Shown: piece by piece, positions 1 through 39,344 of the stretch
Layout: the number at the start of each line of letters is the position of its first letter
How positions within the stretch are numbered: position 1 is the stretch's first letter
Virus genome (UHGV): UHGV-0031292
Source of the DNA: a virus
Strand: one strand, 5' to 3'
Length of the DNA stretch: 39,344 bases
Notes under the pieces: generated by a model
What the model was told of the DNA's origin: nothing
Database searches by the model: none
What the model saw: only the letters and a program-made list of their open reading frames with translations
Translations under genes and position numbers: made by a program

Positions 1-77
1 AATGAAGTGAACGGTATTTCCCGCGTGGTGTATGACATCAGCGGCAAGCCGCCAGCTACCATTGAGTGGGAATGATT
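1..77 (+). CDS. guaA: 3' end of host GMP synthase gene (last 25 codons, ...NEVNGISRVVYDISGKPPATIEWE, stop TGA at 75-77); rest of gene is upstream of the window
   Basis: In-frame translation from nt 1 gives a C-terminus I recognise as GuaA; the stop codon lies inside the att core repeat. Confidence 0.7.
61..77. repeat. attL core, 17-bp direct repeat ATTGAGTGGGAATGATT overlapping the guaA stop codon
   Basis: Exact 17-bp match with 39268-39284; flanking bases differ on both sides. Confidence 0.8.
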
Positions 78-122
78 AACAGCTAACTCATAGCAACTCA
101 TTCCTATTCAGATACTAATTTA

Positions 123-152
123 ACCCTCTGTTTTTACAGAGGGTTTTTGTTT
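123..152 (+). terminator. Rho-independent terminator hairpin (CCCTCTGT-TTTT-ACAGAGGG plus T-run) downstream of guaA, probably the phage-borne copy
   Basis: 8-bp perfect stem followed by TTTTTGTTTTT; near-identical hairpin at 39308-39338. Confidence 0.6.
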
Positions 153-267
153 TTATGTATTCATTTCTATTCACTCTACACCATATTTTTCGGCGGTACA
201 GGTGACGGTATTACCTTAAAGGTATACTCTCATACCGTTATGAAAATGGTTTCTATACGGGTGAATT

Positions 268-1518
268 GTGCTTACCGATACAAAATTAAAGAACCTCAAG
301 CCACAGGACAAACTGTACAAAGTTTCCGATCGTGACGGGCTGTATGTAGCTGTGCTTACGTCAGGTACGGTCTCGTTTCGCTATGACTACCGTATCAACG
401 GTCGCCGCGAAACACTGGTAATCGGGCAGTATGGGCGTGACGGTATCAGCCTGGCAGAAGCGCGAGAAGAACTGATTGCTGCAAAGAAGCTGCTTAAAGC
501 AGGCCAGTCACCGGCTGCGGCTAAACGTGACGGTATCAAAAAGATTCGTGGTGCCGAGACGTTTGCGGTACATACCGACAGTTATATGAAACACGTCATC
601 CTGGCTGAAAGTACCCGCGCAATGAAGCAGGCAGTGATCGACCGTGACATACTTCCGGTTCTTGGCAACAAAATGATGGCTGAAATTACCACATCGATGG
701 TTCGTGATTTGTGTGACCGGATTGTCGAACGCGGTGGCCGGGCAACAGCAGTACAGGCCAGGGAGATCATCAGCAGCGTATACCGTCACGCCAATGACCG
801 TGGTCATGGTTTGTTTAATCCTGCGGCTGACATTAAACCTTCGTCTATCGCCATATTTAAACCACGAGAGCGAACACTGACACCAGAAGAAATTGGCCTG
901 TTCTTCCGTACGCTGGATGCCATTGGTGCTATGGGCACTATGAAAATGGCTTTAAAGCTGGTGCTTATCACTATGGTTCGTAAAGGCGAATTCACCAATG
1001 CAACGTGGGATGAAATAGATTTTAAAAAATGGACATGGACAATTCCTTCAGACCGCATGAAGGGAAGCCGGGCGCACGTTATTTACCTGCCTAAACAGGC
1101 ACAGGATATATTGGTCGGGTTGCAGATGTGCGCTGGTGGAAGTGAATATCTGGTTCCTGGTCGTTACAATTTCCGGAAGCCATTATCTAATGCCGCGCTG
1201 AACTCTCTGATCGACAGAACGGTGAAAATAATAAATGAAGATGGTGAGCATATTCAGGACTTCACCGTACACGATATGCGCCGTACAGCCAGTACGTTGT
1301 TGCATGAGGCTGGTTATCCTTCAGACTGGATTGAAAAGGCTCTGGCACATGAGCAGAAAGGTGTGCGCGCCGTATATAACAAAGCGGAATACGCCAGACA
1401 GCGCGCCTACATGTTGCAGCAGTGGGCCGATATGATTGATTCCTGGATTAACGGGGAGCATACGGATCTGATTCCGTTCTCCCCGTCGAAGTTTGAGAAG
1501 TGGATGGCGGGGGAATAA
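268..1518 (+). CDS. int: Tyrosine site-specific integrase, P4-type (N-terminal DUF4102-like arm-binding region, C-terminal catalytic domain)
   Basis: 416-aa ORF with GTG start; N-terminus LTDTKLKNLKPQDKLYKVSDRDGLY and C-terminal HDMRRTASTLL...LAH...Y catalytic signature; adjacent to attL. Confidence 0.85.
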   Translation: MLTDTKLKNLKPQDKLYKVSDRDGLYVAVLTSGTVSFRYDYRINGRRETLVIGQYGRDGISLAEAREELIAAKKLLKAGQSPAAAKRDGIKKIRGAETFAVHTDSYMKHVILAESTRAMKQAVIDRDILPVLGNKMMAEITTSMVRDLCDRIVERGGRATAVQAREIISSVYRHANDRGHGLFNPAADIKPSSIAIFKPRERTLTPEEIGLFFRTLDAIGAMGTMKMALKLVLITMVRKGEFTNATWDEIDFKKWTWTIPSDRMKGSRAHVIYLPKQAQDILVGLQMCAGGSEYLVPGRYNFRKPLSNAALNSLIDRTVKIINEDGEHIQDFTVHDMRRTASTLLHEAGYPSDWIEKALAHEQKGVRAVYNKAEYARQRAYMLQQWADMIDSWINGEHTDLIPFSPSKFEKWMAGE

Positions 1519-1712
1519 CGTTTAATAGTTCTGCTGATTTTCTTCCATCTCTGCTTCTGCTGCCAGTGATTCAATTTTATCTGCGAATATTGCTGACAGT
1601 GTTGCAAATTCAGCATCAGTGACAGCGGGAACAGGAACAAACCTGATCCCGCTGTGTGCAAGCATGTTTGCAGTTTCAAGGCATTTCCTTAAATCTGCTG
1701 GTGATGCCCTGT

Positions 1713-2363
1713 TCATGCTGCACGCTCCCGCCCCTGGTTGTCTGTTGGTGACAGCGGAGCATTGCTGAATGAATTTGTTAATCCGCCAATATCCAACGCG
1801 TATCCTGGGTGTAGTTGCACGGCCGGGTCTTCGCACTGATTACCCCAAACATCGAAGCCATGAGACGACTGGCGGGCGAACAGTTCAATGCGAGAAACAT
1901 CGCCTAACAATTGCACAAGTTTTTCACGAACGATATCTGGTTTTCTTGAATGCTCAAGCCGCGGTGCGGTAAATGACTGAACGATCCCTGCATTAATGCG
2001 CGTAGGTAGTTTTCCCTTTACCGCAAACAGGCAATCTTCACTATTGGCGCGAGTCATGTGTCCCATACCCATAACCAGTTTATCTGGTTGTCGACTACCA
2101 CATTTTATCCACGTGAAGCCCTTCATGGTCATCAGACGGAATCCCCAGGCTTCAACAACTTTTAGTGCTTCGAGTGGTTGTGTTGGCACCCACCACATGG
2201 CCAACAGACAGTTTTCATCGGCCAAATCCCACACAGGAAGGCGGCAGATATCCAGCACACTCATAACCGGATATTTAAAACCGGCACCGCGATTACCATC
2301 TGCGGCTTTGTCCCGGTATACCCAGGGTGGATCCGCATAGATTAGCGTGTATTTCTTAGTCAT
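1713..2363 (-). CDS. MT-A70 family DNA N6-adenine methyltransferase (orphan, no partner endonuclease seen)
   Basis: 216-aa ORF with DPPW catalytic motif (LIYADPPWVY) and conserved WGFRL / GFDVWGN regions. Confidence 0.8.
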   Translation of the reverse strand: MTKKYTLIYADPPWVYRDKAADGNRGAGFKYPVMSVLDICRLPVWDLADENCLLAMWWVPTQPLEALKVVEAWGFRLMTMKGFTWIKCGSRQPDKLVMGMGHMTRANSEDCLFAVKGKLPTRINAGIVQSFTAPRLEHSRKPDIVREKLVQLLGDVSRIELFARQSSHGFDVWGNQCEDPAVQLHPGYALDIGGLTNSFSNAPLSPTDNQGRERAA

Positions 2364-2655
2364 AAACCACCCCGCAACATCCTATGCCGCTATAGTCGCC
2401 ACGGCGAAGGCCGTTACCTTTTGTGATACATTGGTCCCTGCGAACCGCGATCCTTGCACGCTCAACATCACCAGAAGCAACATCCATACACTGAAGCCAA
2501 AGGTGAGCGGCAATGCGGAACTGTCCTTTTTTCTCTCTTTCAATTGCGCGTTTTTCGAACTCTATCGCCGCAGGAGTAACGGCGACAATCTTTGACGGAC
2601 TGCGCATTGAAACCTTGTTCATGTGATATTTTTCAAGTCGGCTTAACTTTCTCAC
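2356..2655 (-). CDS. Hypothetical protein, translationally coupled to the methyltransferase gene
   Basis: ORF stop overlaps the methyltransferase start by 8 nt; no recognisable domain; true start may be an internal Met. Confidence 0.35.
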   Translation of the reverse strand: MRKLSRLEKYHMNKVSMRSPSKIVAVTPAAIEFEKRAIEREKKGQFRIAAHLWLQCMDVASGDVERARIAVRRDQCITKGNGLRRGDYSGIGCCGVVYD

Positions 2656-2764
2656 TTAATCCAACCCTCTCTGAAAATTAATGCCAGCAGATAAAGCCAT
2701 GCTGAAACAGAGGCCAGGAATAAGTACCATCCTGACCATTTGCTCCAGTGCTTTAGCAGCACAC

Positions 2765-3013
2765 TCATGCCGCGTTGCTCACAGGGCGATATACACGTTG
2801 CTGAACAGGAGGTTTTTTACCCTGGAACTCTGCCGGGCTTGCTGCCTGACGTTCATCAAGCCAACGCTCAACTTCATCACGGTTCCATGCGCAGCGTTTG
2901 TCAGTGATATACCAGCGTTTAGGAAATTCCCCTGCGCGCTCCATACGGTCGATAGTGCTCCATGACAGTGGCACCACCGCCAGGAGTTCCTTCTTACCTA
3001 ATGCACCTTTCAT
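2765..3013 (-). CDS. AlpA-family helix-turn-helix regulator / putative excisionase
   Basis: 82-aa ORF with AlpA-like motif (LLAVVPLSWSTIDRMERAGEFPKRWYITDKRCAWNRDEVERWL); GAGAGG ribosome-binding site before the ATG. Confidence 0.7.
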   Translation of the reverse strand: MKGALGKKELLAVVPLSWSTIDRMERAGEFPKRWYITDKRCAWNRDEVERWLDERQAASPAEFQGKKPPVQQRVYRPVSNAA

Positions 3014-3062
3014 AAATACCTCTCTTGGTTGCAGTGCGGCGCGCGTGGCGCCGCGGTGGTGG

Positions 3063-3944
3063 TTACATAGATGTTTCGTTTAATTCTTCCCGACGAGCGC
3101 TGTAAACGTCGGTGGCTTTTGCCAGCAGTTCGTCATCATCTGAAAGTTTTTGTGCAATGTATTTGTAAGCCTTATCCAGTTCGGAGACAGTGCTGTAATT
3201 CATCGCTGCGCTGGTAAAGGCCATCAGCATTTCTTCTGGATCACGGCTATCAGCTTTACGCGTTTGCTCATCAGGCTTTTTCACCGGTTTAGCGTTGATC
3301 AGACTGTTCATTCCCGCAGCAGTAGTCGTTTGCGGAGTAATGTCTCGCTCAACGCGCGGTGCCGTTTCCTGTAATTCGTCAGGGGTGTAAACACCGAGAA
3401 GTACATCAGGAGCGTGCAGGCGAGCCCATCGTTTCGTGCAAAGATAGGCAAGCTGCTGGCGCGGATCCTGTTCCCACAATGGAGAGTTACGCACTCCGGC
3501 TTGCGCCATACTGATGGTAAGCTCACGGGGTTCTGCTTCTCCTTTAAGAACCGCTGACACAGTTACCGTCAGATTCGGTGATTTATCTGTTTTGCCGTTA
3601 ACATTCGACCAGTCACCGCTCCAGCGATAATTCAGACGTGTCGCTAGCAGGCTGGAAGAGGATACGACCGCGTTTACCAACTGTGCTTCGTAGCCTAACG
3701 TTCCGTTTACCACATGCGTTTTTTGCGCCACGGCGAAAGGGTTCATTCCCCACTGTGCCGCCTGCATGGTCACCGCCAGACAATCGGCAGGTTTGCCTTC
3801 AAGATGTTTCGGTACAGTAGCTTTGCTTTGTGACATCAACTCCGCGAAACGCACCAGTTGATTCATGCCCTCCGGGCTGAAGATTGCCGCAGCAGTGCCT
3901 ACAGTTGCGCCTGGTTGTGATGTGATTGCGATATCATTGCTCAT
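3063..3944 (-). CDS. RecT-family single-strand annealing recombinase
   Basis: 293-aa ORF; conserved RecT-like core (QAAQWGMNPFAVAQKTHVVNGTLGYEAQLVNAV); start overlaps the upstream exonuclease stop. Confidence 0.75.
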   Translation of the reverse strand: MSNDIAITSQPGATVGTAAAIFSPEGMNQLVRFAELMSQSKATVPKHLEGKPADCLAVTMQAAQWGMNPFAVAQKTHVVNGTLGYEAQLVNAVVSSSSLLATRLNYRWSGDWSNVNGKTDKSPNLTVTVSAVLKGEAEPRELTISMAQAGVRNSPLWEQDPRQQLAYLCTKRWARLHAPDVLLGVYTPDELQETAPRVERDITPQTTTAAGMNSLINAKPVKKPDEQTRKADSRDPEEMLMAFTSAAMNYSTVSELDKAYKYIAQKLSDDDELLAKATDVYSARREELNETSM

Positions 3945-4762
3945 ACGTACATATCCTGTTTACGTGCCCAGTCAGGGCGTTTAATAATTTCTACACCGCC
4001 CCATTCATCATTGATGCGGCATTCGTGATAGGTATTCAGATCCCGGCGGAACAGAGCGTGCCCGGCATCGACATCCGGTGCATCCAGCTCGAACACGCGT
4101 ACCGGATACCGACCACAATCAATGCTTTCGCTCACGGCAAGAAAGAAAAAACCATGCGACTGACCAGTAACCCTCATTGCTCCTTCGCGGTACATTGCGT
4201 CCTGCACGTGGTAGCGGAATTCCTCGATGTGGCGTGCAAAACGGTCCATATCTGCAACCTTTTTCACGTCGACGATCACGTTGTGCTCGTTCAGCCATTT
4301 GTCTGGACGAATGCGGCACAACTCACCAGTCTCTTCATCGTTCCAGTACATTGATGCTTCGCAGTAACCAGGTGCTTCCAGCATCCAGCGTGCAGCCGGG
4401 TGAGCCATTGCGCTATCACGCATCAGCTCCAGTTTTCGCCACTGCTCGACATCAAGTACCGTAATACCCATATCCGCCACATCACGAAGAAATGCTTCTT
4501 CGTCAGCTTTACCTTGTTTTGTCCGACGATCGAATTTCGGTGAAACAATGAAGCGTTTGTCGAACTCTCCAGGCTCCAGAAGCAGACAGTGCAATGCGGT
4601 TCCCATATCCAGTGCAGACTTTTTCTCTTCGTCTTCTGGTGCTGCCTGAACCCATTTAAGAAGCGCCGGATTCTTGGCAACCATGTCCAGTTGCGACTTA
4701 CTCACGCCGTCACCGGCGTGGTAGTCTTCGTTGCTGATGTCGAAATAAATTCCCGGTTTCAT
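3941..4762 (-). CDS. PD-(D/E)XK exonuclease partner of RecT (RecE/YqaJ-like)
   Basis: 273-aa ORF immediately upstream of and coupled to RecT; D...D/E-x-K-like motif (RPDKW...IVDVKK). Confidence 0.65.
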   Translation of the reverse strand: MKPGIYFDISNEDYHAGDGVSKSQLDMVAKNPALLKWVQAAPEDEEKKSALDMGTALHCLLLEPGEFDKRFIVSPKFDRRTKQGKADEEAFLRDVADMGITVLDVEQWRKLELMRDSAMAHPAARWMLEAPGYCEASMYWNDEETGELCRIRPDKWLNEHNVIVDVKKVADMDRFARHIEEFRYHVQDAMYREGAMRVTGQSHGFFFLAVSESIDCGRYPVRVFELDAPDVDAGHALFRRDLNTYHECRINDEWGGVEIIKRPDWARKQDMYV

Positions 4763-5058
4763 GCCGCGTCCCTCTGTCCATCAAGCTGATCCGCCAGATC
4801 CCAGCGGGCGATAATTGCCATTGCCTCTCGCCGATAGGCATCCATCAGTTCTTCGAACTCAGGGCTGTCTTTAGCAGCCTCCAGTACTTCCTGACGAACG
4901 CCTTTGCCTGTTACAACGTCGAAAGTTGAGGACAGTTGATGAAGTCGGATGCTCTCAATCAGTTCAACTTGTCGGTCATATAGCTGTTCTGACAGGCGGT
5001 AGTCCTTGTCGAATGCCAGCATGATTTTTTGAAGATTTTTCTGCTGATTAACGTTCAT
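4759..5058 (-). CDS. Hypothetical early protein
   Basis: ORF in the leftward early operon; likely start MNVNQQ preceded by GGGAGGG and overlapping the upstream small ORF stop. Confidence 0.5.
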   Translation of the reverse strand: MNVNQQKNLQKIMLAFDKDYRLSEQLYDRQVELIESIRLHQLSSTFDVVTGKGVRQEVLEAAKDSPEFEELMDAYRREAMAIIARWDLADQLDGQRDAA

Positions 5059-5060
5059 TA

Positions 5061-5213
5061 TCAGCCCTCCCATATCTCGTTATCGTTGGCCACATCGCGA
5101 GCTTCTTTGCTGACGAAAGCCCACTTAATGCCTTCCTGTAAGGTGCGGAACTTCCAGCTCATGAATCCGCATGCAGTAACGCAGTACCAACCGTTGATGA
5201 TTTTCCACTGCAT
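5061..5213 (-). CDS. Small hypothetical protein (about 50 aa, MQWKIINGWYCVTACGF...), first gene of the leftward early operon
   Basis: Below the ORF-track size cutoff; read by eye; GAGGT upstream; stop overlaps the next gene start. Confidence 0.4.
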   Translation of the reverse strand: MQWKIINGWYCVTACGFMSWKFRTLQEGIKWAFVSKEARDVANDNEIWEG

Positions 5214-5232
5214 AACTTGTTACCTCGGTCTG

Positions 5233-5309
5233 TTACCGTTTAGGTAATAATTATGCGTATTTGGTTTGATGTCAATAGATATGAGTTAAAAAAATTACCC
5301 ATTAGGTAA
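5233..5309. promoter_or_regulatory. OL-like region: two exact copies of the TTACC-N5-GGTAA palindrome (5233-5247, 5295-5309) before the leftward early operon
   Basis: TTACCGTTTAGGTAA and TTACCCATTAGGTAA, 62 bp apart, between the repressor terminator and the first early-left gene. Confidence 0.65.
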
Positions 5310-5323
5310 TAGTATAGGCAATA

Positions 5324-5346
5324 AAAAAGCCACCAGAAGGCGGCTT
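5324..5346 (-). terminator. Rho-independent terminator downstream of the repressor gene (GCCGCC-TTCT-GGTGGC plus T6)
   Basis: Hairpin followed by TTTTTTATT on the minus strand, directly after the repressor stop. Confidence 0.55.
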
Positions 5347-5366
5347 ACTTGCTGAAAACTATAGTT

Positions 5367-5951
5367 TTATTGTTTGCTTTTTTCGTTCTGGTTGATGACA
5401 AATTCAATGTAACTTTCGATCTTTGCTTTCTCGGTTTCGGGTAACAATGCGTAGCGCGAGCGGTCATAGTTGATGGTCGCAGGGTCGTGCGGGTGAATCA
5501 GTAATTCATAGCCGTGACGCCCGAATGCGGATGCAACATTCTCCAGGGTGGAAATGGAAACGCTGACCTCATTGTTTAACAGGCGGCTGATTGTCACCTG
5601 GGCGACGCCGGATGCGCGGTGAAGTTTTCCCTGTGTTGAAAGGTCGCGGCTTTCGCTCATCCAGCGTTCCAGGTTGTGAGCCGCCAGTTGACCAATGTCG
5701 CTTGGTCCGACAGGCTGAAAACCTTCCTGAGAAAGCGAGCGATCGATATCAAGCCAGTTACGGGGTTTATTGGCGGCAGCTTCAATTTTTCGTGCAACCT
5801 GGTCGCCGATAACCTTCTTGCCAAGAGCCCAGCGGTTTACCAGATTTGCCTGAGTTCCAAGTTTTTCAGCCATCCGCGTCTGAACACCATTGAATTCACG
5901 GTCGATCAAGTCGTTGAGATTTTGCCTGCGGACGTCCTGGATACTTTTCAT
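5367..5951 (-). CDS. Prophage repressor (CI-like) with two tandem HTH_XRE domains and no recognisable S24 autocleavage domain
   Basis: 194-aa ORF divergent from cro; two HTH segments (QTRMAEKLGTQANLVNRWALGKK... and HRASGVAQVTISRLLNNEVSVSISTLENVA). Confidence 0.65.
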   Translation of the reverse strand: MKSIQDVRRQNLNDLIDREFNGVQTRMAEKLGTQANLVNRWALGKKVIGDQVARKIEAAANKPRNWLDIDRSLSQEGFQPVGPSDIGQLAAHNLERWMSESRDLSTQGKLHRASGVAQVTISRLLNNEVSVSISTLENVASAFGRHGYELLIHPHDPATINYDRSRYALLPETEKAKIESYIEFVINQNEKSKQ

Positions 5952-6006
5952 TTTCTGGAAAATCGCCTCATATCTGAATCAGAAGATGATTCAATTTAAA
6001 GCAATA

Positions 6007-6068
6007 TTACCCAACAGGTAAATGCACCTCATGGGTAACTATCCTTGATTTTTGTTACCTTATAGGTG
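6007..6068. promoter_or_regulatory. OR-like region: three tandem palindrome copies (6007-6021 exact; 6024-6038 and 6054-6068 variant) between repressor and cro
   Basis: TTACCCAACAGGTAA, GCACCTCATGGGTAA, TTACCTTATAGGTGA in the 154-bp divergent intergenic region. Confidence 0.7.
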
Positions 6069-6105
6069 AATATTTATTATCTGAAATAAATATCAGGCAA
6101 TAGCT

Positions 6106-6336
6106 ATGAGCGATAACGGACATTTCGATTTCAAAAAGCACTGGCTTGCACTTACTCCGGATGAGCGTGAAGCCTTCGCACAGGAAGCCGGAACGACGAG
6201 TCACTATATCCAGACTCACTTAACAGGTAAGCGCAAAATGCCAGGTAAAGTATTGATGAATGGGCTTTTTAAAGCCTGTAAAACAAGACAATGGCTGCGC
6301 TCAAAAGCAGAACTGGCATACTTCTTCTACTCATGA
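6106..6336 (+). CDS. Cro-like small DNA-binding regulator
   Basis: 76-aa ORF divergent from the repressor, just downstream of the OR-like sites; HTH-like segment EAGTTSHYIQTHLTGKR. Confidence 0.5.
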   Translation: MSDNGHFDFKKHWLALTPDEREAFAQEAGTTSHYIQTHLTGKRKMPGKVLMNGLFKACKTRQWLRSKAELAYFFYS

Positions 6337-6360
6337 TATCCATCCACAACCCTCTGTAGA

Positions 6361-6381
6361 CCGCCATCCGGCGGTCTTTTC
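6361..6381 (+). terminator. Intrinsic terminator after cro (CCGCC-ATCC-GGCGG plus TCTTTT)
   Basis: GC stem-loop followed by a short T-run 25 bp after the cro stop. Confidence 0.45.
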
Positions 6382-6391
6382 ATATCTATTC

Positions 6392-6406
6392 GTACCTCAA
6401 AGGTAA
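6392..6406. promoter_or_regulatory. Palindrome copy (variant GTACCTCAAAGGTAA) downstream of the cro terminator
   Basis: Matches xxACC-N5-GGTAA. Confidence 0.45.
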
Positions 6407-6486
6407 TAAAAAACCAAATCTGGTTGATCTTTTTTTTGTGTCAGCACAAAATAACCGTAATCCCAATACTAATAACAGGGCTTACC

Positions 6487-6687
6487 ATGGAAATCATTAC
6501 ACGTATTGATGCCGCAAAGCGCGGACTTAAACGCTACTACACCGGAAAACCATGTAAGCACGGACATGACAGTGAACGCTGGGTTTACAACGGACACTGT
6601 GTTGAGTGCACCATGGAATCAAACCGTCGCATCAGGGCAGAGATTAAGCAGATCATGATTAATTCCTCCCCACAACATTCAAGCTGA
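6487..6687 (+). CDS. Small hypothetical protein with a putative Cys/His zinc-binding motif
   Basis: Likely start MEIITRID; motif KPCKHGH...NGHCVEC. Confidence 0.45.
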   Translation: MEIITRIDAAKRGLKRYYTGKPCKHGHDSERWVYNGHCVECTMESNRRIRAEIKQIMINSSPQHSS

Positions 6688-6702
6688 TAGCGGAGATTAA
6701 TC

Positions 6703-7494
6703 ATGAGCAGACATGCAACAGATTGGGCCTGGGAGACAGATCCAGGTAGCTCGTCATTAAAGCTCATACTGCTCTCGATGGCTGACAGAGCCGATGAATA
6801 TAACCTCTGCTACCCCAGCATAGAACGCCTCGTTAAAGACACTTGCCTGAATAAAAAAACCGTGCAGGCCGGGCTTATATCGCTCATGAAAATGGGGCTT
6901 ATTTCAGATACCGGAGAGAGAAAGGGAGCGACGAAAAGAGTGCGGGTTTTCTCTCTTAATATAACCAAAAACGGGAACATTAAAGGCAACCGGGAAGGGG
7001 GTAATGAACCCGAAAACGGTAATGTTACCGAAAACGGGAATATACCCAAAAACGGGATGTTGAATGATCCCAAAAACGGGATCCAGAACCAGTCATATAA
7101 CCAGTCATTTAACCAAGAGAGGGAGAGCAGGACAAAAAGCGGGGATTCTGTGCCTCATGACCCCGGCGCAAACAACGCCGTGATGAATAACTTTGTTCCT
7201 CCTGGTGGGCCAGGGCAATTAGGCAAATTTGTCATGCATGAACAATGGCAGCCATCAGATGACTTTCTTCGGAAAAGCTCATTGCAGGGGATCTACCTGG
7301 ACAGTCTGCCAACGGCACAGGAGCTTGCAGAGTTCAGAATTTACTGGATGGCTGAGGGTAAGGCATACCATCAGGCACAGTGGGAGCAGAAGCTGGCAAG
7401 GCGGCTGCAGATTAGCAGACAGAAGCAATCAACATTACCTGATAACAACGTTCCGCACTGGAACAGCCCTGAAGCGTGGGAGGATTTCTTGTGA
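6703..7494 (+). CDS. Replication initiation protein (lambda O-like, N-terminal HTH, origin iterons inside the gene)
   Basis: 263-aa ORF with N-terminal HTH-like region; repeated KNGNI-type peptide from internal DNA iterons; followed by and coupled to a P-like gene. Confidence 0.65.
   Translation: MSRHATDWAWETDPGSSSLKLILLSMADRADEYNLCYPSIERLVKDTCLNKKTVQAGLISLMKMGLISDTGERKGATKRVRVFSLNITKNGNIKGNREGGNEPENGNVTENGNIPKNGMLNDPKNGIQNQSYNQSFNQERESRTKSGDSVPHDPGANNAVMNNFVPPGGPGQLGKFVMHEQWQPSDDFLRKSSLQGIYLDSLPTAQELAEFRIYWMAEGKAYHQAQWEQKLARRLQISRQKQSTLPDNNVPHWNSPEAWEDFL
6965..7082. repeat. Putative replication origin: five direct iterons of CC(A/G)AAAACGG(G/T)A inside the O-like gene
   Basis: Copies start near 6965, 7009, 7028, 7045, 7069; three consecutive at about 19-bp spacing. 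Confidence 0.55.
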
Positions 7495-8276
7495 ACAACG
7501 TTTTTACCGCGATACAAAACCGTGACGGAGAAGCCCTTTCTCGCATGTCAGGTTATGAGCATCAGTACGTCAACAATGACAATGTGGTGAACATGTCAGC
7601 AGAGAGGCTTGTTGATGCCCTTTTCAAACAGCTGAAACAACTGTTTCCGGCGGCAGTAGTAACCAACCTGAAGACTCCAGAGCAGGAAGTTGCTGCAAAA
7701 CAGCAGTGGATTGCTGCGTTTGCCGAAGGGGGGATCCGAACCCGTGAACAGGTTTCTGCTGGTATGCGCCACGCCCGCGCCAGTGAATCTCCGTTCTGGC
7801 CGTCGCCAGGGCAATTCATCAAGTGGTGTAAAGACAGCAAGATGGTTCTTGGCGTCACCATTGACGATGTGATGGCGGAGTTTCACCGGTACAGCAAGGA
7901 AAAAAGTTTATATCCTGGTGGTCCCGAAAGATTCCCGTGGCGACATCCGGTTATGTACTGGGTCGTATGTGATACCCGCCGTGCAATGTATCAGCGCCAG
8001 CTTAGCGAGATTGAGGTTGAGAAACACGCGCGCAGGCTGCTCGATGATTGGGCGAAAAAGGTAGCTTCCGGACAGCAGATACCCGATCCGGTGATCAGCA
8101 TACAGGCAAAGCCAGAACCCATGAGTACGCCTCCGGACACAGGGAGAGACGTTTACCATCCACCAGGGCGAAGTTTCGGGTGTATGCCTAACGCCGCCAC
8201 ATTGGGGGGAATAACACCGGCACAGTGGCTGATGGAGGAATACAGGCGGGGAAAGGCGGCAGGATTTATCAAGTAA
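7491..8276 (+). CDS. Replication protein P-like (helicase loader)
   Basis: Recognisable similarity to lambda P (GGIRTREQVSAGMRHARASESPFWPSPGQFIKWCKD); GTG start overlapping the O stop (GTGA), GGGAGGA upstream. Confidence 0.75.
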   Translation: MNNVFTAIQNRDGEALSRMSGYEHQYVNNDNVVNMSAERLVDALFKQLKQLFPAAVVTNLKTPEQEVAAKQQWIAAFAEGGIRTREQVSAGMRHARASESPFWPSPGQFIKWCKDSKMVLGVTIDDVMAEFHRYSKEKSLYPGGPERFPWRHPVMYWVVCDTRRAMYQRQLSEIEVEKHARRLLDDWAKKVASGQQIPDPVISIQAKPEPMSTPPDTGRDVYHPPGRSFGCMPNAATLGGITPAQWLMEEYRRGKAAGFIK

Positions 8277-8314
8277 TACCAGCGCGATAGCGCATTTTTT
8301 TACGCCTTGATAGT

Positions 8315-8390
8315 TACCTTCTGGGTAACAAAATATTCTAAACCATATTGATTTCGTGTCTTATGTGGTTTTTAATTACCTCAGGGGTAA
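8315..8390. promoter_or_regulatory. Two exact palindrome copies (8315-8329, 8376-8390) immediately upstream of the 8394 gene
   Basis: TTACCTTCTGGGTAA and TTACCTCAGGGGTAA; the second ends 4 bp before the ATG. Confidence 0.6.
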
Positions 8391-8393
8391 ATT

Positions 8394-8738
8394 ATGAGAA
8401 AACAGATACAGGCTCTTGGTCGACTCAAAACAGGCCAGATGAACAAAACAGAATCTGCGTATTGCCAGCACCTTGAGTTGCGTAAACGTGCAGGAGAAAT
8501 CGTCTGGTATCGATTTGAGGGTATCAAGCTGCGGTTAGCTGACAACACGTTCTATACGCCCGATTTTGCTGTGATGCTCGCCACCGGCGAGATGGAACTG
8601 CACGAAGTGAAAGGTTTCTGGACCGACGACGCCAGGGTGAAAACCAAAGTCGCCGCAGATCAGTATCCGTTCCGAATCATCGGGGTAACGGTTAAACCAA
8701 AGAAAGCAGGTGGTGGCTGGAACATCGAAGAGTTCTGA
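8394..8738 (+). CDS. Small PD-(D/E)XK-type nuclease-like protein (DUF1064-like)
   Basis: 114-aa ORF with motif TPDFAV...ELHEVKG. Confidence 0.5.
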   Translation: MRKQIQALGRLKTGQMNKTESAYCQHLELRKRAGEIVWYRFEGIKLRLADNTFYTPDFAVMLATGEMELHEVKGFWTDDARVKTKVAADQYPFRIIGVTVKPKKAGGGWNIEEF

Positions 8739-8799
8739 ATCGACGATCTTTTTAGTTATCAATGTAATCAATAAGTTATGTGGATAAGCGAGGGTAAAG

Positions 8800-9477
8800 A
8801 TGGAAAGTAATATCAAAGGGTTAGTTGCCGCCGGGCATGAGATGGCTTCGGAACTGAAAGCAGAATGTGGTGCCGTTGATATGCGCAGTGTGGCAAAGCT
8901 GATCAGCGATTTGGCAACGCAACTGGAAGTGCAACTGGTGCGTGCTAATGCGATGGCCGAAGACCAGCAGAAAGCGATTGAGTCAATTAAGCAGGCTGAT
9001 GCAGCTGTTAAGTTGGCACACGAGAAGTTTTCGGCGCTGGCGGCGGAGAATGCGGGGCTGAAGGCGGGACATTCATATTTCTCATATGGCTCTGAGCATA
9101 ATTTCGAATGGCACAAAACTGCTGAGGAAGCTATCGAATCGGCTGAGGCTGCAATCGACGACTATCGCGGTGATGCTTGCGATGGATGGAGCGAAGAGGT
9201 CGATAGTATTTGCTGGGGAATCATCATGCAATCGTCAACGAAGGTTGGCGAACGACCACGCAACGAGGATGACTGTTGTGATCCTGCGATCGATACGATT
9301 TGCGATTATGCGCTTCTGCCTAATATCGAAACCCCAGCCACCGACGCTTTCCTAGCTGAAGTTCGAGCGCAGGGTGTAGATATGGCAGCTTGCGCCCTTG
9401 ATAACGTAAACCAGTTCAATTACGCAAACATGCTCGATGATTTAGCGCAGAAGATTCGCAAAGGAGTGCAGTCATGA
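8800..9477 (+). CDS. Hypothetical early protein
   Basis: 225-aa ORF with GAGGG ribosome-binding site; no recognised domain. Confidence 0.5.
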   Translation: MESNIKGLVAAGHEMASELKAECGAVDMRSVAKLISDLATQLEVQLVRANAMAEDQQKAIESIKQADAAVKLAHEKFSALAAENAGLKAGHSYFSYGSEHNFEWHKTAEEAIESAEAAIDDYRGDACDGWSEEVDSICWGIIMQSSTKVGERPRNEDDCCDPAIDTICDYALLPNIETPATDAFLAEVRAQGVDMAACALDNVNQFNYANMLDDLAQKIRKGVQS

Positions 9478-9974
9478 GCAACATCGACAAACGCGCATTA
9501 CGTCATAGCGCAGAAAGCATAATCGGCATTCTGGAAAACATTGCCGGGTTCGAACCATCTGATATCGACGGCGACTCTGTAGAGCTCCGCTTTGAAACTG
9601 AGGACGGTTTCGATACTGGTTGTGACGTTAGCATTGTTGACCAGTGCCAGAAAACCGCTGATGTAGTTCGGGCGCTGCTGGATGAGCTGGAAAGAAACCA
9701 GCAATACATCAAACGCCGCGACCAGGAGAACGAGGATATTGCGCTTACGGTTGGGAGGCTGCGCGTTGAGCTTGAAGCAGAAAAACAGCGGGCAAAAGTT
9801 CTATTTATGGAAAATGCTCGGCTTAAGTCAGGCATAGCCGGTCTGATACACCTCGGTATTCGATATGCAGATGTTGAGGTCATGAAAATTGCTGGAGATG
9901 CCCAGCTTTCTACCCCATGCACTGACAGCATCATAAACAGCATTGCAACAGGCATTCGCATCAAAGGAGAGTGA
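9474..9974 (+). CDS. Hypothetical early protein (coiled-coil segment)
   Basis: 166-aa ORF overlapping the upstream stop (ATGA). Confidence 0.5.
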   Translation: MSNIDKRALRHSAESIIGILENIAGFEPSDIDGDSVELRFETEDGFDTGCDVSIVDQCQKTADVVRALLDELERNQQYIKRRDQENEDIALTVGRLRVELEAEKQRAKVLFMENARLKSGIAGLIHLGIRYADVEVMKIAGDAQLSTPCTDSIINSIATGIRIKGE

Positions 9975-9975
9975 T

Positions 9976-10491
9976 ATGGCGTTAACACACCACGAACTCT
10001 GTCAGATTGCGTACAAGTTCCTTAAGCGCAACGGGTTCAAGGTTTGCTTTCATGACCGCTTTGTTGCTGTAACCAGTACCGGAGAACAGCCAGATGCTAT
10101 GGGATTCAGAAATTCAGCATCATACCTGATAGAGGCGAAGTGTTCTCGTGCTGACTTGTTGGCAGATAGAAAAAAGCGTTTCCGTAAAAATCCCTCACTT
10201 GGCATGGGCGACTGGCGATTCTTTATTAGTGAGCCGGAAATTATTTCAGTTGAGGATTTACCTCCCGGCTGGGGATTACTTCACGTTGTTAACGGAAGAG
10301 TACGGAAAGTACATGGATGGCCCAGGGGTAATTGCTGTTGGGGTAATCCTGACGATAAGCCATTTACTGGGAATAAGCAGGTTGAATGCGATTACATGTT
10401 ATCTGCATTAAGGCGCATGGAGTTGAGAGGGCACCTTAATGAAATATATGACGGTGTGATTGTTAATAAGAAAGAAGGAAACGCGGCATGA
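9976..10491 (+). CDS. Hypothetical protein with PD-(D/E)XK-like motif
   Basis: Start MALTHH after AAAGGAGAG; motif PDAMGF...LIEAKCS. Confidence 0.5.
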   Translation: MALTHHELCQIAYKFLKRNGFKVCFHDRFVAVTSTGEQPDAMGFRNSASYLIEAKCSRADLLADRKKRFRKNPSLGMGDWRFFISEPEIISVEDLPPGWGLLHVVNGRVRKVHGWPRGNCCWGNPDDKPFTGNKQVECDYMLSALRRMELRGHLNEIYDGVIVNKKEGNAA

Positions 10492-11042
10492 TCACTATTA
10501 CCAAAGGGCGACTGCTGACAATCAAGCAGTGGCGCGAAATATACGGACCTGGTAGCAACGTTGTACTGCCAGCAGAAGAAGCGGAAGAACTGGCACGGAT
10601 TGCACTGGCATCGCTGGAAGCAGAGTCTGTAAGCCAAACTTACAACTTGCCAGAATTGATCGAAGGCATGGAAGTTTCCATTGATGTAAGCACTTGTGAT
10701 GCTGATTTAGGTAATCGCTATTTCGGCACCGTCACCGAGGCGTTAGAACTTGATACAGCCAAGAATGGTTACATCCTCCTGGTTCAGGACGCAGAGCCAA
10801 ACTTCGATGTAAATGGCAACTCTCCGAGTTGGATAAGCTGTAGTGATCAAATGCCTGAAAAGGGCCAGAACGTGCTTATTTCGGTGAATTTCGATAGCTC
10901 TCTGGTTGAACCGCTAATATGCTCCGCACGCTATACCGGAAGCACCTTTCGGCGCGGAGATGCAACGATTAAGCCGGGTAATGGTATTGAGCAAGCAACT
11001 CACTGGATGCCGCTACCAGAACCGCCGCAGGAGGTGAAGTGA
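10488..11042 (+). CDS. Hypothetical phage protein with C-terminal DUF551-like domain
   Basis: 184-aa ORF; C-terminal WISCSDQMPE...ATHWMPLPEPP. Confidence 0.5.
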   Translation: MITITKGRLLTIKQWREIYGPGSNVVLPAEEAEELARIALASLEAESVSQTYNLPELIEGMEVSIDVSTCDADLGNRYFGTVTEALELDTAKNGYILLVQDAEPNFDVNGNSPSWISCSDQMPEKGQNVLISVNFDSSLVEPLICSARYTGSTFRRGDATIKPGNGIEQATHWMPLPEPPQEVK

Positions 11043-11404
11043 TGGACTATTCACAGTTAAGTGATTTTGAAATTAACGTGGCGGTATTCGAAGCCATTCA
11101 TAGCGGATCACCGGATTACAAAGAAGGTGAGAATGGCGATATGGTGTTTGTCTCATTTGAGGGAGACATTGTAAACGGAGACGCAGTTGAAGTAGAAGTT
11201 GAGCGCGGATCCTTTAACCCATGCGCAAACCCAGCAGACGCATGGCCGATTATTGCTGATAACGGAGTTAACATTCTCTGGGACTGGAACGAAAGCGGTT
11301 TGCACGGTGCTTCTGCCAACCCTATTTGGGAGCATGAGCATGAAAATGTTCTCCGAGCCGCCATGATTGTATTTCTCATGATGCAGGAAAATCAGAATGG
11401 CTAA
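11042..11404 (+). CDS. Hypothetical protein
   Basis: ATG after GGAGGTGAAGTG; acidic 120-aa product. Confidence 0.45.
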   Translation: MDYSQLSDFEINVAVFEAIHSGSPDYKEGENGDMVFVSFEGDIVNGDAVEVEVERGSFNPCANPADAWPIIADNGVNILWDWNESGLHGASANPIWEHEHENVLRAAMIVFLMMQENQNG

Positions 11405-11735
11405 ATCAGCAGCAGAGCGCAAAGCTGCTCAGAGAGCCAGACAAGCTGCATCTGGTGTGCGTAAGCTGGAAATTGTGCTTGATGCTCAGGAAATTGAAAT
11501 GCTTGAGCGTAACTGTGCCGCGCGTCGCCCCGGGCGTGCGCCTTACGAATTTGGTGAGTATATAGCGTTACTGATCCGCCAGGATGATGCACGCGTGCGC
11601 GGGCGTATAAAATCGATCAGCAGAAAATGTTGCGGTAAGTGCGGCGAGAGAGTTCCAGTTAATTCATGCCCGTGTAATGGTGACTCGCAATGCTGGGTGA
11701 CTAAAGGCTGGCATGAAACGAAATTAATAGTGTGA
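11397..11735 (+). CDS. Small basic protein with C-terminal Cys-rich zinc-ribbon-like motif; candidate late-gene regulator (speculative)
   Basis: 112-aa ORF, last early-right gene before terminator and packaging genes; motif CCGKCGERVPVNSCPCNG. Confidence 0.4.
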   Translation: MAKSAAERKAAQRARQAASGVRKLEIVLDAQEIEMLERNCAARRPGRAPYEFGEYIALLIRQDDARVRGRIKSISRKCCGKCGERVPVNSCPCNGDSQCWVTKGWHETKLIV

Positions 11736-11743
11736 CATGTCAC
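11732..11743. promoter_or_regulatory. 12-bp perfect palindrome GTGACATGTCAC overlapping the stop codon of the 11397 gene (copy 1 of 2)
   Basis: Identical 12-mer at 31923-31934. Confidence 0.4.
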
Positions 11744-11784
11744 GAGTAGATTATGCATGATGAATTTGATGGGTTTTGAATACT

Positions 11785-11810
11785 GCCGCCAACTATGGCG
11801 GCTTTATTTT
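11785..11810 (+). terminator. Intrinsic terminator between early-right and packaging genes (GCCGCC-AACTAT-GGCGGC plus TTTATTTT)
   Basis: Perfect 6-bp GC stem and T-rich tail; lies inside the N-terminal extension of the track ORF 11776-12450. Confidence 0.55.
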
Positions 11811-11853
11811 GCATGGTACTATTACCACAACGGTAACTATTACCACGGTGGTT

Positions 11854-12450
11854 ATGATGCCTGCTGAACCTAAAACCTATAAACGCAAATCAACGCAATT
11901 TAAGCCACTAACAGCAATGCAGGAGGCTTATTGCCAGTCATACATCAAAACGCCTGAAAACCAGACTCAGGCAGCGATTAACGCAGGATTCTCCCCAAAT
12001 ACAGCGGCAGTTAAAGCCAGTGTCATGATGCGCGATGAACGCATTCAAAAACGGATTGCCGAGTTGATGGAGGAGCGCAACAAACGAATGCGCGTCAGTG
12101 CTGATTACGTTCTCATGCGCCTGGTGGAGATCGACCAGATGGACGTGATCGACATCCTCAACGACGATGGGAGCCTTAAACCAATCCGTGAGTGGCCGAA
12201 AATCTGGCGCACTACGCTTAGTGGCTTTGATCTGTCATCGACCATCATGAACATGAACGAGGATTCGATAGAGACAATCCTCAAAAAAATTAAATGGCCT
12301 GACAAGGTGAAGAACCTTGAGCTGATTGGTAAGCATGTTGATGTCAACGCGTTCAAAGAACGTCTGGATGTTAATGTGAATGTGACAATTGCTGATCGCA
12401 TAGCAGCAGCCAGGAAGCGACTCAAAGAACGTCAGGATGGTAATCAGTGA
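11854..12450 (+). CDS. Terminase small subunit
   Basis: Directly upstream of and overlapping the large terminase; start moved to MMPAEPK because the longer ORF includes a terminator hairpin. Confidence 0.6.
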   Translation: MMPAEPKTYKRKSTQFKPLTAMQEAYCQSYIKTPENQTQAAINAGFSPNTAAVKASVMMRDERIQKRIAELMEERNKRMRVSADYVLMRLVEIDQMDVIDILNDDGSLKPIREWPKIWRTTLSGFDLSSTIMNMNEDSIETILKKIKWPDKVKNLELIGKHVDVNAFKERLDVNVNVTIADRIAAARKRLKERQDGNQ

Positions 12451-13922
12451 CAGATACAGCGTTATCTCCTGAAGAGCAGTTGATCGAGGATATTGCAGGG
12501 TTCACTCACGATCCGCTTGGCTATGCCCTCTATGCGTTCCCGTGGGGGGAAGAGGGGACTGAACTGGCACATGCCACCGGCCCACGTCAGTGGCAGGCTG
12601 ATGCGTTCCGAGAGATACGTGATCACCTGCAGAATCCAGAGACGCGCTATCAGCCGCTTATGCTGGCACGCGCTTCTGGTCACGGTATTGGTAAATCCGC
12701 ATTCATCTCAATGCTGATCAACTGGGGCATGTCCACTTGCGAGGATTGTAAGGTCGTGGTGACCGCCAACACCGACAACCAGCTACGAACGAAGACCTGG
12801 CCGGAAATTATCAAGTGGTCGAACCTTGCTATCACGAAAGACTGGTTTACCTGTACCGCTACCGCGATGTACAGCAATGATCCTGGACACGACAAGCGGT
12901 GGCGAGCTGACGCAATACCCTGGTCTGAGCACAACACTGAGGCATTCGCCGGACTACACAACGAGCGCAAACGCATCATCGTGGTATTCGATGAAGCGTC
13001 GAACATTGCGGATCTGGTGTGGGAAGTTGCCGAGGGTGCGCTAACGGACGAAGACACTGAGATTATCTGGGTGGCGTTCGGAAACCCGACGCGTAATACC
13101 GGACGTTTCCGCGAATGTTTCCGCAAATATAAACACCGCTGGAAAACTGCGCAGATTGACAGCCGGACGGTGGAAGGCACCAACAAACAGCAGTTGCAGA
13201 AATGGGTTGATGACTACGGGGAAGACAGCGACTTCGTTAAAATCCGTGTGCGCGGCATATTCCCTGATGCATCTGAATTGCAGTTTATCCCTACCGGTCT
13301 TACTGACGAGGCAATGAAACGGGTGGTAACTGCTGCGCAGGTGGCACATGCTCCGGTGATAATCGGCGTTGACCCTGCATACTCCGGTGTTGATGACGCG
13401 GTGATATACCTGCGGCAGGGGCTGCACAGTAAGGTGCTGTGGACCGGCAACAAGACCACTGACGATCTGATTATGGCAAAGCGTATCGCTGACTTTGAAG
13501 ACCAGTATCAGGCTGACGCGGTGTTCATCGACTTCGGTTACGGTACCGGGCTGAAGTCAATCGGTGACGGTTGGGGGCGCACATGGCAACTTGTTCCGTT
13601 CGGTGGCGCGTCTACTGACCCGCAGATGCTCAACAAGCGTGGGGAGATGTTCAACTCATGCAAGACATGGCTGAGGCTGGGCGGCATGCTGGATGACCAG
13701 GAAACAGCGGACGACCTGTCGGCGGCAGAGTACAAAGTTCGAGTGGACGGTAAAATCGTTATCGAACCGAAGGAAGATATCAAGGAGCGGCTTGGGCGTT
13801 CGCCGGGTAAAGGCGATGCGCTACTGCTGACGTTTGCTTTCCCGGTGTCAAAGCGCCTGCGACTTCCCGGGCAGCAGAACCAGCAAGGCAAGGCGCTTAC
13901 CGAGTACGATCCATATGCTTAG
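12447..13922 (+). CDS. Terminase large subunit (ATPase/nuclease)
   Basis: 491-aa ORF with P-loop-like SGHGIGKS and DEAS (Walker B-like) motifs; GTG start overlapping upstream stop. Confidence 0.8.
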   Translation: MTDTALSPEEQLIEDIAGFTHDPLGYALYAFPWGEEGTELAHATGPRQWQADAFREIRDHLQNPETRYQPLMLARASGHGIGKSAFISMLINWGMSTCEDCKVVVTANTDNQLRTKTWPEIIKWSNLAITKDWFTCTATAMYSNDPGHDKRWRADAIPWSEHNTEAFAGLHNERKRIIVVFDEASNIADLVWEVAEGALTDEDTEIIWVAFGNPTRNTGRFRECFRKYKHRWKTAQIDSRTVEGTNKQQLQKWVDDYGEDSDFVKIRVRGIFPDASELQFIPTGLTDEAMKRVVTAAQVAHAPVIIGVDPAYSGVDDAVIYLRQGLHSKVLWTGNKTTDDLIMAKRIADFEDQYQADAVFIDFGYGTGLKSIGDGWGRTWQLVPFGGASTDPQMLNKRGEMFNSCKTWLRLGGMLDDQETADDLSAAEYKVRVDGKIVIEPKEDIKERLGRSPGKGDALLLTFAFPVSKRLRLPGQQNQQGKALTEYDPYA

Positions 13923-14737
13923 TCTTTATTTTTATCCTCGAAACCTGATAATCCAGATAGAACACCAAAGTTATTAAAAACGTTTGGCTTACCAGATTTT
14001 AATCCGGATAAGTTGTGTTGCTCCAAAAAGTTGCTAATTGTTTGGCCGTTGCCAAGTGCAAGGCTTTTTATTTGAGATTTTTCAGGGTATTTGAGTTTGT
14101 ATTCGTCGAAATCATTTTGGAGGGTCTTATATGCCTCATTCATTCTTCCAAGAGTTTCCGATATCTCTTTTAATGAATGATTTAGAGCTGCTAACTGAGC
14201 ACTGGCGGATCTCAATTCGTCATCTTTAGCTTTCAACTCGGCAGTCAATTCCCCCATACTATTCTTTGATCGAATAATCTCTTCTTTCATCTCTTGGATG
14301 TCTTTTTCCGCGCCAGTCTTAACTTTGTCGTATGTAACATCTTTTTTAGCCAATAACCTCTGCAGTCTTGTTTCACGCTGGATTTTTCTTGCCTTCAGGT
14401 GATTTTCGATTGAGTCATTATTATCAAGAGGCTTTGCTTGCCATACGTTAATGATATTGTTTACCCATGGTAATAGGCAGCAGATAGCAATTACAGATAA
14501 GCATGGATAAAACATAACAGTTTTCCATGTGCTGTTATCTGAGATATATGAAATTTTATCTATTATGTTTGATTTGCTAAAAAATAGATAAAGAATTGAT
14601 TTCCAGTTGAAGGCGCACCAGGACATAACAAAAGCACCAAGCACAGGGTTTTTGGCTCTATTCACGGCAGTATTGGCAGTAGATAAAAACAGCTCTTTAA
14701 ACGATTCAAACATGCTAATTACCTTGAAGTTTTTCAT
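13919..14737 (-). CDS. AT-rich moron: membrane protein (2 predicted TM helices) with long C-terminal coiled coil; candidate superinfection-exclusion or abortive-infection factor
   Basis: Opposite strand to flanking late genes; low GC; hydrophobic N-terminus; heptad-rich C-terminus; start taken as MKNFKV (internal ATG). Confidence 0.55.
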   Translation of the reverse strand: MKNFKVISMFESFKELFLSTANTAVNRAKNPVLGAFVMSWCAFNWKSILYLFFSKSNIIDKISYISDNSTWKTVMFYPCLSVIAICCLLPWVNNIINVWQAKPLDNNDSIENHLKARKIQRETRLQRLLAKKDVTYDKVKTGAEKDIQEMKEEIIRSKNSMGELTAELKAKDDELRSASAQLAALNHSLKEISETLGRMNEAYKTLQNDFDEYKLKYPEKSQIKSLALGNGQTISNFLEQHNLSGLKSGKPNVFNNFGVLSGLSGFEDKNKD

Positions 14738-14741
14738 GATT

Positions 14742-14756
14742 ATACCTTTAAGGTAA
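14742..14756. promoter_or_regulatory. Palindrome copy (variant ATACCTTTAAGGTAA) a few bp upstream of the moron start, overlapping a TATAAT on the minus strand
   Basis: Matches xxACC-N5-GGTAA; minus strand reads ...TTACCTTAAAGGTATAATCATG. Confidence 0.45.
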
Positions 14757-14772
14757 TTTGCGGTCATCAAGC

Positions 14773-14798
14773 AAAAAAATGCCCGGACGAACCGGGCG
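14773..14798 (-). terminator. Intrinsic terminator on minus strand (GCCCGG-TTCGT-CCGGGC plus T7) between tRNA and moron
   Basis: Perfect 6-bp GC stem followed by TTTTTTT on the minus strand. Confidence 0.6.
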
Positions 14799-14959
14799 AA
14801 CTGGAAGCAATGAGTTATGCCTTCCGTGGCTGTACGGGTTTACAGCATGAAGTCATCGCAATGGCGTCCTGCTGTAAAAAGGGCGGTGATAGTCCTTCAA
14901 GGGAAACCATCACCGCCAAGCACCTGGAACTTCTGGCATCACGGTCCTTAGGCGTGATT

Positions 14960-15036
14960 CTGGCGTGGCATGCAGGATTCGAACCTGCGACCAACCGCTT
15001 AGAAGGCGGTTGCTCTGTCCGACTGAGCTAATGCCA
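14960..15036 (-). tRNA. tRNA-Arg, anticodon UCU (decodes AGA)
   Basis: Minus-strand 77-nt sequence GTGGCATTAGCTCAGTCGGACAGAGCAACCGCCTTCTAAGCGGTTGGTCGCAGGTTCGAATCCTGCATGCCACGCCA folds as a cloverleaf (7-bp acceptor stem, CTTCTAA anticodon loop, GGTTCGAATCC T-arm, encoded CCA). Confidence 0.85.
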
Positions 15037-15359
15037 CAACGCTGAGAGCACTTAGCCTGTTAAGGCGCCACACTTTGTCGCGGCTCCATAAATGCTCTCA
15101 TCGTTGTACCCTCGTCTCTTCCGAGGCGTCACACCGAATCGCCGGGATGGTGAATCCCCGTGCGCGGAATAAAACCGCTCGACTTGCACATTCCGGCTAC
15201 CTGGTTCGTTTGCTCGAGCAAGGGAGGGTGCCCCTTAAACGTATCCAGACCGCTATCGGCGCATGTGCCATACGCCGTACTGCTCAAAATAAAAGCTCAC
15301 TCCTCCTGTTCAATTTAACGACAAGCCAGTCAGGTTAATAACCGGAATGAACTCTTTGC

Positions 15360-15374
15360 TTACCTGAAAGGTAA
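15360..15374. promoter_or_regulatory. Exact palindrome copy TTACCTGAAAGGTAA upstream of the portal operon; start of a conserved promoter-like module
   Basis: Identical 15-mer at 34324-34338; CATATGTGGTT follows about 45 bp downstream. Confidence 0.6.
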
Positions 15375-15464
15375 TAATTCGTGCGTTAAATGTCAACTAT
15401 CTACGATAAATAAATCATATGTGGTTAAATTGGTAATAATTTAATTGCGTACGGAGTCATTGAT

Positions 15465-15671
15465 ATGTGCATGGGTAGCTCACCATCAGTGCCTGCAACA
15501 CCAGAAGTTCAGGCAGCACCACAGGAGCAGGATGCCGCCGTTGTTGATGCCCGCGACGAAGAAACACGTCGCCGTCGCGCTGCTGCTGGTCGTAGTTCTA
15601 CGCTGCTTACCGGTTCTCAGGGCGACACATCAACCGCTAATACCAGCGGTAAAACGCTGCTTGGTCAGTAA
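15465..15671 (+). CDS. Small hypothetical protein preceding the portal gene
   Basis: 68-aa ORF with GGAG ribosome-binding site; low-complexity Ala/Arg-rich product. Confidence 0.4.
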   Translation: MCMGSSPSVPATPEVQAAPQEQDAAVVDARDEETRRRRAAAGRSSTLLTGSQGDTSTANTSGKTLLGQ

Positions 15672-15685
15672 CCGGAGTCATTGAA

Positions 15686-17365
15686 ATGGCGGAAACAACT
15701 AAAGAGCGATTGAACAAACAGTTCGCACAACTTGAAAGCGAGCGTCAATCGTTCGAGCCGCACTGGCGCGAGTTGAGTGATTACATCAACCCGCGTGGTT
15801 CCCGCTTTCTGACTTCTGAGGTCAACCGTAACGATCGACGCAATACACGCATTATTGATTCGACCGGGACTATGGCGGCGCGCACTCTCGCCAGCGGCAT
15901 GATGTCAGGCATCACAAGCCCCGCGCGTCCGTGGTTTCGCCTGGCTACGCCAGATCCTGAAATGATGGATTATGGCCCTGTTAAGTTGTGGCTTGAGGCG
16001 GTGCAGAACCGCATGAACGATATGTTCAATAAGTCGAATCTCTATCAGTCGCTGCCGCAGTTATACGGAAGCCTCGGCACATACAGCACTGGTGCAATGG
16101 CGGTGCTGGAGGATGACGAGGACATTATTCGCACAATGCCATTCCCGATAGGCAGTTACTACCTGGCTAACTCACCTCGTGGCAGTGTGGACACCTGTTT
16201 TCGCAAGTTCTCTATGACTGTTCGTCAGCTTGTTCAGGAGTTCGGGCTAAATAACGTCAGCGAATCCGTAAAAAGCATGTGGGAAAGCGGCACCTACGAG
16301 AAGTGGATCGAAGTGATGCATTCGGTTTACCCGAACATTGACCGCGATACATCGAAGCTGGATAGCAAGAACAAGCCATTCAAATCGGTTTATTACGAGG
16401 TTGGTGGCGATAACGACAAGTTGTTGCGTGAGTCCGGATTCGATGAGTTTCCAATTATGGCTCCGCGCTGGGAAGTTAATGGCGAAGATGTTTATGGATC
16501 ATCATGCCCGGGTATGCTGGCGCTTGGACCTGTTAAGGCATTGCAGCTTCTCCAGAAGCGCAAGTCGCAGTTGATTGATAAAGCCACCAATCCGCCGATG
16601 GTTGCTCCGACTTCCCTCAAGAATCAGCGTGCCTCCCTTCTTCCTGGCGACATCACGTATATCGATCAGATTACTGGTCAGGATGGCTTCAGGCCTGCTT
16701 ATCTGGTTAACCCCAGTACAGCAGATTTGGTGGCAGACATTCAGGACACTCGTCAAATCATTAACAGCGCCTACTTCGTCGATCTGTTCATGATGTTGCA
16801 GAACATCAATACCCGCTCAATGCCTGTTGAAGCGGTGATCGAAATGAAAGAAGAAAAGCTTCTGATGTTGGGGCCGGTTCTGGAGCGTCTGAACGACGAA
16901 TGTCTTAATCCTCTCATTGACCGCGCTTTCTCGATGATGGTGCGTAAAAACATGCTGCCGCCACCGCCTGACGCGATGGAAGGCATGCCCCTGAAGGTCG
17001 AATACATTTCCGTCATGGCTCAGGCGCAGAAGTCTATCGGCCTGTCCAGTCTGGCGTCCACGGTTAACTTCATTGGTCAACTTGCGCAAGCGAAACCAGA
17101 AGCTCTCGACAAACTCAACGTTGATCAGGCGATCGATGCATTCGCTGATATGTCCGGAGTGTCTCCAACCGTCATTGTTCCGCAGGAACAGGTTGAGCAG
17201 GCTCGCCAACAACGGGCACAGCAGCAACAGCAGCAACAAATGATGGCGATGGGGATGGCGGCGGCACAGGGTGCCAAGACGCTAAGCGAAGCTAAAACTT
17301 CGGATCCGAGTGTTTTGTCAGCTATGGCGAATGCAGTTAGTGGTCAGGGTGGGCAATCACAATGA
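15686..17365 (+). CDS. Portal (head-to-tail connector) protein, podovirus type
   Basis: 559-aa ORF after terminase and before scaffold/capsid; CCGGAG ribosome-binding site. Confidence 0.8.
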   Translation: MAETTKERLNKQFAQLESERQSFEPHWRELSDYINPRGSRFLTSEVNRNDRRNTRIIDSTGTMAARTLASGMMSGITSPARPWFRLATPDPEMMDYGPVKLWLEAVQNRMNDMFNKSNLYQSLPQLYGSLGTYSTGAMAVLEDDEDIIRTMPFPIGSYYLANSPRGSVDTCFRKFSMTVRQLVQEFGLNNVSESVKSMWESGTYEKWIEVMHSVYPNIDRDTSKLDSKNKPFKSVYYEVGGDNDKLLRESGFDEFPIMAPRWEVNGEDVYGSSCPGMLALGPVKALQLLQKRKSQLIDKATNPPMVAPTSLKNQRASLLPGDITYIDQITGQDGFRPAYLVNPSTADLVADIQDTRQIINSAYFVDLFMMLQNINTRSMPVEAVIEMKEEKLLMLGPVLERLNDECLNPLIDRAFSMMVRKNMLPPPPDAMEGMPLKVEYISVMAQAQKSIGLSSLASTVNFIGQLAQAKPEALDKLNVDQAIDAFADMSGVSPTVIVPQEQVEQARQQRAQQQQQQQMMAMGMAAAQGAKTLSEAKTSDPSVLSAMANAVSGQGGQSQ

Positions 17366-17658
17366 CAGATTACGAAGACGATCAACTGAAAGAAGAAAAC
17401 GCCCGTAAGCAACGTGACATGGCACAGCGTGAAATTGATGACATTCGCTTTGTCATGAGCAGTGAACAGGGGCGTCGCGTTGTCTGGTCGGTGCTGGAGA
17501 AAGGCCGTGTGTTTTCCGCTATCTCACCGATGGACGCTATGGCAATGGCATTTAATGAGGGGCAACGCAATCTGGCGCTGGAACTGTTTCAGCGCGTTAT
17601 GGCGCATTGCCCTGAACAGTATTTGAAGATGGCCAAAGAGGCCAGTGAACAGGAGTGA
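17362..17658 (+). CDS. Hypothetical head-associated protein
   Basis: 98-aa ORF overlapping the portal stop (ATGA). Confidence 0.5.
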   Translation: MTDYEDDQLKEENARKQRDMAQREIDDIRFVMSSEQGRRVVWSVLEKGRVFSAISPMDAMAMAFNEGQRNLALELFQRVMAHCPEQYLKMAKEASEQE

Positions 17659-17660
17659 TC

Positions 17661-18347
17661 ATGAATTTATTTGAGCGTTTGCTGTATAGCCGTCTTTGCA
17701 ATGAGCAACCAGTCGATGGTGGAGCAGCTCCGGCTGCGTCAGCGCCTGCAGGTGATAACCCTGCTCCAGTTGGTGATCCATCACAACAGGAAGGTGATAA
17801 GCCACAACCTGTTGCTGATGGCGATAAACCTGCTGATGACAAAAAGCCTGAAAACGATAAGCAGGATGAAAAAAAGGACGGCGATAAACCAGAGGGTGCG
17901 CCTGAGAAGTACGAGTTTCAGGCTGCCGAAGGCGTAGAGCTGGATACAGAAGCGTTGAAGGAATTCGAGCCGGTGGCGCGAGAACTTAACCTGACCAACG
18001 AGCAAGCGCAAAAGCTGGTTGATGCTTATCCGAAGATTCTGGCAGGTGTTCAGCAGCGCCAGGCAGAAGCCTGGCAGAAAACAACCGAGCAGTGGGCTGC
18101 GGATGTAAAAGCTGACAAAGAAATCGGTGGCGACAAGTTGATTTCTAACCTTAGCGCCGCACAGCGTGCGCTTGACCAGTTCGGGACACCTGAACTCAAA
18201 GAATATCTGAACACCACCGGGCTGGGTAATCACCCTGATCTGGTCAAAACGTTCGTGAAAATCGGAAAGGCGATGTCTGAAGATGGCATGGTCACCGGTG
18301 GTAATGAAGGCCAGCGTAGTGCGGCCGAAGTGCTCTATGGCAAATAA
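17661..18347 (+). CDS. Scaffolding protein (putative)
   Basis: Acidic, Ala/Pro/Lys-rich, low-complexity protein just upstream of the major capsid gene; start MNLFERL after AGGAG. Confidence 0.55.
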   Translation: MNLFERLLYSRLCNEQPVDGGAAPAASAPAGDNPAPVGDPSQQEGDKPQPVADGDKPADDKKPENDKQDEKKDGDKPEGAPEKYEFQAAEGVELDTEALKEFEPVARELNLTNEQAQKLVDAYPKILAGVQQRQAEAWQKTTEQWAADVKADKEIGGDKLISNLSAAQRALDQFGTPELKEYLNTTGLGNHPDLVKTFVKIGKAMSEDGMVTGGNEGQRSAAEVLYGK

Positions 18348-18361
18348 GAGAGGAAATGACA

Positions 18362-19348
18362 ATGGCTGTTAAAGGCTTAACTGCGCTAACGCTGGCTGAC
18401 TGGGGTAAGCGCGTCGATCCAAACGGGAAAGTCGATAAGATTATCGAGCTTCTCGGTCAAACTAACCCGATCCTTCAGGATATGCCTTTTGTCGAAGGGA
18501 ACCTTCCTACCGGACACCGAACCACCATTCGTTCTGGTTTACCTTCAGCTACCTGGCGTTTGCTGAACTATGGCGTACAGCCAAGCAAATCAACCACAGT
18601 GCAGGTAACCGATTCCGTTGGCATGCTGGAAACCTATGCTGAAGTCGATAAATCACTGGCTGATCTGAACGGCAATACCGCTGAATTCCGCCTGTCTGAA
18701 GACCGCGCATTTATTGAAGCGATGAATCAGCAGATGGCGCAGACGCTGTTTTATGGTGATTCCAGCGTTAACCCTCAGCAGTTTATGGGACTGTCCTCCC
18801 GCTATTCCAGCCTGTCTGCGGGTAATGCTCAGAACATCATTGATGCTGGTGGCACGGGTACAGATAACACCTCAATCTGGTTAGTGGTGTGGGGCGAAAA
18901 CACCGTGCATGGCATCTTCCCGAAAGGGAAGAAGGCTGGCATCCAGATGGAAGATAAAGGCCAGGTGACACTGGAAGATGCGAATGGCGGCAAGTACGAA
19001 GGCTACCGTACCCATTACAAATGGGACAACGGACTTGCTCTGCGTGACTGGCGTTATGTTGTTCGCATTGCAAATATCGATGTCAGCAATCTTTCAGAAC
19101 CTTCCTCTGCCGCAAATATTGCGAAGTTGATGGTTAAAGCACTGCATCGCATTCCAAACCGTGGCATGGGCCGCCCGGTGTTCTACATGAACCGCACTGT
19201 AGGCCAGGCTCTTGATCTGCAGTCTCTGGAGAAAACATCTCTGGCGATTAGCGTAAAAGAGACTGAAGGCGAGTGGTGGACGTCATTCCGTGGTGTACCA
19301 ATCCGTGAAACTGATGCGCTTCTGGAAACAGAAGCCCGCGTGGTGTAA
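18362..19348 (+). CDS. Major capsid protein
   Basis: About 330-aa ORF after the scaffold with a strong ribosome-binding site (AGAGAGG); position typical of the major head protein. Confidence 0.75.
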   Translation: MAVKGLTALTLADWGKRVDPNGKVDKIIELLGQTNPILQDMPFVEGNLPTGHRTTIRSGLPSATWRLLNYGVQPSKSTTVQVTDSVGMLETYAEVDKSLADLNGNTAEFRLSEDRAFIEAMNQQMAQTLFYGDSSVNPQQFMGLSSRYSSLSAGNAQNIIDAGGTGTDNTSIWLVVWGENTVHGIFPKGKKAGIQMEDKGQVTLEDANGGKYEGYRTHYKWDNGLALRDWRYVVRIANIDVSNLSEPSSAANIAKLMVKALHRIPNRGMGRPVFYMNRTVGQALDLQSLEKTSLAISVKETEGEWWTSFRGVPIRETDALLETEARVV

Positions 19349-19399
19349 CGCCTGTTATTAACCTGTGGGTCGTAACAGACCCACTAATGGAGAAAGAAG

Positions 19400-19837
19400 A
19401 TGATCACCGACAAACTGTTGATGTTCTCCGAAGCACAGGCGGTTACGAATACCGCGGCTTCTACTGACGTAATCGATCTCGGTCCAATTGACGGAAAACG
19501 TCGTGATATCGGCGTTGGTTACCCGCTTGAGTTTTGGGCGCTGGTTAACACAGCCGCCGCGGCAAGCGGTGATGCAACTGTAAACATCCAGTTGCAGACG
19601 AGTGAGAATAACAGCTCATGGACCACTATTTATGATAGTGGCGCACTGGCAAAGACCGCCATGACAGCAGGTAAACGAGTTGTTTCTGCAAAGGTGCCTG
19701 CCGGTGTTCAGCGATATCTGCGTGTTAACTACTCCGTCGCAACTGGCCCACTAACGGCTGGCGAATTCACTGCTGGTATCAGTCTTGATGTTGATGCCAA
19801 TACGCCGTATCCGATCCGCTCAAAAGTAACTGGTTAA
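19400..19837 (+). CDS. Capsid-associated (decoration/stapling-like) protein, putative
   Basis: 145-aa ORF immediately after the capsid gene; GGAGAAAG ribosome-binding site. Confidence 0.45.
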   Translation: MITDKLLMFSEAQAVTNTAASTDVIDLGPIDGKRRDIGVGYPLEFWALVNTAAAASGDATVNIQLQTSENNSSWTTIYDSGALAKTAMTAGKRVVSAKVPAGVQRYLRVNYSVATGPLTAGEFTAGISLDVDANTPYPIRSKVTG

Positions 19838-19847
19838 GGTGATATCG

Positions 19848-20183
19848 ATGTCAGGTGAGAAACCAAGATACCGCGTTCTGCGCCTCTCTCATATCCATAA
19901 CACTCTGTGGCCGGAGGGGGCAGAAATCGAATACGAAGGTGAGCCTGGTAGCGCACTGGAACCTGTTAACGATGCAGCCAGACAGGCAAAAGCAAAGGTA
20001 GCAGGAAAGGTGTCAATGGCAGCAACCAGCACCAAAATCATCAACGATGTGTCAGATGATGGTGAGCTGGATAAGCTCCGTGAAGAGTACGAATTGCTCT
20101 TTAACGAGAAGCCACACCATAACGCCAAAGCCGAAACGCTCCGCGAGAAGATCGCAGATAAGCGTAAAGAACTGGGCGTGTAA
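19848..20183 (+). CDS. Hypothetical virion-module protein
   Basis: Start MSGEKPRY after AAGGTGA; followed by terminator. Confidence 0.45.
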   Translation: MSGEKPRYRVLRLSHIHNTLWPEGAEIEYEGEPGSALEPVNDAARQAKAKVAGKVSMAATSTKIINDVSDDGELDKLREEYELLFNEKPHHNAKAETLREKIADKRKELGV

Positions 20184-20200
20184 GCCTCGCGGATCAGACA

Positions 20201-20222
20201 AGGGGCTTCGGCCCCTTTATTG
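20201..20222 (+). terminator. Intrinsic terminator (AGGGGC-TTCG-GCCCCT plus TTATT) inside the structural gene cluster
   Basis: Perfect 6-bp stem with tetraloop, T-rich tail. Confidence 0.5.
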
Positions 20223-20233
20223 CAGGAGTGTAT

Positions 20234-20557
20234 ATGGAACTCGTAAACCTCAAAACCGGCACTGACAGCTACCAGGATGAGAGCGGAGAAACCAGAACTC
20301 GCGATGAATACCCGTGGGGGCTGTGCATCACTCTTAATAACGACACATTGAATAAGCTGAAGGCGCAACCTAAGGGCGTCGGAACGGAAGTGATGATAAC
20401 TGCAAAGGCTGTTATTCGAGGCCTGTCTGCCAGAGAAACTAACGATGGCGTTAATCGCAGCGCCGATCTGCAGATCACTGATATGGCGATCGCTCCTGTT
20501 TCCGGGGATGTAGAAAAATCAGCGGCTGAAACTCTGTACGGTAACGGAGGTGAGTGA
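20234..20557 (+). CDS. Hypothetical virion-module protein
   Basis: Start MELVNLK after AGGAG; 108 aa. Confidence 0.45.
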   Translation: MELVNLKTGTDSYQDESGETRTRDEYPWGLCITLNNDTLNKLKAQPKGVGTEVMITAKAVIRGLSARETNDGVNRSADLQITDMAIAPVSGDVEKSAAETLYGNGGE

Positions 20558-21162
20558 TGGCCTCTGTAGTAGAGATCTGTAATCGTGCGCTGTCCAATAT
20601 TGGCAACAGCCGCAGCATTAACAGCCTGACGGAAGCCAGCAAGGAAGCGGGGGAATGTTCGCTGCACTTTGAGGCCTGCCGTGATGCTGTGCTTTCTGAT
20701 TTTGACTGGAACTTTGCTACCAAACGCGTGGCGCTTGCAGATACGAGCAATCCACCGCCTGACTGGGAATATGCGTACCAGTACCCGTCCGATTGTCTGC
20801 GCATTACTGAAATTATGCTTCCTGGTGTACGCAATCCAACAGCAGCAATGCGCGTTCAGTACGAAGTTGGTGCAGACACCGACGGAACAGGAAAGTTGAT
20901 CTACACAGACCAGCCGCAGGCATGGCTCAAGTATGTCTCTCGCGTTTCAGATGTGAACATGTTTGATGCCATTTTTATGGAGGCGTTGGCCTGGCGTCTT
21001 GCGGCAGCCATTAACATGGCGCTGACTGGGAATGCGGATCTCGGTACATTTGCTCTCAATATGTACAATCGCGTGATTCTTAGTGCTGGCTCGCATAGCC
21101 AGAATGAATCACAGGAACCACAGCCACCGGTTGACGAGTTTACCATTGCGAGGTTGTCCTGA
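20557..21162 (+). CDS. Tail tubular protein A-like (putative adaptor)
   Basis: About 200-aa ORF directly upstream of an 823-aa tail protein, matching T7-like gp11/gp12 order and size. Confidence 0.45.
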   Translation: MASVVEICNRALSNIGNSRSINSLTEASKEAGECSLHFEACRDAVLSDFDWNFATKRVALADTSNPPPDWEYAYQYPSDCLRITEIMLPGVRNPTAAMRVQYEVGADTDGTGKLIYTDQPQAWLKYVSRVSDVNMFDAIFMEALAWRLAAAINMALTGNADLGTFALNMYNRVILSAGSHSQNESQEPQPPVDEFTIARLS

Positions 21163-23633
21163 TGGCTATCAGTTGGATCCAGCCCAGCTTTGCCGGTGGT
21201 GAGATTGGACCGTCGTTGTACGGTCGTATCGACATGGCGAAGTACCAGGTGGCATTGCGCAAGTGCGATAACTTTATCGTGCGGCAGTATGGCGGCGTTG
21301 AGAATCGACCTGGTACGCGTTTTGTCGGTGCCGCCAAATACCCAAATCGGAAATGCCGCCTGATCCCGTTCCAGTTCTCGACTGTTCAGACCTATGCTCT
21401 GGAGTTCGGACACCAGTACATGCGCGTTATCAAAGATGGTGCGTTGGTGCTGAACAGCAGCAATGTTATTTATGAAATTGCCACGCCATATACTGAAGCC
21501 GATCTATTCCGAATTAAATTCACGCAAAGCGCAGACGTTCTTACGCTGGTTCATCCGGCATACCCGCCGAAAGAGTTGCGCCGCTATGCGCATGACAACT
21601 GGCAACTGGTTGATGTGGTAACGAAGAACGGGCCATTTGAAGATATCAATATTGACGAGTCAGTGACGGTTTATGCCAGCGCCAGCACCGGGACAATTAC
21701 GTTAACGGCAAGCGCCTCTATTTTTGGCGCGGAGCAGGTAGGCAAATTGTTCTATCTGGAACAGCCAGCAGTGGATTCAGTACCGGTATGGGAAACCAGT
21801 AAGAGTACGTCGATTGGCGATATTCGCCGTGCAGACAGTAACTACTATCGCGCCGTTACAGCAGGCAAAACAGGCACTTTGCGCCCTTCGCATACAGAAG
21901 GCACATCATGGGATGGCTGGGGCGGCTCCGGTGATGATGATACTGGCATTGAGTGGGAGTATCTGCACAGTGGTTTTGGCATTGCCCGTATAACTGCTGT
22001 AAATGGCACTACTGCAACTGCTGAGGTGATTTCCTATATCCCTTCGCAGGTCGTTGGCGAGGATAATGCCAGCTATAAATGGGCTAAATATGCCTGGAAC
22101 AGTGTTAATGGTTATCCTGGCACTGTTGTTTATTATCAACAGCGTCTTTACTTCGCCGCATCGACTGCGTTCCCTCAGACTATCTGGGCCAGCCGTACTG
22201 GGGATTATAAGGATTTTGGCAAAAGCAATCCTACGCAGGATGACGACAGAATTATCTACACCTATGCCGGGCGTCAGGTTAATGAGATCCGTCACCTGAT
22301 TGATGTTGGTTCGCTGGTGGCACTGACTTCCGGAGGTGAGTACGTCATCACCGGCGACCAGAACAAAGTGTTAACCCCATCATCATTTGCATTCAGCTCT
22401 CAGGGATCAAATGGCTCGAGCAATGTCCCACCAATTGCCGTGGCGAATATTGCTCTGTTCGTCCAGGAGAAAGGCAGTGTTGTCCGTGATCTGGCCTACT
22501 CATTCGATGTTGACGGCTATCAGGGGAACGACCTGACCATCCTTGCCAATCATCTTTTTCAGAAGCACAGCATTGTTGACTGGTGCTTCTCTATTGTCCC
22601 TTACTCCAGCGCCTTCTGCATTCGTGATGACGGTAAATTACTGGTGATGACCTATTTGCGTGATCAGCAGGTTTTTGCATGGGCACCACAATCCAGTACC
22701 GGAAAATATGAAAGCACATGCAGTATCAGCGAAAAAAATGAAGATGCGGTGTATTTCGTCGTTAACCGAACCGTTAACGGGCAAACAGTGAGATACATCG
22801 AGCGACTGTCCAGCCGTTTATTTACCAGCGATGAAGATGCTTTCTTTGTTGATTCTGGCCTTAGCTATGATGGAAGAAATACGTCTGACAGAACGATGAC
22901 CATCACTGGTGGTTCTGGAGAATGGGATTACCGCGCGGAATATACAATCAGTATTTCTGGTGGTGCGTACTTCACCAGTAGTGATGTCGGTGCGCAACTA
23001 CAGTTCCCTTATATCGGAACTGATCCTGGTACTGGCGATGAAGTGTCAAAAGAATTACGTTGCGACATTATTTCTATAACCAGCAACACCGCTGTAGTGG
23101 TTCGTGCTAACAGGAACGTCCCGCCATCCCTCATGAATGTGGCCACCACGAACTGGCAGATGGCGCGCCGGACATTTGGAGGCCTGTCTCATCTTGAAGG
23201 CCAGACCGTAAACATTCTCTCTGATGCGAACGTGGAACCACAGAAAGTGGTTTCCGGAGGTGCCGTCACGCTGGAATCACCGGGGGCTGTTGTGCACATC
23301 GGCCTGCCAATAACTGCTGAATTCGAAACACTGGATATCAACATTAACGGACAGGAAACGCTGCTGGACAAAAAACAGGTGATCCCGTCCGTTACTCTGG
23401 TTGTGAATGCCAGTCGCGGCATCTGGGCGACTACGCCCGGCGGTAAATGGTACGAATATCCACAGCGTGAATTCGAGTTCTACGATGATCCTGTTGATGA
23501 CGCTACCGGAAAAGTAGAAGTGAAACTGGACAGTAACTGGGGCAAAAACGGACGTGTAAGAATCCGTCAGCTTGACCCGTTGCCGCTGTCTGTTCTTGCC
23601 GTTATTCCTCGCCTTACTGTTGGGGGGTTCTGA
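21162..23633 (+). CDS. Tail tubular protein B-like / major tail (nozzle) protein
   Basis: 823-aa ORF, translationally coupled upstream and downstream. Confidence 0.55.
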   Translation: MAISWIQPSFAGGEIGPSLYGRIDMAKYQVALRKCDNFIVRQYGGVENRPGTRFVGAAKYPNRKCRLIPFQFSTVQTYALEFGHQYMRVIKDGALVLNSSNVIYEIATPYTEADLFRIKFTQSADVLTLVHPAYPPKELRRYAHDNWQLVDVVTKNGPFEDINIDESVTVYASASTGTITLTASASIFGAEQVGKLFYLEQPAVDSVPVWETSKSTSIGDIRRADSNYYRAVTAGKTGTLRPSHTEGTSWDGWGGSGDDDTGIEWEYLHSGFGIARITAVNGTTATAEVISYIPSQVVGEDNASYKWAKYAWNSVNGYPGTVVYYQQRLYFAASTAFPQTIWASRTGDYKDFGKSNPTQDDDRIIYTYAGRQVNEIRHLIDVGSLVALTSGGEYVITGDQNKVLTPSSFAFSSQGSNGSSNVPPIAVANIALFVQEKGSVVRDLAYSFDVDGYQGNDLTILANHLFQKHSIVDWCFSIVPYSSAFCIRDDGKLLVMTYLRDQQVFAWAPQSSTGKYESTCSISEKNEDAVYFVVNRTVNGQTVRYIERLSSRLFTSDEDAFFVDSGLSYDGRNTSDRTMTITGGSGEWDYRAEYTISISGGAYFTSSDVGAQLQFPYIGTDPGTGDEVSKELRCDIISITSNTAVVVRANRNVPPSLMNVATTNWQMARRTFGGLSHLEGQTVNILSDANVEPQKVVSGGAVTLESPGAVVHIGLPITAEFETLDININGQETLLDKKQVIPSVTLVVNASRGIWATTPGGKWYEYPQREFEFYDDPVDDATGKVEVKLDSNWGKNGRVRIRQLDPLPLSVLAVIPRLTVGGF

Positions 23634-24097
23634 TGATCGATGTTCGAATTATTCCCGCTACCGAAGAGCATCTTCAGATGATTTTGCCGGATGTTCGTCA
23701 GGCTGATATTGACGAACTGTATGCGGTATCGCTGATGACTACCGAAGATGCGCTGCGTGTTGGTCTTCGCACTGCGACTATGGCCTGGTCAGGATTTGCG
23801 AACGGAGAACTGGTAACCATGTTTGGCGTATCTCCGGCGTCAATGATCGGTGGCAATGGTACGCCCTGGCTGGTAGGAACCAGCCGTATTGAAAAATATC
23901 AGAAGACATTTCTTCGCCACTGCCGCCCTGTATTGCAGAAGATGCTGGCAGTTTATCCGCGCCTGGAAAACTACGTCGACGAGCGAAACCATGTTGCCAA
24001 AGCATGGCTGCACTGGCTTGGATTCAGGCTTGAAGAAGCCGCGCCTTATGGTGCTCTTGGTCTTAATTTCCACAGATTTCACATGGAGAGAAAATAA
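23633..24097 (+). CDS. Internal virion protein (putative)
   Basis: 154-aa ORF coupled between tail and internal-protein genes. Confidence 0.4.
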   Translation: MIDVRIIPATEEHLQMILPDVRQADIDELYAVSLMTTEDALRVGLRTATMAWSGFANGELVTMFGVSPASMIGGNGTPWLVGTSRIEKYQKTFLRHCRPVLQKMLAVYPRLENYVDERNHVAKAWLHWLGFRLEEAAPYGALGLNFHRFHMERK

Positions 24098-24642
24098 TGT
24101 GCGATCCGGTTATTGCTGGTGGCGCAATGCTCGCCATGAGTGGCATTCAGGCATACACCCAGTACCAACAGGGAAAGTATGCCTCGAAGGTTGCAGAAGC
24201 GAACGCAGATATAGCCACTGCTCAGGCAAATGATGCAATAAACAGAGGTAACGCTGAAGCTGAGCAACGGCGCAGAGAGACCCGACAGCGGCTTGGTACA
24301 CAGGCGGCGACAATGGGGGCTACCGGCGCTGATTTATCTACAGGTAACGCGCTGGATATATTTGGCGACACTGCCCAGTTTGGCGCTCTTGATTCGCTAA
24401 CGACGGTGAATAACGCGCAACGCGAGGCTTACGGTTATCAGGTTCAGGCTGCTAACTATAAAGCAGAAGCCAGTTCAGCCCGTAAACAGGGGAATGTGGG
24501 AGCAGCAACAACATTGCTCACTGCGCCTCTGAAGGCATACGGTGCGTACCAGATGTTTGGTGGGACGTGGAGTCCGTTTACTCAAAGCACTCCTGCGCCA
24601 ATCGGGGCAGCAGCAGGAACCAGATTACCCGGAGGATTATAA
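24097..24642 (+). CDS. Internal virion protein (Ala/Gln-rich, putative ejection protein)
   Basis: 181-aa ORF; low-complexity composition typical of podovirus internal core proteins. Confidence 0.45.
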   Translation: MCDPVIAGGAMLAMSGIQAYTQYQQGKYASKVAEANADIATAQANDAINRGNAEAEQRRRETRQRLGTQAATMGATGADLSTGNALDIFGDTAQFGALDSLTTVNNAQREAYGYQVQAANYKAEASSARKQGNVGAATTLLTAPLKAYGAYQMFGGTWSPFTQSTPAPIGAAAGTRLPGGL

Positions 24643-27155
24643 TGCCAGTCGTACCAACAGTATCCGGACGTCAGGTTGAGAGCCGTGGAGTTCAGTCAGC
24701 AGGCTTGCAGACGTTTTCTCAGCCAGGTATTGGTGATGCTTTTGTTCGGGCAGGGGCAGAGGCAATTGATGTTTTTGGTCAGGCAAAGCAGCGTGCCAAT
24801 ATCGCTCTGGCTCAGGAGGCATCTCTTAACCTCAGTCAGATAAGCAGCGATCTGCTGAATAACCCTGAAACAGGTTTGCTTAACCTGAAAGGGAAAAATG
24901 CTATTGGAAAAGGTCAGGAGTATACGCAGCAGTTTGATGCCCAGGTCGAGCAACTGGCTATGTCGCTGCCGGATGAACAGGCTCGTAATGCTTTCATGCA
25001 GCAGGCGCAGCAGCAGCGCATTCAGTTCACTACACAGGCCGGGCGGCACGAGATAGGGCAAATAAATGCATACGAAGAAGGCCAGTTTCAGGCTACGCTG
25101 CTGAACAATGGTAAAAATGCCGCAGCATTGTATGGCGACAACGCCGCATACGTATTGGCTAATAAGCAAACTTTCCAGCAAATTGAGGATTACGGCATTG
25201 CGCATGGCTGGAGCGACGAGCAAATCCAGGCCAAGAAAGTCGAGTTTAAAGAGAAGGTTGCTGATGCTGCATTGTCACAGTGGTCGGCAAACAATGCGAC
25301 CGCATTCATCCAAAGTAATGGCGAATTAAGTGATACTGCTTCTGGAGCTCGCCGTTCTGTAGCAGATAGTGGCTCTTCCGAGCGTGTCCGTGGCATACGC
25401 AACAATAACCCCGGAAATCTCGAATACAGCAAAACTAATCCGTGGGTAGGCCAGACCGGTGATGATGGTCGATTTGCTAAATTCGAAACACCTGAACACG
25501 GGATTCGTGCATTAGGGCGGAACCTGATGTCGTATCAGAGGCAGGGTATTGATACCGTCAGCGAGATAATTAATCGCTGGGCACCGCCTACTGATAAAAA
25601 TGACACTATGTCGTATATCAAAGCAGTGTGCGAACAACTTGGCGTTTCTGCTGATGAGCCTCTCGATGCATCTAATCCTGATACCCTGAAGGCGCTTTGT
25701 GCAGCCATTATCCATCATGAGAACGGTAGCCAGCCATACAGTGATCAGCAGTTAACTGCTGGTGTCAGTGCAGCACTTGGTTTATCAACAATTCCAACCA
25801 ACACCAAACGCTATACCGGTAATGCAGCATTCGATGCGGCATCTCCTGAGGCGCAGGCAAGTTTTATGCGACAGGCGGATCAACTGCGTCGGCAGCAGCA
25901 GGCTGAATATAAAACGATGATTGACAGCCAGGTTCGCGATGCGACGGCTGCGTATATGCGTGGCGTTGAATTTCCTAACCCACCTGGTGAGGCTGATTTT
26001 ATTGCAGCTTATGGCGTCAGAGAAGGAAACCTGCGATATACCGAGTTCAGAAATACGCAGATCGCCGGACAGTATATAGGCTCTTTCCGCAACATGCCGA
26101 CAAGCAGCATTACAGCATATGTTGAGCAATTACGCCCGGATACTGGTGAGACAGGGGAGGGGTATGCGGCACGCGCAGCTCTTTATGACAACGTTGTTTC
26201 GGCTGCAAATCAGGTGATAAAGCAGCGGCAATCGGATCCTGTGCAGTTCTCTCTTGCCGCCGGACAGGCAAAGCCTATCGACATGAGCAATAAGGATAAC
26301 TTTGGACAGAGCGTTGCCTTGCGTGCCGCTCAGGTCAGTGACCTTGCTAAGTCATATGGCACGCCACTGACGTTCTTTTCCAAAGACGAGGCCAATCAGA
26401 TCGGTGTTTTCTTTCGTGATGCGCCAGTTTCCCAACAGGCAGCATATCTCGATACCATCAGGCAGAGCACTGGTGGTGGGCAGGTGTATATGTCAGCACT
26501 ACAGCAGATCAGTGCCAACGCTCCATCTGCTGCCGTTGCCGGGATACTGATGGATAAGCCTGGTGGTATTTTGGCAGAAAAAAACTGGTTTAATCCTGAT
26601 GTTTCCGTGTCTCCTGAAACCGCAGCGCAGACAATTCTGGCTGGTGCGGCGGCTCGTAAGGGTACTGATGACGCGAAAGGTATTCCGATGCCTAAAGATG
26701 CTGATCTTCGCCTTGAGTTTTCTGACATGGTGAAGGATGCATTTGCTGGTGATGCTCAGGGGGCATCAATGGCATACGAGATCGCAAAGGACTATTACGC
26801 TGGTGTGATGGCGAAAAAAGGCGTGGTGTCAGGCGAAATTGACAATGATATCTGGAAACAGGCTGTTAACGTAGCTACAGGTGGCGTGCATGACTATAAC
26901 GGAATGGGGAATGTTCTTTTGCCGTGGGGAATGTCTGCAGAGCAATTCGATAAGCAGGTTAATCAGGTTTGGAATGAACAAGTTGTTGGCACAGGGATAA
27001 AAACACCGCCTGGTCAGTATGGTTTGCAAAGTTACGGCGATAGTCAGTACCTGGTGAAACTTGGTACTGGTTATCTGCTGAAAGATGATGGTTCTCCCGT
27101 TGTTCTTGATCTGACTCAGAAGCGTCAGAGATTCTCCGGAGATATTCCGCAATGA
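24642..27155 (+). CDS. Large internal virion/ejection protein with putative cell-wall-binding or hydrolase-like domain
   Basis: Start MPVVPTV after GGAGGA (the track's 24567 start is an upstream extension); conserved segment IRNNNPGNLEYSKTNPWVGQ...RFAKFETPEHGIRALGRNL. Confidence 0.55.
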   Translation: MPVVPTVSGRQVESRGVQSAGLQTFSQPGIGDAFVRAGAEAIDVFGQAKQRANIALAQEASLNLSQISSDLLNNPETGLLNLKGKNAIGKGQEYTQQFDAQVEQLAMSLPDEQARNAFMQQAQQQRIQFTTQAGRHEIGQINAYEEGQFQATLLNNGKNAAALYGDNAAYVLANKQTFQQIEDYGIAHGWSDEQIQAKKVEFKEKVADAALSQWSANNATAFIQSNGELSDTASGARRSVADSGSSERVRGIRNNNPGNLEYSKTNPWVGQTGDDGRFAKFETPEHGIRALGRNLMSYQRQGIDTVSEIINRWAPPTDKNDTMSYIKAVCEQLGVSADEPLDASNPDTLKALCAAIIHHENGSQPYSDQQLTAGVSAALGLSTIPTNTKRYTGNAAFDAASPEAQASFMRQADQLRRQQQAEYKTMIDSQVRDATAAYMRGVEFPNPPGEADFIAAYGVREGNLRYTEFRNTQIAGQYIGSFRNMPTSSITAYVEQLRPDTGETGEGYAARAALYDNVVSAANQVIKQRQSDPVQFSLAAGQAKPIDMSNKDNFGQSVALRAAQVSDLAKSYGTPLTFFSKDEANQIGVFFRDAPVSQQAAYLDTIRQSTGGGQVYMSALQQISANAPSAAVAGILMDKPGGILAEKNWFNPDVSVSPETAAQTILAGAAARKGTDDAKGIPMPKDADLRLEFSDMVKDAFAGDAQGASMAYEIAKDYYAGVMAKKGVVSGEIDNDIWKQAVNVATGGVHDYNGMGNVLLPWGMSAEQFDKQVNQVWNEQVVGTGIKTPPGQYGLQSYGDSQYLVKLGTGYLLKDDGSPVVLDLTQKRQRFSGDIPQ

Positions 27156-28954
27156 GTTACTTTGGCCTTAATCCAGTAAACCAGAATCAGCAGCTTGACG
27201 AAGCAGCATCAAATCCAGCGGGCTTTAACAGCGATGTTGGTTTTTTCGACAATGCTGTAGGAGCGGCATTGTCTGGTTTGTACTCCGGGCTGGTGGCAAA
27301 GCCAGATCAGTTGCTATGGGCAGGGATGGATAAAATCGTATCCCCGATTGCTCAGTTTGTTAACGAAAACACCTCGCTCAATGACACTTCAGTTTCATAC
27401 ATTGCCGAGCAGAGAAAACTAGCAGAGCAGCAGGTTAAGCGGCTGACGCCTGATGCGGCGACAACCGGAACCGCCGGGCAGGTTCTTTATGGGTTGTTCG
27501 ATATGGGCGGGCAGGCTGTTGTCGGTACAACGCTCGGTGGTCCGGTCGGAGGTGCAGCGGCGGTAACTTCGCTACAGGGTTTTTCTGAGTTTGAACGGCT
27601 GACAGCACAGGGTGTTGATTTCAGGGCGGCGCAGGAAGCGGGATTAGTGCAGGGTATTACTGCTGGTGCCGGAACACTGATCCCTATGAGCCTCGGGTTA
27701 CGTGCTGGTGGTGCGCTGGCGGAAGGTGTGGCGGCTCAGCTTGCGCGGACGGGTGAAAGTTCAGTGCGACGCGCCGCAGCAACAGCAGTACGTGCAACGC
27801 CAGATATTGCCTATGCCGCAGGTACAAATATTGCGTTCGGTATGGCACAGCGTGGGCTTACTGCAAAAACGCTTCGTGATGGTGGCTATAGCGAAATGGC
27901 TAACCAGTATGATGTGTTGGATCGACAGGCAATTGCTATTGATGCTGTTCTTGGGGTGGCGTTTGGTGGTGTCGGCAGATTTATTAACTCTCGCGGCGAG
28001 TCTACAAGCGCACCAAATTTTTCACCAGTTGATGTTGATGCTGCACTGGCGGCGAATGCCGCTCATCATGCTGAAATTGATATTGCGCCCGGCGTGCCGA
28101 TCAACGTGCTTTCGCGCAATTCTCACATTCAGGCTCTGCGAAAAGCTATGTCTGATGTTAGCCAGGGGAGGCATGTAGACGTTGCCAGCATTGTTGAGTC
28201 TGCATCTTTCAGTGAAATTCCTGGGCGCAAGAGTCTGCTGTCTCAGGCAGTTAATGAGGCTCTGTCATCTGTAGATGATGGAGTAACGGCGCGCGCTATA
28301 GAAAATCGGTTGCTTGAAGAACACGCCGCGCAGCTTTTGCCGCGTGGCGATAGACAGGTTTACCAGTCTGAAATAGCTAATAGCCAACGAATTATTGAAA
28401 ATCTCACTGAACAGCGCGCACAAATTCTTGCAGAAGAGCCAACCGGTAGCGGTAAAGCTTTGTCTCGTGCTCGATCAGATAAACAGGTCAGACTTCGCGA
28501 TATTGACCAACGAATCCGGCAGGCACAAGAACGCCTGGAATTTTCCCGTAACGCGTTGGCGCCGCATGAGCCTGGCGGTCAGTTTTTTGAAGCTCGAGCA
28601 GAACTGGCACGACGACAGCAGGCAGAAAGTGAACTTAATGCTCAGGCTGTTTCATTCTATAAAACAGCAGAGGTCAGGACGCCAGACGAAGTAGCTCCTT
28701 TTGAGCCCGGTAAGATATTGCAACAGACAGAACAAAAAATGATGGCAGATCCGGCAGGAGATATTGATCTGCGTATAGCTGAAGACTCGCTGCTTGAATC
28801 TCCGGACATGATAATCACCGTGCTGGATGATGATGGTAATCCACAATCGCGCAGTGCGCGTGAAGTACTGGATGAAGCGAACAGGGAAAGTGAGCAGGCA
28901 ATACAGGATTCCAGCCTGTTTGATGTTGCTGTGGCGTGTTTCTTGAGAGGTTAA
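27152..28954 (+). CDS. Internal virion/ejection protein
   Basis: 600-aa Ala/Gly-rich ORF coupled to neighbours. Confidence 0.5.
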   Translation: MSYFGLNPVNQNQQLDEAASNPAGFNSDVGFFDNAVGAALSGLYSGLVAKPDQLLWAGMDKIVSPIAQFVNENTSLNDTSVSYIAEQRKLAEQQVKRLTPDAATTGTAGQVLYGLFDMGGQAVVGTTLGGPVGGAAAVTSLQGFSEFERLTAQGVDFRAAQEAGLVQGITAGAGTLIPMSLGLRAGGALAEGVAAQLARTGESSVRRAAATAVRATPDIAYAAGTNIAFGMAQRGLTAKTLRDGGYSEMANQYDVLDRQAIAIDAVLGVAFGGVGRFINSRGESTSAPNFSPVDVDAALAANAAHHAEIDIAPGVPINVLSRNSHIQALRKAMSDVSQGRHVDVASIVESASFSEIPGRKSLLSQAVNEALSSVDDGVTARAIENRLLEEHAAQLLPRGDRQVYQSEIANSQRIIENLTEQRAQILAEEPTGSGKALSRARSDKQVRLRDIDQRIRQAQERLEFSRNALAPHEPGGQFFEARAELARRQQAESELNAQAVSFYKTAEVRTPDEVAPFEPGKILQQTEQKMMADPAGDIDLRIAEDSLLESPDMIITVLDDDGNPQSRSAREVLDEANRESEQAIQDSSLFDVAVACFLRG

Positions 28955-28959
28955 ATTAA

Positions 28960-31434
28960 ATGAGACAGGAATGTATACAAGCGGTCCAGCAGGCGGCGCA
29001 GCGCACGTTAACGGCGCGAGAAATACAGAACATTGAAGACCGCATTTATCGAAATATGCGCTCCATTGCTCGTGATGACCCGATGTCGTGGCGACAACTT
29101 TCCGAATCAGAACGGTTGTATCGTGCAGCACAATTGGCATCTGAAGAATTACAGCGAGAAGCGGCATTAAAGAAACGTCGTGTGGCTCTCACTATAGCCG
29201 CACGTCAGAGATTGGATAAATTTATCAATAGCTATCAAGGGGCTGATGGGAAACTTGGCGCTCTTAACCGTACTATTGCTTTTAATGCAGACGGTAAATC
29301 GAATTTCCTCTCTGTTGAATCCAGAACAAAAGCCACTCGTGATTATGCATTGAGTCAATTGCAGGAGGCATTTGAAGCAGTTGATCCTCGCTTTTTTGGC
29401 CTGTTTGAAGATGAAGCGGGCGTACGTGACCTGGTATATGAAATGCGGGGGCAAAATACTGGCAATGCTAAAGCAAGAAAAGGTGCTAAAGCGTGGAGAG
29501 AAGTTACAGAGCTGCTGCGCCGCCGGTTTAATGATGCTGGTGGGGACATTGGCTATCTCGAAAACTGGGGGATCCCTCAACATCATTCTATGGAAAAGGT
29601 TGGGGCGGTATCAAAGGATAAGTGGGTTAGCGATGTTATAGGTAAGCTGGATCGCAAATATTATACCCGAGCCGATGGACAACTGATGAACGATGCCGAG
29701 TTGTCTGCATTTCTTGGAGAGGCTTATAACACGATCGCTACTGGTGGGCTGAATAAGCTTACTGATACCGGAATGCGAATTTCCGGCGCACGTGCTAACC
29801 GTGGTAATGCATCACGACAGATACATTTCAAAGATGCAGATTCCTATCTCCAATATCAACAACTTTATGGCGATCGCTCTCTATGGGAAATCATGGTCGG
29901 TCACCTGGAAGGTATCAGTAAAGATATTGCTCTGGTGGAAACATATGGTCCAAACCCCGATCATGTTTTCCGCTCCCTTCTTGATCAGGTTAAGGCAGAA
30001 ACGGCAACAGCTAACCCGAGTAAAACCGGTAAAGTCGAGCGGCTGGCGAACAACACAGAGAATCTGTACAACTTTATTTCCGGAAAGACACAGCCTGTAG
30101 CGAATCCGCACATCGCGCGATGGTCTGACAATATCCGCAACTGGCTGGTTGCCAGCAGGCTCGGATCCGCGTTGCTGTCATCGTTCTCTGATCTTGGAAC
30201 CATGTATCTGTCTGCGAAGGTTACCAACCTTCCAATGAACCAGTTATTCCGCAACCAGCTTGAAGCTATGGACCCAACGAACCGTACAGAACTTGCGCGG
30301 GCGCGCCGCGCTGGTCTGGCGATGGAATCTCTACTTGGCAGCGTTAACCGCTGGGCGATGGATAATATGGGGCCGTCAGTGTCTCGTTGGGCGGCAACGG
30401 CGGTAATGCGTGCCAGTGGGCTTACAGCATGGTCAGATGCGCACAAGCGCGCCTATGGCGTAACCATGATGGGAAGCCTGGGAGAAGTAGTGTCACGGAC
30501 ACCAGACCTTCGTAGCCTTGATGACTCTGATTTTCGTATCCTGAAAAGCAAAGGGATTACTGACACAGACTGGAGCGTATGGAAGTTGGCGCAACAGGAG
30601 GACTGGGGGAACGGTAATAATATGATGCTGACGCCGGAAAGCATTATGCGTATCCCTGATTCAGCAGTTAAACATCTTGGTGAGCCTGAACGCGTGAAAT
30701 TTGAGGCAATGCGTAAACTGCTCGGTGCCGTAACTGAAGAAGTTGATATGGCTGTTATTACACCGGGAGCACGTGAGCAACTGATAACCGGTTCTGGTAT
30801 TCAGCGTGGAACATGGAAAGGTGAATTAACGAGAAGTGTTTTCCTGTTTAAATCGTTCCCTATCTCGGTTGTTATGCGTCACTGGTCACGCGCTATGGGT
30901 ATGCCGTCTGCTGGTGGGCGTGCGGCATATATTGCGACGTTTATTGCCAGTACGACCATTCTTGGCGCTTTGTCGCAGCAACTTAACGACCTTGCGTCTG
31001 GTCGTAATCCTCGAGAGATGACAGGAGAAGATGCCGCAAAATTCTGGCTTGGTGCTCTACTGAAAGGTGGTGGTCTTGGCCTGTACGGTGACTTTTTATT
31101 GTCAGATCACACTAGGTACGGAAGCGGCGCGCTGGCGTCGATGCTTGGCCCGGTAGCTGGTCTGGTTGATGACGTAGTGAAGATTGCTCAGGGCATACCG
31201 TTAAATGCTGTGGAAGGGAAGAGTGAGCAGACTGGTGGTGATCTGGTGAAGCTGGGGAAAGGTTTGATGCCTGGTGCGAATCTCTGGTACTTGAAGGCGG
31301 CTCTCGATCACATGATCTTTAACCAGATGCAGGAGTATTTTTCACCAGGCTATTTGCGTAAAATGGAGCAACGTTCGAAGAAAGAGTTTAACCAGACATA
31401 CTGGTGGCGACCTCAGGATGTCACTCCGCAATAA
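28960..31434 (+). CDS. Large internal virion/ejection protein (gp16-like position)
   Basis: 824-aa ORF, last of the coupled virion protein series. Confidence 0.5.
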   Translation: MRQECIQAVQQAAQRTLTAREIQNIEDRIYRNMRSIARDDPMSWRQLSESERLYRAAQLASEELQREAALKKRRVALTIAARQRLDKFINSYQGADGKLGALNRTIAFNADGKSNFLSVESRTKATRDYALSQLQEAFEAVDPRFFGLFEDEAGVRDLVYEMRGQNTGNAKARKGAKAWREVTELLRRRFNDAGGDIGYLENWGIPQHHSMEKVGAVSKDKWVSDVIGKLDRKYYTRADGQLMNDAELSAFLGEAYNTIATGGLNKLTDTGMRISGARANRGNASRQIHFKDADSYLQYQQLYGDRSLWEIMVGHLEGISKDIALVETYGPNPDHVFRSLLDQVKAETATANPSKTGKVERLANNTENLYNFISGKTQPVANPHIARWSDNIRNWLVASRLGSALLSSFSDLGTMYLSAKVTNLPMNQLFRNQLEAMDPTNRTELARARRAGLAMESLLGSVNRWAMDNMGPSVSRWAATAVMRASGLTAWSDAHKRAYGVTMMGSLGEVVSRTPDLRSLDDSDFRILKSKGITDTDWSVWKLAQQEDWGNGNNMMLTPESIMRIPDSAVKHLGEPERVKFEAMRKLLGAVTEEVDMAVITPGAREQLITGSGIQRGTWKGELTRSVFLFKSFPISVVMRHWSRAMGMPSAGGRAAYIATFIASTTILGALSQQLNDLASGRNPREMTGEDAAKFWLGALLKGGGLGLYGDFLLSDHTRYGSGALASMLGPVAGLVDDVVKIAQGIPLNAVEGKSEQTGGDLVKLGKGLMPGANLWYLKAALDHMIFNQMQEYFSPGYLRKMEQRSKKEFNQTYWWRPQDVTPQ

Positions 31435-31443
31435 GGAAGTGTT

Positions 31444-31617
31444 GTGTTTTTAATTATTTTGAGTGTAATAATTTCTGGTGGATTGTTATTTATTGACCAC
31501 TACAAATATTTTCTTAACCCTCAGACTCAAGCTATTTGCTGGTTCATCTTTGTTGTGCAGGGAGTAGTTCTTGTTGCAAGCCTTATTGAGGGGAGGCCTC
31601 TTATTTTTACTGGGTAA
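31444..31617 (+). CDS. Small hydrophobic protein (about 57 aa, 2 predicted TM helices), GTG start
   Basis: Read by eye (VFLIILSVIISGGLLFIDHYKYFLNPQTQAICWFIFVVQGVVLVASLIEGRPLIFTG); AAGGAAG ribosome-binding site; not in ORF track. Confidence 0.3.
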   Translation: MFLIILSVIISGGLLFIDHYKYFLNPQTQAICWFIFVVQGVVLVASLIEGRPLIFTG

Positions 31618-31629
31618 ATAGGTGACTAC

Positions 31630-31926
31630 ATGCAAGCTATAGGATTCATTGTTTATATCGTCGTTGGTCTTTTTCAGTTGGCAGCAATTATGGCTGGGCT
31701 TGAATCATGGTGGGGATTGCACTGGATAATTGCAGCCCCCATCGCTTTCATCGTGAGCTATATTCCATTTGTTGGAGCGATTGTTGGTATGGTTGGCGCT
31801 GTGGATGTATGGCGGTGGGAGTGGTGGCAGGCTGGCCTTCTATTCTTTGGTGGGATAATCTTTGCTATTGTCTGCGGTGGAATGTCATCATTTTTCGAAT
31901 GGCTATCATTCAGAAAAGAGACGTGA
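31630..31926 (+). CDS. Small integral membrane protein (3 predicted TM helices), accessory
   Basis: 98-aa highly hydrophobic ORF; stop codon inside the GTGACATGTCAC palindrome and followed by a terminator. Confidence 0.5.
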   Translation: MQAIGFIVYIVVGLFQLAAIMAGLESWWGLHWIIAAPIAFIVSYIPFVGAIVGMVGAVDVWRWEWWQAGLLFFGGIIFAIVCGGMSSFFEWLSFRKET

Positions 31927-31934
31927 CATGTCAC
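31923..31934. promoter_or_regulatory. 12-bp perfect palindrome GTGACATGTCAC (copy 2 of 2), overlapping the stop codon of the 31630 gene
   Basis: Identical to 11732-11743. Confidence 0.4.
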
Positions 31935-31959
31935 AGGCCGCTTTCGCGGCCTTGTTTTT
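31935..31959 (+). terminator. Intrinsic terminator (GGCCGC-TTTC-GCGGCC plus TTGTTTTT)
   Basis: Perfect 6-bp GC stem followed by T-run. Confidence 0.6.
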
Positions 31960-32119
31960 AACGAATGCCACCGCCGCCCGGGCGGGAATCCGCAGAACGC
32001 CCACCGCAGCGGGAGCCGTCAGCGGCAGTATCGCTGTCGTGCTGACAACGGCCGGCAAAGGCCTGAGTTGAAGCTACCAGAGACAACAAAACGAACAGTG
32101 CAGCAAATGCTTTTTTCAT
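31958..32119 (-). CDS. Small secreted peptide, putative (Sec signal MKKAFAALFVLLSLVASTQAFA, then about 30-aa Gly/Arg/Cys-containing mature part)
   Basis: Canonical signal peptide with AxA site; weak ribosome-binding site; overlaps an antisense ORF, so uncertain. Confidence 0.3.
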   Translation of the reverse strand: MKKAFAALFVLLSLVASTQAFAGRCQHDSDTAADGSRCGGRSADSRPGGGGIR

Positions 32120-32214
32120 TGTGAAAAATTTCCATCTATAAGCCACCTCAATGTGGCGTCAATGAGTGTAGCACTGACTTTTGTTTCGTCCACAAAAAAG
32201 CCCGCAGCGCGGGC

Positions 32215-32739
32215 TTACCAAAACTTGTACCACGGGGATTTATCCTTCAATGGACAATCCTTCCATCGTGTGGCCAACCATTCATATTCTTTAAAATATG
32301 TGTTTATGTTTTCTTTTTCTCTAATGGCTTGTATAAGAGGTAGCGCAATCTGATAGTTATTTACAACGGAGCTGTAAAATACTTCCTTAATCATGGTCTC
32401 ATCATAAGTTTTCCGCTTCACGCTCACAGCCATGCGTTCGTAGAAACCTAGACAGTAAATTATTTCTCTCTTCTCTGTCTTTTCTTCATCCGTAAGATCA
32501 GCCTGCCCATTGCTTGGATACATATAAGAGCGGAATGATTTGTTCGATTCGTGAATGCGGCGCATAGTAGATAGGCCTTTCTTATAATCTACATCAAACC
32601 TGCTTTCACCAAGGAATACTGAAGTGTGTACTTTTCTCGCTGTATTTACATTATAAATAATAGTAGCGATAGCTATGAACAAGCCAAGCGAAACCGCGAC
32701 TGCACTTACGATTTGAGCCACAGCCATGGCAAATTGCAT
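32215..32739 (-). CDS. Membrane-anchored protein of unknown function (N-terminal TM helix plus about 140-aa soluble domain), AT-rich accessory gene
   Basis: 179-aa ORF (GTG at 32754 or ATG MQFAMAV); single N-terminal hydrophobic helix; low GC. Confidence 0.5.
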   Translation of the reverse strand: MQFAMAVAQIVSAVAVSLGLFIAIATIIYNVNTARKVHTSVFLGESRFDVDYKKGLSTMRRIHESNKSFRSYMYPSNGQADLTDEEKTEKREIIYCLGFYERMAVSVKRKTYDETMIKEVFYSSVVNNYQIALPLIQAIREKENINTYFKEYEWLATRWKDCPLKDKSPWYKFW

Positions 32740-32772
32740 TTCTTCACTTAACACAAACTGTCTCCAGACATG

Positions 32773-32795
32773 AAAACGGGGCCTAATGGCCCCGT
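32773..32795 (-). terminator. Intrinsic terminator on minus strand (CGGGGCC-ATTA-GGCCCCG plus TTTT) between antirepressor and membrane-protein gene
   Basis: 7-bp GC stem followed by UUUU on the minus strand. Confidence 0.5.
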
Positions 32796-32963
32796 CATTA
32801 AACTATCCGAATGTTAAACGCCTTCGTACTCGTCAAATTTTCTCATGTGGGCTCCTCCTGTATCGGTGCCTAATCGCTATGGATCACCCGTGAGGTAATA
32901 GTAAGCTATTCACCTGCAATCTGTACAGAATTATTTAAAGGCACATCCCTGTGCCGCCGCCCG

Positions 32964-33689
32964 TCAGAAGAACCCTGCTTTGTCGTTGATGTACTCCGCG
33001 TGCGTCTGGATATCACGCAGGCATTTGCTCACACCGACGATGTAGCAGAACATGGTGGTCAGCTCCGCCGCCGCGCCCGATACGTCGTGCCCGTCGTCCT
33101 GTAACTGGTTCAGCAGATTCATCAGCAGTGAGTTCTCCGTCAGGCCGAGAACACCAGACGGAGAATGAATCAGACTGCGGTAGCCGGGCTTCAGTGGGGC
33201 GCTGTAGGTTTTGTTCTCTATCTTCATTGCCTGCATCACTGCTGATGCTGTGGCGTTGGCTACCTGGTCGGCAACCATCTTTATGCGTTCTTCCTGCGGG
33301 AGCGAGTTTTTAATGTAACTTCCGGTGCGGCGGATCTGAGGAAGAACCTCACCTGTAACCCATTTACGAAAGCGGTAGGGGATAGTGCCTGGTGTCACTG
33401 CGTCGCGGCAGCGGAGGATCAGTGTGTAGAGGCCTGACTCGGAGATGATGTTGATCTCTTTTACTCGGCTGTCAAAAATCGCACGATGTTCATGCCCTAT
33501 GTTGAACATAGACCTTTCATCATCATCCAGTTTTTCAAGTGCTTGGGTGACGTTTTGGATACGCAGCGCACTACAAACGTCTTGGGCTACAAACCATGGT
33601 TGGCCATCGATAATGATGGAACGGATAGGGTTAACAGATTCAAATTTGAAGATGGCAGTTTGAGCATTAGCCATGGTGGTTATCTCCAC
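32964..33689 (-). CDS. Bro-N (KilA-N-like) domain antirepressor
   Basis: 241-aa ORF with N-terminal Bro-N-like segment (FESVNPIRSIIIDGQPWFVAQDVCSALRIQN); C-terminal region paralogous to the 33990 gene. Confidence 0.7.
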   Translation of the reverse strand: MEITTMANAQTAIFKFESVNPIRSIIIDGQPWFVAQDVCSALRIQNVTQALEKLDDDERSMFNIGHEHRAIFDSRVKEINIISESGLYTLILRCRDAVTPGTIPYRFRKWVTGEVLPQIRRTGSYIKNSLPQEERIKMVADQVANATASAVMQAMKIENKTYSAPLKPGYRSLIHSPSGVLGLTENSLLMNLLNQLQDDGHDVSGAAAELTTMFCYIVGVSKCLRDIQTHAEYINDKAGFF

Positions 33690-33692
33690 TTA

Positions 33693-33706
33693 GTGATTTT
33701 AATCAC
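33693..33706. promoter_or_regulatory. 14-bp perfect palindrome GTGATTTTAATCAC immediately upstream of the antirepressor start
   Basis: Starts 4 bp upstream of the ATG. Confidence 0.4.
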
Positions 33707-33827
33707 CACCGCAACGCCAATTACTGGTGGTGAACTGGACAAGGTTGGCGTACCGGCCTAAGTGGTACCGGCGTCCTTTCGGACCCCTGCCCAGCCCACC
33801 ATAATTCGGATATAGCTGTGCTTAACG

Positions 33828-33852
33828 CATAAAAAAACCACGTCTGGCGTGG
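33828..33852 (-). terminator. Intrinsic terminator on minus strand (CCACG-CCAGA-CGTGG plus T7) between the two antirepressor-like genes
   Basis: Plus strand reads AAAAAAACCACGTCTGGCGTGG. Confidence 0.55.
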
Positions 33853-33943
33853 TATGCGCCACTTAGTAACTCGGGACGCCAATCCCGGCACTGGATTTTG
33901 CCAGTGCCCGATTACTATGGCACAAGAGGAGTGCGATGTAAAT

Positions 33944-33958
33944 TTACCGCAAAGGTAA
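33944..33958. promoter_or_regulatory. Exact palindrome copy TTACCGCAAAGGTAA in the antirepressor leader
   Basis: Perfect TTACC-N5-GGTAA. Confidence 0.5.
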
Positions 33959-33989
33959 ATATAAGCACTCCAGTTGGTAATTGTAAACC

Positions 33990-34247
33990 TTATCTGGTTT
34001 GTTTTCGTAATTGTTCGACACAATAGTCGAGATGTGTTTGCAGATCCTGCATAGTCATCTGTGAGCTGGTGACGTAGTTAATCAGTGCAGTCAGTTCGGC
34101 AAGTGGGCCATCGACATTAAATCCATCCTTATCGAGATCCCGGAGTAATTTCATCAAGTGCGATCCCTCCACCAGTGACCTGACGCCTCCCGGCGTGTGA
34201 ATCCTTTCGGTAAATCCGTCTTCCAGTGGATAGTGATACCGCTGCAT
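33990..34247 (-). CDS. Small antirepressor-like protein (about 85 aa), paralogous to the C-terminal domain of the Bro-N antirepressor; putatively LexA-controlled
   Basis: First ATG (MQRYHY) preceded by GGAG; shared motif H(T/S)PxGV..L.E.S.LM.LL..L..DG..V.G...ELT.....V...........LQTH..Y with 32964-33689; LexA box about 22 bp upstream. Confidence 0.55.
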   Translation of the reverse strand: MQRYHYPLEDGFTERIHTPGGVRSLVEGSHLMKLLRDLDKDGFNVDGPLAELTALINYVTSSQMTMQDLQTHLDYCVEQLRKQTR

Positions 34248-34268
34248 CTTATCTTCTCCATGCAATAA

Positions 34269-34284
34269 CTGTATAAATATACAG
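34269..34284. promoter_or_regulatory. LexA (SOS) box CTGTATAAATATACAG (20-mer AACTGTATAAATATACAGTA)
   Basis: Near-perfect match to the CTGT-N8-ACAG consensus, about 22 bp upstream of the antirepressor-like gene start. Confidence 0.7.
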
Positions 34285-34323
34285 TATCAAATAATTTGTT
34301 TGCTATCCAGCACGTTTTGCAAA

Positions 34324-34338
34324 TTACCTGAAAGGTAA
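34324..34338. promoter_or_regulatory. Exact palindrome copy TTACCTGAAAGGTAA upstream of the tailspike; start of a promoter-like module
   Basis: Identical to 15360-15374; CCATATATGGTT follows at 34367-34380. Confidence 0.6.
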
Positions 34339-34442
34339 TATCTGTTCGTATTTATGGGTTGCTTATCCATATATGGTTTTTTAGGTAATAAAATAACCGG
34401 ATATGCGGCGCAACGGGTGCTGCGACTATCTGGAGATTTAAC

Positions 34443-36890
34443 ATGACGGTATCAACCGAAGTTGACCACAACGAATACACCGGTAACGGTGTTACAACGG
34501 CATTCCCTTATACCTTCAGGATTTTCCAGAAATCTGATTTAGTAGTGCAGGTTGTTGACCTGAACGAGAACATCACAGAGCTGATTCTTGATACTGATTA
34601 CATAGTCACTGGTGCTGGAGGGTATAACGGCGGCAATGTAATTCTGTCGAAGGCGTTGGCTAACGGTTATCAGATTTCTATATCAAGAGAGCTACCGGTT
34701 ACGCAGGATACCGATCTGCGCAACCAGGGTAAGTTCTTCGCTGAGGTGCATGAAGACGCATTCGATAAACTGACGATGCTGATACAGCAGGTTAGAAGTT
34801 GGTTTAGGTTGGCTCTGCGTAAACCATCATTTATTGCTAATTATTATGATGCCTTGAACAATTATATTCGCAATCTTCGTGACCCGTCACGGCCTCAAGA
34901 TGCAGCCACAAAAAATTATGTTGATAACTTATCAGTAACGAATTCAAACAGGGCTATACGAGTACCTGAACCATTTATATCATCGCTTCCTGATATTGAT
35001 GGTAGAAAAAACAAATCATTAAGCTTTGATAACGCAGGGGAACCATTGCTTTTAGATCCTGCTCAAAGCGGATTATGGGGTTATGTTCTGATTGATTCGT
35101 TTCAACTTGGAGCGAATATAACGACTAGATTCCAGGCACTACACTGGTCTTTACCTGATGGTAATGGTGAGTATTATCGTTGGGATGGAGAACTCCCAAA
35201 AATAGTTATGCCCGGTTCAACGCCAGATAGTTCTGGGGGCATTGGTCCTGGGGCTTGGTTGAGCGTTGGTGATGCTACACTACGATCCATGCTTTCATCA
35301 TGGAAAGGTTATTCATTTATAGATAATGGGAATCTTTCTTTATACAAAAAGAAAGGCTTGTTCGGTGACGCAGGGGAAGTTGAAACCTCATATGATGTTG
35401 TACAGCATTCTGATGGTTTCTGGTATAAATACACCGGAAGTCTGCCTTTTACTTATGGGGCAGCACCTGATTCCTTATGGGTAAATGTTGGTAATCTTAC
35501 CGGTTTTCCTGAGAATTCCCCGGAAAACTTTGGAGCTATTCCAGGGGTTGAAACATCTGATTGCCTACCCGCAATTAAATTGGCTATTTTAACTGGAACT
35601 CTACGACTAACCCCTGGAGAGACATATTATGTTTCTGATGAGGTTATCATCCCGTCTAACCTTATAATGTTTACAAACTCTGCAACAATTAAAGCGATGC
35701 CATCAGTAACATGGACGGGTAAAGCTGTCGTTAGGGCTAGCAAAAAGCCAGTAGGAACATCCCCGGACCTTTCATTGCCTGAACAACAAGTTCGTGGAAT
35801 TAGGCACATTGGTACATTAAATATTGATGCTAACAATGTTGCGCCTTACGGTTTTTATGGTTTTGGTGTAGTTGCAGAATCTGTCACAGACATTATATAT
35901 GCTTATAATGCCACAGAACTTGGAATTGTACTTCTTGGGAGTTGGTATCATAAAGTAAATCAATATATGGCAATTGATTGTGCAAGAGGTGTCTCTTTGG
36001 CGCATGGTTTCTCCGGTGAAACCGGAGATGTAAACGTTAATGGTGTTGAATTTGGTGTCGTCGCTGCGTATAACACATCAAAATCTTTGTCCTATGGGTA
36101 TGATCCGTATTCATCATCTTTAACCCCACAGCTCATAGGTGCCGGTGTCACTCTCGGGCAAGGATTGGCATCAAGAATAGGAACATTAATAGCTGAAACC
36201 ACAGCAGGCGCTGGTTTAGCTACTGTTAACGCTGTTAGTTGGTCTGTTGGTTCTATGTACTTTGAAAAATGCAGTGAAGCGCTTGAAGATAGTGCAGAGC
36301 CTGATATTGCGATATTATCAACTACAGGAAATGTCGAGGACCACGTATTTGACGTCGGTAATATCCATTTTGGCATAGGGACTGGTATACTGCAAAGAGC
36401 AACGGCAAGTGAGTTTCTCAACATCCAATCCATATACCGTATAGACAATAAAAAAACATGGCATAGTTCCTCAAAGGCGTCTTCAAGTTTTGTAAATTTC
36501 GTAAACTATTACGTTCTCAACCCTTATGATTACGTTAAACCGGTTCAACTGACTAATGACGTAGGCAAGGATGTTATAAGTTCATCGGCAATGCTTAACT
36601 TTAAGGATTTTTCAAATACGCCAAATATCCCATTTTTTTATACTGGCGGTGATCTTGATATTAATATAAGCATATCAGATGGTTCGATTATTGGGCTTGG
36701 TATTCAGGTTCAGTCTGAAGATGGAATTGAATATATAACATGCACATCATCACCGTTTTCAGCAAAGCTAACAAAAAGGAGAAATGCTTATTCTGTTTAT
36801 TGGGTATCAATGGGAACTCCAGTTCAAGAAGCTACTGGCATGGGGGCGATTATAATAACAAAACAAAAAACTTCTCAATGGCTTCGTTAG
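34443..36890 (+). CDS. Tailspike protein (conserved N-terminal virion-attachment region, AT-rich variable C-terminal receptor-binding domain)
   Basis: 815-aa ORF at the end of the virion module; composition shifts to AT-rich from about 34.8 kb. Confidence 0.7.
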   Translation: MTVSTEVDHNEYTGNGVTTAFPYTFRIFQKSDLVVQVVDLNENITELILDTDYIVTGAGGYNGGNVILSKALANGYQISISRELPVTQDTDLRNQGKFFAEVHEDAFDKLTMLIQQVRSWFRLALRKPSFIANYYDALNNYIRNLRDPSRPQDAATKNYVDNLSVTNSNRAIRVPEPFISSLPDIDGRKNKSLSFDNAGEPLLLDPAQSGLWGYVLIDSFQLGANITTRFQALHWSLPDGNGEYYRWDGELPKIVMPGSTPDSSGGIGPGAWLSVGDATLRSMLSSWKGYSFIDNGNLSLYKKKGLFGDAGEVETSYDVVQHSDGFWYKYTGSLPFTYGAAPDSLWVNVGNLTGFPENSPENFGAIPGVETSDCLPAIKLAILTGTLRLTPGETYYVSDEVIIPSNLIMFTNSATIKAMPSVTWTGKAVVRASKKPVGTSPDLSLPEQQVRGIRHIGTLNIDANNVAPYGFYGFGVVAESVTDIIYAYNATELGIVLLGSWYHKVNQYMAIDCARGVSLAHGFSGETGDVNVNGVEFGVVAAYNTSKSLSYGYDPYSSSLTPQLIGAGVTLGQGLASRIGTLIAETTAGAGLATVNAVSWSVGSMYFEKCSEALEDSAEPDIAILSTTGNVEDHVFDVGNIHFGIGTGILQRATASEFLNIQSIYRIDNKKTWHSSSKASSSFVNFVNYYVLNPYDYVKPVQLTNDVGKDVISSSAMLNFKDFSNTPNIPFFYTGGDLDINISISDGSIIGLGIQVQSEDGIEYITCTSSPFSAKLTKRRNAYSVYWVSMGTPVQEATGMGAIIITKQKTSQWLR

Positions 36891-36893
36891 ATA

Positions 36894-37085
36894 ATGGCTT
36901 TATATAATGAAGCTATAATTATTTACGTTATAAGACATGATGTTTTGCATGGTAACCAATATTGGTTGTCTGGAGATGTATGGGGGCTAGTCTACAATAT
37001 AATCAGTCCTGATAATGCAAATTACAGTTACATGTATAAAAGGCCTAGCGGTAAAATAACATTATTCAACACATTTACACCATAA
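36894..37085 (+). CDS. Small AT-rich hypothetical ORF after the tailspike (doubtful)
   Basis: 63-aa ORF, no clear ribosome-binding site; followed by terminator. Confidence 0.2.
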   Translation: MALYNEAIIIYVIRHDVLHGNQYWLSGDVWGLVYNIISPDNANYSYMYKRPSGKITLFNTFTP

Positions 37086-37090
37086 AGTAC

Positions 37091-37128
37091 AAAGCGCCAT
37101 CTATATTATTGTAGATGGTGCTTTTAAT
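37091..37128 (+). terminator. Intrinsic terminator after the tailspike region (GCGCCATCTA...TAGATGGTGC plus T-run)
   Basis: Inverted repeat followed by TTTTAATTTT. Confidence 0.5.
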
Positions 37129-37241
37129 TTTATCTGTTTTTTTCGATATCAATTATTATATTTCAATTAAATAAATTACATAGCACATAAGTAACTTATA
37201 GCTTATAAAAATACGTTAGTTTTTAGAATGATAAGATTTAT

Positions 37242-37256
37242 CACCTTTAGGGTAAT
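37242..37256. promoter_or_regulatory. Palindrome copy (variant TCACCTTTAGGGTAA) upstream of the lysis cassette; promoter-like module with CCATATATGGTTT at 37288-37300
   Basis: Matches xxACC-N5-GGTAA; downstream element as in the portal and tailspike copies. Confidence 0.5.
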
Positions 37257-37359
37257 TTATGTATTGTCATGGTTAGGTAGTTAGATCCATATATGGTTTA
37301 TTGTGTATGATGAACTCACCAACTAAGGGGGTGTTAATGCACAGTAAACGGTGGTTGAT

Positions 37360-37764
37360 ATGTCAGCTCATCTAACCAGTGAGTCTTTAAATCAGTGGCT
37401 TAGCATGGGTTCTCTGGCTGCGGTCATTGCCGGGGTTCCTCCAGAGGTCGCTCTTGGTGCTTTATCCGGCGCGGTAATATTTATTACCTCTGCCGTTGAG
37501 TATCCAATACGCCGTCGAGTTCTCCTGTCGATGCTCAGCTTTCTCTGCGGGCTACTCTTCTACAAACCGACTGCATCAATTCTTATCGGCGTAGCCAGCC
37601 TGATCCCAACTATCACGCAGGACTCATTCGAGAAAGGGATCGTCTTTTCTGCTGGCGCGTTCGTGTCGGCAATCGTCGCAGTACGTATTGGAATCTGGCT
37701 CTATCACCGCTCAGATAATCCACGCGATTTAATCCCGGGGAGAAAAGACGATGACAACTCATGA
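37360..37764 (+). CDS. Holin (multi-pass membrane protein)
   Basis: Start MSAHLTSE; about 134 aa with several hydrophobic helices and charged C-terminus; first gene of lysis cassette. Confidence 0.6.
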   Translation: MSAHLTSESLNQWLSMGSLAAVIAGVPPEVALGALSGAVIFITSAVEYPIRRRVLLSMLSFLCGLLFYKPTASILIGVASLIPTITQDSFEKGIVFSAGAFVSAIVAVRIGIWLYHRSDNPRDLIPGRKDDDNS

Positions 37765-38059
37765 GCTGCTTTTACTTATTGCCAATGCAGTTATTTGTAC
37801 TGGCATAGCAATTCGCGTTGTCACATTCCGGCGTAACGGCTCTCAACATCGAAGATGGGGAGGGTGGCTTGCTTATTTCCTTATTGTTGCTGCGGCCAGT
37901 ATTCCTGTTCGTGTCGTCTATGCAATCTGGTTACGCACGCCAATGGCTGTGGATTTATCTGAGGTCATTATCAACGCTGTCATGCTTGCCGCTGTTATTA
38001 AAACACGCGGTAATGTTGTTCAGATTTTCAAAATATCGAGGTCTAAACATGGAGATTAA
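37751..38059 (+). CDS. Second small membrane protein of the lysis cassette (holin or antiholin-like)
   Basis: 102-aa ORF, 2-3 hydrophobic helices, overlaps neighbours. Confidence 0.5.
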
Positions 38060-38678
38060 ACAATTCCAGCGAGCTGCTGGTATCAGCGAGTCGCTTGCCG
38101 CACGCTGGTTCTTGCATATAACTTCTGCGATGAAAGAGTTTGGTATCAGCAACACCGAAAATCAGGCAATGTTTATTGCCCAGGTCGGGCATGAGTCTGG
38201 TGGCTTCACCCGGTTGCAGGAGAATTTCAACTACAGCGTTACCGGACTGGCGAGCTTTGTCAGGACTGGACGCCTCACCCAGGGACAGGCTAATGCACTG
38301 GGGCGCCGTGCTGGTGAACCACCATTGCCACTCGAGCGCCAGCGCGCGATCGCAAATCTGGTGTACAGCAAACGCATGGGTAACAATGCTCCTGGTGATG
38401 GCTGGAATTACCGTGGGCGCGGGCTTATCCAGATTACCGGTTTGAATAACTATCGTGACTGCGGAAACGGCTTGAAAGTGGACCTGCTGGAGAATCCTGA
38501 ACTGCTGGCGCAGGATGAATATGCGGCTCGTAGTGCGGCGTGGTTTTTTGCCAGCAAAGGCTGCATGAAGTATACCGGCGATATTGCACGTGTAACTCTG
38601 ATTATCAATGGTGGCAGTAACGGCATAGACGACCGGCGTGCGCGGTACATCACAGCAAGTAAGGTACTGGCGGTATGA
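38049..38678 (+). CDS. Endolysin, glycoside hydrolase family 19-like (chitinase-type lysozyme)
   Basis: Start MEIKQFQ after GAGG; conserved [12 protein letters not shown] and GRGLIQITG motifs. Confidence 0.8.
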
Positions 38679-39157
38679 TCTGGGCATTCGTAAAAGAATA
38701 CTGGAAACAGTTGATTATCATGGCGGTGCTTGCTGTTCTGGTCATATCAGGAGTTGTTGCCTGGAATGTACACGGCAGCCGTCAGTACGACACCGGGTAT
38801 GCGCAGGCGGAAGAAGACCGCAAAGCCGAAGAAGAAAAAGTTCGTCAGTACTACGAACAGGAGAAAGTGACTAATGAACGTGAAGCGCAGCAGAGGATCG
38901 ACCAGGCGCACAATGATGCTCTTGATGCTGCTGCTCGCGCTGGCAGGTTGCAGCAACAGCTCGTTGCCATCCGTGAGCAGCTCAGGCAGTATAACGCCAT
39001 TGTCGGCGCTGGGACGTCAGCCGCAGACACCGGAATTTTGCTTGCCGACGTGCTCAGCAAATCTCTCGAGAGAAACAGACAACTGGCAGAGTATGCTGAC
39101 CGGGCAGCCGAAGCCGGAAGAGTCTGCGAAAAACAGTACGACACCCTGACCAGATAG
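38675..39157 (+). CDS. i-spanin (Rz-like): N-terminal TM anchor plus coiled-coil periplasmic domain
   Basis: 160-aa ORF overlapping the endolysin stop; N-terminal hydrophobic helix then charged coiled-coil sequence. Confidence 0.7.
38874..39149 (+). CDS. o-spanin (Rz1-like) lipoprotein embedded in the +1 frame of the i-spanin gene
   Basis: Signal peptide with lipobox (LLLALAGCS), Pro/Ser-rich mature part, entirely within 38675-39157. Confidence 0.6.
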   Translation: MNVKRSRGSTRRTMMLLMLLLALAGCSNSSLPSVSSSGSITPLSALGRQPQTPEFCLPTCSANLSRETDNWQSMLTGQPKPEESAKNSTTP

Positions 39158-39267
39158 CATGGCATTTTTCATGGTACTGATTTTCTGTGACGGTATATAA
39201 AACGGTATGATGAAAATCATGTTGCAGAAAGTTGTTATCAGTCAATTGGTTATGCATGCCGTAAATA

Positions 39268-39284
39268 ATTGAGTGGGAATGATT
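39268..39284. repeat. attR core, 17-bp direct repeat ATTGAGTGGGAATGATT
   Basis: Exact copy of 61-77 at the far end of the prophage, followed by a terminator hairpin. Confidence 0.8.
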
Positions 39285-39307
39285 TGACCCTGCACTATGA
39301 ATGAACA

Positions 39308-39338
39308 AAACCCTCTGTTACTACAGAGGGTTTTTTAT
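39308..39338 (+). terminator. Rho-independent terminator hairpin (CCCTCTGT-TACT-ACAGAGGG plus T-run), probably the original guaA terminator
   Basis: Same stem as 123-152 with a different loop, followed by TTTTTT. Confidence 0.6.
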
Positions 39339-39344
39339 CTTCAA

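Follow-up and report, generated by a model that had tools for sequence, protein, structure and literature searches.

A dispersed TTACC-N5-GGTAA palindrome as the probable operator set of the lysogeny repressor in a phiV10-like Uetakevirus

The window analyzed here, a single stretch of 39,344 nt, is a phiV10-like Uetakevirus, a prophage of the phiV10/epsilon15 type. Its lysogeny repressor gene, rep (5367-5951, minus strand), encodes a protein with two HTH-like domains, an N-terminal YdaS/Cro-like domain and a central HTH_3 domain (Pfam HTH_3, 1.2e-9, plus a YdaS-like HTH). Rep is homologous to the solved SPC32H Rep (PDB 5D50, E 3.5e-42), and its sequence places it in the epsilon15/SPC32H Rep family. 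No S24 peptidase domain was found in Rep. The rightward operon is headed by a cro-like HTH gene (6106-6336, plus strand), a homologue of phiV10 p41 whose product matches PHROG 35 'transcriptional repressor' (5.6e-13). The small antirepressor gene ant (33990-34247, minus strand) encodes the partner of Rep, 88% identical to SPC32H Ant. The ant promoter carries a LexA box, CTGTATAAATATACAG (34269-34284), an exact match to CTGT-N8-ACAG that is kept in 10 of 10 genomes, the Klebsiella phage copy with one mismatch.

We enumerated all palindromes with 5-nt half-sites and spacers of 0 to 10 nt, and TTACC-N5-GGTAA ranked first in the window. Nine exact copies are present, starting at 5233, 5295, 6007, 8314, 8376, 11822, 15360, 33944 and 34324, against 0.02 expected from shuffles. 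With up to one mismatch the number rises to 16 (0.64 expected), the additional copies starting at 211, 6055, 6392, 11840, 14742, 32884 and 37241. A copy at 6024 has two mismatches (GCACC...GGTAA) and is credible only because it takes the middle OR position and its positional counterpart in epsilon15 is exact. A preliminary description had listed 14 copies, 8 of them exact, where fewer than one exact copy was expected by chance. The repeat and the chance estimate both stand, and the list was slightly short: it lacked 11822, its partner 11840 before terS and 32884 before the DUF4760 gene, and three of its starts were displaced by one position (8315, 6054 and 37242 for 8314, 6055 and 37241).

The centers of 11 of the 16 sites are intergenic (P ~1e-9) even in a mechanical, deliberately generous ORF set that leaves 7.6% of the window intergenic. 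The other five fall inside spurious ORFs or over-extended TTG/GTG ORFs. For example, the TTG start of 'terS' sits within a terminator hairpin, and epsilon15 terS is annotated from an ATG downstream of both orthologous sites. As first described, every copy occupies a regulatory gap. At eight sites the operator overlaps a promoter whose score reaches or exceeds the 98th percentile of the window background. The repeat is real and very probably functional.

Around rep, the exact operator OL1 (5233-5247) abuts the -10 and covers the +1 of the leftward early promoter PL (TTGACA-17-AATTAT, minus strand, 5275..5247, score 11.8, above the 99th percentile); every genome has its orthologue, 20 bp from p39. 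OL2 (5295-5309, exact) lies 62 bp away, center to center, a spacing kept in the window, phiV10, PAS61, Tyrion and BUCT554 (63 bp in the Klebsiella phage). The OR cluster (6007-6069) is located between rep and the cro-like gene and comprises 6007-6021 (exact), 6024-6038 (two mismatches) and 6055-6069 (one mismatch); in epsilon15, too, sites occupy the three orthologous positions. PR (TTGTTA-17-TATTAT, 6052-6080, score 11.2) overlaps the 6055 site, and a candidate leftward rep promoter (ATGAGG-17-TAATAT) abuts the 6007 site. The early reading of these sites as OR and OL is upheld, since they flank rep and overlap PL and PR. A further one-mismatch operator (6392-6406) lies 15 bp past the cro-like terminator (6358-6377), its center at about -60 of the p42/replication-gene promoter (TTGATC-17-CAAAAT, 6424-6452, score 9.9), with a CC-like element (6414-6423) in between. 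Its right half-site is kept in all lineages, while epsilon15 and BUCT554 have a degenerate left half.

The 211-225 operator (one mismatch, GGTAT) lies 43 bp before int, a distance found in nearly all genomes, the sole exception (SPNIS2) being a truncated int match. The mismatch itself creates the -10 of the int promoter (GTGACG-15-TATACT, score 7.3), which places the operator center at -17. Two exact operators 62 bp apart precede the DUF1064 gene. The first (8314-8328) fills the spacer of a middle promoter (TTGATA-16-CAAAAT, 8307-8334, score 10.6) and lies 66 bp before the DUF1064 or RuvC-like gene in all genomes; the second (8376-8390), 4 bp before the DUF1064 start codon, begins at the last base of another promoter (TTGATT-17-TTTAAT, score 9.1). 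Ahead of terS, after a terminator (11785-11802), 11822-11836 (exact) and 11840-11854 (one mismatch) form a pair 18 bp apart within 11822-11854. Epsilon15 has an orthologous pair, of which the first site (12-27) carries a repressor-site annotation and the second (30-44) was found by scan. Promoter scoring revealed no strong sigma-70 core over the 11822/11840 pair or over the 6392 site.

Of the genomes compared, only the window has the one-mismatch operator 14742-14756. It covers the -10 and spacer of a promoter (ATGACC-17-TATAAT, minus strand, 14767..14739, score 12.1) that is the strongest of those predicted in the window and drives a leftward accessory gene (13919-14770) matching phrog_4780. 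Another one-mismatch site (32884-32898) lies upstream of a leftward DUF4760 gene (Pfam 8e-31) with a weak promoter (TGTACA-18-TACTAT) whose -10 ends at the operator edge. The exact 33944-33958 operator, found only in genomes with the Bro gene, is at the +1 of a leftward promoter (TTTACA-18-TATATT, 33987..33958, score 11.9) heading a module of an isrK-like sRNA (Rfam isrK, 33831-33907), a C4-type antisense RNA (33723-33806) and a Bro-N antirepressor domain (1e-19). The right half-site had been said usually to run into a -10-like hexamer. This applies to int (TATACT) and to 14742 (TATAAT, on the minus strand), whereas at PL, 8376 and 33944 the -10 is at the left edge.

Three operators precede late operons. 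The exact 15360-15374 site lies 91 bp before the gp3/portal operon, a distance that is exact in every genome aligned to gp3. The exact 34324-34338 site separates the leftward ant-like gene, 77-86 bp away in all genomes, from the rightward tailspike gene. The epsilon15 orthologues of both are annotated as repressor sites. The 37241-37255 site (one mismatch, TCACC) is about 105 bp before the lysis cassette; eight of the ten genomes have such a site, 105-107 bp ahead of the holin-like gene, and none within one mismatch was found at the lysis operon of PAS61 or the Klebsiella phage. Its left half is TCACC everywhere but in epsilon15 (TTACC). At all three operons the operator is about 70 bp upstream of a separate promoter, at a fixed distance, and no convincing -35/-10 pair overlaps the palindrome on the rightward late-gene side. 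A -35 is absent from these late promoters, which are likely of the activator type: a conserved CC(A/T)6GG palindrome covers that region, and the -10 is good. The element of the tailspike promoter (34367-34394, plus strand) reads CCATATATGG, followed by the -10 TAAAAT / TAATAA, and that of the lysis promoter (37287-37311, plus strand) reads CCATATATGG-N9-TATGAT. The element of the portal-operon promoter (15415-15442, plus strand) is tCATATGTGGTTAAATTGGTAATAATTT. Eight of the ten genomes carry the same core, CATATGTGGTTAAATTGGTAATAATTTAA, and the cores of BUCT554 and the Klebsiella phage differ from it by one or two substitutions.

TTACC-N5-GGTAA is the top palindrome in all ten Uetakevirus genomes examined, and phages of Escherichia, Salmonella, Enterobacter and Klebsiella share it unchanged. 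The copies occur at orthologous positions across the genus, the point on which the preliminary description had staked its reading, and their distances to orthologous genes are identical. Identity across the genus is 0.99 in the half-sites, 0.55 in the spacer and 0.58 in the flanks, a comparison that is partly circular as the sites were chosen by motif match. The Rep recognition helix and the motif are the same in all genus members; its segment NLVNRW is invariant between motif-sharing lineages with Rep only 43% identical overall. No heteroimmune variant was found among 80 IMG/VR relatives.

Dispersed repressor sites are largely known already: the GenBank record of epsilon15 marks seven sites with the identical sequence as 'protein_bind: repressor', an annotation that is itself a prediction. 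Among them are the sites before terS, the portal operon, the tailspike and a RuvC-like gene. The cI protein of Pseudomonas phage PseuP_224 is distantly homologous to Rep in the N-terminal domain, and four TTACC-N4-GGTAA sites flank its own gene with none elsewhere. Functionally, the operator set of the window most resembles the network of dispersed C1 operators in phage P1.

We consider it very probable that the palindromes constitute the operator set of Rep. Any protein that reads OR and OL would read the dispersed copies, because the two sets are indistinguishable in sequence. The earlier proposal of a tandem-HTH repressor acting at many promoters is the best explanation for both sets, except that the late promoters are not overlapped. 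Paired N-terminal HTH domains would read the TTACC and GGTAA half-sites. A Rep tetramer, as formed by SPC32H Rep (PMC9638917), would have two DNA-reading units, which is perhaps why sites are paired at 17-18 bp or at the conserved 62 bp (about six helical turns). Terminators appear to split the genome into many short transcription units, almost each of which begins with a Rep site, so that one protein could directly silence the whole phage in the lysogen. Repression would operate by steric exclusion of RNA polymerase where the operator overlaps a good sigma-70 core, as at PL, PR, both DUF1064 promoters, int, the 14742 accessory gene and the isrK/C4/Bro leftward promoter. At the late operons Rep may act by looping, by interfering with an activator or by blocking an upstream or divergent promoter. 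Induction would proceed through antirepression, not cleavage, with the LexA box guarding ant.

The direct repression of late promoters by the palindrome-bound protein is the part that we infer. The late-operon palindromes might instead control only neighboring promoters, all leftward, toward tRNA-Arg (from 15360), ant (from 34324) and, in relatives, conversion genes at the lysis site, with the late genes kept off indirectly through an activator from a Rep-controlled early operon. We regard this as possible, though doubtful. A strong leftward promoter (TTGACA-17-TACCTT, score 11.9) has its -10 within the 15360 operator, its TGTCAA is kept in nearly all genomes, and it points toward tRNA-Arg (14961-15037) downstream. 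On the late side, only weak rightward sigma-70 cores cover the operators, and the late promoters have their own conserved element and no -35. P1 late genes are likewise controlled indirectly, via Lpa. However, six lineages keep the late element or -10 at one invariant distance from the operator, with the intervening sequence only 47-69% identical (47% at the tailspike), which suggests functional coupling. Moreover, the lysis-operon site persists in the window without any leftward gene there, and the 34324 operator appears to sit at about -58 of the predicted ant promoter, off the core.

The preliminary description had likened the sites to a stoperator-type network, and Rep bound inside transcription units might halt elongating polymerase rather than initiation. 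The 6392 and 11822/11840 sites directly follow terminators and have no strong overlapping promoter, and 8376 is downstream of the 8307 promoter. Stoperators, though, are asymmetric, oriented with transcription and mostly away from promoters (PMC6550527), and all three defining features fail here: the 16-17 sites are palindromic, all lie in promoter-bearing gaps, mostly overlapping or adjoining promoters, and eight cover strong cores. Such roadblocks are unlikely. The other suggestion, a different global regulator, would point to the Cro-like protein, to which the dispersed copies would belong in the lytic phase while Rep was limited to OR and OL. This protein is better conserved than Rep (76-84% identity to most genus members, 58% to the Klebsiella phage, with an invariant HTH, AGTTSHYIQ-HLT), which fits an invariant motif better than Rep's 43%, and its PHROG match is to a repressor. 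On the other hand, the dispersed copies have the same sequence as those of OR/OL, Cro and repressor use common operators in lambda and P22, and the half-sites are independently tied to a Rep-type N-terminal domain in PseuP_224. Exclusive use by the Cro-like protein is therefore very unlikely; it likely shares the sites with Rep, probably acting there in lytic growth, and would not replace it. A host transcription factor conserved in Enterobacteriaceae and recruited by the phage would account for the same motif in phages of four host genera. That origin is extremely unlikely: no enterobacterial regulator is known to have a TTACC-N5-GGTAA consensus, and the sites cluster around rep in OL/OR geometry, the Rep helix is invariant and a related motif surrounds the homologous cI of a Pseudomonas phage, all of which point back to Rep.

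The palindrome TTACC-N5-GGTAA is present in nine exact copies in the 39.3-kb window, compared with 0.02 expected from dinucleotide-preserving shuffles, and in 16 copies if up to one mismatch is tolerated (0.64 expected). An unbiased enumeration of palindromes with 5-nt half-sites and spacers of 0 to 10 ranked it first among all palindromes of the window, and its symmetry is that of a perfect 5+5 palindrome. These counts confirm the dispersed palindrome of the preliminary description, whose list of sites proved essentially correct, apart from three coordinates that were off by one (the true positions are 6055, 8314 and 37241) and three overlooked sites: the exact copy at 11822, its partner at 11840 directly before terS, and 32884. 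The revised set comprises 17 sites, located at 211 (int), 5233 and 5295 (OL), 6007, 6024 and 6055 (OR), 6392, 8314 and 8376 (DUF1064), 11822 and 11840 (terS), 14742, 15360 (gp3/portal), 32884 (DUF4760), 33944, 34324 (ant/tailspike) and 37241 (lysis). The site at 6024 has two mismatches and appears credible solely as the middle OR site, for which the orthologous epsilon15 site is exact.

The sites were originally described as all lying in intergenic DNA, and every one of them is indeed situated in a regulatory gap. Under a generous mechanical ORF set, in which just 7.6% of the window counts as intergenic, 11 of 16 site centres still fall between ORFs (P ~1e-9). The remaining five centres fall inside over-extended or spurious ORFs, such as the terS ORF, whose TTG "start" lies inside a terminator hairpin. 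The terS start in the window (region 11776-11857) is probably the ATG at 11854 or 11857. The phiV10 record (41-110) starts terS at the TTG within the preceding terminator hairpin, upstream of both operators; in the epsilon15 record, terS starts at an ATG that follows the second operator, a more plausible choice than the TTG of phiV10.

[quoted passage not shown] In the structural genes, its identity to Enterobacter phage Tyrion and to Salmonella phage epsilon15 amounts to 75-81%. All ten Uetakevirus genomes examined, the hosts of which are Escherichia, Salmonella, Enterobacter and Klebsiella, have TTACC-N5-GGTAA as their top palindrome, with 8 to 11 exact copies each. Phage SPC32H harbors the same palindrome set with 10 exact copies. 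The preliminary description had made its case hinge on the presence of the motif at orthologous positions in related phages, and the copies are conserved in position across the genus. Distances from operator to orthologous gene are constant in nearly every genome that has both the site and the gene (8-10 genomes). The gp3 operator is located 91 bp upstream of gp3, the int operator 43 bp upstream of int, always with GGTAT, the operator of the holin-like gene 105-107 bp upstream, almost always with TCACC, and the ant operator 77-86 bp from ant. In the post-replication slot, an operator pair precedes the occupant gene, whether DUF1064 or RuvC-like, by 66 and 4 bp. An operator pair is found upstream of terS in the relatives too, and the immunity region comprises two or three OL sites and three OR sites across the genomes. 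At orthologous sites from six lineages, identity is 0.55 in the N5 spacer, 0.58 in the flanks and 0.99 in the half-sites, the last value being partly circular because the sites were chosen by motif match. More informative is the position: nearly every lineage has a site at the same coordinate, although the sequence around it drifts. This conservation provides evidence consistent with purifying selection on the sites. The window sites 14742, 32884, 33944 and 6392 are lineage-specific relative to epsilon15.

The epsilon15 record (GenBank AY150271.2) contains seven features annotated as "protein_bind: repressor / lysogeny". Three of them lie beside the repressor, on the side of the leftward operon, and the other four precede, one each, terS, the gp3/portal operon, the tailspike gene and a RuvC-like gene. 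Their sequence, ATTACC-N5-GGTAAT, matches the window palindrome (A)TTACC-N5-GGTAA(T), and the annotated positions are orthologous to window sites at terS, gp3/portal, the tailspike, the leftward operon and the RuvC/DUF1064 slot. The annotation is itself a prediction. A paper by Kropinski et al. from 2007 is reportedly tied to these predicted sites. Since the epsilon15 record annotates such sites, as predictions, the core idea of the preliminary description, that one repressor acts on early and late operons, was already published for the type species. The paper on phage ZX5 contains no operator data, and a literature search by sequence string returned nothing relevant. Scanning epsilon15 with up to one mismatch yielded 15 sites, more than twice the seven annotated. 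The eight additional sites are the three of OR, those of int and lysis, the second site of each pair at terS and in the RuvC slot, and one at 11654; they lie at 30-44, 11654-11668, 24704-24718, 26882-26896, 33341-33402 and 35969-35983. The 11654 site is located inside the structural-gene region and is probably fortuitous. The feature is real and functional, yet the epsilon15 annotation and the work on SPC32H had already made known what kind of feature it is and most of its detail. Our analysis adds a fuller catalogue (17 sites in the window, 15 in epsilon15), evidence that the sites are under purifying selection, a description of the promoter geometry, a contrast with a lambda-type relative that keeps its sites at cI, and a second conserved palindrome at the late promoters.

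The lysogeny repressor gene at 5367-5951 (minus strand) encodes a protein of 194 residues, Rep, with two HTH-like regions. It is a homologue of the SPC32H Rep (PDB 5D50, E 3.5e-42; ~43% identical). The small antirepressor Ant, encoded at 33990-34247 (minus strand), is 88% identical to the SPC32H Ant. A perfect LexA box, CTGTATAAATATACAG, adjoins ant at 34269-34284 and is kept in 10 of 10 genomes, with one mismatch in the Klebsiella phage. A domain search of Rep found no S24 peptidase (autocleavage) domain. Because an Ant homologue and a LexA box are combined with a Rep lacking this domain, induction by LexA-controlled antirepression is very likely, that is, the SOS response would act via Ant and not via repressor cleavage. 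The primary papers on the SPC32H Rep and Ant are said to report induction by LexA-controlled antirepression, and the Rep-Ant switch of this phage was reportedly described by Kim and Ryu in 2013 and by Kim et al. in 2016.

The structure of the SPC32H Rep has been solved alone and with Ant (PDB 5D4Z, 5D50). According to a later paper, this Rep is a tetramer on palindromic DNA, with DNA-binding pairs contributed by different dimers, and is disassembled by tetrameric Ant (PMC9638917). By sequence, OL and OR around an SPC32H-type rep, orthologous dispersed copies and a LexA-controlled Ant, the window set appears to belong to the epsilon15/SPC32H Rep operator set; all features that can be tested in silico agree. 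The isrK/C4/Bro module, which is present in the window under a Rep operator, is absent from SPC32H. Within the genus, Rep diverges down to 43% identity, yet the NLVNRW sequence of its N-terminal HTH is invariant, which fits the invariant half-site. As for co-variation inside the genus, all lineages combine the same recognition helix with the same motif. No heteroimmune variant was found among 80 IMG/VR loci with identical portals. The loci with a Rep match all encode the same Rep (98-100% identity), and the other 43 of the 80 have none, in most cases because the locus stops short of the rep position.

The Cro-like protein encoded at 6106-6336 (plus strand), assigned to a PHROG "transcriptional repressor" family, probably shares operators with Rep, by analogy with other switches. 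It might also read the dispersed copies, for it is more conserved than Rep (76-84% in most relatives, 58% in the Klebsiella phage) and its HTH is invariant.

Several operators are paired. The members of the OL pair (5233/5295) and of the 8314/8376 pair are each separated by 62 bp from centre to centre, or about six helical turns. This spacing is conserved across lineages, the OL pair of the Klebsiella phage being one base pair wider (63 bp). Spacings of 17 and 31 bp are found at OR, and one of 18 bp in the terS pair. A Rep tetramer with two DNA-reading units (PMC9638917) could occupy such pairs cooperatively. The 62-bp spacing thus suggests cooperative binding or formation of a small loop by tetrameric Rep.

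Sigma-70-like cores were scored around every site and compared with the window background, in which the 95th percentile is 7.3 and the 99th is 9.9. Eight operators overlap strong promoter cores. The operator lies at +1 of PL (TTGACA-17-AATTAT, score 11.8), and a second leftward core is found at 5295 (10.1). PR corresponds to TTGTTA-17-TATTAT (11.2). At the DUF1064 promoter, TTGATA-16-CAAAAT (10.6), the operator fills the spacer, and a second promoter (9.1) ends at the 8376 operator. The accessory-gene promoter at 14742 is ATGACC-17-TATAAT (12.1), and the leftward promoter at 33944, TTTACA-18-TATATT (11.9), has the operator at +1. The portal site harbors a leftward promoter, TTGACA-17-TACCTT (11.9), with its -10 inside the operator and a TGTCAA conserved in nearly all genomes. 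At the int site, the "mismatch" itself forms the -10, TATACT. Since the extended site is ATTACC...GGTAAT, either edge of the operator can complete a -10 (xxxxAT/TACC or GG/TAATxx), and which flank supplies it varies by site. On the rightward sides of the terS (4.2), portal (3.7), tailspike (6.4) and lysis (6.8) sites, there is no convincing core over the operator. TTACCT as a late -35 and GGTAAT(A/T) as a late -10 were both considered and rejected on account of these weak rightward late cores.

The portal, tailspike and lysis operons each have a second, strongly conserved block, located downstream of the operator. It consists of CCATATATGG (or tCATATGTGG), 9 nt, and then TAATAA or TATGAT. The best late -10s are TAAATT at 15426 (portal), TAAAAT at 34389 (tailspike) and TATGAT at 37306 (lysis), with no -35, and the palindrome CC(A/T)6GG occupies the -35 position at all three. 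These promoters have the look of being activator-dependent. With those -10s, the operator centre is located at about -70 or -71 at each of the three. The gap between the operator and "CATAT" is invariant in length in six lineages (41, 32 and 29 nt at portal, tailspike and lysis, respectively), with a gap sequence that is 47-69% identical. Conserved copies of CC(A/T)6GG lie at 15415-15442, 34367-34394 and 37287-37311, and degenerate copies at ~5258-5267, 6414-6423, 8360-8370 and 33988-33999. The element is also found in the PL spacer, clear in Tyrion and degenerate in the window, and just 5' of the -35 of the replication-gene promoter TTGATC-17-CAAAAT (6424-6452, score 9.9). In eight genomes, 15 of 21 CCATATATGG-like elements are within 65 bp of a Rep site, compared with ~4% expected, and their offsets from the Rep site are quantised (19.5, 40.5, 43.5 and 52.5-53.5 bp). 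The lysis copy is labelled as an "RNaseIII" site in the epsilon15 record.

The operators had been described as lying at late promoters as well as early ones. They are coupled to the late promoters at a fixed distance and do not overlap them, so that this description needs qualifying; the earlier interpretation, one repressor acting on early and late operons, is supported in part. Because of this lack of overlap, we can only infer that Rep silences the late promoters, for which tetramer looping, control of a divergent promoter or interference with an activator would be candidate mechanisms. A speculative reading, which we consider possible and rather doubtful, is that Uetakevirus runs its programme without a Q-type antiterminator, through promoters that combine a Rep operator with a CC(A/T)6GG element read by a second phage protein. 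The Rep operator would be fixed ~70 bp upstream of each late promoter, and the factor reading CC(A/T)6GG would be a temporal switch that shuts down early promoters and activates late ones. At each late operon, tetrameric Rep might veto this switch directly, perhaps by bridging operators that are paired or far apart. Candidate readers of the element would be the Cro-like protein or p55, the product of 11397-11735. The latter has 112 residues and belongs to a PHROG "transcriptional regulator" family, with an RHH-like N-terminus (RKLEIVLDAQEIEMLER) and a Cys-rich C-terminus. Its gene closes the early-right operon, directly ahead of terS, and occupies the position of lambda Q; p55 is a candidate late regulator. 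The second conserved palindrome at the late promoters is the part of this work that most deserves experiment.

In Pectobacterium phage ZF40, the p55 homologue (gp22) is encoded at the equivalent place in the operon. No CC(A/T)6GG was found in regulatory DNA of the 30-kb ZF40 stretch examined. Binding of the element by p55, as judged from this phage with a p55 homologue but without the element, is unsupported and not disproved.

Among known systems, the C1 network of phage P1 is the nearest functional analogue. In P1, the immI operon is under the Op51 operator and the late genes are controlled indirectly via Lpa. As in P1, a primary repressor has many operators across the genome, each at a separate promoter, and an immI-type module (C4 antisense RNA and antirepressor) is headed by an operator of that repressor. 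Unlike the indirect late control of P1, operators are located here directly upstream of the late operons. P1 has 22 dispersed C1 operators (PMC8546580). These are asymmetric 17-mers bound by an unrelated protein, whereas the present sites are palindromes and Rep is of the HTH_3/Cro type.

In Streptomyces phage phiC31, the conserved inverted repeats (CIRs) are ~17-bp palindromes bound by the lysogeny repressor c; well over a dozen of them are dispersed over the genome, each where a transcription unit starts. Its repressor family and host are unrelated to those of the window, and its early promoters are non-sigma-70. The preliminary description had likened the window set to a stoperator network. 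The immunity repressor of cluster A mycobacteriophages (L5, Bxb1) has many genome-wide sites and a global silencing role (PMC6550527). Its stoperators are 13-14 bp long, have no dyad symmetry, number 20-30, are oriented with transcription, lie mostly away from promoters and block elongation without cooperativity (PMC6550527). In contrast, the 16-17 sites of the window sit at promoters and often come in pairs. Being palindromes, they show neither the asymmetry nor the orientation of stoperators, and eight of them lie over strong promoter cores; the stoperator label is therefore not retained. A role as elongation roadblock could nevertheless apply to 6392, 8376 and 11822/11840.

As in lambda, the divergent rep and cro-like genes are separated by a region with three operators, which overlap PR and a rep promoter, and two more operators are located at PL. 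Unlike in lambda, the operators are not limited to the immunity region, with 11 of 17 sites (counting OR2) outside it; Rep has no S24 autocleavage domain, Ant and the LexA box being present instead; and no Q was found early-right, none of the early-right genes of the window matching a Q-type antiterminator in Pfam or PHROGs. Pseudomonas phage PseuP_224 provides a natural contrast, its operator set being confined and not dispersed. Its cI is the repressor of a lambda-like siphovirus, with an N-terminal domain ~39% identical to that of Rep (helix SANYISRC) and a different C-terminal domain, and its genome has an annotated Q antiterminator. Four TTACC-N4-GGTAA sites, with none expected by chance, flank cI, two per side (10906-10945 and 11768-11820 of that genome), with a spacer one base shorter than in the window. 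These cI-flanking sites indicate that a Rep-type HTH goes with TTACC/GGTAA half-sites. No TTACC-N4-GGTAA was found in the rest of the PseuP_224 genome; unlike in the window, sites are kept at cI only. Operator dispersal characterises Uetakevirus genomes, not the Rep protein family. In Moraxella phage Mcat9, which encodes a weak homologue of the Rep N-terminal domain, no clear palindrome was found.

This arrangement explains the silencing and the switch-on of a widespread group of O-antigen-converting prophages, including phiV10 of E. coli O157:H7, epsilon15 and SPC32H of Salmonella, and Klebsiella and Enterobacter relatives. Nearly every transcription unit has a site for one and the same repressor, and a single small antirepressor under LexA control can free them all simultaneously. 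The system is a Gram-negative, palindromic counterpart of the global-repressor designs of P1 and the mycobacteriophages. Because all lineages share one operator sequence, this knowledge can help to predict superinfection immunity across genera. The catalogue should also be useful for the engineering of phiV10 and SPC32H reporter phages.

Two accessory genes that are absent from several relatives, 13919-14770 and 32215-32754 (both minus strand), are each located behind a Rep operator. Unlike typical lysogenic-conversion "morons", both would be silent in the lysogen. The first belongs to phrog_4780 and has only weak SMC/DndD-like coiled-coil hits; the second encodes a DUF4760 protein. Assignment of these genes to a defence system was considered and not adopted, the matches being only weak and of the coiled-coil type.

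Rfam searches identified an isrK-like Hfq-binding sRNA at 33831-33907 (minus strand, 67 bits) and a C4-type antisense RNA at 33723-33806 (minus strand, 66 bits), and Pfam a Bro-N antirepressor-like gene downstream of them at 32964-33689 (minus strand). Together, they resemble the immI module of P1 and would form a second antirepression system beside the LexA-controlled Ant. By its geometry, the 33944 operator heads this module. Two tandem leftward promoters are predicted there, one with the Rep operator at +1 and the other, TTTACA-17-CATAGT, with a predicted start at about the 5' end of isrK. Finally, a tRNA-Arg(tct) gene at 14961-15037 (minus strand) is located ~320 nt downstream of the strong leftward promoter at 15360-15400, and may be controlled by Rep since the -10 of this promoter lies inside the portal-site operator.

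Follow-up and report, generated by a model that had tools for sequence, protein, structure and literature searches.

In phage lambda the origin of replication lies within the gene of the protein that recognizes it: iterons and an unwinding tract are found inside the initiator gene and the gene for the P loader is next, an arrangement that has become the textbook lambda design (PMC7466680). Lambda has four iterons and the Stx phages have six, and the number varies between related phages (PMC7466680). The locus described here, in a stretch of viral DNA of 39,344 nt that was analysed as a whole and is referred to below as the window, resembles oriλ in several respects. The probable origin is inside the initiator gene and starts immediately downstream of the coding part for the DNA-binding domain (gene nt 263, compared with 349 in lambda). 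It contains dyad-symmetric direct repeats with TCCC...GGGA arms and an AAAAC centre (the annotated lambda iteron is ATCCCTCAAAACGAGGGA), a purine-rich tract comes next on the coding strand, and the gene that follows, which overlaps the initiator gene, encodes a P-type DnaB loader. The differences are equally clear. The lambda iteron has approximately 3 bp more between its arms than the site found here, the initiator is outside the Phage_rep_O family and carries a DnaT-type domain, the adjoining tract is less rich in AT (57% as opposed to 78%), and a distinct set of 10-13-nt repeats is present past the last iteron. The origins of the Stx phages 933W and P27, with their six iterons, are similar to this locus in that close relatives differ in copy number and the initiator becomes longer as copies are added (PMC7466680), but the initiators of the Stx phages are true lambda O proteins and the iteron sequences are of the lambda type.

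The protein architecture has a closer counterpart in the chromosomal DopC/DopE systems of Cellvibrionales and Oceanospirillales, in which an HTH_36 domain and a DnaT_C domain are combined in one protein, a P-like gene follows, and the whole is considered to be domesticated (PMC5509034). The two-gene architecture is the same as that of the window pair. DopC and DopE are chromosomal residents reported to be without iterons or an origin function (PMC5509034), whereas the pair in the window belongs to a phage genome and has five iterons; for dopC, the absence of iterons rests on that published statement. An Oceanospirillales genome also contains a prophage of this type that has seven iterons. The C-terminal domain of Escherichia coli DnaT, known to form a filament on single-stranded DNA (PMC13377028), is also represented in the window protein, which has a domain homologous to DnaT residues 85-170. 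Where DnaT has its N-terminal oligomerisation domain, the window protein carries a winged-helix domain that is presumably sequence-specific.

Iteron plasmids of the RK2, pSC101, F and P1 type provide a further comparison. In these replicons the iteron array adjoins short repeats of approximately 13 nt where the DNA opens. Their iterons are found outside the rep gene and as a rule lack symmetry, and the Rep proteins, which have two winged-helix domains, bind them as monomers. The array in the window is likewise next to a set of short repeats, but it is inside the gene. A plasmid-type Rep/iteron replicon (Rep_3 or RepA) was considered and rejected on that ground, and because no plasmid Rep family was found by Pfam; similarity to pSK41 RepA is confined to a weak fold match (Foldseek, E ~0.06).

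No paper on these iterons or on the origin of the phiV10/epsilon15-like phages was found in a literature search whose coverage left out most subscription journals, so that an earlier mention is possible. The search likewise returned nothing relevant on HTH/DnaT initiators with iterons, and the matches to the iteron sequence were papillomavirus E2 sites and primers. The kind of element is an ordinary one, but these particular sites seem not to have been described before.

The initiator gene and its neighbours

In the replication region, a divergent repressor gene, a Cro-like gene and a small ORF are located ahead of the initiator gene and the loader gene (Table 1). The segment from 6703 to 8276 is 96-99% identical to Escherichia phages BP9, EC.W1-9, phiv142-3, PAS61 and phiV10, and a 25-kb block elsewhere in the window is 97-98% identical to the same Uetakevirus podoviruses over 78-87% of its length. 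The podovirus-type character proposed in the initial annotation thus corresponds to a phiV10-like podovirus (Uetakevirus). The proposal that the next gene is lambda P-like is also borne out, as its product is a genuine homologue: it matches Pfam PF06992 over the whole profile (1.5e-56), shares 31% identity with lambda P over 203 aa (BLASTP, 5e-36), matches PDB 8v9t, a 'Helicase loader' (2e-31), and falls in phrog_109, 'P-like helicase loader'.

The 263-aa initiator consists of two recognizable domains separated by a linker. Pfam identifies HTH_36 at aa 18-67 (1.7e-10) and DnaT at aa 176-244 (1.1e-15), and the protein is assigned to phrog_1032, 'replication initiation protein' (1.5e-102). In an AlphaFold model built with 94 homologues, aa 1-88 form four helices and a two-strand wing (pLDDT 94-98), and aa 172-245 form three helices (pLDDT 78-93). 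Between these two confident domains, aa 90-170 have pLDDT values of 45-51 and are predicted to be disordered. A model made from the single sequence (pLDDT 37.5) was discarded. The iterons and the 12-nt repeats that follow them are encoded inside the linker (aa 88-140). Because the array is located in this disordered stretch, the coding region would tolerate both a constraint at the DNA level and variation in copy number.

The identity of the C-terminal domain is straightforward. It aligns to E. coli DnaT residues 85-170 (phmmer against the PDB, E 6e-21), and Foldseek retrieves the DnaT single-stranded DNA-binding domain (6aeq and 4ou6) at 50-55% identity. Public records call the gene "primosomal protein", "DnaT-like ssDNA-binding domain-containing protein" or "helix-turn-helix domain-containing protein", and in phiV10 it is a 'putative primosomal protein'. 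Names such as 'primosomal protein' are misleading, since the match covers only the C-terminal domain of DnaT. The possibility that the protein is a DnaT orthologue was rejected, as residues 85-170 are the only part of DnaT that aligns and the N-terminus is HTH_36. For the N-terminal domain, a sequence profile gave only insignificant matches in the PDB. Foldseek matches to this domain are generic winged-helix regulators, and those among viral models include many phage "HTH domain" proteins.

The relationship to lambda O is less direct than the initial annotation, which described an O-like gene in a lambda O/P module, had suggested. BLASTP of the initiator against lambda O gives no meaningful similarity, and the initiator does not match Phage_rep_O (PF04492) even at E<=10, although lambda O itself scores 1e-36. 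The C-terminal domain of lambda O, which is understood to contact P, is replaced here by the DnaT-type domain. Any likeness is confined to the N-terminal part and is remote, at the level of fold. The N-terminal parts of both proteins match phrog_678 and phrog_345, and Foldseek matches among viral proteins include the Min27 "replication protein O" (1.9e-8) and a "lambda GpO N-terminal" protein (2e-5). Alignment of 45 N-terminal domains to the single lambda O sequence by hhalign gives a probability of 9.8%. N-terminal homology to lambda O by HHpred has been claimed for the HTH_36 and DnaT architecture, which is there termed 'λO-like' (PMC5509034). The term "lambda O-like" would apply to function and to what may be a remotely related N-terminal fold, and does not apply to membership of the lambda O family.

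The repeat array and the DNA beside it

A search of the whole 39,344-nt window for CCRAAAACGGKA with at most one mismatch returns exactly five matches, all on the + strand and all clustered within 117 nt of the initiator gene (Table 1). In 100 dinucleotide-preserving shuffles the mean number of sites is 0.59 and the maximum is 3, and none of the 100 contains five. The initial annotation had reported five direct repeats of CC(A/G)AAAACGG(G/T)A, and these are indeed present. It had also given them a spacing of approximately 19 bp, and this requires correction: the start-to-start distances are 45, 18, 18 and 24 nt. In a repeat search the copies can be extended to units of 21-24 nt that are 71-100% alike and span 6957-7082. 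Outside the array, the window contains only scattered single matches, even when two mismatches to the family core are allowed.

Table 1. Features of the replication region, by position in the window
Feature	Position	Strand	Sequence or remark	Basis
Divergent repressor gene	5367-5951	-		
Cro-like gene	6106-6336			
Small ORF	6484-6687			
Replication initiator gene	6703-7494	+	263 aa: HTH_36, disordered linker, DnaT-type C-terminal domain	ORF, Pfam, PHROG
N-terminal winged-helix domain, coding part	6703-6966	+	aa 1-88; presumed iteron reader	AF2 model, fold matches
Iteron 1	6965-6976	+	CCAAAAACGGGA	pattern and repeat search
Possible decayed iteron, uncertain	6988-6996	+	AACCGGGAA; lacks the A-tract; inside the 45-nt gap	read from sequence only
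Iteron 2	7010-7021	+	CCGAAAACGGTA	pattern and repeat search
Iteron 3	7028-7039	+	CCGAAAACGGGA	pattern and repeat search
Iteron 4	7046-7057	+	CCAAAAACGGGA	pattern and repeat search
Iteron 5	7070-7081	+	CCAAAAACGGGA; with flanks GATCCCAAAAACGGGATC, the best dyad of the array	
Three 12-nt direct repeats, candidate DNA-unwinding element	7086-7121	+	GAACCAGTCATA TAACCAGTCATT TAACCAAGAGAG	repeat search, conserved position
Purine-rich tract after the repeats, coding strand	7111-7146	+		GC and AT skew both strongly positive
DnaT-type ssDNA-binding C-terminal domain, coding part	7216-7473	+	aa 172-257	phmmer, Foldseek, AF2
Lambda P-type helicase loader gene	7491-8276	+	start overlaps the initiator stop codon	

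The array starts at codon 88 of the gene, directly 3' of the part that encodes the winged helix. All five copies are in the frame of the ORF and encode the peptides TKNGN, PENGN, TENGN, PKNGM and PKNGI, in agreement with the KNGNI-type repeated peptide noted initially. Codon use within the array is unusual, as CCC accounts for three of the three proline codons, compared with 10% in the long ORFs of the window, and GGG for four of the five glycine codons, compared with a background of 17%; these counts overstate independence, since array copies arise by duplication. There are no DnaA boxes in or near the array, and their total in the window is at chance level. A scan of 5800-8500 for promoters and terminators also gave results at chance level and is uninformative with regard to the origin. 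No other repeat arrays were seen in the replication region.

The three 12-nt repeats begin 6 nt past the core of the last iteron (CCCAAAAACGG, 7069-7079). Of the 30-bp segments of the gene, the two that are least stable are found at these repeats and at the left edge of the array; the predicted stability at the repeats is -36.2 kcal/mol compared with a mean of -41.7, a modest difference of approximately 1.6 sd. The purine fraction of 7083-7150 is 0.65, compared with 0.73 in the AT-rich tract of lambda. A downstream AT-rich tract, a suggested check on the origin, is weak in this phage, the figure of 57% given above being that of 7083-7122.

In the wider family of related loci, the same junction recurs. 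Two to three GAAYC-type units are present 6 nt after the core of the last iteron in nearly all detectable members, most frequently spaced by 12 nt (35 cases) or 13 nt (23 cases), and in other cases by 11 nt (10) or 10 nt (3). As with the iterons, this repeat is conserved as DNA, since identical copies of GAACCAGTCA are read first as NQS and then as EPV in Vibrio phage H20 and in the prophage locus L093. In 44 of 49 loci the 60-nt tail has a higher AT content than the gene, and many relatives continue with an A-rich run.

DNA element or peptide repeat

Every copy in the window is read in the same frame, so whether the repeat exists as DNA or as peptide has to be decided from relatives. A first set was taken from a phage collection and consisted of phiV10, phiv142-3, PPompW, Vibrio phage H20, Edwardsiella phage GF-2, Acinetobacter phage AP22 and relatives that have only the DnaT domain in common. 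In phiV10, PPompW, H20, GF-2 and AP22, the N-terminal domain is present at 35-49% identity and an array with the same core follows directly; phiv142-3 also shares the domain and has a same-core array immediately after it. No array is found in Tyrion, SPN1S, TL-2011b or Rac YdaU, which share only the DnaT domain. Several of these phages use one DNA motif in two frames. In PPompW it encodes YTQKRE and TPKNGS, in GF-2 CTQKRD and DPKIGI, and in H20 DPKTE and PENGT.

A second and more diverse set comprised 80 prophage loci with N-terminal identities of 40-87%, from Enterobacterales, Vibrio, Pseudoalteromonas, Marinomonas, Acinetobacter, Burkholderiales, Sphingomonadales and Desulfovibrio; counts were made on 75 genes, all 75 of which match HTH_36. 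In a motif-free search, 64 of the 75 loci proved to have a single 11-mer family present 4-12 times in the 330 nt that follow the domain, whereas control stretches of the same loci average two to three copies. A weight matrix with the consensus AGTCCCAAAAACGGGAC has 330 matches in nt 230-660 of the 75 genes (10.2 per kb) and 50 matches on both strands of the rest of the loci (0.07 per kb). Since the array zone served to train the matrix, there is some circularity in the inside density, from which the outside density and the motif-free search are free. At least three copies of the motif are present in 72 of the 75 genes, and in this family the arrays always begin right after the part encoding the domain. 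Conservation in related genes, the absence of which would have counted against an origin, thus speaks for it.

The arrangement of the copies is difficult to reconcile with selection on the peptide. Copies occur in more than one reading frame in 57 of the 72 arrays. Of the spacings of up to 30 nt, 88 are divisible by three and 69 are not, with maxima at 17, 18 and 24 nt, and spacings of 17, 22 and 25 nt place copies of the family in all three reading frames. The site itself is dyad-symmetric, with the arms (G/A)TCCC and GGGA(C/T) around AAAAAC, and perfect palindromes are found in some clades (ATCCCAAAATTGGGAT in GF-2 and GTCCCAACGTTGGGAC in Acinetobacter). By analogy with what has been reported for the O proteins of lambda and the Stx phages, this symmetry suggests binding by a dimer (PMC7466680). 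As the repeat is conserved as DNA and is tied to the N-terminal DNA-binding domain, the copies are best read as iterons, with the encoded peptide as a passenger in a disordered linker. These two observations support the proposal of origin iterons inside an initiator gene.

Copy number is variable even at short evolutionary distances. Among 78 near-identical IMG/VR contigs, nine have five iterons, 59 have six, eight have seven, and there is one contig each with eight and nine, so that the five-copy form found in the window is a minority allele. The products range from 263 to 311 aa, the longest being found among database proteins and having 11 copies, and changes occur in whole units of 18 or 24 nt.

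Variation of this kind is one of the points in favour of a different explanation, in which selection acts on the protein: a flexible, low-complexity (P/T)(K/E)NG linker would have grown by replication slippage, and the DNA repeats would be its by-product. The shifts in copy number from 5 to 11 by whole 18/24-nt units, the common frame of the five copies in the window and the predicted disorder of the region would all be expected of such a linker. This explanation is largely refuted by the related arrays in which the motif is read in two or three frames to give unrelated peptides, and the use of rare codons in the arrays, the dyad symmetry of the sites, with its perfect palindromes, and the lack of an array in relatives that have the same overall architecture but another N-terminal domain are no easier to accommodate; it must now be regarded as very unlikely. 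It is still more improbable that the repeats bind some other factor, whether a host protein or another phage protein, and not the initiator in whose gene they lie. In favour of this reading, the motif has a plain A-tract at its centre; against it, the motif tracks the N-terminal domain across Acinetobacter, Vibrio, Sphingomonadales and Desulfovibrio, in combination with differing C-terminal domains and downstream genes, and the array has no DnaA box in it or near it.

An initiator-binding array need not be an origin. The sites could be mainly regulatory, serving in autorepression, as a transcriptional roadblock, in titration or in copy control, with initiation elsewhere in the genome. Plasmid iterons serve both initiation and control, the AT-rich tract beside the array is weak in this phage, and there are two intergenic stretches of lower stability, at 6061 and 8325. 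Against this, the conserved array, the fixed 6-nt junction and the 10-13-nt repeats, often with an A-rich run, together make up an anatomy that is origin-like, and in most loci (the 44 of 49 mentioned above) the AT content of the tail exceeds that of the gene. The replication region has no second repeat array, and the position of the array is the same as that of oriλ within O (PMC7466680). A mainly regulatory role is therefore considered unlikely. The preferred reading, which derives from sequence comparison, is that the phage replication origin has these five repeats as its iterons and that the protein binding them is encoded by the gene in which they lie; it is regarded as probable with good confidence.

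A model for initiation and its wider relevance

If the array is the origin, the steps that we infer are binding, unwinding and DnaB recruitment. In the manner of lambda O, the N-terminal winged-helix domain would bind each dyad site, (A)TCCC-AAAAAC-GGGA(T), probably in dimeric form. Bound initiators would then assemble a nucleoprotein complex on A-tract DNA that is presumably bent intrinsically, and the adjoining DNA, first the 12-nt repeats at 7086-7121 and then the purine-rich tract, would be destabilised. The DnaT-type C-terminal domains, held nearby, may bind and stabilise single strands, and the P-type loader encoded by the next gene would deliver host DnaB to the opened DNA.

A more far-reaching version of this model can be put forward only tentatively, and taken as a whole it is rather doubtful. 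It holds that the initiator opens the origin itself, with DnaT-type domains, positioned by the iteron-bound winged-helix domains, forming a DnaT-like filament on the unwound strand before P and DnaB act, that the iteron-bearing phage module is ancestral to dopC-dopE, and that it is a possible source of the C-terminal domain of host dnaT. Under such a scheme, a row of DnaT-type domains beside the 10-13-nt repeats may operate in a DnaA-like manner, binding duplex DNA and then capturing a single strand, and the chromosomal dopC-dopE pair would have been domesticated from a phage module with loss of the iterons.

Among the relatives, the parts of the module beyond the DNA-binding domain and its array are more flexible. 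Pfam recognizes the C-terminal domain as DnaT in eight of the 75 genes, as Phg_2220_C in five and as DnaA_N in two, and the rest are unrecognised. A C-terminal domain of the lambda O type occurs, among the relatives examined, only in GF-2 (BLASTP, 62% identity, 2e-67), where it is followed by a P gene. As the N-terminal domain and array described here are fused in GF-2 to the C-terminal domain of lambda O, the unit is interchangeable with lambda's own. Downstream genes are similarly varied: 16 of 65 are of the lambda P type, and others encode DnaB-type helicases, IstB/DnaC-type ATPases and further products.

These observations overturn nothing in current understanding and extend a well-known design to another initiator family. 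They locate the probable origin of the phiV10-like (Uetakevirus) phages, which are common prophages of E. coli O157 and Salmonella, and they supply a phage-borne, iteron-bearing counterpart of the domesticated DopC/DopE. For HTH_36 initiators, a wide family whose members occur in Enterobacterales, Acinetobacter, Vibrio and further groups, they provide a simple origin signature, consisting of an array of AGTCCCAAAAACGGGAC after the domain and then 10-13-nt GAAYC repeats. They also refine the modular picture of phage replication, in that the DNA-binding domain moves as a unit with its sites, whereas exchange affects the C-terminal domain and the partner that recruits the helicase.

Repeats within and beyond the iteron array

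The number of iterons in the initiator gene is polymorphic among near-identical phages. Across the phiV10-like contigs from IMG/VR (L012-L091) and the database homologues of the initiator protein (P0001-P0120), it ranges from 5 to 11 copies, and the encoded protein from 263 to 311 aa. In most of these copy-number changes, the segment gained or lost is the 24-nt unit adjoining the 12-nt repeats. In the variant represented by the homologue P0001, a 45-nt block, within which the putative decayed iteron copy lies, has been duplicated.

The copies are not uniform in all related arrays. Some arrays (L168, L170, L171, L145 and L117) include copies with an inverted centre (GTCCCGTTTTTCC) or with a different right arm (CCCAACGTTCCG), which suggests that mixed orientations or half-sites occur within one array.

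A second DNA repeat follows the array in the window and is also found just 3' of the last iteron in L004, L093, L110, L117, L136 and other related loci. It is built from GAAYCNNYCA-type units, two or three in number and spaced 10-13 nt apart. The gap between the last iteron core and this repeat is fixed at 6 nt, and across several loci the repeat DNA is translated in differing frames. It is similar to ACGGAAC, the iteron's right half. The second repeat may be an unwinding element, or it may provide extra half-sites for the initiator; both are possible.

Coordinates and surroundings of features discussed in this section
Feature	Sequence	Position	Strand	Surroundings
Small ORF	window	6484-6687		flanked by the Cro-like gene and the initiator gene, at the place of lambda cII
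Second DNA repeat	window	7086-7121		6 nt 3' of the last iteron core; conserved among relatives
Perfect DnaA box	window	8779-8787	minus	~1.7 kb downstream of the array
Chimeric initiator, Edwardsiella phage GF-2	L005	1501-2343

Neighbouring features and a resemblance to papillomavirus sites

The small ORF, which stands where lambda carries cII, encodes a Cys/His-rich motif (CKHGHDSERWVYNGHCVEC) and is assigned to phrog_1081, a PHROG family of unknown function; its product has no matches in Pfam. The sequence of the perfect DnaA box is TTATCCACA, and the number of DnaA boxes across the window is at chance level.

Iteron 2 (window 7010-7021), together with its flanks, contains ACCCGAAAACGGTA. Literature matches to CCGAAAACGG are papillomavirus E2 binding sites (ACCGAAAACGGT). 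The likeness between iteron 2 and the E2 site is a coincidence involving two dyad-symmetric origin sites.

Domain exchange in the initiator gene

In Edwardsiella phage GF-2, the N-terminal domain and iterons of the window's initiator family are fused to a lambda O C-terminal domain (62% identity). The iterons of this chimera are perfect palindromes (ATCCCAAAATTGGGAT), and the next gene is P. Enterobacter phage Tyrion (L007), which belongs to the same genus as the window phage, and three other relatives (L008, L009 and L010) have retained a C-terminal domain of the DnaT type, and P too is retained in most of them. Window-type iterons are absent from these four loci, and their N-terminal domains are unrelated to that of the window. 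When Tyrion is compared with the window, DNA similarity does not begin until close to the initiator gene's 3' end, and a recombination joint therefore lies inside that gene.

Follow-up and report, generated by a model that had tools for sequence, protein, structure and literature searches.

The gene that closes the early region of an epsilon15-like prophage encodes a small basic protein with a cysteine cluster and lies directly before the terminase genes. This position raises the question of whether the protein controls late transcription, as an initial annotation of this DNA proposed by analogy with Q-type antiterminators and Ogr/Delta-type activators, and on which DNA site it might act. The window, the whole stretch of 39,344 nucleotides that was analysed, is a complete epsilon15-like (Uetakevirus) prophage of the phiV10/TL-2011b type. 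Within the part that was tested (10800-12500), the aligned portions are 97-99% identical to phiV10, TL-2011b, HEMP4 and ZX5. The epsilon15/phiV10-like phages include serotype-converting Salmonella phages as well as O157 reporter phages. The prophage is arranged in the order integrase, leftward early operon, CI-type repressor, cro-like gene, rightward early operon, terminase, virion, tailspike and lysis, with the gene considered here, at 11397-11735, being the final one of the rightward early operon (Table 1).

Table 1. Features of the prophage discussed in the text; positions are those of the window unless another locus is named.
Feature	Position	Strand	Remarks
CI-type repressor gene	5367-5951	-	
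Gene for the 112-residue RHH plus zinc-knuckle protein	11397..11735	+	Epsilon15 gp49 / N15 gp46 family, PHROG 536
Predicted ribbon-helix-helix core, codons 21-66	11457..11594	+	Strand about 21-29, helix 30-42 and first part of helix 52-74; preceded by basic helix 5-19
Predicted cysteine-rich zinc knuckle, codons 78-99	11628..11693	+	From the alignment of 61 homologues
Palindrome A, GTGACATGTCAC	11732..11743		Includes the TGA stop of the family gene; proposed binding site
Intrinsic terminator, GCCGCC-AACT-ATGGCGGC plus TTTATTTT	11785..11810	+	Stem 11785-11802 plus T run; starts 41 nt after the end of palindrome A
Two CI-operator-like sites, TTACCACAACGGTAA and TTACCACGGTGGTTA	11822..11854		Directly before the terminase start codon
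Small terminase gene	11857..12450	+	First late gene downstream; Pfam Terminase_2, 1e-29; followed by large terminase
Palindrome B, exact second copy	31923..31934		Includes the TGA stop of the last small virion-operon ORF (31630-31926)
Intrinsic terminator	31935..31959	+	Directly after palindrome B
Palindrome C, third GTGAC-N2-GTCAC site, GTGACCCGTCAC	34879..34890		In the 5' part of the tailspike gene, where it codes for RDPSR; kept in the related phage L154
CI-operator-like sites	211, 5233, 5295, 6007, 6055, 6392, 8314, 8376, 11822, 11840, 14742, 15360, 32884, 33944, 34324, 37241		
Loci listed for the lineage of protein P0236	L220 13222 and 16056; L091 10622		

The gene and its family

The reading frame is a real gene. 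It opens with an ATG that has AGGA 9-12 nt upstream. The 3' end of a NinX-like gene and the beginning of this one share 8 nt, and the two are translationally coupled. The 112-residue product has a pI of 9.53 and contains 22 Lys/Arg and 13 Asp/Glu residues, of which 7 and 1, respectively, fall within residues 1-24. Its seven cysteines are found at positions 40, 78, 79, 82, 91, 93 and 99, with the cluster reading CCGKCGERVPVNSCPCNGDSQC. The initial annotation had described a small basic protein with a basic N-terminal region and a cysteine cluster, encoded last before a terminator and the terminase genes, and was correct on all of these points, with the terminator beginning at 11785 and the small terminase gene at 11857.

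The product matches PHROG 536 with an E-value of 1.4e-54. There are 766 homologues in a set of 5.8 billion proteins, and 156 clusters at 50% identity among 1.84 billion representatives. The family is carried by temperate phages of Enterobacterales, Vibrionales, Aeromonas and Pseudoalteromonas, and is common to at least five temperate phage architectures. Protein identity to the window copy is 77% for epsilon15, 42% for a Yersinia P2-like phage, and 35% for both N15 and KpLi5. The position of the gene at the early/late boundary is kept in several unrelated phage types, including Vibrio and Pseudoalteromonas elements.

No Pfam family covering the PHROG 536 protein was found, and single-sequence searches of Pfam, NCBIfam and the PDB gave nothing usable, returning only a weak YbfE-type ribbon-helix-helix (RHH) match. 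RefSeq labels the TL-2011b copy "transcriptional regulator", and the same label on PHROG 536 is derived from fold-level inference only. In the literature searched there was no experimental paper on the family. Two candidate sources were set aside, as the "regulatory protein" paper on ZX5 deals with repressor, antirepressor and integrase, and the "gp46" detected in the proteome of the Klebsiella NAR688 lysogen corresponds to the cB repressor and does not belong to this family. As a separate observation, perfect LexA boxes (CTGT-N8-ACAG) are located shortly 3' of the family gene in N15 (L002, about 5556-5580) and in the Yersinia phage (L003, about 5460-5480). These are likely SOS-controlled antirepressor or tum-type loci, separate from the palindrome described below.

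Predicted architecture of the protein

A monomer model was built with AlphaFold from an alignment of 61 diverse homologues and has a mean pLDDT of 92.6. Its elements are, in order, a basic helix at residues 5-19, an extended stretch at 21-29, two helices at 30-42 and 52-74, of which the second is long, a small zinc knuckle and a closing helix at 100-108. The strand-helix-helix arrangement by which the RHH superfamily is recognized is present in the model and was recovered in fold searches. In the alignment of the 61 homologues, the conserved predicted zinc ligands are C79, C82, C91 and C99, giving a family spacing of C-X2-C-X8-C-X7-C, while C78 and C93 are extras of the window copy. On the basis of the model, the 112-residue product is very probably an RHH/zinc DNA-binding protein, and the RHH domain is expected to dimerize. 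The model is of a monomer, and a palindromic target is consistent with a dimer whose sheet would read the major groove. The structure prediction and profile comparison that had been suggested as checks pointed to an RHH/zinc-knuckle DNA-binding architecture, and revealed no homology to Q or Ogr/Delta.

A palindrome that accompanies the family

The initial annotation also named a palindrome as the likely target of the protein, and this sequence proved to be strongly and specifically associated with the PHROG 536 family. Across 295 kb of non-redundant family-encoding loci, GTGAC-N2-GTCAC occurs in 24 copies at 13 of the 16 loci, compared with 4 copies for the runner-up among all 1024 five-base arms at spacing 2. 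Nothing comparable was found in the same loci at spacings of 1, 3 or 4. Each genome has one to four palindromes with invariant arms, and the two central bases vary, even inside one genome. Furthermore, P2, HK97 and the early 12 kb of Mu, which served as family-negative controls, lack the palindrome, whereas family-positive P2-like, HK97-like and Mu-like phages carry it, giving three matched pairs.

The palindrome is often found at the family gene itself. It overlaps the stop codon of this gene in the window, epsilon15, a Klebsiella phage, N15, KpLi5, the Yersinia P2-like phage, a Pseudoalteromonas element, and the IMG/VR contig L087. In several phage-plasmids of Vibrio and Photobacterium it follows the gene at a distance of 5-240 nt, and in Mu-like phages the coding sequence is extended at its 3' end to include it (..TDVTGHA..). 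In some 11 of 17 sampled lineages it is located within about 250 nt of the stop, and in 8 of the 17 it overlaps the stop. Of 80 close relatives, 75 retain the exact stop-codon site, and in about 50 an extra palindrome directly follows the large terminase gene. A reverse search of IMG/VR for AGCGTGACNNGTCACA recovered the family gene on 5 of 80 fragments, the fragments being short. No paper describing the palindrome was found in the literature searched. From this pattern of association, it is probable that the family protein binds GTGAC-N2-GTCAC.

The lineage of protein P0236 differs in its sites (Table 1), having none with spacing N2 and two of the form GTGAC-N1-GTCAC, one of them about 55 nt before the small terminase gene. 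Site spacing may thus co-vary with protein lineage.

Placement of the palindrome at unit boundaries

The two exact copies in the window (11732 and 31923) and the three copies in epsilon15 (39612, 2142 and 19517) each precede an intrinsic terminator that ends a transcription unit, with 0-41 nt between them when read in the direction of transcription. A terminator of this kind is found within 60 nt at 11 of 31 sites, compared with a background of 8.4% (P about 2e-5), though the window and epsilon15 sites among them are not fully independent. Further sites lie 12-19 nt before a start codon and abut the ribosome-binding site; this is the case at gene 47 of N15, at terminase genes in Vibrio elements and at one other operon. 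For the most part, the palindromes are found at the 3' ends of units or directly before ribosome-binding sites, and not at activator positions upstream of promoters.

Some sites are intragenic. In Mu-like transposase genes, for example, the palindrome codes for RDWSQ, and the 12-mer is identical in five diverged lineages in which the flanks have drifted. Mu-like palindromes in the transposase gene and near the repressor gene are located at 12848, 13289 and 14245 of element L138, and also occur in L104, L117, L094 and L106. Phage Mu has neither the family gene nor, in the early 12 kb that was checked, the sites. In the window, the copy within the tailspike gene coincides on the minus strand with a 10/12 promoter-like match, GTGACG-18-TATAAT.

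The sequence that follows the palindrome is variable. In Klebsiella phage ST11-OXA245phi3.2 (L214, 2779-3190), a consensus LexA box and a umuD-like gene come right after the palindrome and before terminase, replacing the terminator, and a different gene begins at this point in 21 of 80 E. coli relatives. Given this variety of 3' sequence, be it a terminator, a umuD cassette or another gene, the site also marks junctions at which modules or morons (accessory genes) are inserted. The combination of an RHH and zinc-knuckle architecture, a set of 12-bp sites and a boundary placement across five phage architectures is undescribed in the literature searched; the fold class is known.

Proposed action at unit boundaries

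In the reading preferred here, an RHH/zinc regulator recognizes GTGAC-N2-GTCAC and acts at the boundaries of transcription units. Once expressed from the end of the rightward early operon, the protein would recognize the 12-bp palindrome as an RHH dimer. It would be found at site A (11732), some 40 nt ahead of the terminator between the early and terminase genes, as well as at site B (31923), directly upstream of the terminator of the virion operon. Bound at these sites, it would alter the behaviour of RNA polymerase at unit boundaries, and once enough protein had accumulated, the adjacent terminators would be read through, coupling early transcription to packaging and late genes. The protein would thus be a local boundary or read-through regulator, outside the Q and Ogr/Delta families. 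Taken as a whole, from binding through a transcriptional effect to the sign of that effect, this chain is tentative. That the family protein acts on transcription at boundaries at all is somewhat easier to accept, with a likelihood just short of even. Read-through as the net effect is favoured by a regulator encoded directly upstream of the barrier, giving a Q-like timing, and by the geometry of a site followed by a terminator, and is put forward with considerable doubt.

The positions at 3' ends would fit equally well with a roadblock or insulator, in which the bound protein stops or slows RNA polymerase at unit ends. Such a protein would reinforce termination, limit its own synthesis through the site in its own last codons, and shield the unit from convergent transcription that comes from neighbouring morons in reverse orientation. 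However, the first polymerase passes the site before any of the protein exists, and a terminator is already present at the boundary, so that a block would bring no obvious gain. In addition, the sites at the N15 gene and at the Vibrio terminase genes precede the ribosome-binding site of an essential or co-operonic gene, where a permanent block would be harmful. A roadblock with autoregulation is considered unlikely.

Palindromes without the family gene

Though the palindrome is specifically associated with PHROG 536, it is not exclusive to it. The complete genome of AsXd-1 (L223, MH178096.1), an HK97-like lambdoid phage, has two exact palindromes, at 7723 and 11251, and no member of the family was found in it, even with half-domain HMMs and no filters. 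Relatives of AsXd-1 (L133, L140, L143 and L166) likewise carry conserved palindromes and lack the family. In AsXd-1, one copy overlaps the TGA stop codon of a Cro/YdaS-like gene that is located shortly before the replication gene, while the other falls within Q, with both arms preserved even though the central bases alter the encoded residue.

These genomes lend themselves to an alternative in which the palindrome is the site of another factor, from host or phage, the RHH/zinc protein binds elsewhere, and the association reflects a shared location at module junctions. The invariance of the arms across hosts from Vibrio to Escherichia, and the differing modules that directly follow the palindrome, can be read in the same way. 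Nevertheless, the site adjoins the family gene in most sampled lineages, and the three matched pairs separate family-positive phages with sites from family-negative phages without them. To our knowledge, no host regulator with this 12-bp site has been described. A binder other than the family protein is therefore held to be improbable.

Relation to Q, Ogr/Delta and Mor

In its strongest form, the proposal of a late-gene regulator would make the family protein the master switch of epsilon15-like phages, a functional analogue of Q or Ogr/Delta acting from the palindrome at a late promoter before terminase. The gene is the last before the terminator and terminase, and its boundary position is kept in Vibrio and Pseudoalteromonas elements for which no Pfam Q hit is recorded. 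At site A, moreover, a promoter-like element is followed by a terminator, which is the layout of lambda PR'-tR'. The arm GTGACA, an 18-nt spacer and CATGAT form a 9/12 match with the terminator 41 nt downstream, and the epsilon15 equivalent is GTGACA-17-TAAATT. The initial annotation had noted that no other late activator is recognizable. In 23 scanned ORFs of the window (about 13 from the early region plus NinX-like, DUF551 and the two terminase genes), no Q, Ogr or Mor was found, but a PerC-like transcriptional activator is encoded at 2356-2655 on the minus strand, within the leftward operon (PF06069, E 6e-07; PHROG 868). The Pch proteins are prophage-encoded PerC homologues that activate virulence genes in pathogenic E. 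coli.

Against a master role, no match to Q was obtained in Pfam at E<=1 for the window protein or any of its 61 homologues, nor was there one to PF04606 (Ogr/Delta), whereas the same tool scores N15 gp40 as Phage_antiter_Q at 1e-110. The family also coexists with each of these regulators. N15 carries both gp46 of the family and gp40 (Q), and Klebsiella KpLi5 carries the same pair. The Yersinia P2-like phage vB_YenM_56.17 encodes gp14 of the family together with an Ogr_Delta protein (4e-21) whose gene has its canonical location after gene D, and in the Mu-like element L138 the family gene lies upstream of GemA and Mor. Given this coexistence, the conserved function of the family is something other than a master late switch. 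A general use of the palindrome arm as a -35 element was rejected as well, a -10-like hexamer at promoter spacing being no commoner at the 31 sites than in the background (7 of 62 strand tests against 5.5%), and sites B and C and most others are not ahead of promoters.

The differences extend to the proteins and their sites. Like lambda-type Q, the window protein is the product of the last early gene and has a DNA element and then a terminator ahead of the late genes; lambda Q binds zinc as well. Unlike Q, to which it has no homology, it is about half the size, and the family has multiple sites at unit ends rather than one promoter-embedded site. With Ogr, Delta and Pag of P2-like phages it shares the character of a small basic zinc-binding phage protein proposed for late-gene control. 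However, the DNA-binding domain of the family is of the RHH type, its cysteine spacing differs from the C-X2-C-X22-C-X4-C of Ogr/Delta, and a P2-like phage holds both proteins. The sites of the Ogr/Delta activators are TGT-N12-ACA, about 55 bp upstream of late promoters, whereas the motif associated with the family is a different palindrome at different positions.

Repressor sites also bear on the need for an activator. The CI-operator-like sequence TTACC-N5-GGTAA occurs 16 times in the window, against 0.64 expected, and such operators are found ahead of nearly every unit, including integrase, terminase (11822, 11840), the portal operon (15360), tailspike (34324) and lysis (37241). The repeats listed as ACTATTACCAC in the initial annotation are these same operators, and the GenBank record of epsilon15 annotates the same arrangement. 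The genome-wide layout of repressor sites recalls the 'stoperators' of mycobacteriophage L5. With CI operators ahead of them, the late units may be directly repressor-controlled, which weakens the argument for a necessary late activator. A master late regulator is thus quite unlikely. What survives of the original proposal is a protein with DNA-binding architecture, encoded at the early/late boundary and associated with a palindrome, without kinship to Q, Ogr or Delta and without the role of a master activator.

Relation to other ribbon-helix-helix and zinc-binding proteins

The family resembles the RHH proteins Arc, MetJ and CopG in its predicted strand-helix-helix core, its basic N-terminal arm and a short palindromic putative target with invariant arms. 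Occasional tandem sites about 30-35 bp apart suggest cooperative dimers. It differs in that a Cys4 zinc knuckle is conserved at the C-terminus and helix B is preceded by a long linker. The associated sites, moreover, lie 3' of the gene and at the ends of units, not in its own promoter. Pfam RHH models gave no match at threshold for the window protein or the 61 homologues. A role as an RHH antitoxin was discarded, as there is no conserved toxin-like partner and the downstream ORFs are unrelated across lineages or absent. A PADLOC search for defence systems returned no match.

A second resemblance is to MatP and its site matS, GTGAC[AG]N[TC]GTCAC (PMC3603311). The likenesses are an RHH-based binder, identical half-sites (GTGAC and GTCAC), few sites per replicon and an overlapping host clade. 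However, matS is 13 bp long (N3) and the phage palindrome 12 bp (N2), with one base less between the half-sites, and the sites of the phage-encoded family are tied to operon boundaries. Homology to MatP was rejected, with an hhalign probability of 0.8% and a predicted structure that has neither the four-helix bundle nor the coiled coil of MatP. The resemblance to matS is best treated as a lead and not as membership. A DNA-organizing protein, the phage counterpart of MatP/matS in bridging, marking or interference with host matS, or else a helper in replication, partition or packaging, is very unlikely given this lack of kinship, site positions that stand in no constant relation to cos/pac, ori or par loci from one phage type to another, and an association with terminators that it leaves unexplained.

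The C-terminal half, in turn, resembles the C4 zinc fingers of DksA and TraR in a C-x2-C-G-x2-[IL]-P knuckle with a long helix before it and a short helix after it. When the family profile was compared with PDB sequences, the top three matches were to YbiI and TraR (E 0.02-0.04). By hhalign, the probability is 63% against F-plasmid TraR and 2.8% against P2 Orf82, a true member of PF01258. None of 61 family members matches PF01258, whereas TraR and P2 Orf82 do, and the second knuckle of the family, unlike that of DksA/TraR, is not C-x2-C. Fold searches did not recover TraR and did not rank DksA highly. A link of this half to TraR/DksA therefore failed against P2 Orf82 and Pfam, and is kept as a weak possibility only.

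A more far-reaching view, which has little likelihood at present, is that of an undescribed and widely shared phage 'boundary element' system or, alternatively, a phage MatP-like system with 12-bp matS look-alikes. In the first version, an RHH dimer tethered to DNA upstream of terminators or gene starts would hand its zinc module to a passing RNA polymerase. This module may be distantly TraR/DksA-like and might bind the secondary channel. Each site would then switch termination off (or on) in its own vicinity, in contrast to the processive action of Q or N loaded at a promoter. In the second version, the look-alikes would organize phage DNA or interfere with the Ter organization of the host. 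Local action at terminators, if true, would be a new way of wiring phage temporal programmes, and a functional resemblance to matS would link phage genomes to the chromosome-organization machinery of the host. With a defined 12-bp site at known positions, the question of late control becomes directly testable.

Other control signals in the prophage

Strong terminators lie directly 3' of the cro-like gene (6358-6377) and of the repressor gene (5346-5327), suggesting that read-through or antitermination is also required for the early genes to be transcribed. No N-like protein was recognized. In the intergenic region after the family gene, no known RNA element was found beyond an Rfam match below threshold to the Hfq-binding sRNA rseX (11724-11809, plus strand; 27.8 bits compared with the 50 needed), which was not accepted and is probably driven by the terminator. 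The stretch itself, from the palindrome to the terminator, would fold into a short two-hairpin RNA.

Follow-up and report, generated by a model that had tools for sequence, protein, structure and literature searches.

Among the short DNA sites dispersed through mobile genomes, the gp71 stoperators of mycobacteriophage L5 are asymmetric and orientation-dependent; there are about 30 of them in each genome, and the protein that binds them is the prophage repressor. The late genes of P2-type phages rely on Ogr. We know of no antiterminator role for ribbon-helix-helix (RHH) proteins. The bacterial clade that carries MatP and MukBEF comprises largely the same taxa as the hosts of the phage protein family described below. 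MatP organises the Ter macrodomain of the chromosome in E. coli and its relatives, where its sites are concentrated. The site, matS, is 13 bp long, with the consensus GTGACATTGTCAC or, more generally, GTGAC[AG]N[CT]GTCAC (PMC8669397, PMC3603311), and this true 13-bp sequence is avoided by prophages (PMC3603311).

Here we describe a 12-bp palindrome, GTGACATGTCAC, from the virus genome UHGV-0031292, whose 39,344 nucleotides are referred to throughout as the window. The palindrome equals consensus matS less one central base, with identical GTGAC and GTCAC half-sites. Literature searches for the 12-mer, for SPC32H operators and for MatP-like phage proteins found nothing.

Results

As the original prediction stated, the exact 12-mer occurs at 11732-11743 and at 31923-31934, and each copy supplies the TGA stop codon of an open reading frame (Table 1); the window contains no third exact copy. 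The T-tract hairpins predicted 3' of both copies are also present, at 11785-11802 (41 nt after copy 1, with the T-tract reaching 11810) and at 31935-31952 (abutting copy 2, with the T-tract reaching 31959); the last base of site C is the first base of the second terminator stem. The window holds 12 perfect 12-bp palindromes, and GTGACATGTCAC alone is duplicated. Some duplicated 12-bp palindrome arose in 41 of 1500 second-order Markov simulations (p ~0.03), such that the duplication, judged on the window alone, is only mildly unlikely and is suggestive, not decisive. The reality of the element is settled instead by comparison with relatives.

Table 1. Coordinates of the palindromic sites and neighbouring features in the window.
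Feature	Position	Strand	Description
112-aa protein gene	11397..11735	+	epsilon15 gp49 / N15 gp46 family; proposed palindrome binder
Site A	11731..11744	.	14-bp dyad T-GTGACATGTCAC-G; contains TGA 11733-11735, which ends the gp49-family gene
Intrinsic terminator	11785..11810	+	between site A and terS; annotated in the epsilon15 record
98-aa ORF	31630..31926	+	stop codon inside site C; accessory gene
Site C	31922..31935	.	14-bp dyad C-GTGACATGTCAC-A; TGA 31924-31926 ends ORF 31630-31926
Intrinsic terminator	31935..31959	+	abuts site C; annotated in phiV10 and epsilon15
Centre-variant copy	34878..34891	.	C-GTGACCCGTCAC-G; inside tailspike ORF 34443-36890

Two features were overlooked in the original prediction, namely the 14-bp extent of the element and a copy with a variant centre (12-mer GTGACCCGTCAC at 34879-34890) within the tailspike gene. 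The latter complies with the flank rule described below, is absent from phiV10 and TL-2011b and could be a chance occurrence.

The gp49-family gene is the last early gene, directly before the terminator and terS, which starts at 11857. No sigma-70 promoter-like site was seen between this terminator and terS. A Rep-operator-like site opens every late unit in the window (11821/11839, 15359, 34323 and 37240), and the palindromes stand at the ends of the preceding units, beside the terminators. The terminator at site C separates the tail operon from convergent minus-strand accessory and antirepressor genes. No Q homologue is evident, as the 112-aa protein has no Q-family Pfam match and the related records annotate no Q.

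A search of related genomes, as proposed in the original prediction, showed that each of the nine epsilon15-like genomes examined keeps the element at these junctions, with differing flanking genes. Site C lies directly before the tail-operon-end terminator in eight of the nine, and the gene upstream of it varies (p21 in phiV10, Ant in TL-2011b, gp18 in epsilon15); other phages do not conserve the 98-aa ORF of the window at this position. Site A is present in epsilon15, TL-2011b, PAT1, Tyrion, Omnitron, BUCT711 and SPN1S and is exact in 75 of 79 close relatives. A scan of viral contigs for close relatives yielded only sequences of 96-99% identity and little added diversity. Exact half-sites occur at three junctions in epsilon15, PAT1, Tyrion, BUCT554 and SPN1S. 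Where the stop codon is shifted upstream, as in Chlobot and several prophages, the palindrome still follows 5-9 nt downstream of it.

The conserved element spans 14 bp, Y-GTGAC-NN-GTCAC-R, in which the 12-mer forms the core, preceded by T or C and followed by A or G. Among 114 distinct contexts, position -1 is C or T in 96% and position +13 is A or G in 96%; the four combinations (T..G 53, C..A 21, C..G 18, T..A 15) display no mutual pairing, and the central dinucleotide varies freely. The final codon of the gene varies (GTG, ATG, TTG, CTG, GCG, CCG) and always has the form N-Y-G, in keeping with the motif. Across 11 gene-carrying genomes, GTGAC-NN-GTCAC is by a wide margin the commonest inverted repeat of its type, with 30 copies against 11 for the runner-up, and ranks first among all 1024 possible 5-N2-5 dyads. 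Among GTGAC-Nk-GTCAC matches with k from 0 to 8, the spacer is 2 bp in 40 of 45 (15 genomes), and it is 2 bp in 50 of 52 matches from 48 bacterial loci. Genomes that carry the gene contain one to four copies of the site, versus about 0.04 expected; lambda and P2, both without the gene, contain none. The dyad ranking and the spacer bias rule out chance, and we conclude with near certainty that the palindrome is a functional conserved DNA element. Its two-fold symmetry is of the DNA type and extends to the flanking Y and R positions, which are not Watson-Crick partners. The symmetry of these unpaired flanks supports the suggestion that this is a protein-binding site, and the element is very probably recognised by protein as double-stranded DNA.

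The predicted link to the upstream Cys-rich protein also holds broadly. In roughly 38 of 46 diverse bacterial loci (protein identity 40-81%), the site lies at the family stop codon or at most about 15 nt from it, and in the other eight or so loci with a homologue there is no site at the stop codon. The gp49/gp46 family comprises 181 clusters at 50% identity, and its hosts are Enterobacterales, Vibrio and Aeromonas, with a few records assigned elsewhere. Podoviruses, N15-like phage-plasmids and lambdoid prophages share the arrangement of a site at the 3' end of the gene. The palindrome overlaps the stop codon in the N15-like phage-plasmids, of which N15 and KpLi5 contain three copies of GTGACTGGTCAC each, and lies directly upstream of xis-int in the lambdoid prophages. 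The Vibrio siphoviruses K308 and PhiPS02 have three sites each, located elsewhere in the genome than the 3' end of the gene; in the Vibrio phages one site precedes the ATG of terS by about 20 nt. A P2-like Yersinia phage encodes the family and has its site elsewhere in the genome, and in an Aeromonas phage that encodes a distant homologue the site is missing altogether. Partition genes are present in the N15-like and Vibrio carriers, which are plasmid-prophages. In the SPN1S-type homologue, the conserved basic N-terminal helix and the RK residues are replaced, and all three palindromes are intact. From this co-occurrence we infer the pairing of protein and site, and the 112-aa protein is a likely candidate for the binder of the palindrome; the intact SPN1S sites, the bacterial loci with a homologue and no site at the stop codon, and the Aeromonas phage speak against it.

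The product of 11397-11735 belongs to PHROG 536 (E = 1.4e-54) and consists of a basic N-terminal helix, an RHH-like core and a Cys-rich C-terminus (C79xxC82, C91xC93, C99, H106). Its AlphaFold2 model (pLDDT 90.3) places an extended segment at residues 20-29 before helices at 30-42 and 52-74, and this predicted structure resembles RHH DNA binders, MatP included. Sub-threshold Pfam and NCBIfam matches are to RHH_5, RepB-RCR_reg, RHH_1 and YbfE. Within the family alignment the basic helix N-terminal to the ribbon is conserved and the ribbon sequence is variable. Sequence searches of the PDB gave no match, Foldseek against the PDB nothing at E <= 0.001, and a BFVD fold search only a 46-aa fragment homologue.

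The protein was also compared with MatP directly. Against the MatP family (PF06303 / PF17414), hhalign returned a probability of 0.2%, and the HMM of the gp49 family scored 2.6 bits against MatP, a value reached by 1583 of 20000 shuffles (8%). Neither score is significant, and sequence homology to MatP is thus not supported. In Pfam scans, MatP was neither a match of the window protein nor among the 25 most frequent families, and the protein model does not match the tripartite architecture of MatP (four-helix bundle, RHH and coiled coil). The sites of the window likewise fall outside the 13-bp matS motif, since their spacer is 2 bp and no match with a spacer of 3 is found in the window.

Discussion

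The explanation that we favour, and hold tentatively at somewhat below an even chance, is that the element is a DNA site bound by the upstream protein and serves as a boundary element at the ends of transcription units. A dimer of the RHH/Cys-rich protein would probably occupy the 14-bp dyad. Gene and site travel as a portable cassette in which the palindrome usually provides the TGA stop of the gene, and additional copies lie at the ends of other transcription units. Site A marks the end of the early-right operon, ahead of the terminator and terS, and site C closes the head-tail operon at its junction with the convergent antirepressor operon controlled by SOS and c4 RNA. Acting like a roadblock or a repressor alongside the adjoining terminators, the bound site would restrict transcription into the next unit. 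We infer this direction of the effect, and the boundary or roadblock role itself is best regarded as one possibility, less secure than binding. A terminator is found near 15 of 33 sites, against 3.4% of random positions; this enrichment is not independent evidence, because it is produced by three inherited sites of one genus, and under the criteria applied no terminator lies near the site in N15, the Vibrio phages or the P2-like phage. A roadblock placed where the gene itself ends would cut short the mRNA of that gene, which is awkward unless this is autoregulation. As no promoter for terS was seen 3' of the terminator, a block at site A would seem counter-productive unless an activator-dependent promoter resides there.

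The original prediction offered a different function at the early/late junction, in which the gp49 protein engages RNA polymerase at the site in the manner of Q at qut and promotes read-through of terminators into the late genes. The position of the gene, last before the terminator and terS, is consistent with this proposal, as are the lack of a sigma-70 promoter-like match in the terminator-terS interval, the order of stop codon, palindrome and terminator at every epsilon15-like site for one gene ending there, the Vibrio phage site just before terS, and the lack of an evident Q homologue judged by Pfam for this protein and by the annotation of related records. Against it, RHH proteins are not known as antiterminators, and the cassette is shared by N15 and KpLi5, which possess their own Q, and by a P2-like phage, a type whose late genes rely on Ogr, and it also lies upstream of xis-int, a distribution that tells against a qut-like late switch as the general role. 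At site B the palindrome lies 3' of the terL terminator on the late strand, the spacing from site to terminator ranges from 0 to 41 nt with no conservation of the intervening sequence, and a single site would suffice for a processive factor. Of the elements of a lambda-type Q/qut module, the locus has the downstream terminator alone, with neither a Q Pfam match nor a conserved promoter. The suggested late promoter fares no better, as a promoter-like match in the window (GTGACA-18-CATGAT) is not conserved among relatives; a reading of GTGACA as a -35 element with a -10-like hexamer fits the window, the epsilon15 group and Omnitron, fails in other lineages and was rejected. We consider antitermination unlikely overall, though in epsilon15-like phages specifically the site may control terminator read-through. 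Still less probable, to the point of being slight, are the readings that the palindrome is a conserved linker between recombining modules, that it works as RNA (a hairpin or a processing signal), that it is a pac or cos site for packaging, or that it arose by chance. Homology between phages does break at the palindrome edges, with the TL-2011b match starting at 31922, the epsilon15, SPN1S and Omnitron matches ending near 11745 and the Chlobot match ending at 11728; conservation of the site nevertheless spans Vibrio and Escherichia, between which protein identity is 32%, and recombination convenience alone is therefore insufficient. The RNA-processing site suggested originally is not supported, as the RNA hairpin is weak (-2.9 kcal/mol, z = -0.38). 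An RNA element or terminator was rejected on this ground and because sequence is conserved rather than pairing and the Y/R flanks are unpaired; no alternative structure of the palindrome with the terminator is predicted, and the true terminators are separate hairpins adjoining the palindromes. The adjacent terminase genes might suggest packaging, and the centre of the palindrome is where the Tyrion record is split, but the Tyrion genome is circularly permuted (PMC5754475). The start of the phiV10 record within the palindrome is arbitrary, as this record was simply opened behind the final stop codon. A cos or pac site was rejected also because the element accompanies lambda-like (N15), P2-like and P22/Sf6-like terminases, N15 and the P2-like phages being cos phages.

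The half-sites raise the alternative of a mini-MatP/matS-like system, in which the gp49 protein is a relative or analogue of MatP acting architecturally at orthogonal 12-bp sites, either to organise or position phage or plasmid-prophage DNA or to evict MukBEF or other SMC-type complexes. Half-sites shared with matS at one central base fewer point in this direction, as does a basic helix just before the RHH in both proteins (K-x3-R-A-R ... RK-strand in our own alignment, with the HMM alignment in the same register). The hosts of the family largely coincide with the MatP/MukBEF clade, the sites are few and dispersed, the N15-like and Vibrio carriers are partition-encoding plasmid-prophages, and prophages avoid genuine matS (PMC3603311). 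The non-significant similarity to MatP (0.2%; 2.6 bits) counts against it, together with the absence of MatP's first three bundle helices and C-terminal coiled coil, in place of which stands the Cys-rich domain; moreover, an architectural role leaves the placement at unit boundaries and at the gene's own stop unexplained, unless these are merely harmless locations. We therefore judge this alternative improbable. Its broader formulation, which is speculative and to which we accord only marginally more weight, depicts a portable cassette in temperate phages and phage-plasmids of Enterobacterales and Vibrio, whose RHH/zinc protein is related to MatP and possibly its source. Its 12-bp-core sites would be made orthogonal to host matS by the one-base-shorter spacer, and it would act on DNA architecture rather than transcription, through the unloading of MukBEF or SMC-type defence complexes or the positioning of plasmid-prophages. 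A further variant, in which the phage exploits a host factor, MatP or another, that occupies the sites, and gp49 is linked to them only incidentally, accords with the matS half-sites, with the intact SPN1S sites beside a replaced gp49 N-terminus and with a host range in agreement with that of MatP. It is very improbable given a spacer of 2 bp, versus 3 bp in matS, in every lineage, the shunning of genuine matS by prophages (PMC3603311), and the physical coupling of site and gp49-family stop codon seen in epsilon15-like, N15-like and lambdoid settings.

Whichever function applies, a protein family encoded by many temperate phages that infect enteric bacteria and Vibrio gains a precise candidate DNA site and, with it, a direct experimental handle, and the motif can serve as a simple marker of module boundaries when these prophages are annotated. 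As a boundary element, it would account for the separation of early, late and antirepressor units in epsilon15-like phages without a recognisable Q or N. If the protein were instead a relative of MatP, a chromosome-organising system would be known for the first time in a version carried by phages, and this might hint at the origin of MatP.

Comparison with described systems places the locus near several of them. Like lambda Q, qut and tR', the regulator gene is the last early gene, with a putative site just 3' of it and a terminator before the late genes; unlike Q/qut at PR', the site has no conserved promoter, the protein lies outside the Q family, several sites per genome occur at the 3' ends of units, and the cassette is found in Q-bearing and P2-like phages. 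MatP/matS shares identical dyad half-sites, few dispersed copies per replicon and largely the same host taxa. It differs in its spacer of 3 bp rather than 2, in that the phage sites lie on phage genomes, at the gene's own stop and at unit boundaries, and in its protein, as the 112-aa phage product is without the coiled coil and the greater part of the four-helix bundle, ends in a Cys-rich C-terminus and has no significant similarity to MatP. With Arc, Mnt, CopG, omega and antitoxins the locus has in common a small protein of RHH-like predicted fold, presumed to be dimeric, and a short dyad site; its operator, however, is at the 3' end of the gene and not at the promoter, and unlike classical RHH repressors the phage protein conserves the basic helix before the ribbon, varies in the ribbon itself and bears an additional Cys-rich domain. 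The phage sites differ from the L5 stoperators in being symmetric and numbering one to four per genome, and in having an early lytic-operon product as candidate binder. They resemble both these stoperators and the RK2 KorA/KorB operators as short intergenic operators dispersed in a mobile genome, at which a bound protein limits transcription across boundaries, much as we propose for the phage element.

The palindrome and its place in the genome

The 12-bp palindrome GTGACATGTCAC occurs in two exact copies in the window, bases 2-4 of each forming the TGA stop codon of an ORF. Each copy is followed by its own T-tract hairpin, 41 nt 3' of the first and directly abutting the second. Coordinates, ORFs and hairpins confirm the original prediction of a duplicated palindrome that overlaps stop codons and precedes terminators. 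Of twelve perfect 12-bp palindromes in the window it is the sole duplicated one; a duplicated 12-bp palindrome arose in ~2.7% of second-order Markov simulations, and judged from the window alone the duplication is only mildly improbable.

Its sequence places the window among the epsilon15-like (Uetakevirus) temperate phages or prophages of E. coli, with 97-99% identity to HEMP4, TL-2011b, PAS61 and phiV10 over the palindrome regions. ATTACC-N5-GGTAAT-like sites, annotated as repressor-binding sites in the epsilon15 record, occur in the immunity region and also open each late unit, which suggests that the prophage repressor acts directly on every one of them. The palindromes are found where the preceding transcription units end, beside terminators. 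The antirepressor operon, predicted to be SOS-controlled and c4-RNA-gated, converges on the tail operon at the second copy; its C4 and isrK RNAs (Rfam matches) lie just 3' of the LexA box and 5' of the Ant/Bro-like ORF. Another dyad, GATAA-NN-TTATC, comes second in frequency among the 5-N2-5 dyads of the genomes compared, with three copies in phiV10 as in the window.

Features of the window, in nucleotide positions
Feature	Position	Strand	Remark
Integrase, early-left genes, repressor	upstream of 6000		
Early-right operon, 3' end	11039-11404; 11397-11735		NinX; 112-aa Cys-rich protein
Palindrome, first copy	11732-11743		stop codon of ORF 11397-11735
Hairpin and T-tract	11785-11802		
Terminator	11785-11810		
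terS / terL	11857-13922		
Coiled-coil ORF, 283 aa	13919-14770	minus	overlaps terL stop codon
tRNA-Arg gene (anticodon TCT)	14961-15037	minus	between terminase and head operons
Head-tail operon	15445-31926		
Palindrome, second copy	31923-31934		stop codon of ORF 31630-31926
Hairpin and T-tract	31935-31952		
Convergent antirepressor operon, LexA box, c4-type RNA	31958 to about 34290	minus	
Ant/Bro-like ORF	32964-33689	minus	
C4 antisense RNA	33723-33806	minus	
isrK	33831-33907	minus	
LexA box, CTGT-N8-ACAG	34269-34288		perfect
Tailspike	34443-36890		
Palindrome, centre variant GTGACCCGTCAC	34879		within tailspike ORF
Lysis genes	after 37240		
ATTACC-N5-GGTAAT-like sites	5232, 5294, 6006, 8375, 11821, 11839, 15359, 32883, 34323, 37240		11821/11839 open terS; 15359, head operon; 34323, tailspike; 37240, lysis
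GATAA-NN-TTATC	18434, 21267, 29215		inside structural genes

Conservation among epsilon15-like phages

Relatives carry the 12-mer at site A (the stop codon of the gene for the 112-aa protein, a homologue of epsilon15 gp49), at site B (after terL, beside a terminator) and at site C (where the tail operon ends, abutting a terminator). It is exact at all three in epsilon15, PAT1, Tyrion, BUCT554 and SPN1S, and at two of the three in phiV10, TL-2011b and BUCT711. The exact 12-mer stands at site A in 75 of 79 close relatives from IMG/VR, and most have a second copy 2.2-2.5 kb 3' of it, namely site B (52 copies). In the window the 283-aa coiled-coil ORF has displaced that module (terminator, palindrome B and an Sf6-gene-66-like gene), which is why site B is missing; BUCT711 has the same arrangement. 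The spacer between site A and the terminator is 10-41 nt across relatives and not alignable. At site C the palindrome and its placement before the terminator are retained despite different upstream genes: a 98-aa ORF in the window, p21 in phiV10, Ant in TL-2011b and gp18 in epsilon15.

Linkage to the gp49 gene family

A profile of the 112-aa protein, scanned against one genome per species, gave 48 loci in Citrobacter, Klebsiella, Pantoea, Erwinia, Rahnella, Serratia, Brenneria, Yersinia and others, most at 40-81% protein identity. Of the 46 analysed for the site, 31 have GTGAC-NN-GTCAC across the stop codon, in the same register, and seven more have it within ~15 nt of a displaced stop; some homologues have no site at the stop codon. 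In Yersinia the centre is CG (GTGACGCGTCAC) and the palindrome is preserved. The last codon of the gene varies, always in the form N-Y-G that the motif demands, so the DNA motif constrains the protein C-terminus and not the reverse. What follows the site varies too: a terminator and terS, the LexA-box promoter of a umuD-like gene, or one of four kinds of excisionase and then integrase. In Klebsiella, Enterobacter and Citrobacter relatives (L010, 3133-3210; L005, L006, L091, L092, L098), a umuD-like gene is inserted before terS and is driven from a TTGACT -35 hexamer, at most 6 nt after palindrome A, with a perfect LexA box.

Distant homologues (31-39% identity) are likewise accompanied by the motif. 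In the phage-plasmids N15 and KpLi5, GTGACTGGTCAC occurs three times in identical form: once at the stop of gene 46, once between the repA and icd/antirepressor operons, and once inside repA; the Vibrio siphoviruses K308 and PhiPS02 each have three sites, two of them ~20 nt 5' of start codons, terS among them; and a P2-like Yersinia phage has one. N15 (L139) and KpLi5 (L144) also carry CGACC-NN-GGTCG in 4-5 copies per genome, more than the GTGAC dyad.

GTGAC-NN-GTCAC ranks first or tied first of 1024 5-N2-5 inverted repeats in 8 of 11 gene-carrying genomes, with 30 copies in total vs 11 for the runner-up, against a chance expectation of ~0.04 per 40 kb. Lambda and P2, both without a gp49 homologue, have zero copies. 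When the spacer was varied from 0 to 8, 2 bp accounted for 40 of the 45 matches found in 15 genomes and, in the bacterial loci, for 50 of 52.

A probable duplex DNA site and its candidate protein

Taken over 114 distinct contexts, the motif is 14 bp long: C/T precedes the 12-mer in 96% and A/G follows it in 96%. The flanking pairs (T..G 53, C..A 21, C..G 18, T..A 15) are not mutually complementary, and each half-site reads GTCAC-R, a duplex-type symmetry expected from a symmetric dimer on double-stranded DNA and not from an RNA stem. At -2.9 kcal/mol the RNA fold of the element is weak and does not exceed that of shuffled sequences. The RNA-processing site originally entertained is therefore not supported, and a pac/cos explanation was looked into and discarded.

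The 112-aa protein falls in PHROG 536 ('transcriptional regulator') and is covered by no curated family of Pfam or NCBIfam; the gp49 family is of modest size (181 clusters at 50% identity). A shallow alignment yielded a poor structure model, a 65-sequence alignment one with pLDDT 90.3: a basic helix (5-19), an extended segment (20-29), helices 30-42 and 52-74, a Cys-rich region (C79xxC82, C91xC93, C99, H106) and a final helix. In a few family members, ribbon-helix-helix (RHH) Pfam matches occur below the threshold. The N-terminal basic helix, AERKxAQRxR, is the most conserved part and the putative ribbon is variable. In the SPN1S-type homologue (L145/L146, 38348-38656; N-terminus MATTTTRRQNLLELELVLD...) this helix and the RK residues are replaced, yet SPN1S keeps an exact palindrome at each of A, B and C.

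Possible roles of the site

The best-supported reading is that the palindrome is the putative cognate double-stranded DNA site of the adjacent gp49-family protein, gene and site probably travelling together as a cassette; in form it would be a dyad operator for a predicted RHH-type protein. The protein-binding part of the original prediction thus stands on a conserved, duplex-symmetric, gene-linked site. Its late-promoter and qut/Q-like part finds no support as a general function: the site has no conserved promoter around it, phages with their own Q and a P2-like phage carry the cassette too, and site B lies downstream of the terL terminator. Control of terminator read-through, as first proposed, remains a rival; the link with terminators comes from three sites inherited in a single genus, and in other phages the cassette separates an operon from xis-int, or the repA operon from the antirepressor one.

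An RHH protein is typically a repressor or an architectural factor that binds DNA, and for this reason we favour a role in which the site would act as a transcription-unit boundary, roadblock or repressor-like. A MatP-like architectural role is a further rival. The palindrome is real, and the finding is more interesting than the interpretation first placed on it; no description of this conserved phage site was found in the literature searched.

Comparison with matS and MatP

The gp49-family HMM aligns with MatP residues 71-140, in the same register as the basic helix and RHH strand: MatP has K71-x3-R75-A-R77 just before T89-R-K-K, and in the gp49 family K9-x3-R13-A-R15 precedes R22-K23. The similarity is not significant (2.6 bits, a score that 8% of shuffles reach; hhalign probability 0.2%), and 'MatP-like' is therefore kept as a lead, not a family assignment.

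A MatP hit led us to examine matS, the MatP binding site of the host chromosome, whose E. coli consensus is GTGACATTGTCAC, or GTGAC[AG]N[CT]GTCAC (PMC8669397, PMC3603311). The phage 12-mer equals this consensus minus one central base, with identical half-sites, so that binding by host MatP is another rival. The phage spacer, however, is strictly 2 bp, which argues that the phage sites form a class of their own rather than weak versions of matS. In the study of Bobay et al. not one Escherichia or Salmonella prophage had a canonical matS, from which counter-selection was inferred (PMC3603311). The Vibrio phages K308 (L141, 19491) and PhiPS02 (L143, 14562) each carry one canonical 13-bp matS, GTGACACCGTCAC, beside their three 12-bp sites, and a ParA-like gene. 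That the cassette could be a phage-borne relative of the MatP/matS system is a minority possibility. The site is tied to an uncharacterised, predicted DNA-binding protein family and is near-identical to the matS of the host.

Follow-up and report, generated by a model that had tools for sequence, protein, structure and literature searches.

The window analysed here, meaning the whole 39,344-nt stretch of UHGV virus genome UHGV-0031292, is a Uetakevirus (phiV10/epsilon15-like) prophage of E. coli. Between its terminase and portal genes lie a single reverse-oriented accessory ORF and a tRNA-Arg gene enclosed by structured RNA, together with operator-like palindromes (Table 1). The terminase and portal genes are both on the plus strand, so that the 'convergent late genes' of the initial annotation were misnamed; the only convergence is that of the accessory ORF with the terminase gene, at overlapping stop codons. 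The low GC content claimed for the reverse gene, which ends at 13919 on the minus strand, is borne out, with values of 0.33-0.41 over 13850-14749 against 0.53-0.57 in the flanks, and of 0.365 for the ORF itself, the terminase and portal genes having 0.55 and 0.52. Judged by sequence comparison, the locus is two independent units side by side: a tRNA unit that belongs to the phage backbone, and a single-gene cassette.

Table 1. Positions of genes and predicted elements in and around the terminase-portal interval.
Feature	Coordinates	Strand	Basis or remarks
Terminase large subunit gene	12447..13922	+	ORF list; annotated terminase in E. coli F719 and phiV10
Accessory ORF, 264 aa from the most likely start	13919..14713	-	Stop codon 13919-13921; ORF list, phrog_4780, homologue starts
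Second arm of inverted repeat (partner 14746-14761)	14714..14729	.	16 nt, 88% complementary
Predicted sigma-70-like promoter of accessory ORF	14739..14767	-	10/12 consensus matches
15-bp palindrome TTACCTTAAAGGTAT (minus-strand reading)	14742..14756	.	Spans spacer and first -10 bases
Intrinsic terminator, GCCCGG-TTCGT-CCGGGC then ATTTTTTT	14773..14797	-	Conserved; moves with the cassette into lambdoid phages
Structured tRNA 3' trailer, 188 nt	14773..14960	-	Two long hairpins and terminator; MFE -68.1 kcal/mol, z -3.66
tRNA-Arg, anticodon UCU, CCA encoded	14961..15037	-	ARAGORN, Rfam; annotated in related phage and E. coli records
Conserved structured RNA, ~245 nt, directly 5' of tRNA	15038..15285	-	Covariation
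Perfect operator-like palindrome TTACCTGAAAGGTAA	15360..15374	.	Between portal operon (+) and minus-strand -35
Conserved 68-aa ORF preceding portal gene	15465-15671		
Portal (head-tail connector) gene	15686..17365	+	PF12236 Head-tail_con

The tRNA unit of the phage backbone

The tRNA is an ordinary one, already annotated as tRNA-Arg in close relatives, and the earlier description of it as a well-formed tRNA-Arg(UCU) holds: ARAGORN places the anticodon tct at position 35, the 3' end with its CCA reads ...GCCACGCCA, and Rfam model RF00005 matches along its full length (positions 1-71 of 71; 73.3 bits, gathering score 29; E 1.5e-15). The leader, tRNA, trailer and predicted terminator together are a non-coding minus-strand unit of the backbone, conserved in much of the genus. 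A minus-strand TTGACA -35 element from 15395 to 15390 is a candidate promoter that could drive the leader-tRNA-trailer transcript, and the perfect palindrome next to it keeps its position in phiV10, SPN1S, BUCT711, EC.W1-9, TL-2011b, ZX5 and PAS61.

The leader contains 40 pairs, eight of them with compensatory changes, with 98.1% of cells paired, and has no match in Rfam. A coding explanation for this region (plus-strand ORFs 15075-15338 and 15160-15318) was rejected, as its indels are not multiples of three and its helices covary. It should be noted that lambdoid and Stx phages have the leader RNA as well, downstream of their cI-like repressor genes, and that in P1 it lies between trnI and ban, at 71023-71191. 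Neither the ZX5 paper nor the preprint on Pas sRNAs mentions the palindrome or the RNA element. Although it is a by-product of this work, a covarying leader of ~245 nt without an Rfam match may be its most promising lead.

The initial annotation gave the accessory gene a terminator of its own. The G+C hairpin and T-run are present, running from 14797 to 14773, but they lie upstream of the ORF, and no minus-strand terminator was found below 13919, that is, 3' of the ORF. Because the element is placed 5' of the ORF, between it and the tRNA, we assign it to the tRNA transcript, which it is predicted to end while also insulating the ORF promoter. On the plus strand no T-run follows the hairpin, so late transcription should read through; phiV10, unlike the window, has an annotated terminator after its terminase gene.

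The tRNA and the ORF had been taken for one insertion, and on a single-module explanation the tRNA would have been acquired with, and for, an AGA-rich, AT-rich moron. Five of the eight Arg codons in the ORF are indeed AGA, the tRNA is its neighbour, and the gene has entered lambdoid phages together with part of the tRNA trailer, of which about 200 nt precede the family gene in KO-TP1 and ST11-VIM1phi8.2. However, both of these phages lack the tRNA, as does Salmonella prophage L015, which also carries a family gene; conversely, the tRNA stands beside unrelated cassettes in phiV10, TL-2011b, ZX5, PAS61 and SPN1S, and the sequence of this backbone segment is 99.5% identical to that of phiV10. Codon usage does not single out the ORF either, as it holds only 5 of the 73 AGA codons of the phage; the other 68 occur at 6.1 per 1000 codons, structural genes included. 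Because the two distributions are independent, the single-module explanation is refuted as far as the comparative data reach, and we give it almost no chance of being correct. The tRNA would rather supply AGA decoding to phage genes generally. A further candidate, the remnant of a host argU-type attachment site, was rejected, since the tRNA lies inside the phage, between terminase and portal, and is conserved genus-wide.

Like trnI, trnA and trnT of P1 and the tRNA-Arg genes of O157 typing phages 9 and 10, SPN9TCW and phiv142-3, this is a canonical temperate-phage tRNA, and, as with other rare-codon phage tRNAs, the codon it decodes is used more by the phage than by its host. It differs from other phage-borne tRNAs in lying between two structured RNA segments, a conserved leader and a trailer, and in having a predicted promoter that is probably operator-controlled.

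The cassette slot and the accessory protein

The space that separates the terminase gene from the tRNA is a hot spot for cassettes. Differing reverse genes fill it in seven related phages, and relatives carry there either a member of the present family, a gene of the gp49/66 family or other small genes. The accessory gene is absent from phiV10, TL-2011b, ZX5, PAS61 and SPN1S, where other small reverse genes occupy the slot, and this variability supports the earlier view of an AT-rich, reverse-oriented accessory insertion. It is also missing from 15 of 15 near-identical phage records, whose junctions fall at 14773 on one side and the terminase stop codon on the other; homology to phiV10 (99.5%) begins exactly at 14773. 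The full region is present in only 46 of 5426 E. coli genomes and the family at 6 of 25 IMG/VR Uetakevirus loci with both flanks, and members with 40-75% identity use the same slot in prophages of E. coli, Salmonella, Klebsiella and Cronobacter. The occupant in phiV10, PhiV10p03 (Pfam Phage_gp49_66), is likewise a single small gene in reverse orientation, encoding an unrelated protein; unlike the accessory ORF here, it has no operator palindrome in front of it (at up to one mismatch). Prophage L013 carries both, a gp49/66-family gene in tandem with a family member. Family genes also occur elsewhere: reverse-oriented in the lambdoid P-ninB slot, in a Vibrio inovirus, retained alone in a degraded Serratia island and, in another prophage, with ~1.3 kb and three small genes between the family member and the genes of a NACHT ATPase and a DNA methylase.

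The most likely start of the ORF is ATG 14713 (264 aa), rather than TTG 14770 (283 aa), from which the mechanical ORF runs, or ATG 14737 (272 aa), the start called by PGAP. All 32 of 32 aligned homologues begin at 14713, the PHROG profile begins at the same residue, and the predicted -10 hexamer sits over the ATG at 14737.

Two transmembrane helices and a coiled coil of about 180 aa had been proposed for the protein. The helix at residues ~62-93 is clear (Kyte-Doolittle peak 2.15), but the first, at ~23-45, is marginal (1.23) and makes the topology uncertain; the protein is probably anchored in the inner membrane with both its N- and C-termini in the cytoplasm. The coiled coil is shorter than claimed, at ~80-110 aa, with regular heptads over residues ~133-212 and a continuous helix over ~100-208, and the final ~55 residues, a K/D-rich tail, are of low confidence or disordered. 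An AlphaFold2 model built on a 33-sequence alignment is all-helical, with pLDDT up to 92 in the coiled coil, and is informative for secondary structure only, given a monomer pTM of 0.24. Across the 32 homologues the first ~160 residues are conserved, including a juxtamembrane helix (residues ~100-160) with many invariant positions, and the C-terminus is hypervariable. This hypervariability alone proves little, as rapid evolution of coiled coils and disordered tails needs no arms race.

The protein matches phrog_4780 over its full length at E 3.2e-137, residues 9-272 of the 272-aa form aligning with positions 1-267 of the profile and 264 of the 275 profile positions being matched, and the related phrog_13369 and phrog_35327 have the same N-terminal module; all three are PHROGs families whose names carry no function. 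With 2538 cluster representatives (50% identity, E<=0.001) the phrog_4780-type family is large. At the 50% level no fewer than 2,500 clusters carry its module, a two-helix membrane part followed by the juxtamembrane helix, and the module is always N-terminal. Scans of Pfam, NCBIfam and PADLOC-DB v2 with the accessory protein returned coiled-coil noise only (residues ~105-260, far under the cut-offs), among which we count the best PADLOC match, to DndD (E 2e-5, limited to the coiled coil). A profile search of the PDB gave nothing under E 0.08, Foldseek of the model against BFVD no match at E<=0.001, a Pfam scan of ten long distant relatives no informative fused domain, and a literature search for RefSeq WP_000787773 no paper. 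The absence of a recognisable family noted earlier thus holds for Pfam, NCBIfam, PADLOC, the PDB and BFVD, and the protein would found a large unnamed family that lacks a Pfam entry.

Operator-like palindromes and the predicted accessory promoter

The predicted promoter of the accessory ORF consists of a -35 element ATGACC (14767 to 14762), a 17-nt spacer and a -10 element TATAAT (14744 to 14739). Transcription would start near 14732, giving a leader of ~19 nt with AAGG 8 nt before ATG 14713. Other Uetakevirus prophages keep this architecture in front of their diverged family members. That a palindrome covers the TATAAT at the gene start had been seen correctly: the 14742-14756 element is a single copy, with one mismatch, of TTACC-N5-GGTAA, and the second arm of the inverted repeat holds a third AATTACCTT half-site over the Shine-Dalgarno region.

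The motif TTACC-N5-GGTAA occurs 16 times in the window at up to one mismatch, against 0.64 copies expected. Pairs at 5233/5295 and 6007/6055 flank the HTH repressor gene (5367-5951) and a cro-like ORF, and single copies lie at the integrase, anti-repressor, portal, tailspike and holin promoters. In SPN1S, triplets of the palindrome stand on either side of the repressor gene, whose product is 43% identical overall to the repressor of the window and conserved at its N-terminus. Because the copies cluster around the repressor gene, the accessory promoter is probably repressor-controlled; we infer binding of the palindrome by the repressor from the layout of the sites. A site for a host factor or a phage activator is less favoured, as pairs or triplets flank the repressor gene both here and in SPN1S. 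The stoperators of mycobacteriophage L5 are repressor sites found genome-wide, asymmetric and located within transcription units. The present system is alike in having many copies of one repressor-type site beyond the immunity region; it differs in that its sites, for which binding is predicted, are symmetric 15-bp palindromes at promoters (over the spacer and -10 or at +1).

A moron, as described by Hendrix and colleagues, is said to be an additional gene that brings a promoter and a terminator with it and is expressed from the prophage. The accessory gene is present or absent among close relatives at a fixed junction, differs from its flanks in composition (GC content above) and has its own predicted promoter, but it has no terminator downstream. 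The initial annotation's 'classic moron' is therefore apt for the AT-rich insertion in a variable slot and for the promoter, and fails for the terminator. Expression in the lysogen, raised there as a point to check, is doubtful, as the operator-like palindrome over the -10 element argues against transcription in the repressed prophage.

The gene could still be a classical moron, with a promoter that is active in the stable lysogen and a product that gives exclusion or Abi protection, if the palindrome were weak or irrelevant. An AT-rich, reversed gene in a hot spot would suit this explanation, as would family members in the P-ninB slot, the inovirus, the degraded island and the vicinity of the NACHT gene; moreover, a single operator copy with one mismatch implies non-cooperative binding, and it may be only partly occupied, leaving some lysogen expression possible. 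However, the palindrome is kept at this promoter in nine diverged Uetakevirus copies (that of BUCT711 being weaker, with 2 mismatches) and has decayed in the lambdoid copy of KO-TP1, a phage that lacks the cognate repressor, so it is probably used. Its position over the -10 element has the same geometry as at the cro-side promoter, and the missing downstream terminator also speaks against a classical moron. We consider that explanation doubtful, if still a serious one.

Proposed role and comparison with exclusion proteins

The reading that we prefer, tentatively and with a probability of about 45%, is that a backbone tRNA unit adjoins a separate, repressor-controlled cassette encoding a membrane conflict protein. 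The prophage repressor would hold the accessory gene down, host RNA polymerase would switch it on early after infection or on induction, and converging late transcription would later oppose it. The protein would then act at the membrane in phage-phage or phage-host conflict, in the manner of superinfection exclusion or abortive infection, with the conserved N-terminal module as effector or anchor and the variable C-terminus as the specificity part. The profile and structure searches gave no homology-based support for any function. A conflict role of the exclusion or abortive-infection type appears most likely, the accessory flavour of the family being supported by its size and by its occurrence in the P-ninB slot, an inovirus, the Serratia remnant and a NACHT neighbourhood. 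Temperate phages as a rule express their exclusion genes in the lysogen, so an exclusion role fits awkwardly with repressor control.

Probable repressor control, shared with early and late promoters of the phage, might also point to a lytic-cycle or host-takeover membrane protein instead of a defence protein, for example one that modulates cell division, membrane physiology, DNA entry or lysis timing to the benefit of the phage's own development. The invariant residues of the juxtamembrane helix suggest a conserved partner, and the gene is resident in the slot across several genera. On the other hand, the gene is dispensable, most close relatives being without it, and runs against the late operon; its occurrence in a non-lytic filamentous phage and alone in an island remnant ill fits a lysis or virion role, and we think this function unlikely. 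Early expression would also suit a counter-defence protein that neutralises a variable, membrane-associated immune system of the host or a prophage early in infection, and such a protein might be expected in accessory slots and with a hypervariable C-terminus. It has no similarity to known anti-defence proteins, though, and a lone gene kept in a degraded island better suits a host-beneficial role, which makes counter-defence very unlikely.

If the membrane conflict protein that we favour does act in exclusion or abortive infection, defence catalogues would gain a single-gene system that they now miss and that is very widespread, the family occurring in podo-, sipho- and filamentous prophages of enterobacteria, and the cassette would be an unusual accessory conflict gene placed under the prophage repressor instead of being constitutively expressed. 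A bolder generalisation, which we put forward with considerable doubt, is that the family forms a new class of single-gene, membrane-anchored phage-conflict proteins whose coiled-coil ends set specificity and which, in Uetakevirus, are placed under the repressor so as to act during infection or induction and not in the quiet lysogen. Corrections to the annotation include the start at ATG 14713, the separation of tRNA and cassette, and the assignment of the terminator to the tRNA transcript.

Membrane proteins for superinfection exclusion and abortive infection in other phages, such as SieA and SieB of P22, SieB and RexB of lambda, gp15 of HK97 and Imm and Sp of T4, are small, non-essential inner-membrane proteins encoded in variable accessory positions, often by AT-rich genes in opposite orientation. 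The accessory gene described here resembles them in size, membrane anchor, accessory position, AT-richness and orientation. Its product shows no sequence, profile or fold match to SieA/SieB, RexB, HK97 gp15, Imm/Sp or the PADLOC models, and none of the exclusion proteins named is known to have a long coiled coil in the cytoplasm that ends, like the one here, in a hypervariable part. Finally, whereas the prophage Sie and Rex genes are expressed in the lysogen, the promoter of the accessory gene carries what is probably an operator of the phage itself.

A variable gene slot beside the terminase gene

The Uetakevirus matches, together with matching E. coli genomes and their annotation, identify the window as a phiV10/epsilon15-like prophage. 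From 14773 onward it is 98-99.5% like phiV10, O157 typing phages 9 and 10, TL-2011b, ZX5 and other Uetakevirus, the homology starting only there, and the stretch 13900-15700 is found entire, at ~99% identity, in 46 of 5426 complete E. coli genomes, where NCBI annotates a terminase, the hypothetical protein WP_000787773.1 (272 aa), a tRNA-Arg, a 68-aa protein and a portal. The late genes are not convergent, as the initial annotation had them: terminase and portal genes share a strand, and only the accessory ORF converges on the terminase gene, the two stop codons overlapping (13919-13921 and 13920-13922). The reverse ORF itself and its GC trough are real (0.33-0.41 versus 0.53-0.57 in the flanks).

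Relatives differ in what they carry between the terminase gene and the tRNA terminator, and this gap is a cassette hot spot. phiV10 and ZX5 have a gp49/66-family gene there, and in TL-2011b, PAS61 and SPN1S the gap is taken up by small, unrelated genes. A member of the accessory protein's own family fills it in EC.W1-9 (40% identity), BUCT711 (55%), Salmonella prophages (71%) and Cronobacter prophages, as well as, in the form of a 246-aa allele, in E. coli prophages; one further prophage (L013) has a gp49/66 gene and a family member as a tandem pair. Among 25 Uetakevirus loci sampled from IMG/VR with both flanks present, 6 contain a family member. Beyond these phages, the gene lies in reverse orientation between the replication and nin genes of the lambdoid KO-TP1 and ST11-VIM1phi8.2, and it is found in a Vibrio inovirus and, alone, in a degraded Serratia island. 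One lambdoid prophage of a JGI metagenome (L145) has a distant member at a distance of ~1.3 kb, or three small genes, from genes for a NACHT ATPase and a DNA methylase, a setting that looks like a prophage defence hot spot. The window has a second AT-rich (GC 0.39) reverse accessory gene, which encodes a DUF4760 protein and lies beside a Bro-N anti-repressor gene.

Positions of the features discussed, in the window unless another sequence is named
Feature	Position	Strand	Remark
Terminase large subunit	12447-13922	+	ORF list
Portal	15686-17365	+	ORF list
-10 element TATAAT of accessory ORF	14744 to 14739	minus	with ATGACC -35 at 17 nt, 10/12 matches
Terminator (hairpin and T-run)	14797 to 14773	minus	between tRNA and accessory ORF, i.e. 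5' of the ORF
Trailer	14773-14960	minus	188 nt, between tRNA and terminator
tRNA-Arg(UCU)	14961-15037	minus	ARAGORN, anticodon tct
Structured RNA, ~245 nt	about 15285 to 15038	minus	directly 5' of tRNA
DUF4760 gene	32215-32754	minus	
Bro-N anti-repressor gene	32964-33689		
Palindrome start	211		integrase gene
Palindrome starts	5233/5295 and 6007/6055		pairs either side of HTH repressor gene 5367-5951; second pair between it and cro-like ORF at 6106
Palindrome start	6392		after cro
Palindrome starts	8314/8376		pair just upstream of DUF1064 gene at 8394
Palindrome starts	11822, 11840		within 11822-11854, near small terminase gene start
Palindrome start	14742		accessory ORF promoter
Palindrome start	15360		tRNA/portal divergent region
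Palindrome start	32884		upstream of DUF4760 gene, one mismatch
Palindrome start	33944		before Bro-type anti-repressor
Palindrome start	34324		before tailspike
Palindrome start	37241		before holin
NACHT/AAA_22 ATPase (638 aa) and DNA methylase region	L145 8228-10144 and 10649-12505		
Trailer copy, KO-TP1	L003 3750-4000		ahead of family gene
Trailer copy, ST11-VIM1phi8.2	L006 3680-3930		ahead of family gene
tRNA replacement, Salmonella prophage	L015 5640-5745		~96 nt

A conserved N-terminal membrane module

We take the product of the accessory ORF to be 264 aa, since a transcript from the predicted promoter would begin near 14732, downstream of the start codons at 14770 and 14737, an AAGG lies 8 nt ahead of the ATG at 14713, and the methionine at that position is the start in all 32 aligned homologues, as it is of the PHROG profile. 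The protein matches phrog_4780, of unknown function, over its full length (E 3e-137), and its N-terminal half also matches phrog_13369 and phrog_35327. That it has no recognisable family otherwise held good: Pfam, NCBIfam and PADLOC gave only sub-threshold coiled-coil matches, a profile search found no PDB relative, and a BFVD fold search with the model of the protein returned no match.

Across 33 aligned family members, conservation is strong over residues 1-160, where 55 columns are invariant (among them N22-P23, G26, S31-W32, F35-N36-W37-K38, P82-W83, P95, D97, D100-S101, T115-R116-L117 and T133-G134), and the final ~100 residues can hardly be aligned save for a K/D/N-rich end. Of the two TM helices proposed initially, hydropathy clearly supports one (~62-93) and leaves the other (~23-45) marginal, while a coiled coil of about 180 aa was too generous, heptad regularity being strongest at ~133-212. 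AlphaFold2 models the protein as all-helical, with a single long helix (134-208, pLDDT up to 92) and a disordered tail, at a pTM of only 0.24, so that the tertiary arrangement is not to be trusted. Because positive charge follows the second helix (9 K/R versus 5 D/E in residues 91-125), the sequence suggests that the coiled coil is cytoplasmic.

A profile of the 160 N-terminal residues matched 2538 cluster representatives (50% identity) at E<=0.001, 393 of them reaching 1e-10. Nearly all of the matches listed begin with the module or have it close to the N-terminus, with a start 37-82 residues in for a few, and most are 200-514 aa long overall; no Pfam domain was found in ten long members. Sequence records indicate that the gene is sometimes disrupted, since a truncated form of the window allele (P0027, an E. 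coli protein of 163 aa, 100% identical over the first ~155 residues) is the rarer of the two among E. coli records (29 member sequences versus 228 intact).

The tRNA and its flanking RNAs

The tRNA-Arg(UCU) is genuine (73.3 bits with Rfam) and already annotated in relatives. The initial annotation had taken tRNA and ORF as one insertion; comparison of loci separates them into two units. The tRNA belongs to a backbone common to phages with other cassettes, and the family gene is found without it in the lambdoid copies and in a Salmonella prophage (L015), where a different ~96-nt sequence, beginning GTGGTG and ending TACCACAACCCA, takes its place. Neither ARAGORN nor Rfam calls a tRNA in this replacement, which may be a tRNA-like or degenerate element. 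The same distribution refutes a functional tRNA-ORF module. Codon usage does not favour a tRNA serving the AT-rich gene specifically: AGA makes up 5 of the 8 arginine codons of the accessory ORF, and the remaining 40 genes in the count contain 68 more (6.1 per 1000), with many in genes for replication, tail and tailspike. As AGA usage in E. coli is roughly 2 per 1000, the tRNA plausibly serves the phage as a whole rather than the cassette.

The trailer between the tRNA and the terminator folds far better than shuffled sequences (MFE -68.1 kcal/mol, z -3.66), with two long hairpins ahead of the terminator, and might be a separate small RNA set free by tRNA processing. Since ~200 nt of homologous trailer, terminator included, precede the family gene in KO-TP1 and ST11-VIM1phi8.2 though the tRNA is absent, these lambdoid copies probably come from a Uetakevirus locus.

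On the other side of the tRNA, on the same strand, is a conserved structured RNA. Alignment of twelve diverse copies supports 7 helices with 40 base pairs, of which 8 show compensatory changes; 98.1% of cells are paired, versus 31-41% when partners are slid by 1-3 columns, with a covariation score of 0.197 versus 0.02-0.06. The closing helix, which ends exactly at the tRNA 5' end, bears a hypervariable insert, in which a T-loop-like GGTTCGATTCC is sometimes seen. No Rfam 15 family matches the RNA in the window, L015, P1 or mEp460. At least 120 contigs of IMG/VR contain its invariant 19-mer, GGTAGCCGGAATGTGCAAG, and about two in three of these are not Uetakevirus. All 7 non-Uetakevirus contigs whose flanking ORFs were inspected have it near a cI-like immunity region, and in 3 it closely follows the cI-like repressor gene and shares its strand, as in the annotated mEp460 and Stx2a (Stx2a_WGPS2) records. 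It also occurs in Stx2c phages, and P1 and its relatives P7, D6 and SJ46 have it between trnI and ban.

Probable repressor control and likely role of the cassette

The palindrome reported over the TATAAT is real (TTACCTTAAAGGTAT, 14756 to 14742 on the minus strand). Its 15-bp motif, TTACC-N5-GGTAA, has 16 copies in the window at no more than one mismatch, versus 0.64 expected, a number reached in no shuffle. Pairs of copies flank the repressor gene, and lone copies are placed at the promoters for integrase, portal, anti-repressor, tailspike and holin. The network recurs in SPN1S, where the repressor gene has a triplet of copies to either side; the product of that gene is 43% identical to the window repressor and well conserved at the N-terminus. 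Since this layout around the repressor gene in both phages is as expected of an immunity repressor's operator, the palindrome is probably just that, which would mean direct repression of many promoters, beyond an OL/OR pair alone. The two adjacent palindromes in the coding sequence of the small terminase gene (TTACCACAACGGTAA and TTACCACGGTGGTTA) are conserved in phiV10, EC.W1-9 and SPN1S and could be operators, part of a packaging site or chance.

At the cassette, the palindrome keeps its place in nine diverged Uetakevirus copies, behind an (A/G)TGAC -35 in most and overlapping a TAKAAT-like -10; that of BUCT711 is a weaker match (2 mismatches), and that of KO-TP1 has decayed to TTACCATAAGATACA. 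From the network, the kept promoter position and the decay in KO-TP1, we conclude that in Uetakevirus the cassette is under repressor control, through presumed repressor binding. Its expression would be shut off, or at least lowered, in the lysogen, with early activity once the phage infects or is induced.

The protein most likely acts at the membrane in phage-phage or phage-host conflict, as in superinfection exclusion or abortive infection. This reading draws on an accessory, mobile and dispensable gene found in three phage morphotypes and retained in an island remnant, on a membrane module that is conserved and a distal part that varies, and on the NACHT gene nearby in one prophage. It may instead serve in host takeover or counter-defence.

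In its workings the locus resembles a moron, or accessory cassette, but falls short of a classical moron on two defining points. The hairpin and T-run described as the cassette's own terminator are real and travel with the gene, in the limited sense of an upstream insulator, but they lie 5' of the ORF, and no terminator was found after it. Nor is the cassette probably expressed independently of the repressor: the operator-like palindrome over the -10 would point to repressor control instead of the anticipated expression in the prophage state, which is the chief departure from the initial annotation. Overall, the cassette is an accessory gene for a membrane protein, sited in a phage hot spot and unusual in its regulatory link.

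Follow-up and report, generated by a model that had tools for sequence, protein, structure and literature searches.

The stretch of DNA analysed here (the window, 39,344 nucleotides of virus genome UHGV-0031292) is an integrated phiV10/epsilon15-like prophage of E. coli (Uetakevirus), with att cores at 61-77 and 39268-39284. Positions 15,360 to 15,464 lie directly ahead of a gp3-like gene (15465-15671, + strand; phrog_831) that opens the portal/head/tail operon, with the portal gene at 15686-17365. Further along the + strand stand the tailspike gene (34443-36890) and the lysis cassette of membrane protein, holin, endolysin and spanins (37360-39157). Each of these units is preceded by a repeated module, R1 to R3 in this order, in which a palindrome (P) is followed on the + strand, after a gap of 29-41 nt, by a box of the form CATATRTGGTT. 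Module R1 combines P (TTACCTGAAAGGTAA, 15360-15374), a putative Rep-type operator, with a 14-bp dyad (B; AATCATATGTGGTT, 15413-15426) that includes the box CATATGTGGTT (15416-15426) and is invariant in an alignment of six genomes; the GGTAATA-containing GGTAATAA stands at 15432-15439, and the sequence can be read to offer TAATAA (15434-15439) or TAATTT (15437-15442) as the -10-like hexamer of the + strand. In R2, P is again TTACCTGAAAGGTAA (34324-34338), followed by B (ATCCATATATGGTT, 34365-34378) with the box CATATATGGTT (34368-34378), a second GGTAATAA (34384-34391) and a putative + strand -10 hexamer, TAAAAT (34389-34394), which is TAGAAT, TACAAT or TAAAAT in relatives. Module R3 has P with one mismatch (TCACCTTTAGGGTAA, 37241-37255), B (ATCCATATATGGTT, 37285-37298; perfect AACCATATATGGTT in phiV10 and Tyrion) with the box CATATATGGTT (37288-37298), and two -10-like hexamers on the + strand, TATTGT (37299-37304) and TATGAT (37306-37311), the latter being TATAAT in phiV10.

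A preliminary description of the window had proposed that the three regions share palindrome, box and GGTAATA as a late-promoter architecture. The repeats are real, as is the identity of the R1 and R2 palindromes, and the regions are understood as homologous, promoter-like modules: alignments locate all three in phiV10, SPN1S, Tyrion, epsilon15 and PAT1, with P, the box and a -10-like hexamer conserved across these five genomes and the sequence between P and box diverged, yet without indels. The third element, by comparison, has to be redefined. GGTAATA is present in R1 and R2 and missing from R3, where the sole GGTAAT is the right arm of the palindrome and the box, on direct reading, is followed by tattgtgTATGAT; the feature common to the modules is the -10-like hexamer. 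The identical N5 cores (TGAAA) of the R1 and R2 palindromes are incidental, their epsilon15 counterparts differing from each other (TAAAA versus TGTAA).

The further proposal that the late genes are separate units finds good agreement with the gene order. Genes on the minus strand interrupt the late region between terL and gp3, where a tRNA of the same strand is also located, and between gp18 and the tailspike gene, and + strand terminator-like hairpins (31587-31603, 31935-31952 and 37091-37124) divide the late units, so the late genes do not form one continuous transcript from the terminase promoter. Each of the three late units opens with a module conserved genus-wide, and at terS-terL, the fourth rightward unit, palindromes and an extended -10 occur with no box. 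The late genes thus appear to be organized in several operons, each with a promoter that lacks a -35 element, with B and usually with a predicted Rep operator some 4-5 helical turns away. As a temperate enterobacterial phage with divergent cro-like and repressor genes, the prophage resembles lambda; it differs from the lambda Q scheme in that its late genes are broken by minus-strand genes and terminators, with a conserved module at each block, and no Q-like protein occurs among the window proteins scanned.

The palindrome and the Rep repressor

P is a 15-bp dyad, TTACC-N5-GGTAA. Allowing up to one mismatch, TTACCNNNNNGGTAA has 16 matches in the window against 0.64 expected, and all of these but one (15/16) are intergenic, at nearly every promoter region (binomial P ~4e-17, with the intergenic share of the window set at 6.7% from an approximate, hand-assembled CDS list). 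Five other genomes and one Klebsiella phage have sites at the corresponding syntenic positions. On our reading of the sequence, P overlaps core elements of PR, PL, P43, P_int and the terS promoter; the site at 6055 falls inside the spacer of TTGTTA-17-TATTAT ahead of cro. Since the same operator type recurs at these and other promoters, the palindrome cannot be regarded as a late-specific element, as had been supposed.

The RefSeq record of epsilon15 (NC_004775.2) labels the homologous sites as protein_bind 'repressor'. The palindromes ahead of gp3 (R1) and the tailspike gene (R2) align with its annotated sites at 2931-2947 and 19895-19911, respectively; the record has eight repressor sites, none before the lysis cassette or int or inside OR, compared to 16 in the window. 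The presumed P binder is the Rep repressor, encoded at 5367-5951 on the minus strand, an HTH_3 protein that matches the SPC32H Repressor (PDB 5d50) over its full length (E 3.5e-42) and has a second HTH_3 motif in its C-terminal half. SPC32H, whose Rep is structurally solved, belongs to the same phage genus, and its Rep/Ant system is the evident reference for the window: here too a LexA box precedes the ant-like gene, as is reportedly the case in SPC32H. Based on the prior epsilon15 annotation and on the homology to SPC32H Rep, P is the predicted Rep operator.

Variation in nature is informative about the role of P in the modules. In an IMG/VR scan, the 74 unique upstream sequences of the gp3 class comprise 69 with P at exactly 41 nt from the box and five point variants, and P is essentially invariant; among 108 unique modules, the 55 with P at 29 nt from the box form the tailspike class. 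Of 54 unique upstream regions in the lysis class, 33 have P at a distance of 30-33 nt ahead of the box, and the other 21 lack it, the contigs concerned retaining P at their tailspike module. The lysis module of phage ZX5 is likewise without P, and P is probably dispensable for the lysis module. This bears on the architecture originally proposed, extended to mean that palindrome, box and GGTAATA act as a unit on which a dedicated activator occupies the palindrome in class I fashion at about -70 to -80. If the best -10 assignments are used, P is centred at -70 for both tailspike and lysis and at -82 for gp3; these positions, together with the conserved spacing, are roughly as such an activator would require. 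We nonetheless consider the proposal very improbable: the positions of the palindrome in early promoters, over the -10, the +1 or the spacer, allow only repression; epsilon15 has it annotated as a repressor site; the box is kept without it in 21 of 54 lysis-class promoters and in ZX5; and GGTAATA is lacking from the third module as well as from some tailspike-class variants.

Many repressor sites distributed across early and late regions of a temperate phage are known from the gp71 stoperators of mycobacteriophage L5. Those sites have no symmetry, act by stopping elongation and are found, all oriented one way, inside transcribed regions, whereas the window sites are symmetric, intergenic in 15 of 16 cases and placed at operon starts. 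In P1, a single repressor controls many operons via scattered operators, and the late operons have special promoters that depend on a phage factor (PMC8198154). The window is like P1 in its dispersed repressor operators and in having late genes in several operons; it is unlike P1 in its repressor, C1 being unrelated to Rep and having asymmetric 17-mers as operators.

The dyad B at late and early promoters

The CATAT box is the right part of dyad B (AACCATATATGGTT), which is a perfect 14-bp dyad in several relatives. Exact CATATRTGGTT occurs three times in the window, always on the + strand, against 0.04 expected from shuffled sequences, none of which reached three; that each of the three boxes should follow one of the 16 palindromes at a distance of 20-50 nt has a chance probability of ~2e-6. 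With up to two mismatches, B has six copies versus 0.12 expected, again from shuffles. It is retained in the 21 of 54 lysis-class upstream variants in which P has been replaced, and ZX5 keeps it inside an otherwise unrelated upstream region. For the lysis cassette, BLAST homology to other phages starts at B, which marks the 5' edge of conservation. B is therefore best viewed as a predicted functional site of its own, separable from P. Placed next to a -10-like sequence, the dyad is apparently undescribed: neither the epsilon15 annotation nor the accessible literature mentions AACCATATATGGTT, a literature text search for the literal motifs gave unrelated matches only, and the ZX5 paper and the phiV10 reporter-phage paper have nothing about operators or late promoters.

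Neither P nor B is specific to late genes. Module D (6392-6452, + strand), located between the cro terminator and the gp40/replication operon, consists of P (6392-6406), B (AACCAAATCTGGTT, 6412-6425), a -35-like TTGATC (6424-6429) and a -10-like CAAAAT (6447-6452), an arrangement present in all six genomes and the Klebsiella phage. Module E (33944-33999, minus strand), ahead of an isrK-like RNA, a C4-like RNA and a Bro-N antirepressor gene, has B (AACCTTATCTGGTT, 33986-33999), the leftward promoter TTTACA-18-TATATT (33987 to 33958) and P (33944-33958) at about +1. In both modules B is at about -41, abutting a weak -35. As in P1, an immI-like C4 antisense RNA adjoins the antirepressor gene.

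Weaker relatives of the late modules had been noted at 8315-8390 and 5233-5270; the resemblance is genuine, and the sites belong to the early promoters P43 and PL instead. In the PL region (5233-5309, minus strand), two copies of P 62 bp apart (5233-5247 and 5295-5309) flank a promoter with TTGACA (5275-5270) and TAATTA (5253-5248) at a spacing of 16, and the spacer contains a degenerate B half-site (CGTATTTGGTT, 5256-5266) at the position where Tyrion and the Klebsiella phage have a full B site. The region of P43, the next early-right promoter (8314-8390, + strand), is built alike: P at 8314-8328 and 8376-8390, also 62 bp apart, flanks canonical sigma70 hexamers, TTGATT (8348-8353) and TTTAAT (8371-8376), whose 17-bp spacer holds the B half-site CTTATGTGGTT (8360-8370). 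Since PL and P43 have good -35 and -10 elements, a protein bound in their spacers should repress, and B could be a plain repressor site.

As regards the protein that recognizes B, a phage lytic regulator is favoured, with the Cro-like gp39 (6106-6336, + strand; phrog_35) as leading candidate and a gp49-like protein as second. The gene for gp39 is the sole gene between PR and the first terminator, the HTH of gp39 aligns weakly with the N-terminal domain of Rep, and the gp39 family is essentially confined to B-bearing phages (37 phage records versus 36 with a B-bearing lysis cassette). The rep-cro intergenic region has no B site, however, and a Cro without a site there would be atypical. For the gp49-like protein, the structure prediction is of low confidence (pLDDT 61) and relaxed Pfam/NCBIfam scans gave only sub-threshold hints, such as E 0.045 for a 'LexA regulated protein' family; the occurrence of a gp49 homolog in a P2-like Yersinia phage, where neither P nor B exceeds chance, argues weakly against gp49 as the B binder. 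Among ten proteins scanned with Pfam, PHROGs and NCBIfam, there was no homolog of known late activators (Lpa, Ogr/Delta/B, C/Mor, MotA/AsiA); the only finds were a PerC-like protein and phrog_536, an uncharacterised 'transcriptional regulator'.

A binder from the host, common to the Enterobacteriaceae, is quite improbable in our estimation, as is a structural role of B as a flexible, AT-rich bending dyad or an RNA-level 5' element. Readings of this kind would account for the identity of B across phages of Escherichia, Salmonella, Enterobacter and Klebsiella, for its variable position relative to the -10 and for its location between operator pairs that would need to come together. Yet, compared by eye, B does not fit the consensus of IHF, CRP, DnaA, PhoP, Fis or sigma54, and the likeness to the NrdR box is partial, at ~5/7 positions per half-site. 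At the RNA level the possible stem would have just 4-5 bp and be AU-rich, and in the late modules B precedes the conserved -10-like hexamers and so is unlikely to be part of the transcript.

Promoter cores, spacing and control of the lytic operons

A consensus scan found no canonical sigma70 promoter at R1-R3. The R2 and R3 alignments and the module set show conservation of the -10-like hexamers (TANAAT or TATGAT) and none at the -35 position. Most relatives keep T, A at positions 1-2 and A, A, T at positions 4-6 of the tailspike -10, with TAAACT-type variants also existing, and the tailspike variant GGTGGCTAAAAT has lost GGTAA and retained TAAAAT. Two other assignments were excluded: the right arm of P as the -10 of a rightward promoter, because the -35 is not conserved and the last position is variable, and leftward promoters of the module E type in R2 and R3, because the minus strand has no conserved -35 or -10. 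B precedes the best -10 by 10 nt in the tailspike class; for the lysis class the gap is 7 (or 0) nt, and for ZX5 it is 0 nt. The spacer between P and B is fixed within each class (29, 32 or 41 nt) despite its diverged sequence. Calculated from coordinates, the P-B centre distances in the window are 19.5, 40.5, 41.5, 43.5 and 52.5 bp; in Tyrion and the Klebsiella phage they are 19.5 and 42.5 at P43 and Tyrion PL, the exception being Klebsiella PL with 21.5 and 41.5.

Based on the collective evidence, we tentatively interpret each module, at somewhat less than even confidence, as the control region of a separate lytic operon that comprises two independent symmetric protein-binding sites and a sigma70 -10, with Rep acting at P and a lytic regulator at B. 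Through P, Rep would sit on or beside almost every phage promoter, and the operons would be silenced individually in the lysogen. B takes the place of the missing -35 in the three late promoters, where it would be centred at about -27 to -30, and a dimeric, phage-encoded regulator of the lytic cycle could bind there, recruit RNA polymerase to promoters without a -35 and possibly damp PL and P43. P is 2, 4 or 5 helical turns away and, with offsets of at most ~1.5 bp, roughly on the side of the helix that carries B; Rep bound there may hold the promoter silent in the lysogen, either by counteracting the factor at B or by blocking upstream contacts. The sites themselves are observed, as are their enrichment, conservation, spacing and separability; which protein binds B, whether it acts positively or negatively and where exactly transcription starts are inferred. 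The accessible literature yielded no transcription-start, binding or expression data for this phage group. The variation in the B-to--10 distance would be unusual for a positioned activator.

The spacing can also be taken to mean that B is an auxiliary, lower-affinity operator of the Rep complex and that the late promoters are weak constitutive sigma70 promoters, which fire without any activator once antirepressor has removed Rep; a Rep tetramer would grip P through one pair of DNA-binding domains and touch B with another part. P and B do occur always together, ~20-55 bp and near-integral helical turns apart, at a distance held constant while the sequence diverged; both have an ACC/GGT core in their half-sites (TTACC-N5-GGTAA compared to AACC-N6-GGTT); and B of PL and P43 sits between two P sites 62 bp apart. 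B always falls within the RNA polymerase footprint (~-41 to -19); P, being located at -70 to -82, would be unable to occlude the polymerase alone. Rep has a second HTH_3 motif, in its C-terminal half, and has been described as a tetramer that binds palindromic sites via domain pairs from different dimers (PMC9638917). Against such an auxiliary role, B has a consensus of its own, in which the CATAT core is conserved, unlike P with its free N5 core; B survives the loss of P; and the three late promoters, having no usable -35, would be very weak unaided. The C-terminal domain of Rep, moreover, is said to be the tetramerisation and Ant-binding part and not a DNA binder. On balance, we regard the auxiliary operator as unlikely.

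Rather unlikely, too, is a stronger version of the interpretation with a lytic regulator at B, in which P and B constitute a two-site promoter code of uetakeviruses for the early-to-late switch. B would then be the target of a global regulator not yet described that represses PL and P43 from their spacers, activates the replication, antirepressor and three late promoters that lack a -35, and is antagonised directly by Rep from fixed helical distances on the same DNA face. Early repression and late activation from one kind of site are established for switch regulators such as phi29 p4 and lambda CI at PR/PRM, and a dyad placed in strong early spacers and at the late -35 position is the layout that would be expected of one. 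The p4 sites of phi29 lie further upstream, near -82.

Returning to the proposed lytic regulator at B, the window modules resemble activator-dependent late promoters of the P1 Lpa, T4 MotA, P2 Ogr and Mu C types in having a -10 without a -35. In P1, the late promoters combine a -10 hexamer with a short inverted repeat near -22 that replaces the -35, and B plus -10 follows the same logic. The window departs from these systems in that B, conserved as it is, is not restricted to late operons; with respect to P1, it departs further in that B is also found at early promoters and at variable distance from the -10, and no Lpa homolog occurs among the window proteins scanned.

Lastly, the modules have importance for the biology of epsilon15/phiV10-type phages, which are used as reporter phages and serve as models in work on virion structure and repressor-antirepressor control; no account of late-gene activation in them was found. 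If the palindrome network silences each operon separately, induction would need no cascade of the lambda kind. If B is the site of a lytic regulator, it would represent the missing late-gene switch for the whole genus, possibly involved in early shut-off too, and could offer a short, portable promoter element for engineering these phages. Even if neither holds, the modules would provide a well-defined promoter and operator annotation for at least seven transcription units.

Prophage layout and late transcription units

The window holds an integrated Uetakevirus prophage that groups with phiV10 and epsilon15. Over long stretches it is 97-99% identical to phiV10, ZX5, PAS61 and TL-2011b, and it is considered complete because identical copies of the 17-bp attachment core ATTGAGTGGGAATGATT occupy both ends (61-77 and 39268-39284). 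The same core is given for phage ZX5, with the matching attB placed at the 3' end of guaA (PMC9782041). Gene order follows phiV10, from int through the leftward early operon, rep (5367-5951, minus strand), the cro-like gene encoding gp39 (6106-6336, plus strand), replication genes and an accessory block closed by a gp49-like 'transcriptional regulator' (11397-11735), to terS and terL. After a gap with minus-strand features follow gp3, portal, head and tail genes up to ~31617, then minus-strand antirepressor genes, the tailspike gene (34443-36890, plus strand) and the lysis cassette (37360-39157, plus strand). Since minus-strand genes and terminators lie between them, the layout supports a division of the late genes into four or more rightward units (terS-terL, gp3 through gp18, tailspike, and lysis), in agreement with the preliminary description, which had proposed separate units instead of one antiterminated transcript.

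The intervening regions have features of their own. The pre-gp3 gap carries a tRNA-Arg(UCU) gene (14961-15037, minus strand; ARAGORN and Rfam, 73 bits), followed by a strong leftward terminator-like hairpin (14917-14882). Ahead of the tailspike gene, Rfam detects two minus-strand RNAs, a C4 antisense RNA (33723-33806, 66 bits) and the Hfq-binding isrK RNA (33831-33907, 67 bits), immediately upstream of the gene for a Bro-N antirepressor (32964-33689, minus strand). Together they make up an antirepressor cassette of P1 immI-like or Gifsy-like type; the ORF called mechanically across both RNAs (33721-34023) is unlikely to be a gene. Just ahead of a second, small, ant-like gene (phrog_450; 33990-34265, minus strand) stands a perfect LexA box, CTGTATAAATATACAG (34269-34284), and there are therefore two tandem antirepressor-type genes, one under SOS control and the other behind the C4 RNA.

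Late modules and the repressor operator network

Direct reading of the sequence places the three late modules where they had been described, before gp3 and portal (R1), tailspike (R2) and lysis cassette (R3). Each combines a palindrome, TTACC-N5-GGTAA, with a box, CATATRTGGTT, that follows by 41, 29 and 32 nt, respectively. The palindromes at 15360 and 34324 are indeed identical (both TTACCTGAAAGGTAA), the one at 37241 being TCACCTTTAGGGTAA. Where 0.04 copies of the box would be expected, the 39 kb contain exactly three, all on the plus strand. GGTAATA, put forward as a third shared element, stands behind the box in R1 and R2 only, its place in R3 being taken by tattgtgTATGAT. Alignment with phiV10, SPN1S, Tyrion, epsilon15 and PAT1 bears out conservation of all three modules, each with palindrome, box and a -10-like hexamer; the palindrome-box interval of the tailspike and lysis modules has diverged strongly in this comparison, yet with zero indels.

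The palindrome had been assigned to a late promoter. Prior annotation and homology lead us to regard it instead as a repressor operator, present (at most one mismatch) at 16 sites, early promoters included, against 0.64 expected. By an approximate CDS list, intergenic DNA makes up ~6.7% of the window and contains 15 of these sites. The full set lies before int (211), at the leftward early promoter PL (5233, 5295), in the rep-cro interval (6007, 6055), after the cro terminator (6392), at the next early-right promoter P43 (8314, 8376), before terS (11822, 11840) and at 14742, 15360, 32884, 33944, 34324 and 37241. A syntenic set exists in epsilon15, SPN1S, Tyrion, PAT1 and one Klebsiella Uetakevirus, and eight homologous sites in the epsilon15 RefSeq record carry the protein_bind annotation 'repressor', including 2931-2947 (before gp3) and 19895-19911 (before tailspike). 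The prophage repressor, Rep, is a full-length homolog (E 3.5e-42) of the SPC32H repressor of solved structure (PDB 5d50), summarised as a tetramer binding palindromic sites, with each pair of DNA-binding domains drawn from different dimers (PMC9638917). The network is a member of this previously annotated SPC32H/epsilon15 Rep system, and this part of the architecture was already known.

Palindrome placement at the early, terS and int promoters reads as repression geometry. Palindrome 6055 lies in the spacer of PR, the promoter of the cro-like gene (TTGTTA-17-TATTAT), and palindrome 211 in that of the int promoter; PL (TTGACA-16-TAATTA, minus strand) has palindromes at ~+1 and ~-61, P43 (TTGATT-17-TTTAAT) lies between two palindromes 62 bp apart, as at PL, and the extended -10 before terS (TGgTACTAT) shares its final base with the first base of palindrome 11822. 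In the late modules, the palindrome centre is found at about -70 to -82, too distant upstream for polymerase occlusion on its own.

Several observations concern individual operators. The pairs sandwiching PL (5233/5295) and P43 (8314/8376) have their centres 62 bp apart in almost all genomes examined (also epsilon15, SPN1S, Tyrion, PAT1, BUCT711), with 63 bp for the PL pair of Klebsiella phage BUCT711. The pair between rep and cro is spaced by 48 bp. One Rep tetramer may bridge two sites at the 62-bp spacing. The terS ORF of the phiV10 annotation (equivalent to 11776-12450, TTG start) includes palindromes 11822 and 11840, the equivalents of which in epsilon15 and Tyrion precede the annotated start. 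Translation in the window probably begins at the ATG at 11857, in which case the second palindrome overlaps the ribosome-binding site, as palindromes also do for the genes at 8394 and ~14737 (minus strand). The R1 palindrome overlaps the -10 and +1 of a candidate leftward promoter, TTGACA (15396-15391) -17- TACCTT (15373-15368), and may for this reason primarily control the leftward tRNA unit; of the TGTCAA motif, the GTCAA core is kept in the gp3-class consensus.

A dyad with a predicted promoter role

Box contexts gathered from all loci fetched from IMG/VR place the box within a 14-bp dyad, AACCATATATGGTT, of which it makes up the right-hand two-thirds; phiV10 and Tyrion have the perfect form in their lysis modules. 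Allowing up to two mismatches, the window contains six copies where 0.12 are expected: in the three late modules, in two further modules D and E, and in a coding region at 1929, the last copy being probably fortuitous. The dyad of module D (6412-6425) lies 5 nt past palindrome 6392, directly behind the cro terminator, and shares its final two bases with a -35-like TTGATC, CAAAAT following 17 bp on; this arrangement, preceding gp40 and the replication genes, is found in all genomes examined. The dyad of module E (33986-33999), before the isrK/C4/antirepressor cassette, adjoins the -35 of a leftward promoter, TTTACA-18-TATATT, whose +1 region is palindrome 33944. The dyad centre is at ~-41 in both. 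Tyrion and the Klebsiella phage have dyads also inside the PL and P43 spacers, where the window retains the better half alone (CGTATTTGGTT, 5256-5266; CTTATGTGGTT, 8360-8370). The 5233 and 8315 regions, noted earlier as weaker relatives of the late modules, are thus genuine relatives through these half-sites, while being strong early promoters; and the dyad is not late-specific, contrary to the initial view of the box.

A consensus sigma70 scan returned no canonical promoter at R1, R2 or R3. In the tailspike class (55 unique sequences), most relatives have TA(A/G/C)AAT 10 nt past the box, and a variant with GGTGGC for GGTAATA still has TAAAAT. For the lysis class the candidate -10 is TATGAT (TATAAT in phiV10), 7 nt past the box, or TATTGT adjoining it; for the gp3 class it is TAATTT, 10 nt past, or TAATAA, 7 nt past. 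Since the expected -35 position is unconserved or filled by the dyad's left part, the dyad centre is predicted at ~-27 to -30 of the late promoters, or at -19.5 with the proximal lysis-class hexamer.

The palindrome-box spacer is near-constant within each class, at 29 nt (tailspike, 55 unique), 32 nt with a few of 30, 31 or 33 (lysis) and 41 nt in 69 of 74 (gp3). From palindrome centre to dyad centre, the distance is 19.5 bp in module D, 40.5 in the tailspike module, 41.5 in module E, 43.5 in the lysis module and 52.5 in the gp3 module, and dyads between two palindromes are 19.5 and 42.5 bp from them at P43 (Tyrion, Klebsiella phage) and PL (Tyrion), or 21.5 and 41.5 bp at PL of the Klebsiella phage. 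Distances near 2, 4 and 5 helical turns suggest, as a regularity and not a test, that proteins on both sites would face one side of the DNA. Such phasing, like the co-localisation of the two sites, is well accounted for by the main rival explanation, that the dyad is an auxiliary operator of the Rep complex and the late promoters are merely weak and constitutive. We give this roughly one chance in four; it explains less well the missing -35, the dyad's own retained consensus and its persistence without the palindrome.

This persistence is evident at the lysis cassette. Among 54 unique upstream regions, 33 have a palindrome 30-33 nt before the box and 21 have none, the contigs of the latter retaining the tailspike-module palindrome. 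BLAST homology of the cassette to other phages begins at the dyad. In ZX5, which elsewhere matches the window at 98% identity, the cassette's upstream region and leader are unrelated, yet gattCATATATGGTT is kept with TACTAT immediately behind, and the palindrome is absent. Because the dyad remains where the palindrome is gone, dyad and -10 appear to constitute the core unit, the palindrome being an add-on.

The region upstream of the cassette is a recombination hot spot. In ZX5 (locus L184, 3196-3501) this region and the leader are replaced, the dyad being kept; in many IMG/VR contigs replacement is confined to the part upstream of the dyad. In BUCT711 the cassette directly follows the tailspike gene without a module of its own (L251 14525-14533). 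The leader at 37337-37375 is conserved nearly base for base and contains a 12-codon upstream ORF (ATGCACAGTAAACGGTGG...) with a strong AAGGGGG ribosome-binding site, overlapping the start of the first cassette gene (37360); the equivalent stretch of the epsilon15 record carries an RNase III site annotation. At the tailspike module, CTATCCAGCA (34303-34312), invariant in a six-genome alignment (A2), lies 12 nt left of the palindrome, between it and the LexA-controlled ant gene, and matches neither dyad.

Proposed control and relation to known systems

Tentatively, and with confidence somewhat short of even, we propose that each module controls an operon of its own, with Rep silencing it and a lytic regulator serving it at the dyad. 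Rep at the palindromes would silence each operon individually, as homology and prior annotation support. A dimeric phage regulator on the dyad would stand in for the absent -35 at late promoters, help the weak promoters of D and E from ~-41 and perhaps damp PL and P43 from within their spacers.

The leading candidate for the dyad binder is gp39, encoded by the sole gene between PR and the first terminator and belonging to a family nearly limited to dyad-carrying phages (the family has 37 records, the lysis cassette 36). Between its helix-turn-helix and the one in the Rep N-terminal domain there is a weak alignment, a likeness that fits the related ACC/GGT half-sites of palindrome and dyad. The second candidate is the gp49-like protein (phrog_536, without Pfam family), which has a basic N-terminus. 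Its strand-helix-helix start, predicted in a low-confidence model, and its Cys-rich tail (CCGKCG...CPCNGDSQC) would suit a DNA binder. At 153 records its family is far broader, and a P2-like Yersinia phage encoding a homolog has no such sites. Homologs, unnamed in the protein database, occur in N15 (gp46), N15-like Klebsiella, P2-like Yersinia and many Vibrio phages.

Phage P1 late promoters have a short inverted repeat near -22 in place of the -35. P1 is nearest in logic, with operators of a single repressor scattered over many operons and late operons whose distinctive promoters depend on Lpa, a phage factor (PMC8198154). However, the proteins are unrelated, and the dyad of the window is neither restricted to late promoters nor fixed at one position, so the likeness is one of functional analogy, not of membership. 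A lambda-type single antiterminated late transcript and L5-type stoperators were considered and rejected. Among the papers and annotations consulted, none describes the dyad or its distribution. Uetakevirus phages are widely used, yet their regulation is poorly described, and the modules of dyad and palindrome provide a testable handle on late-gene control in the genus.
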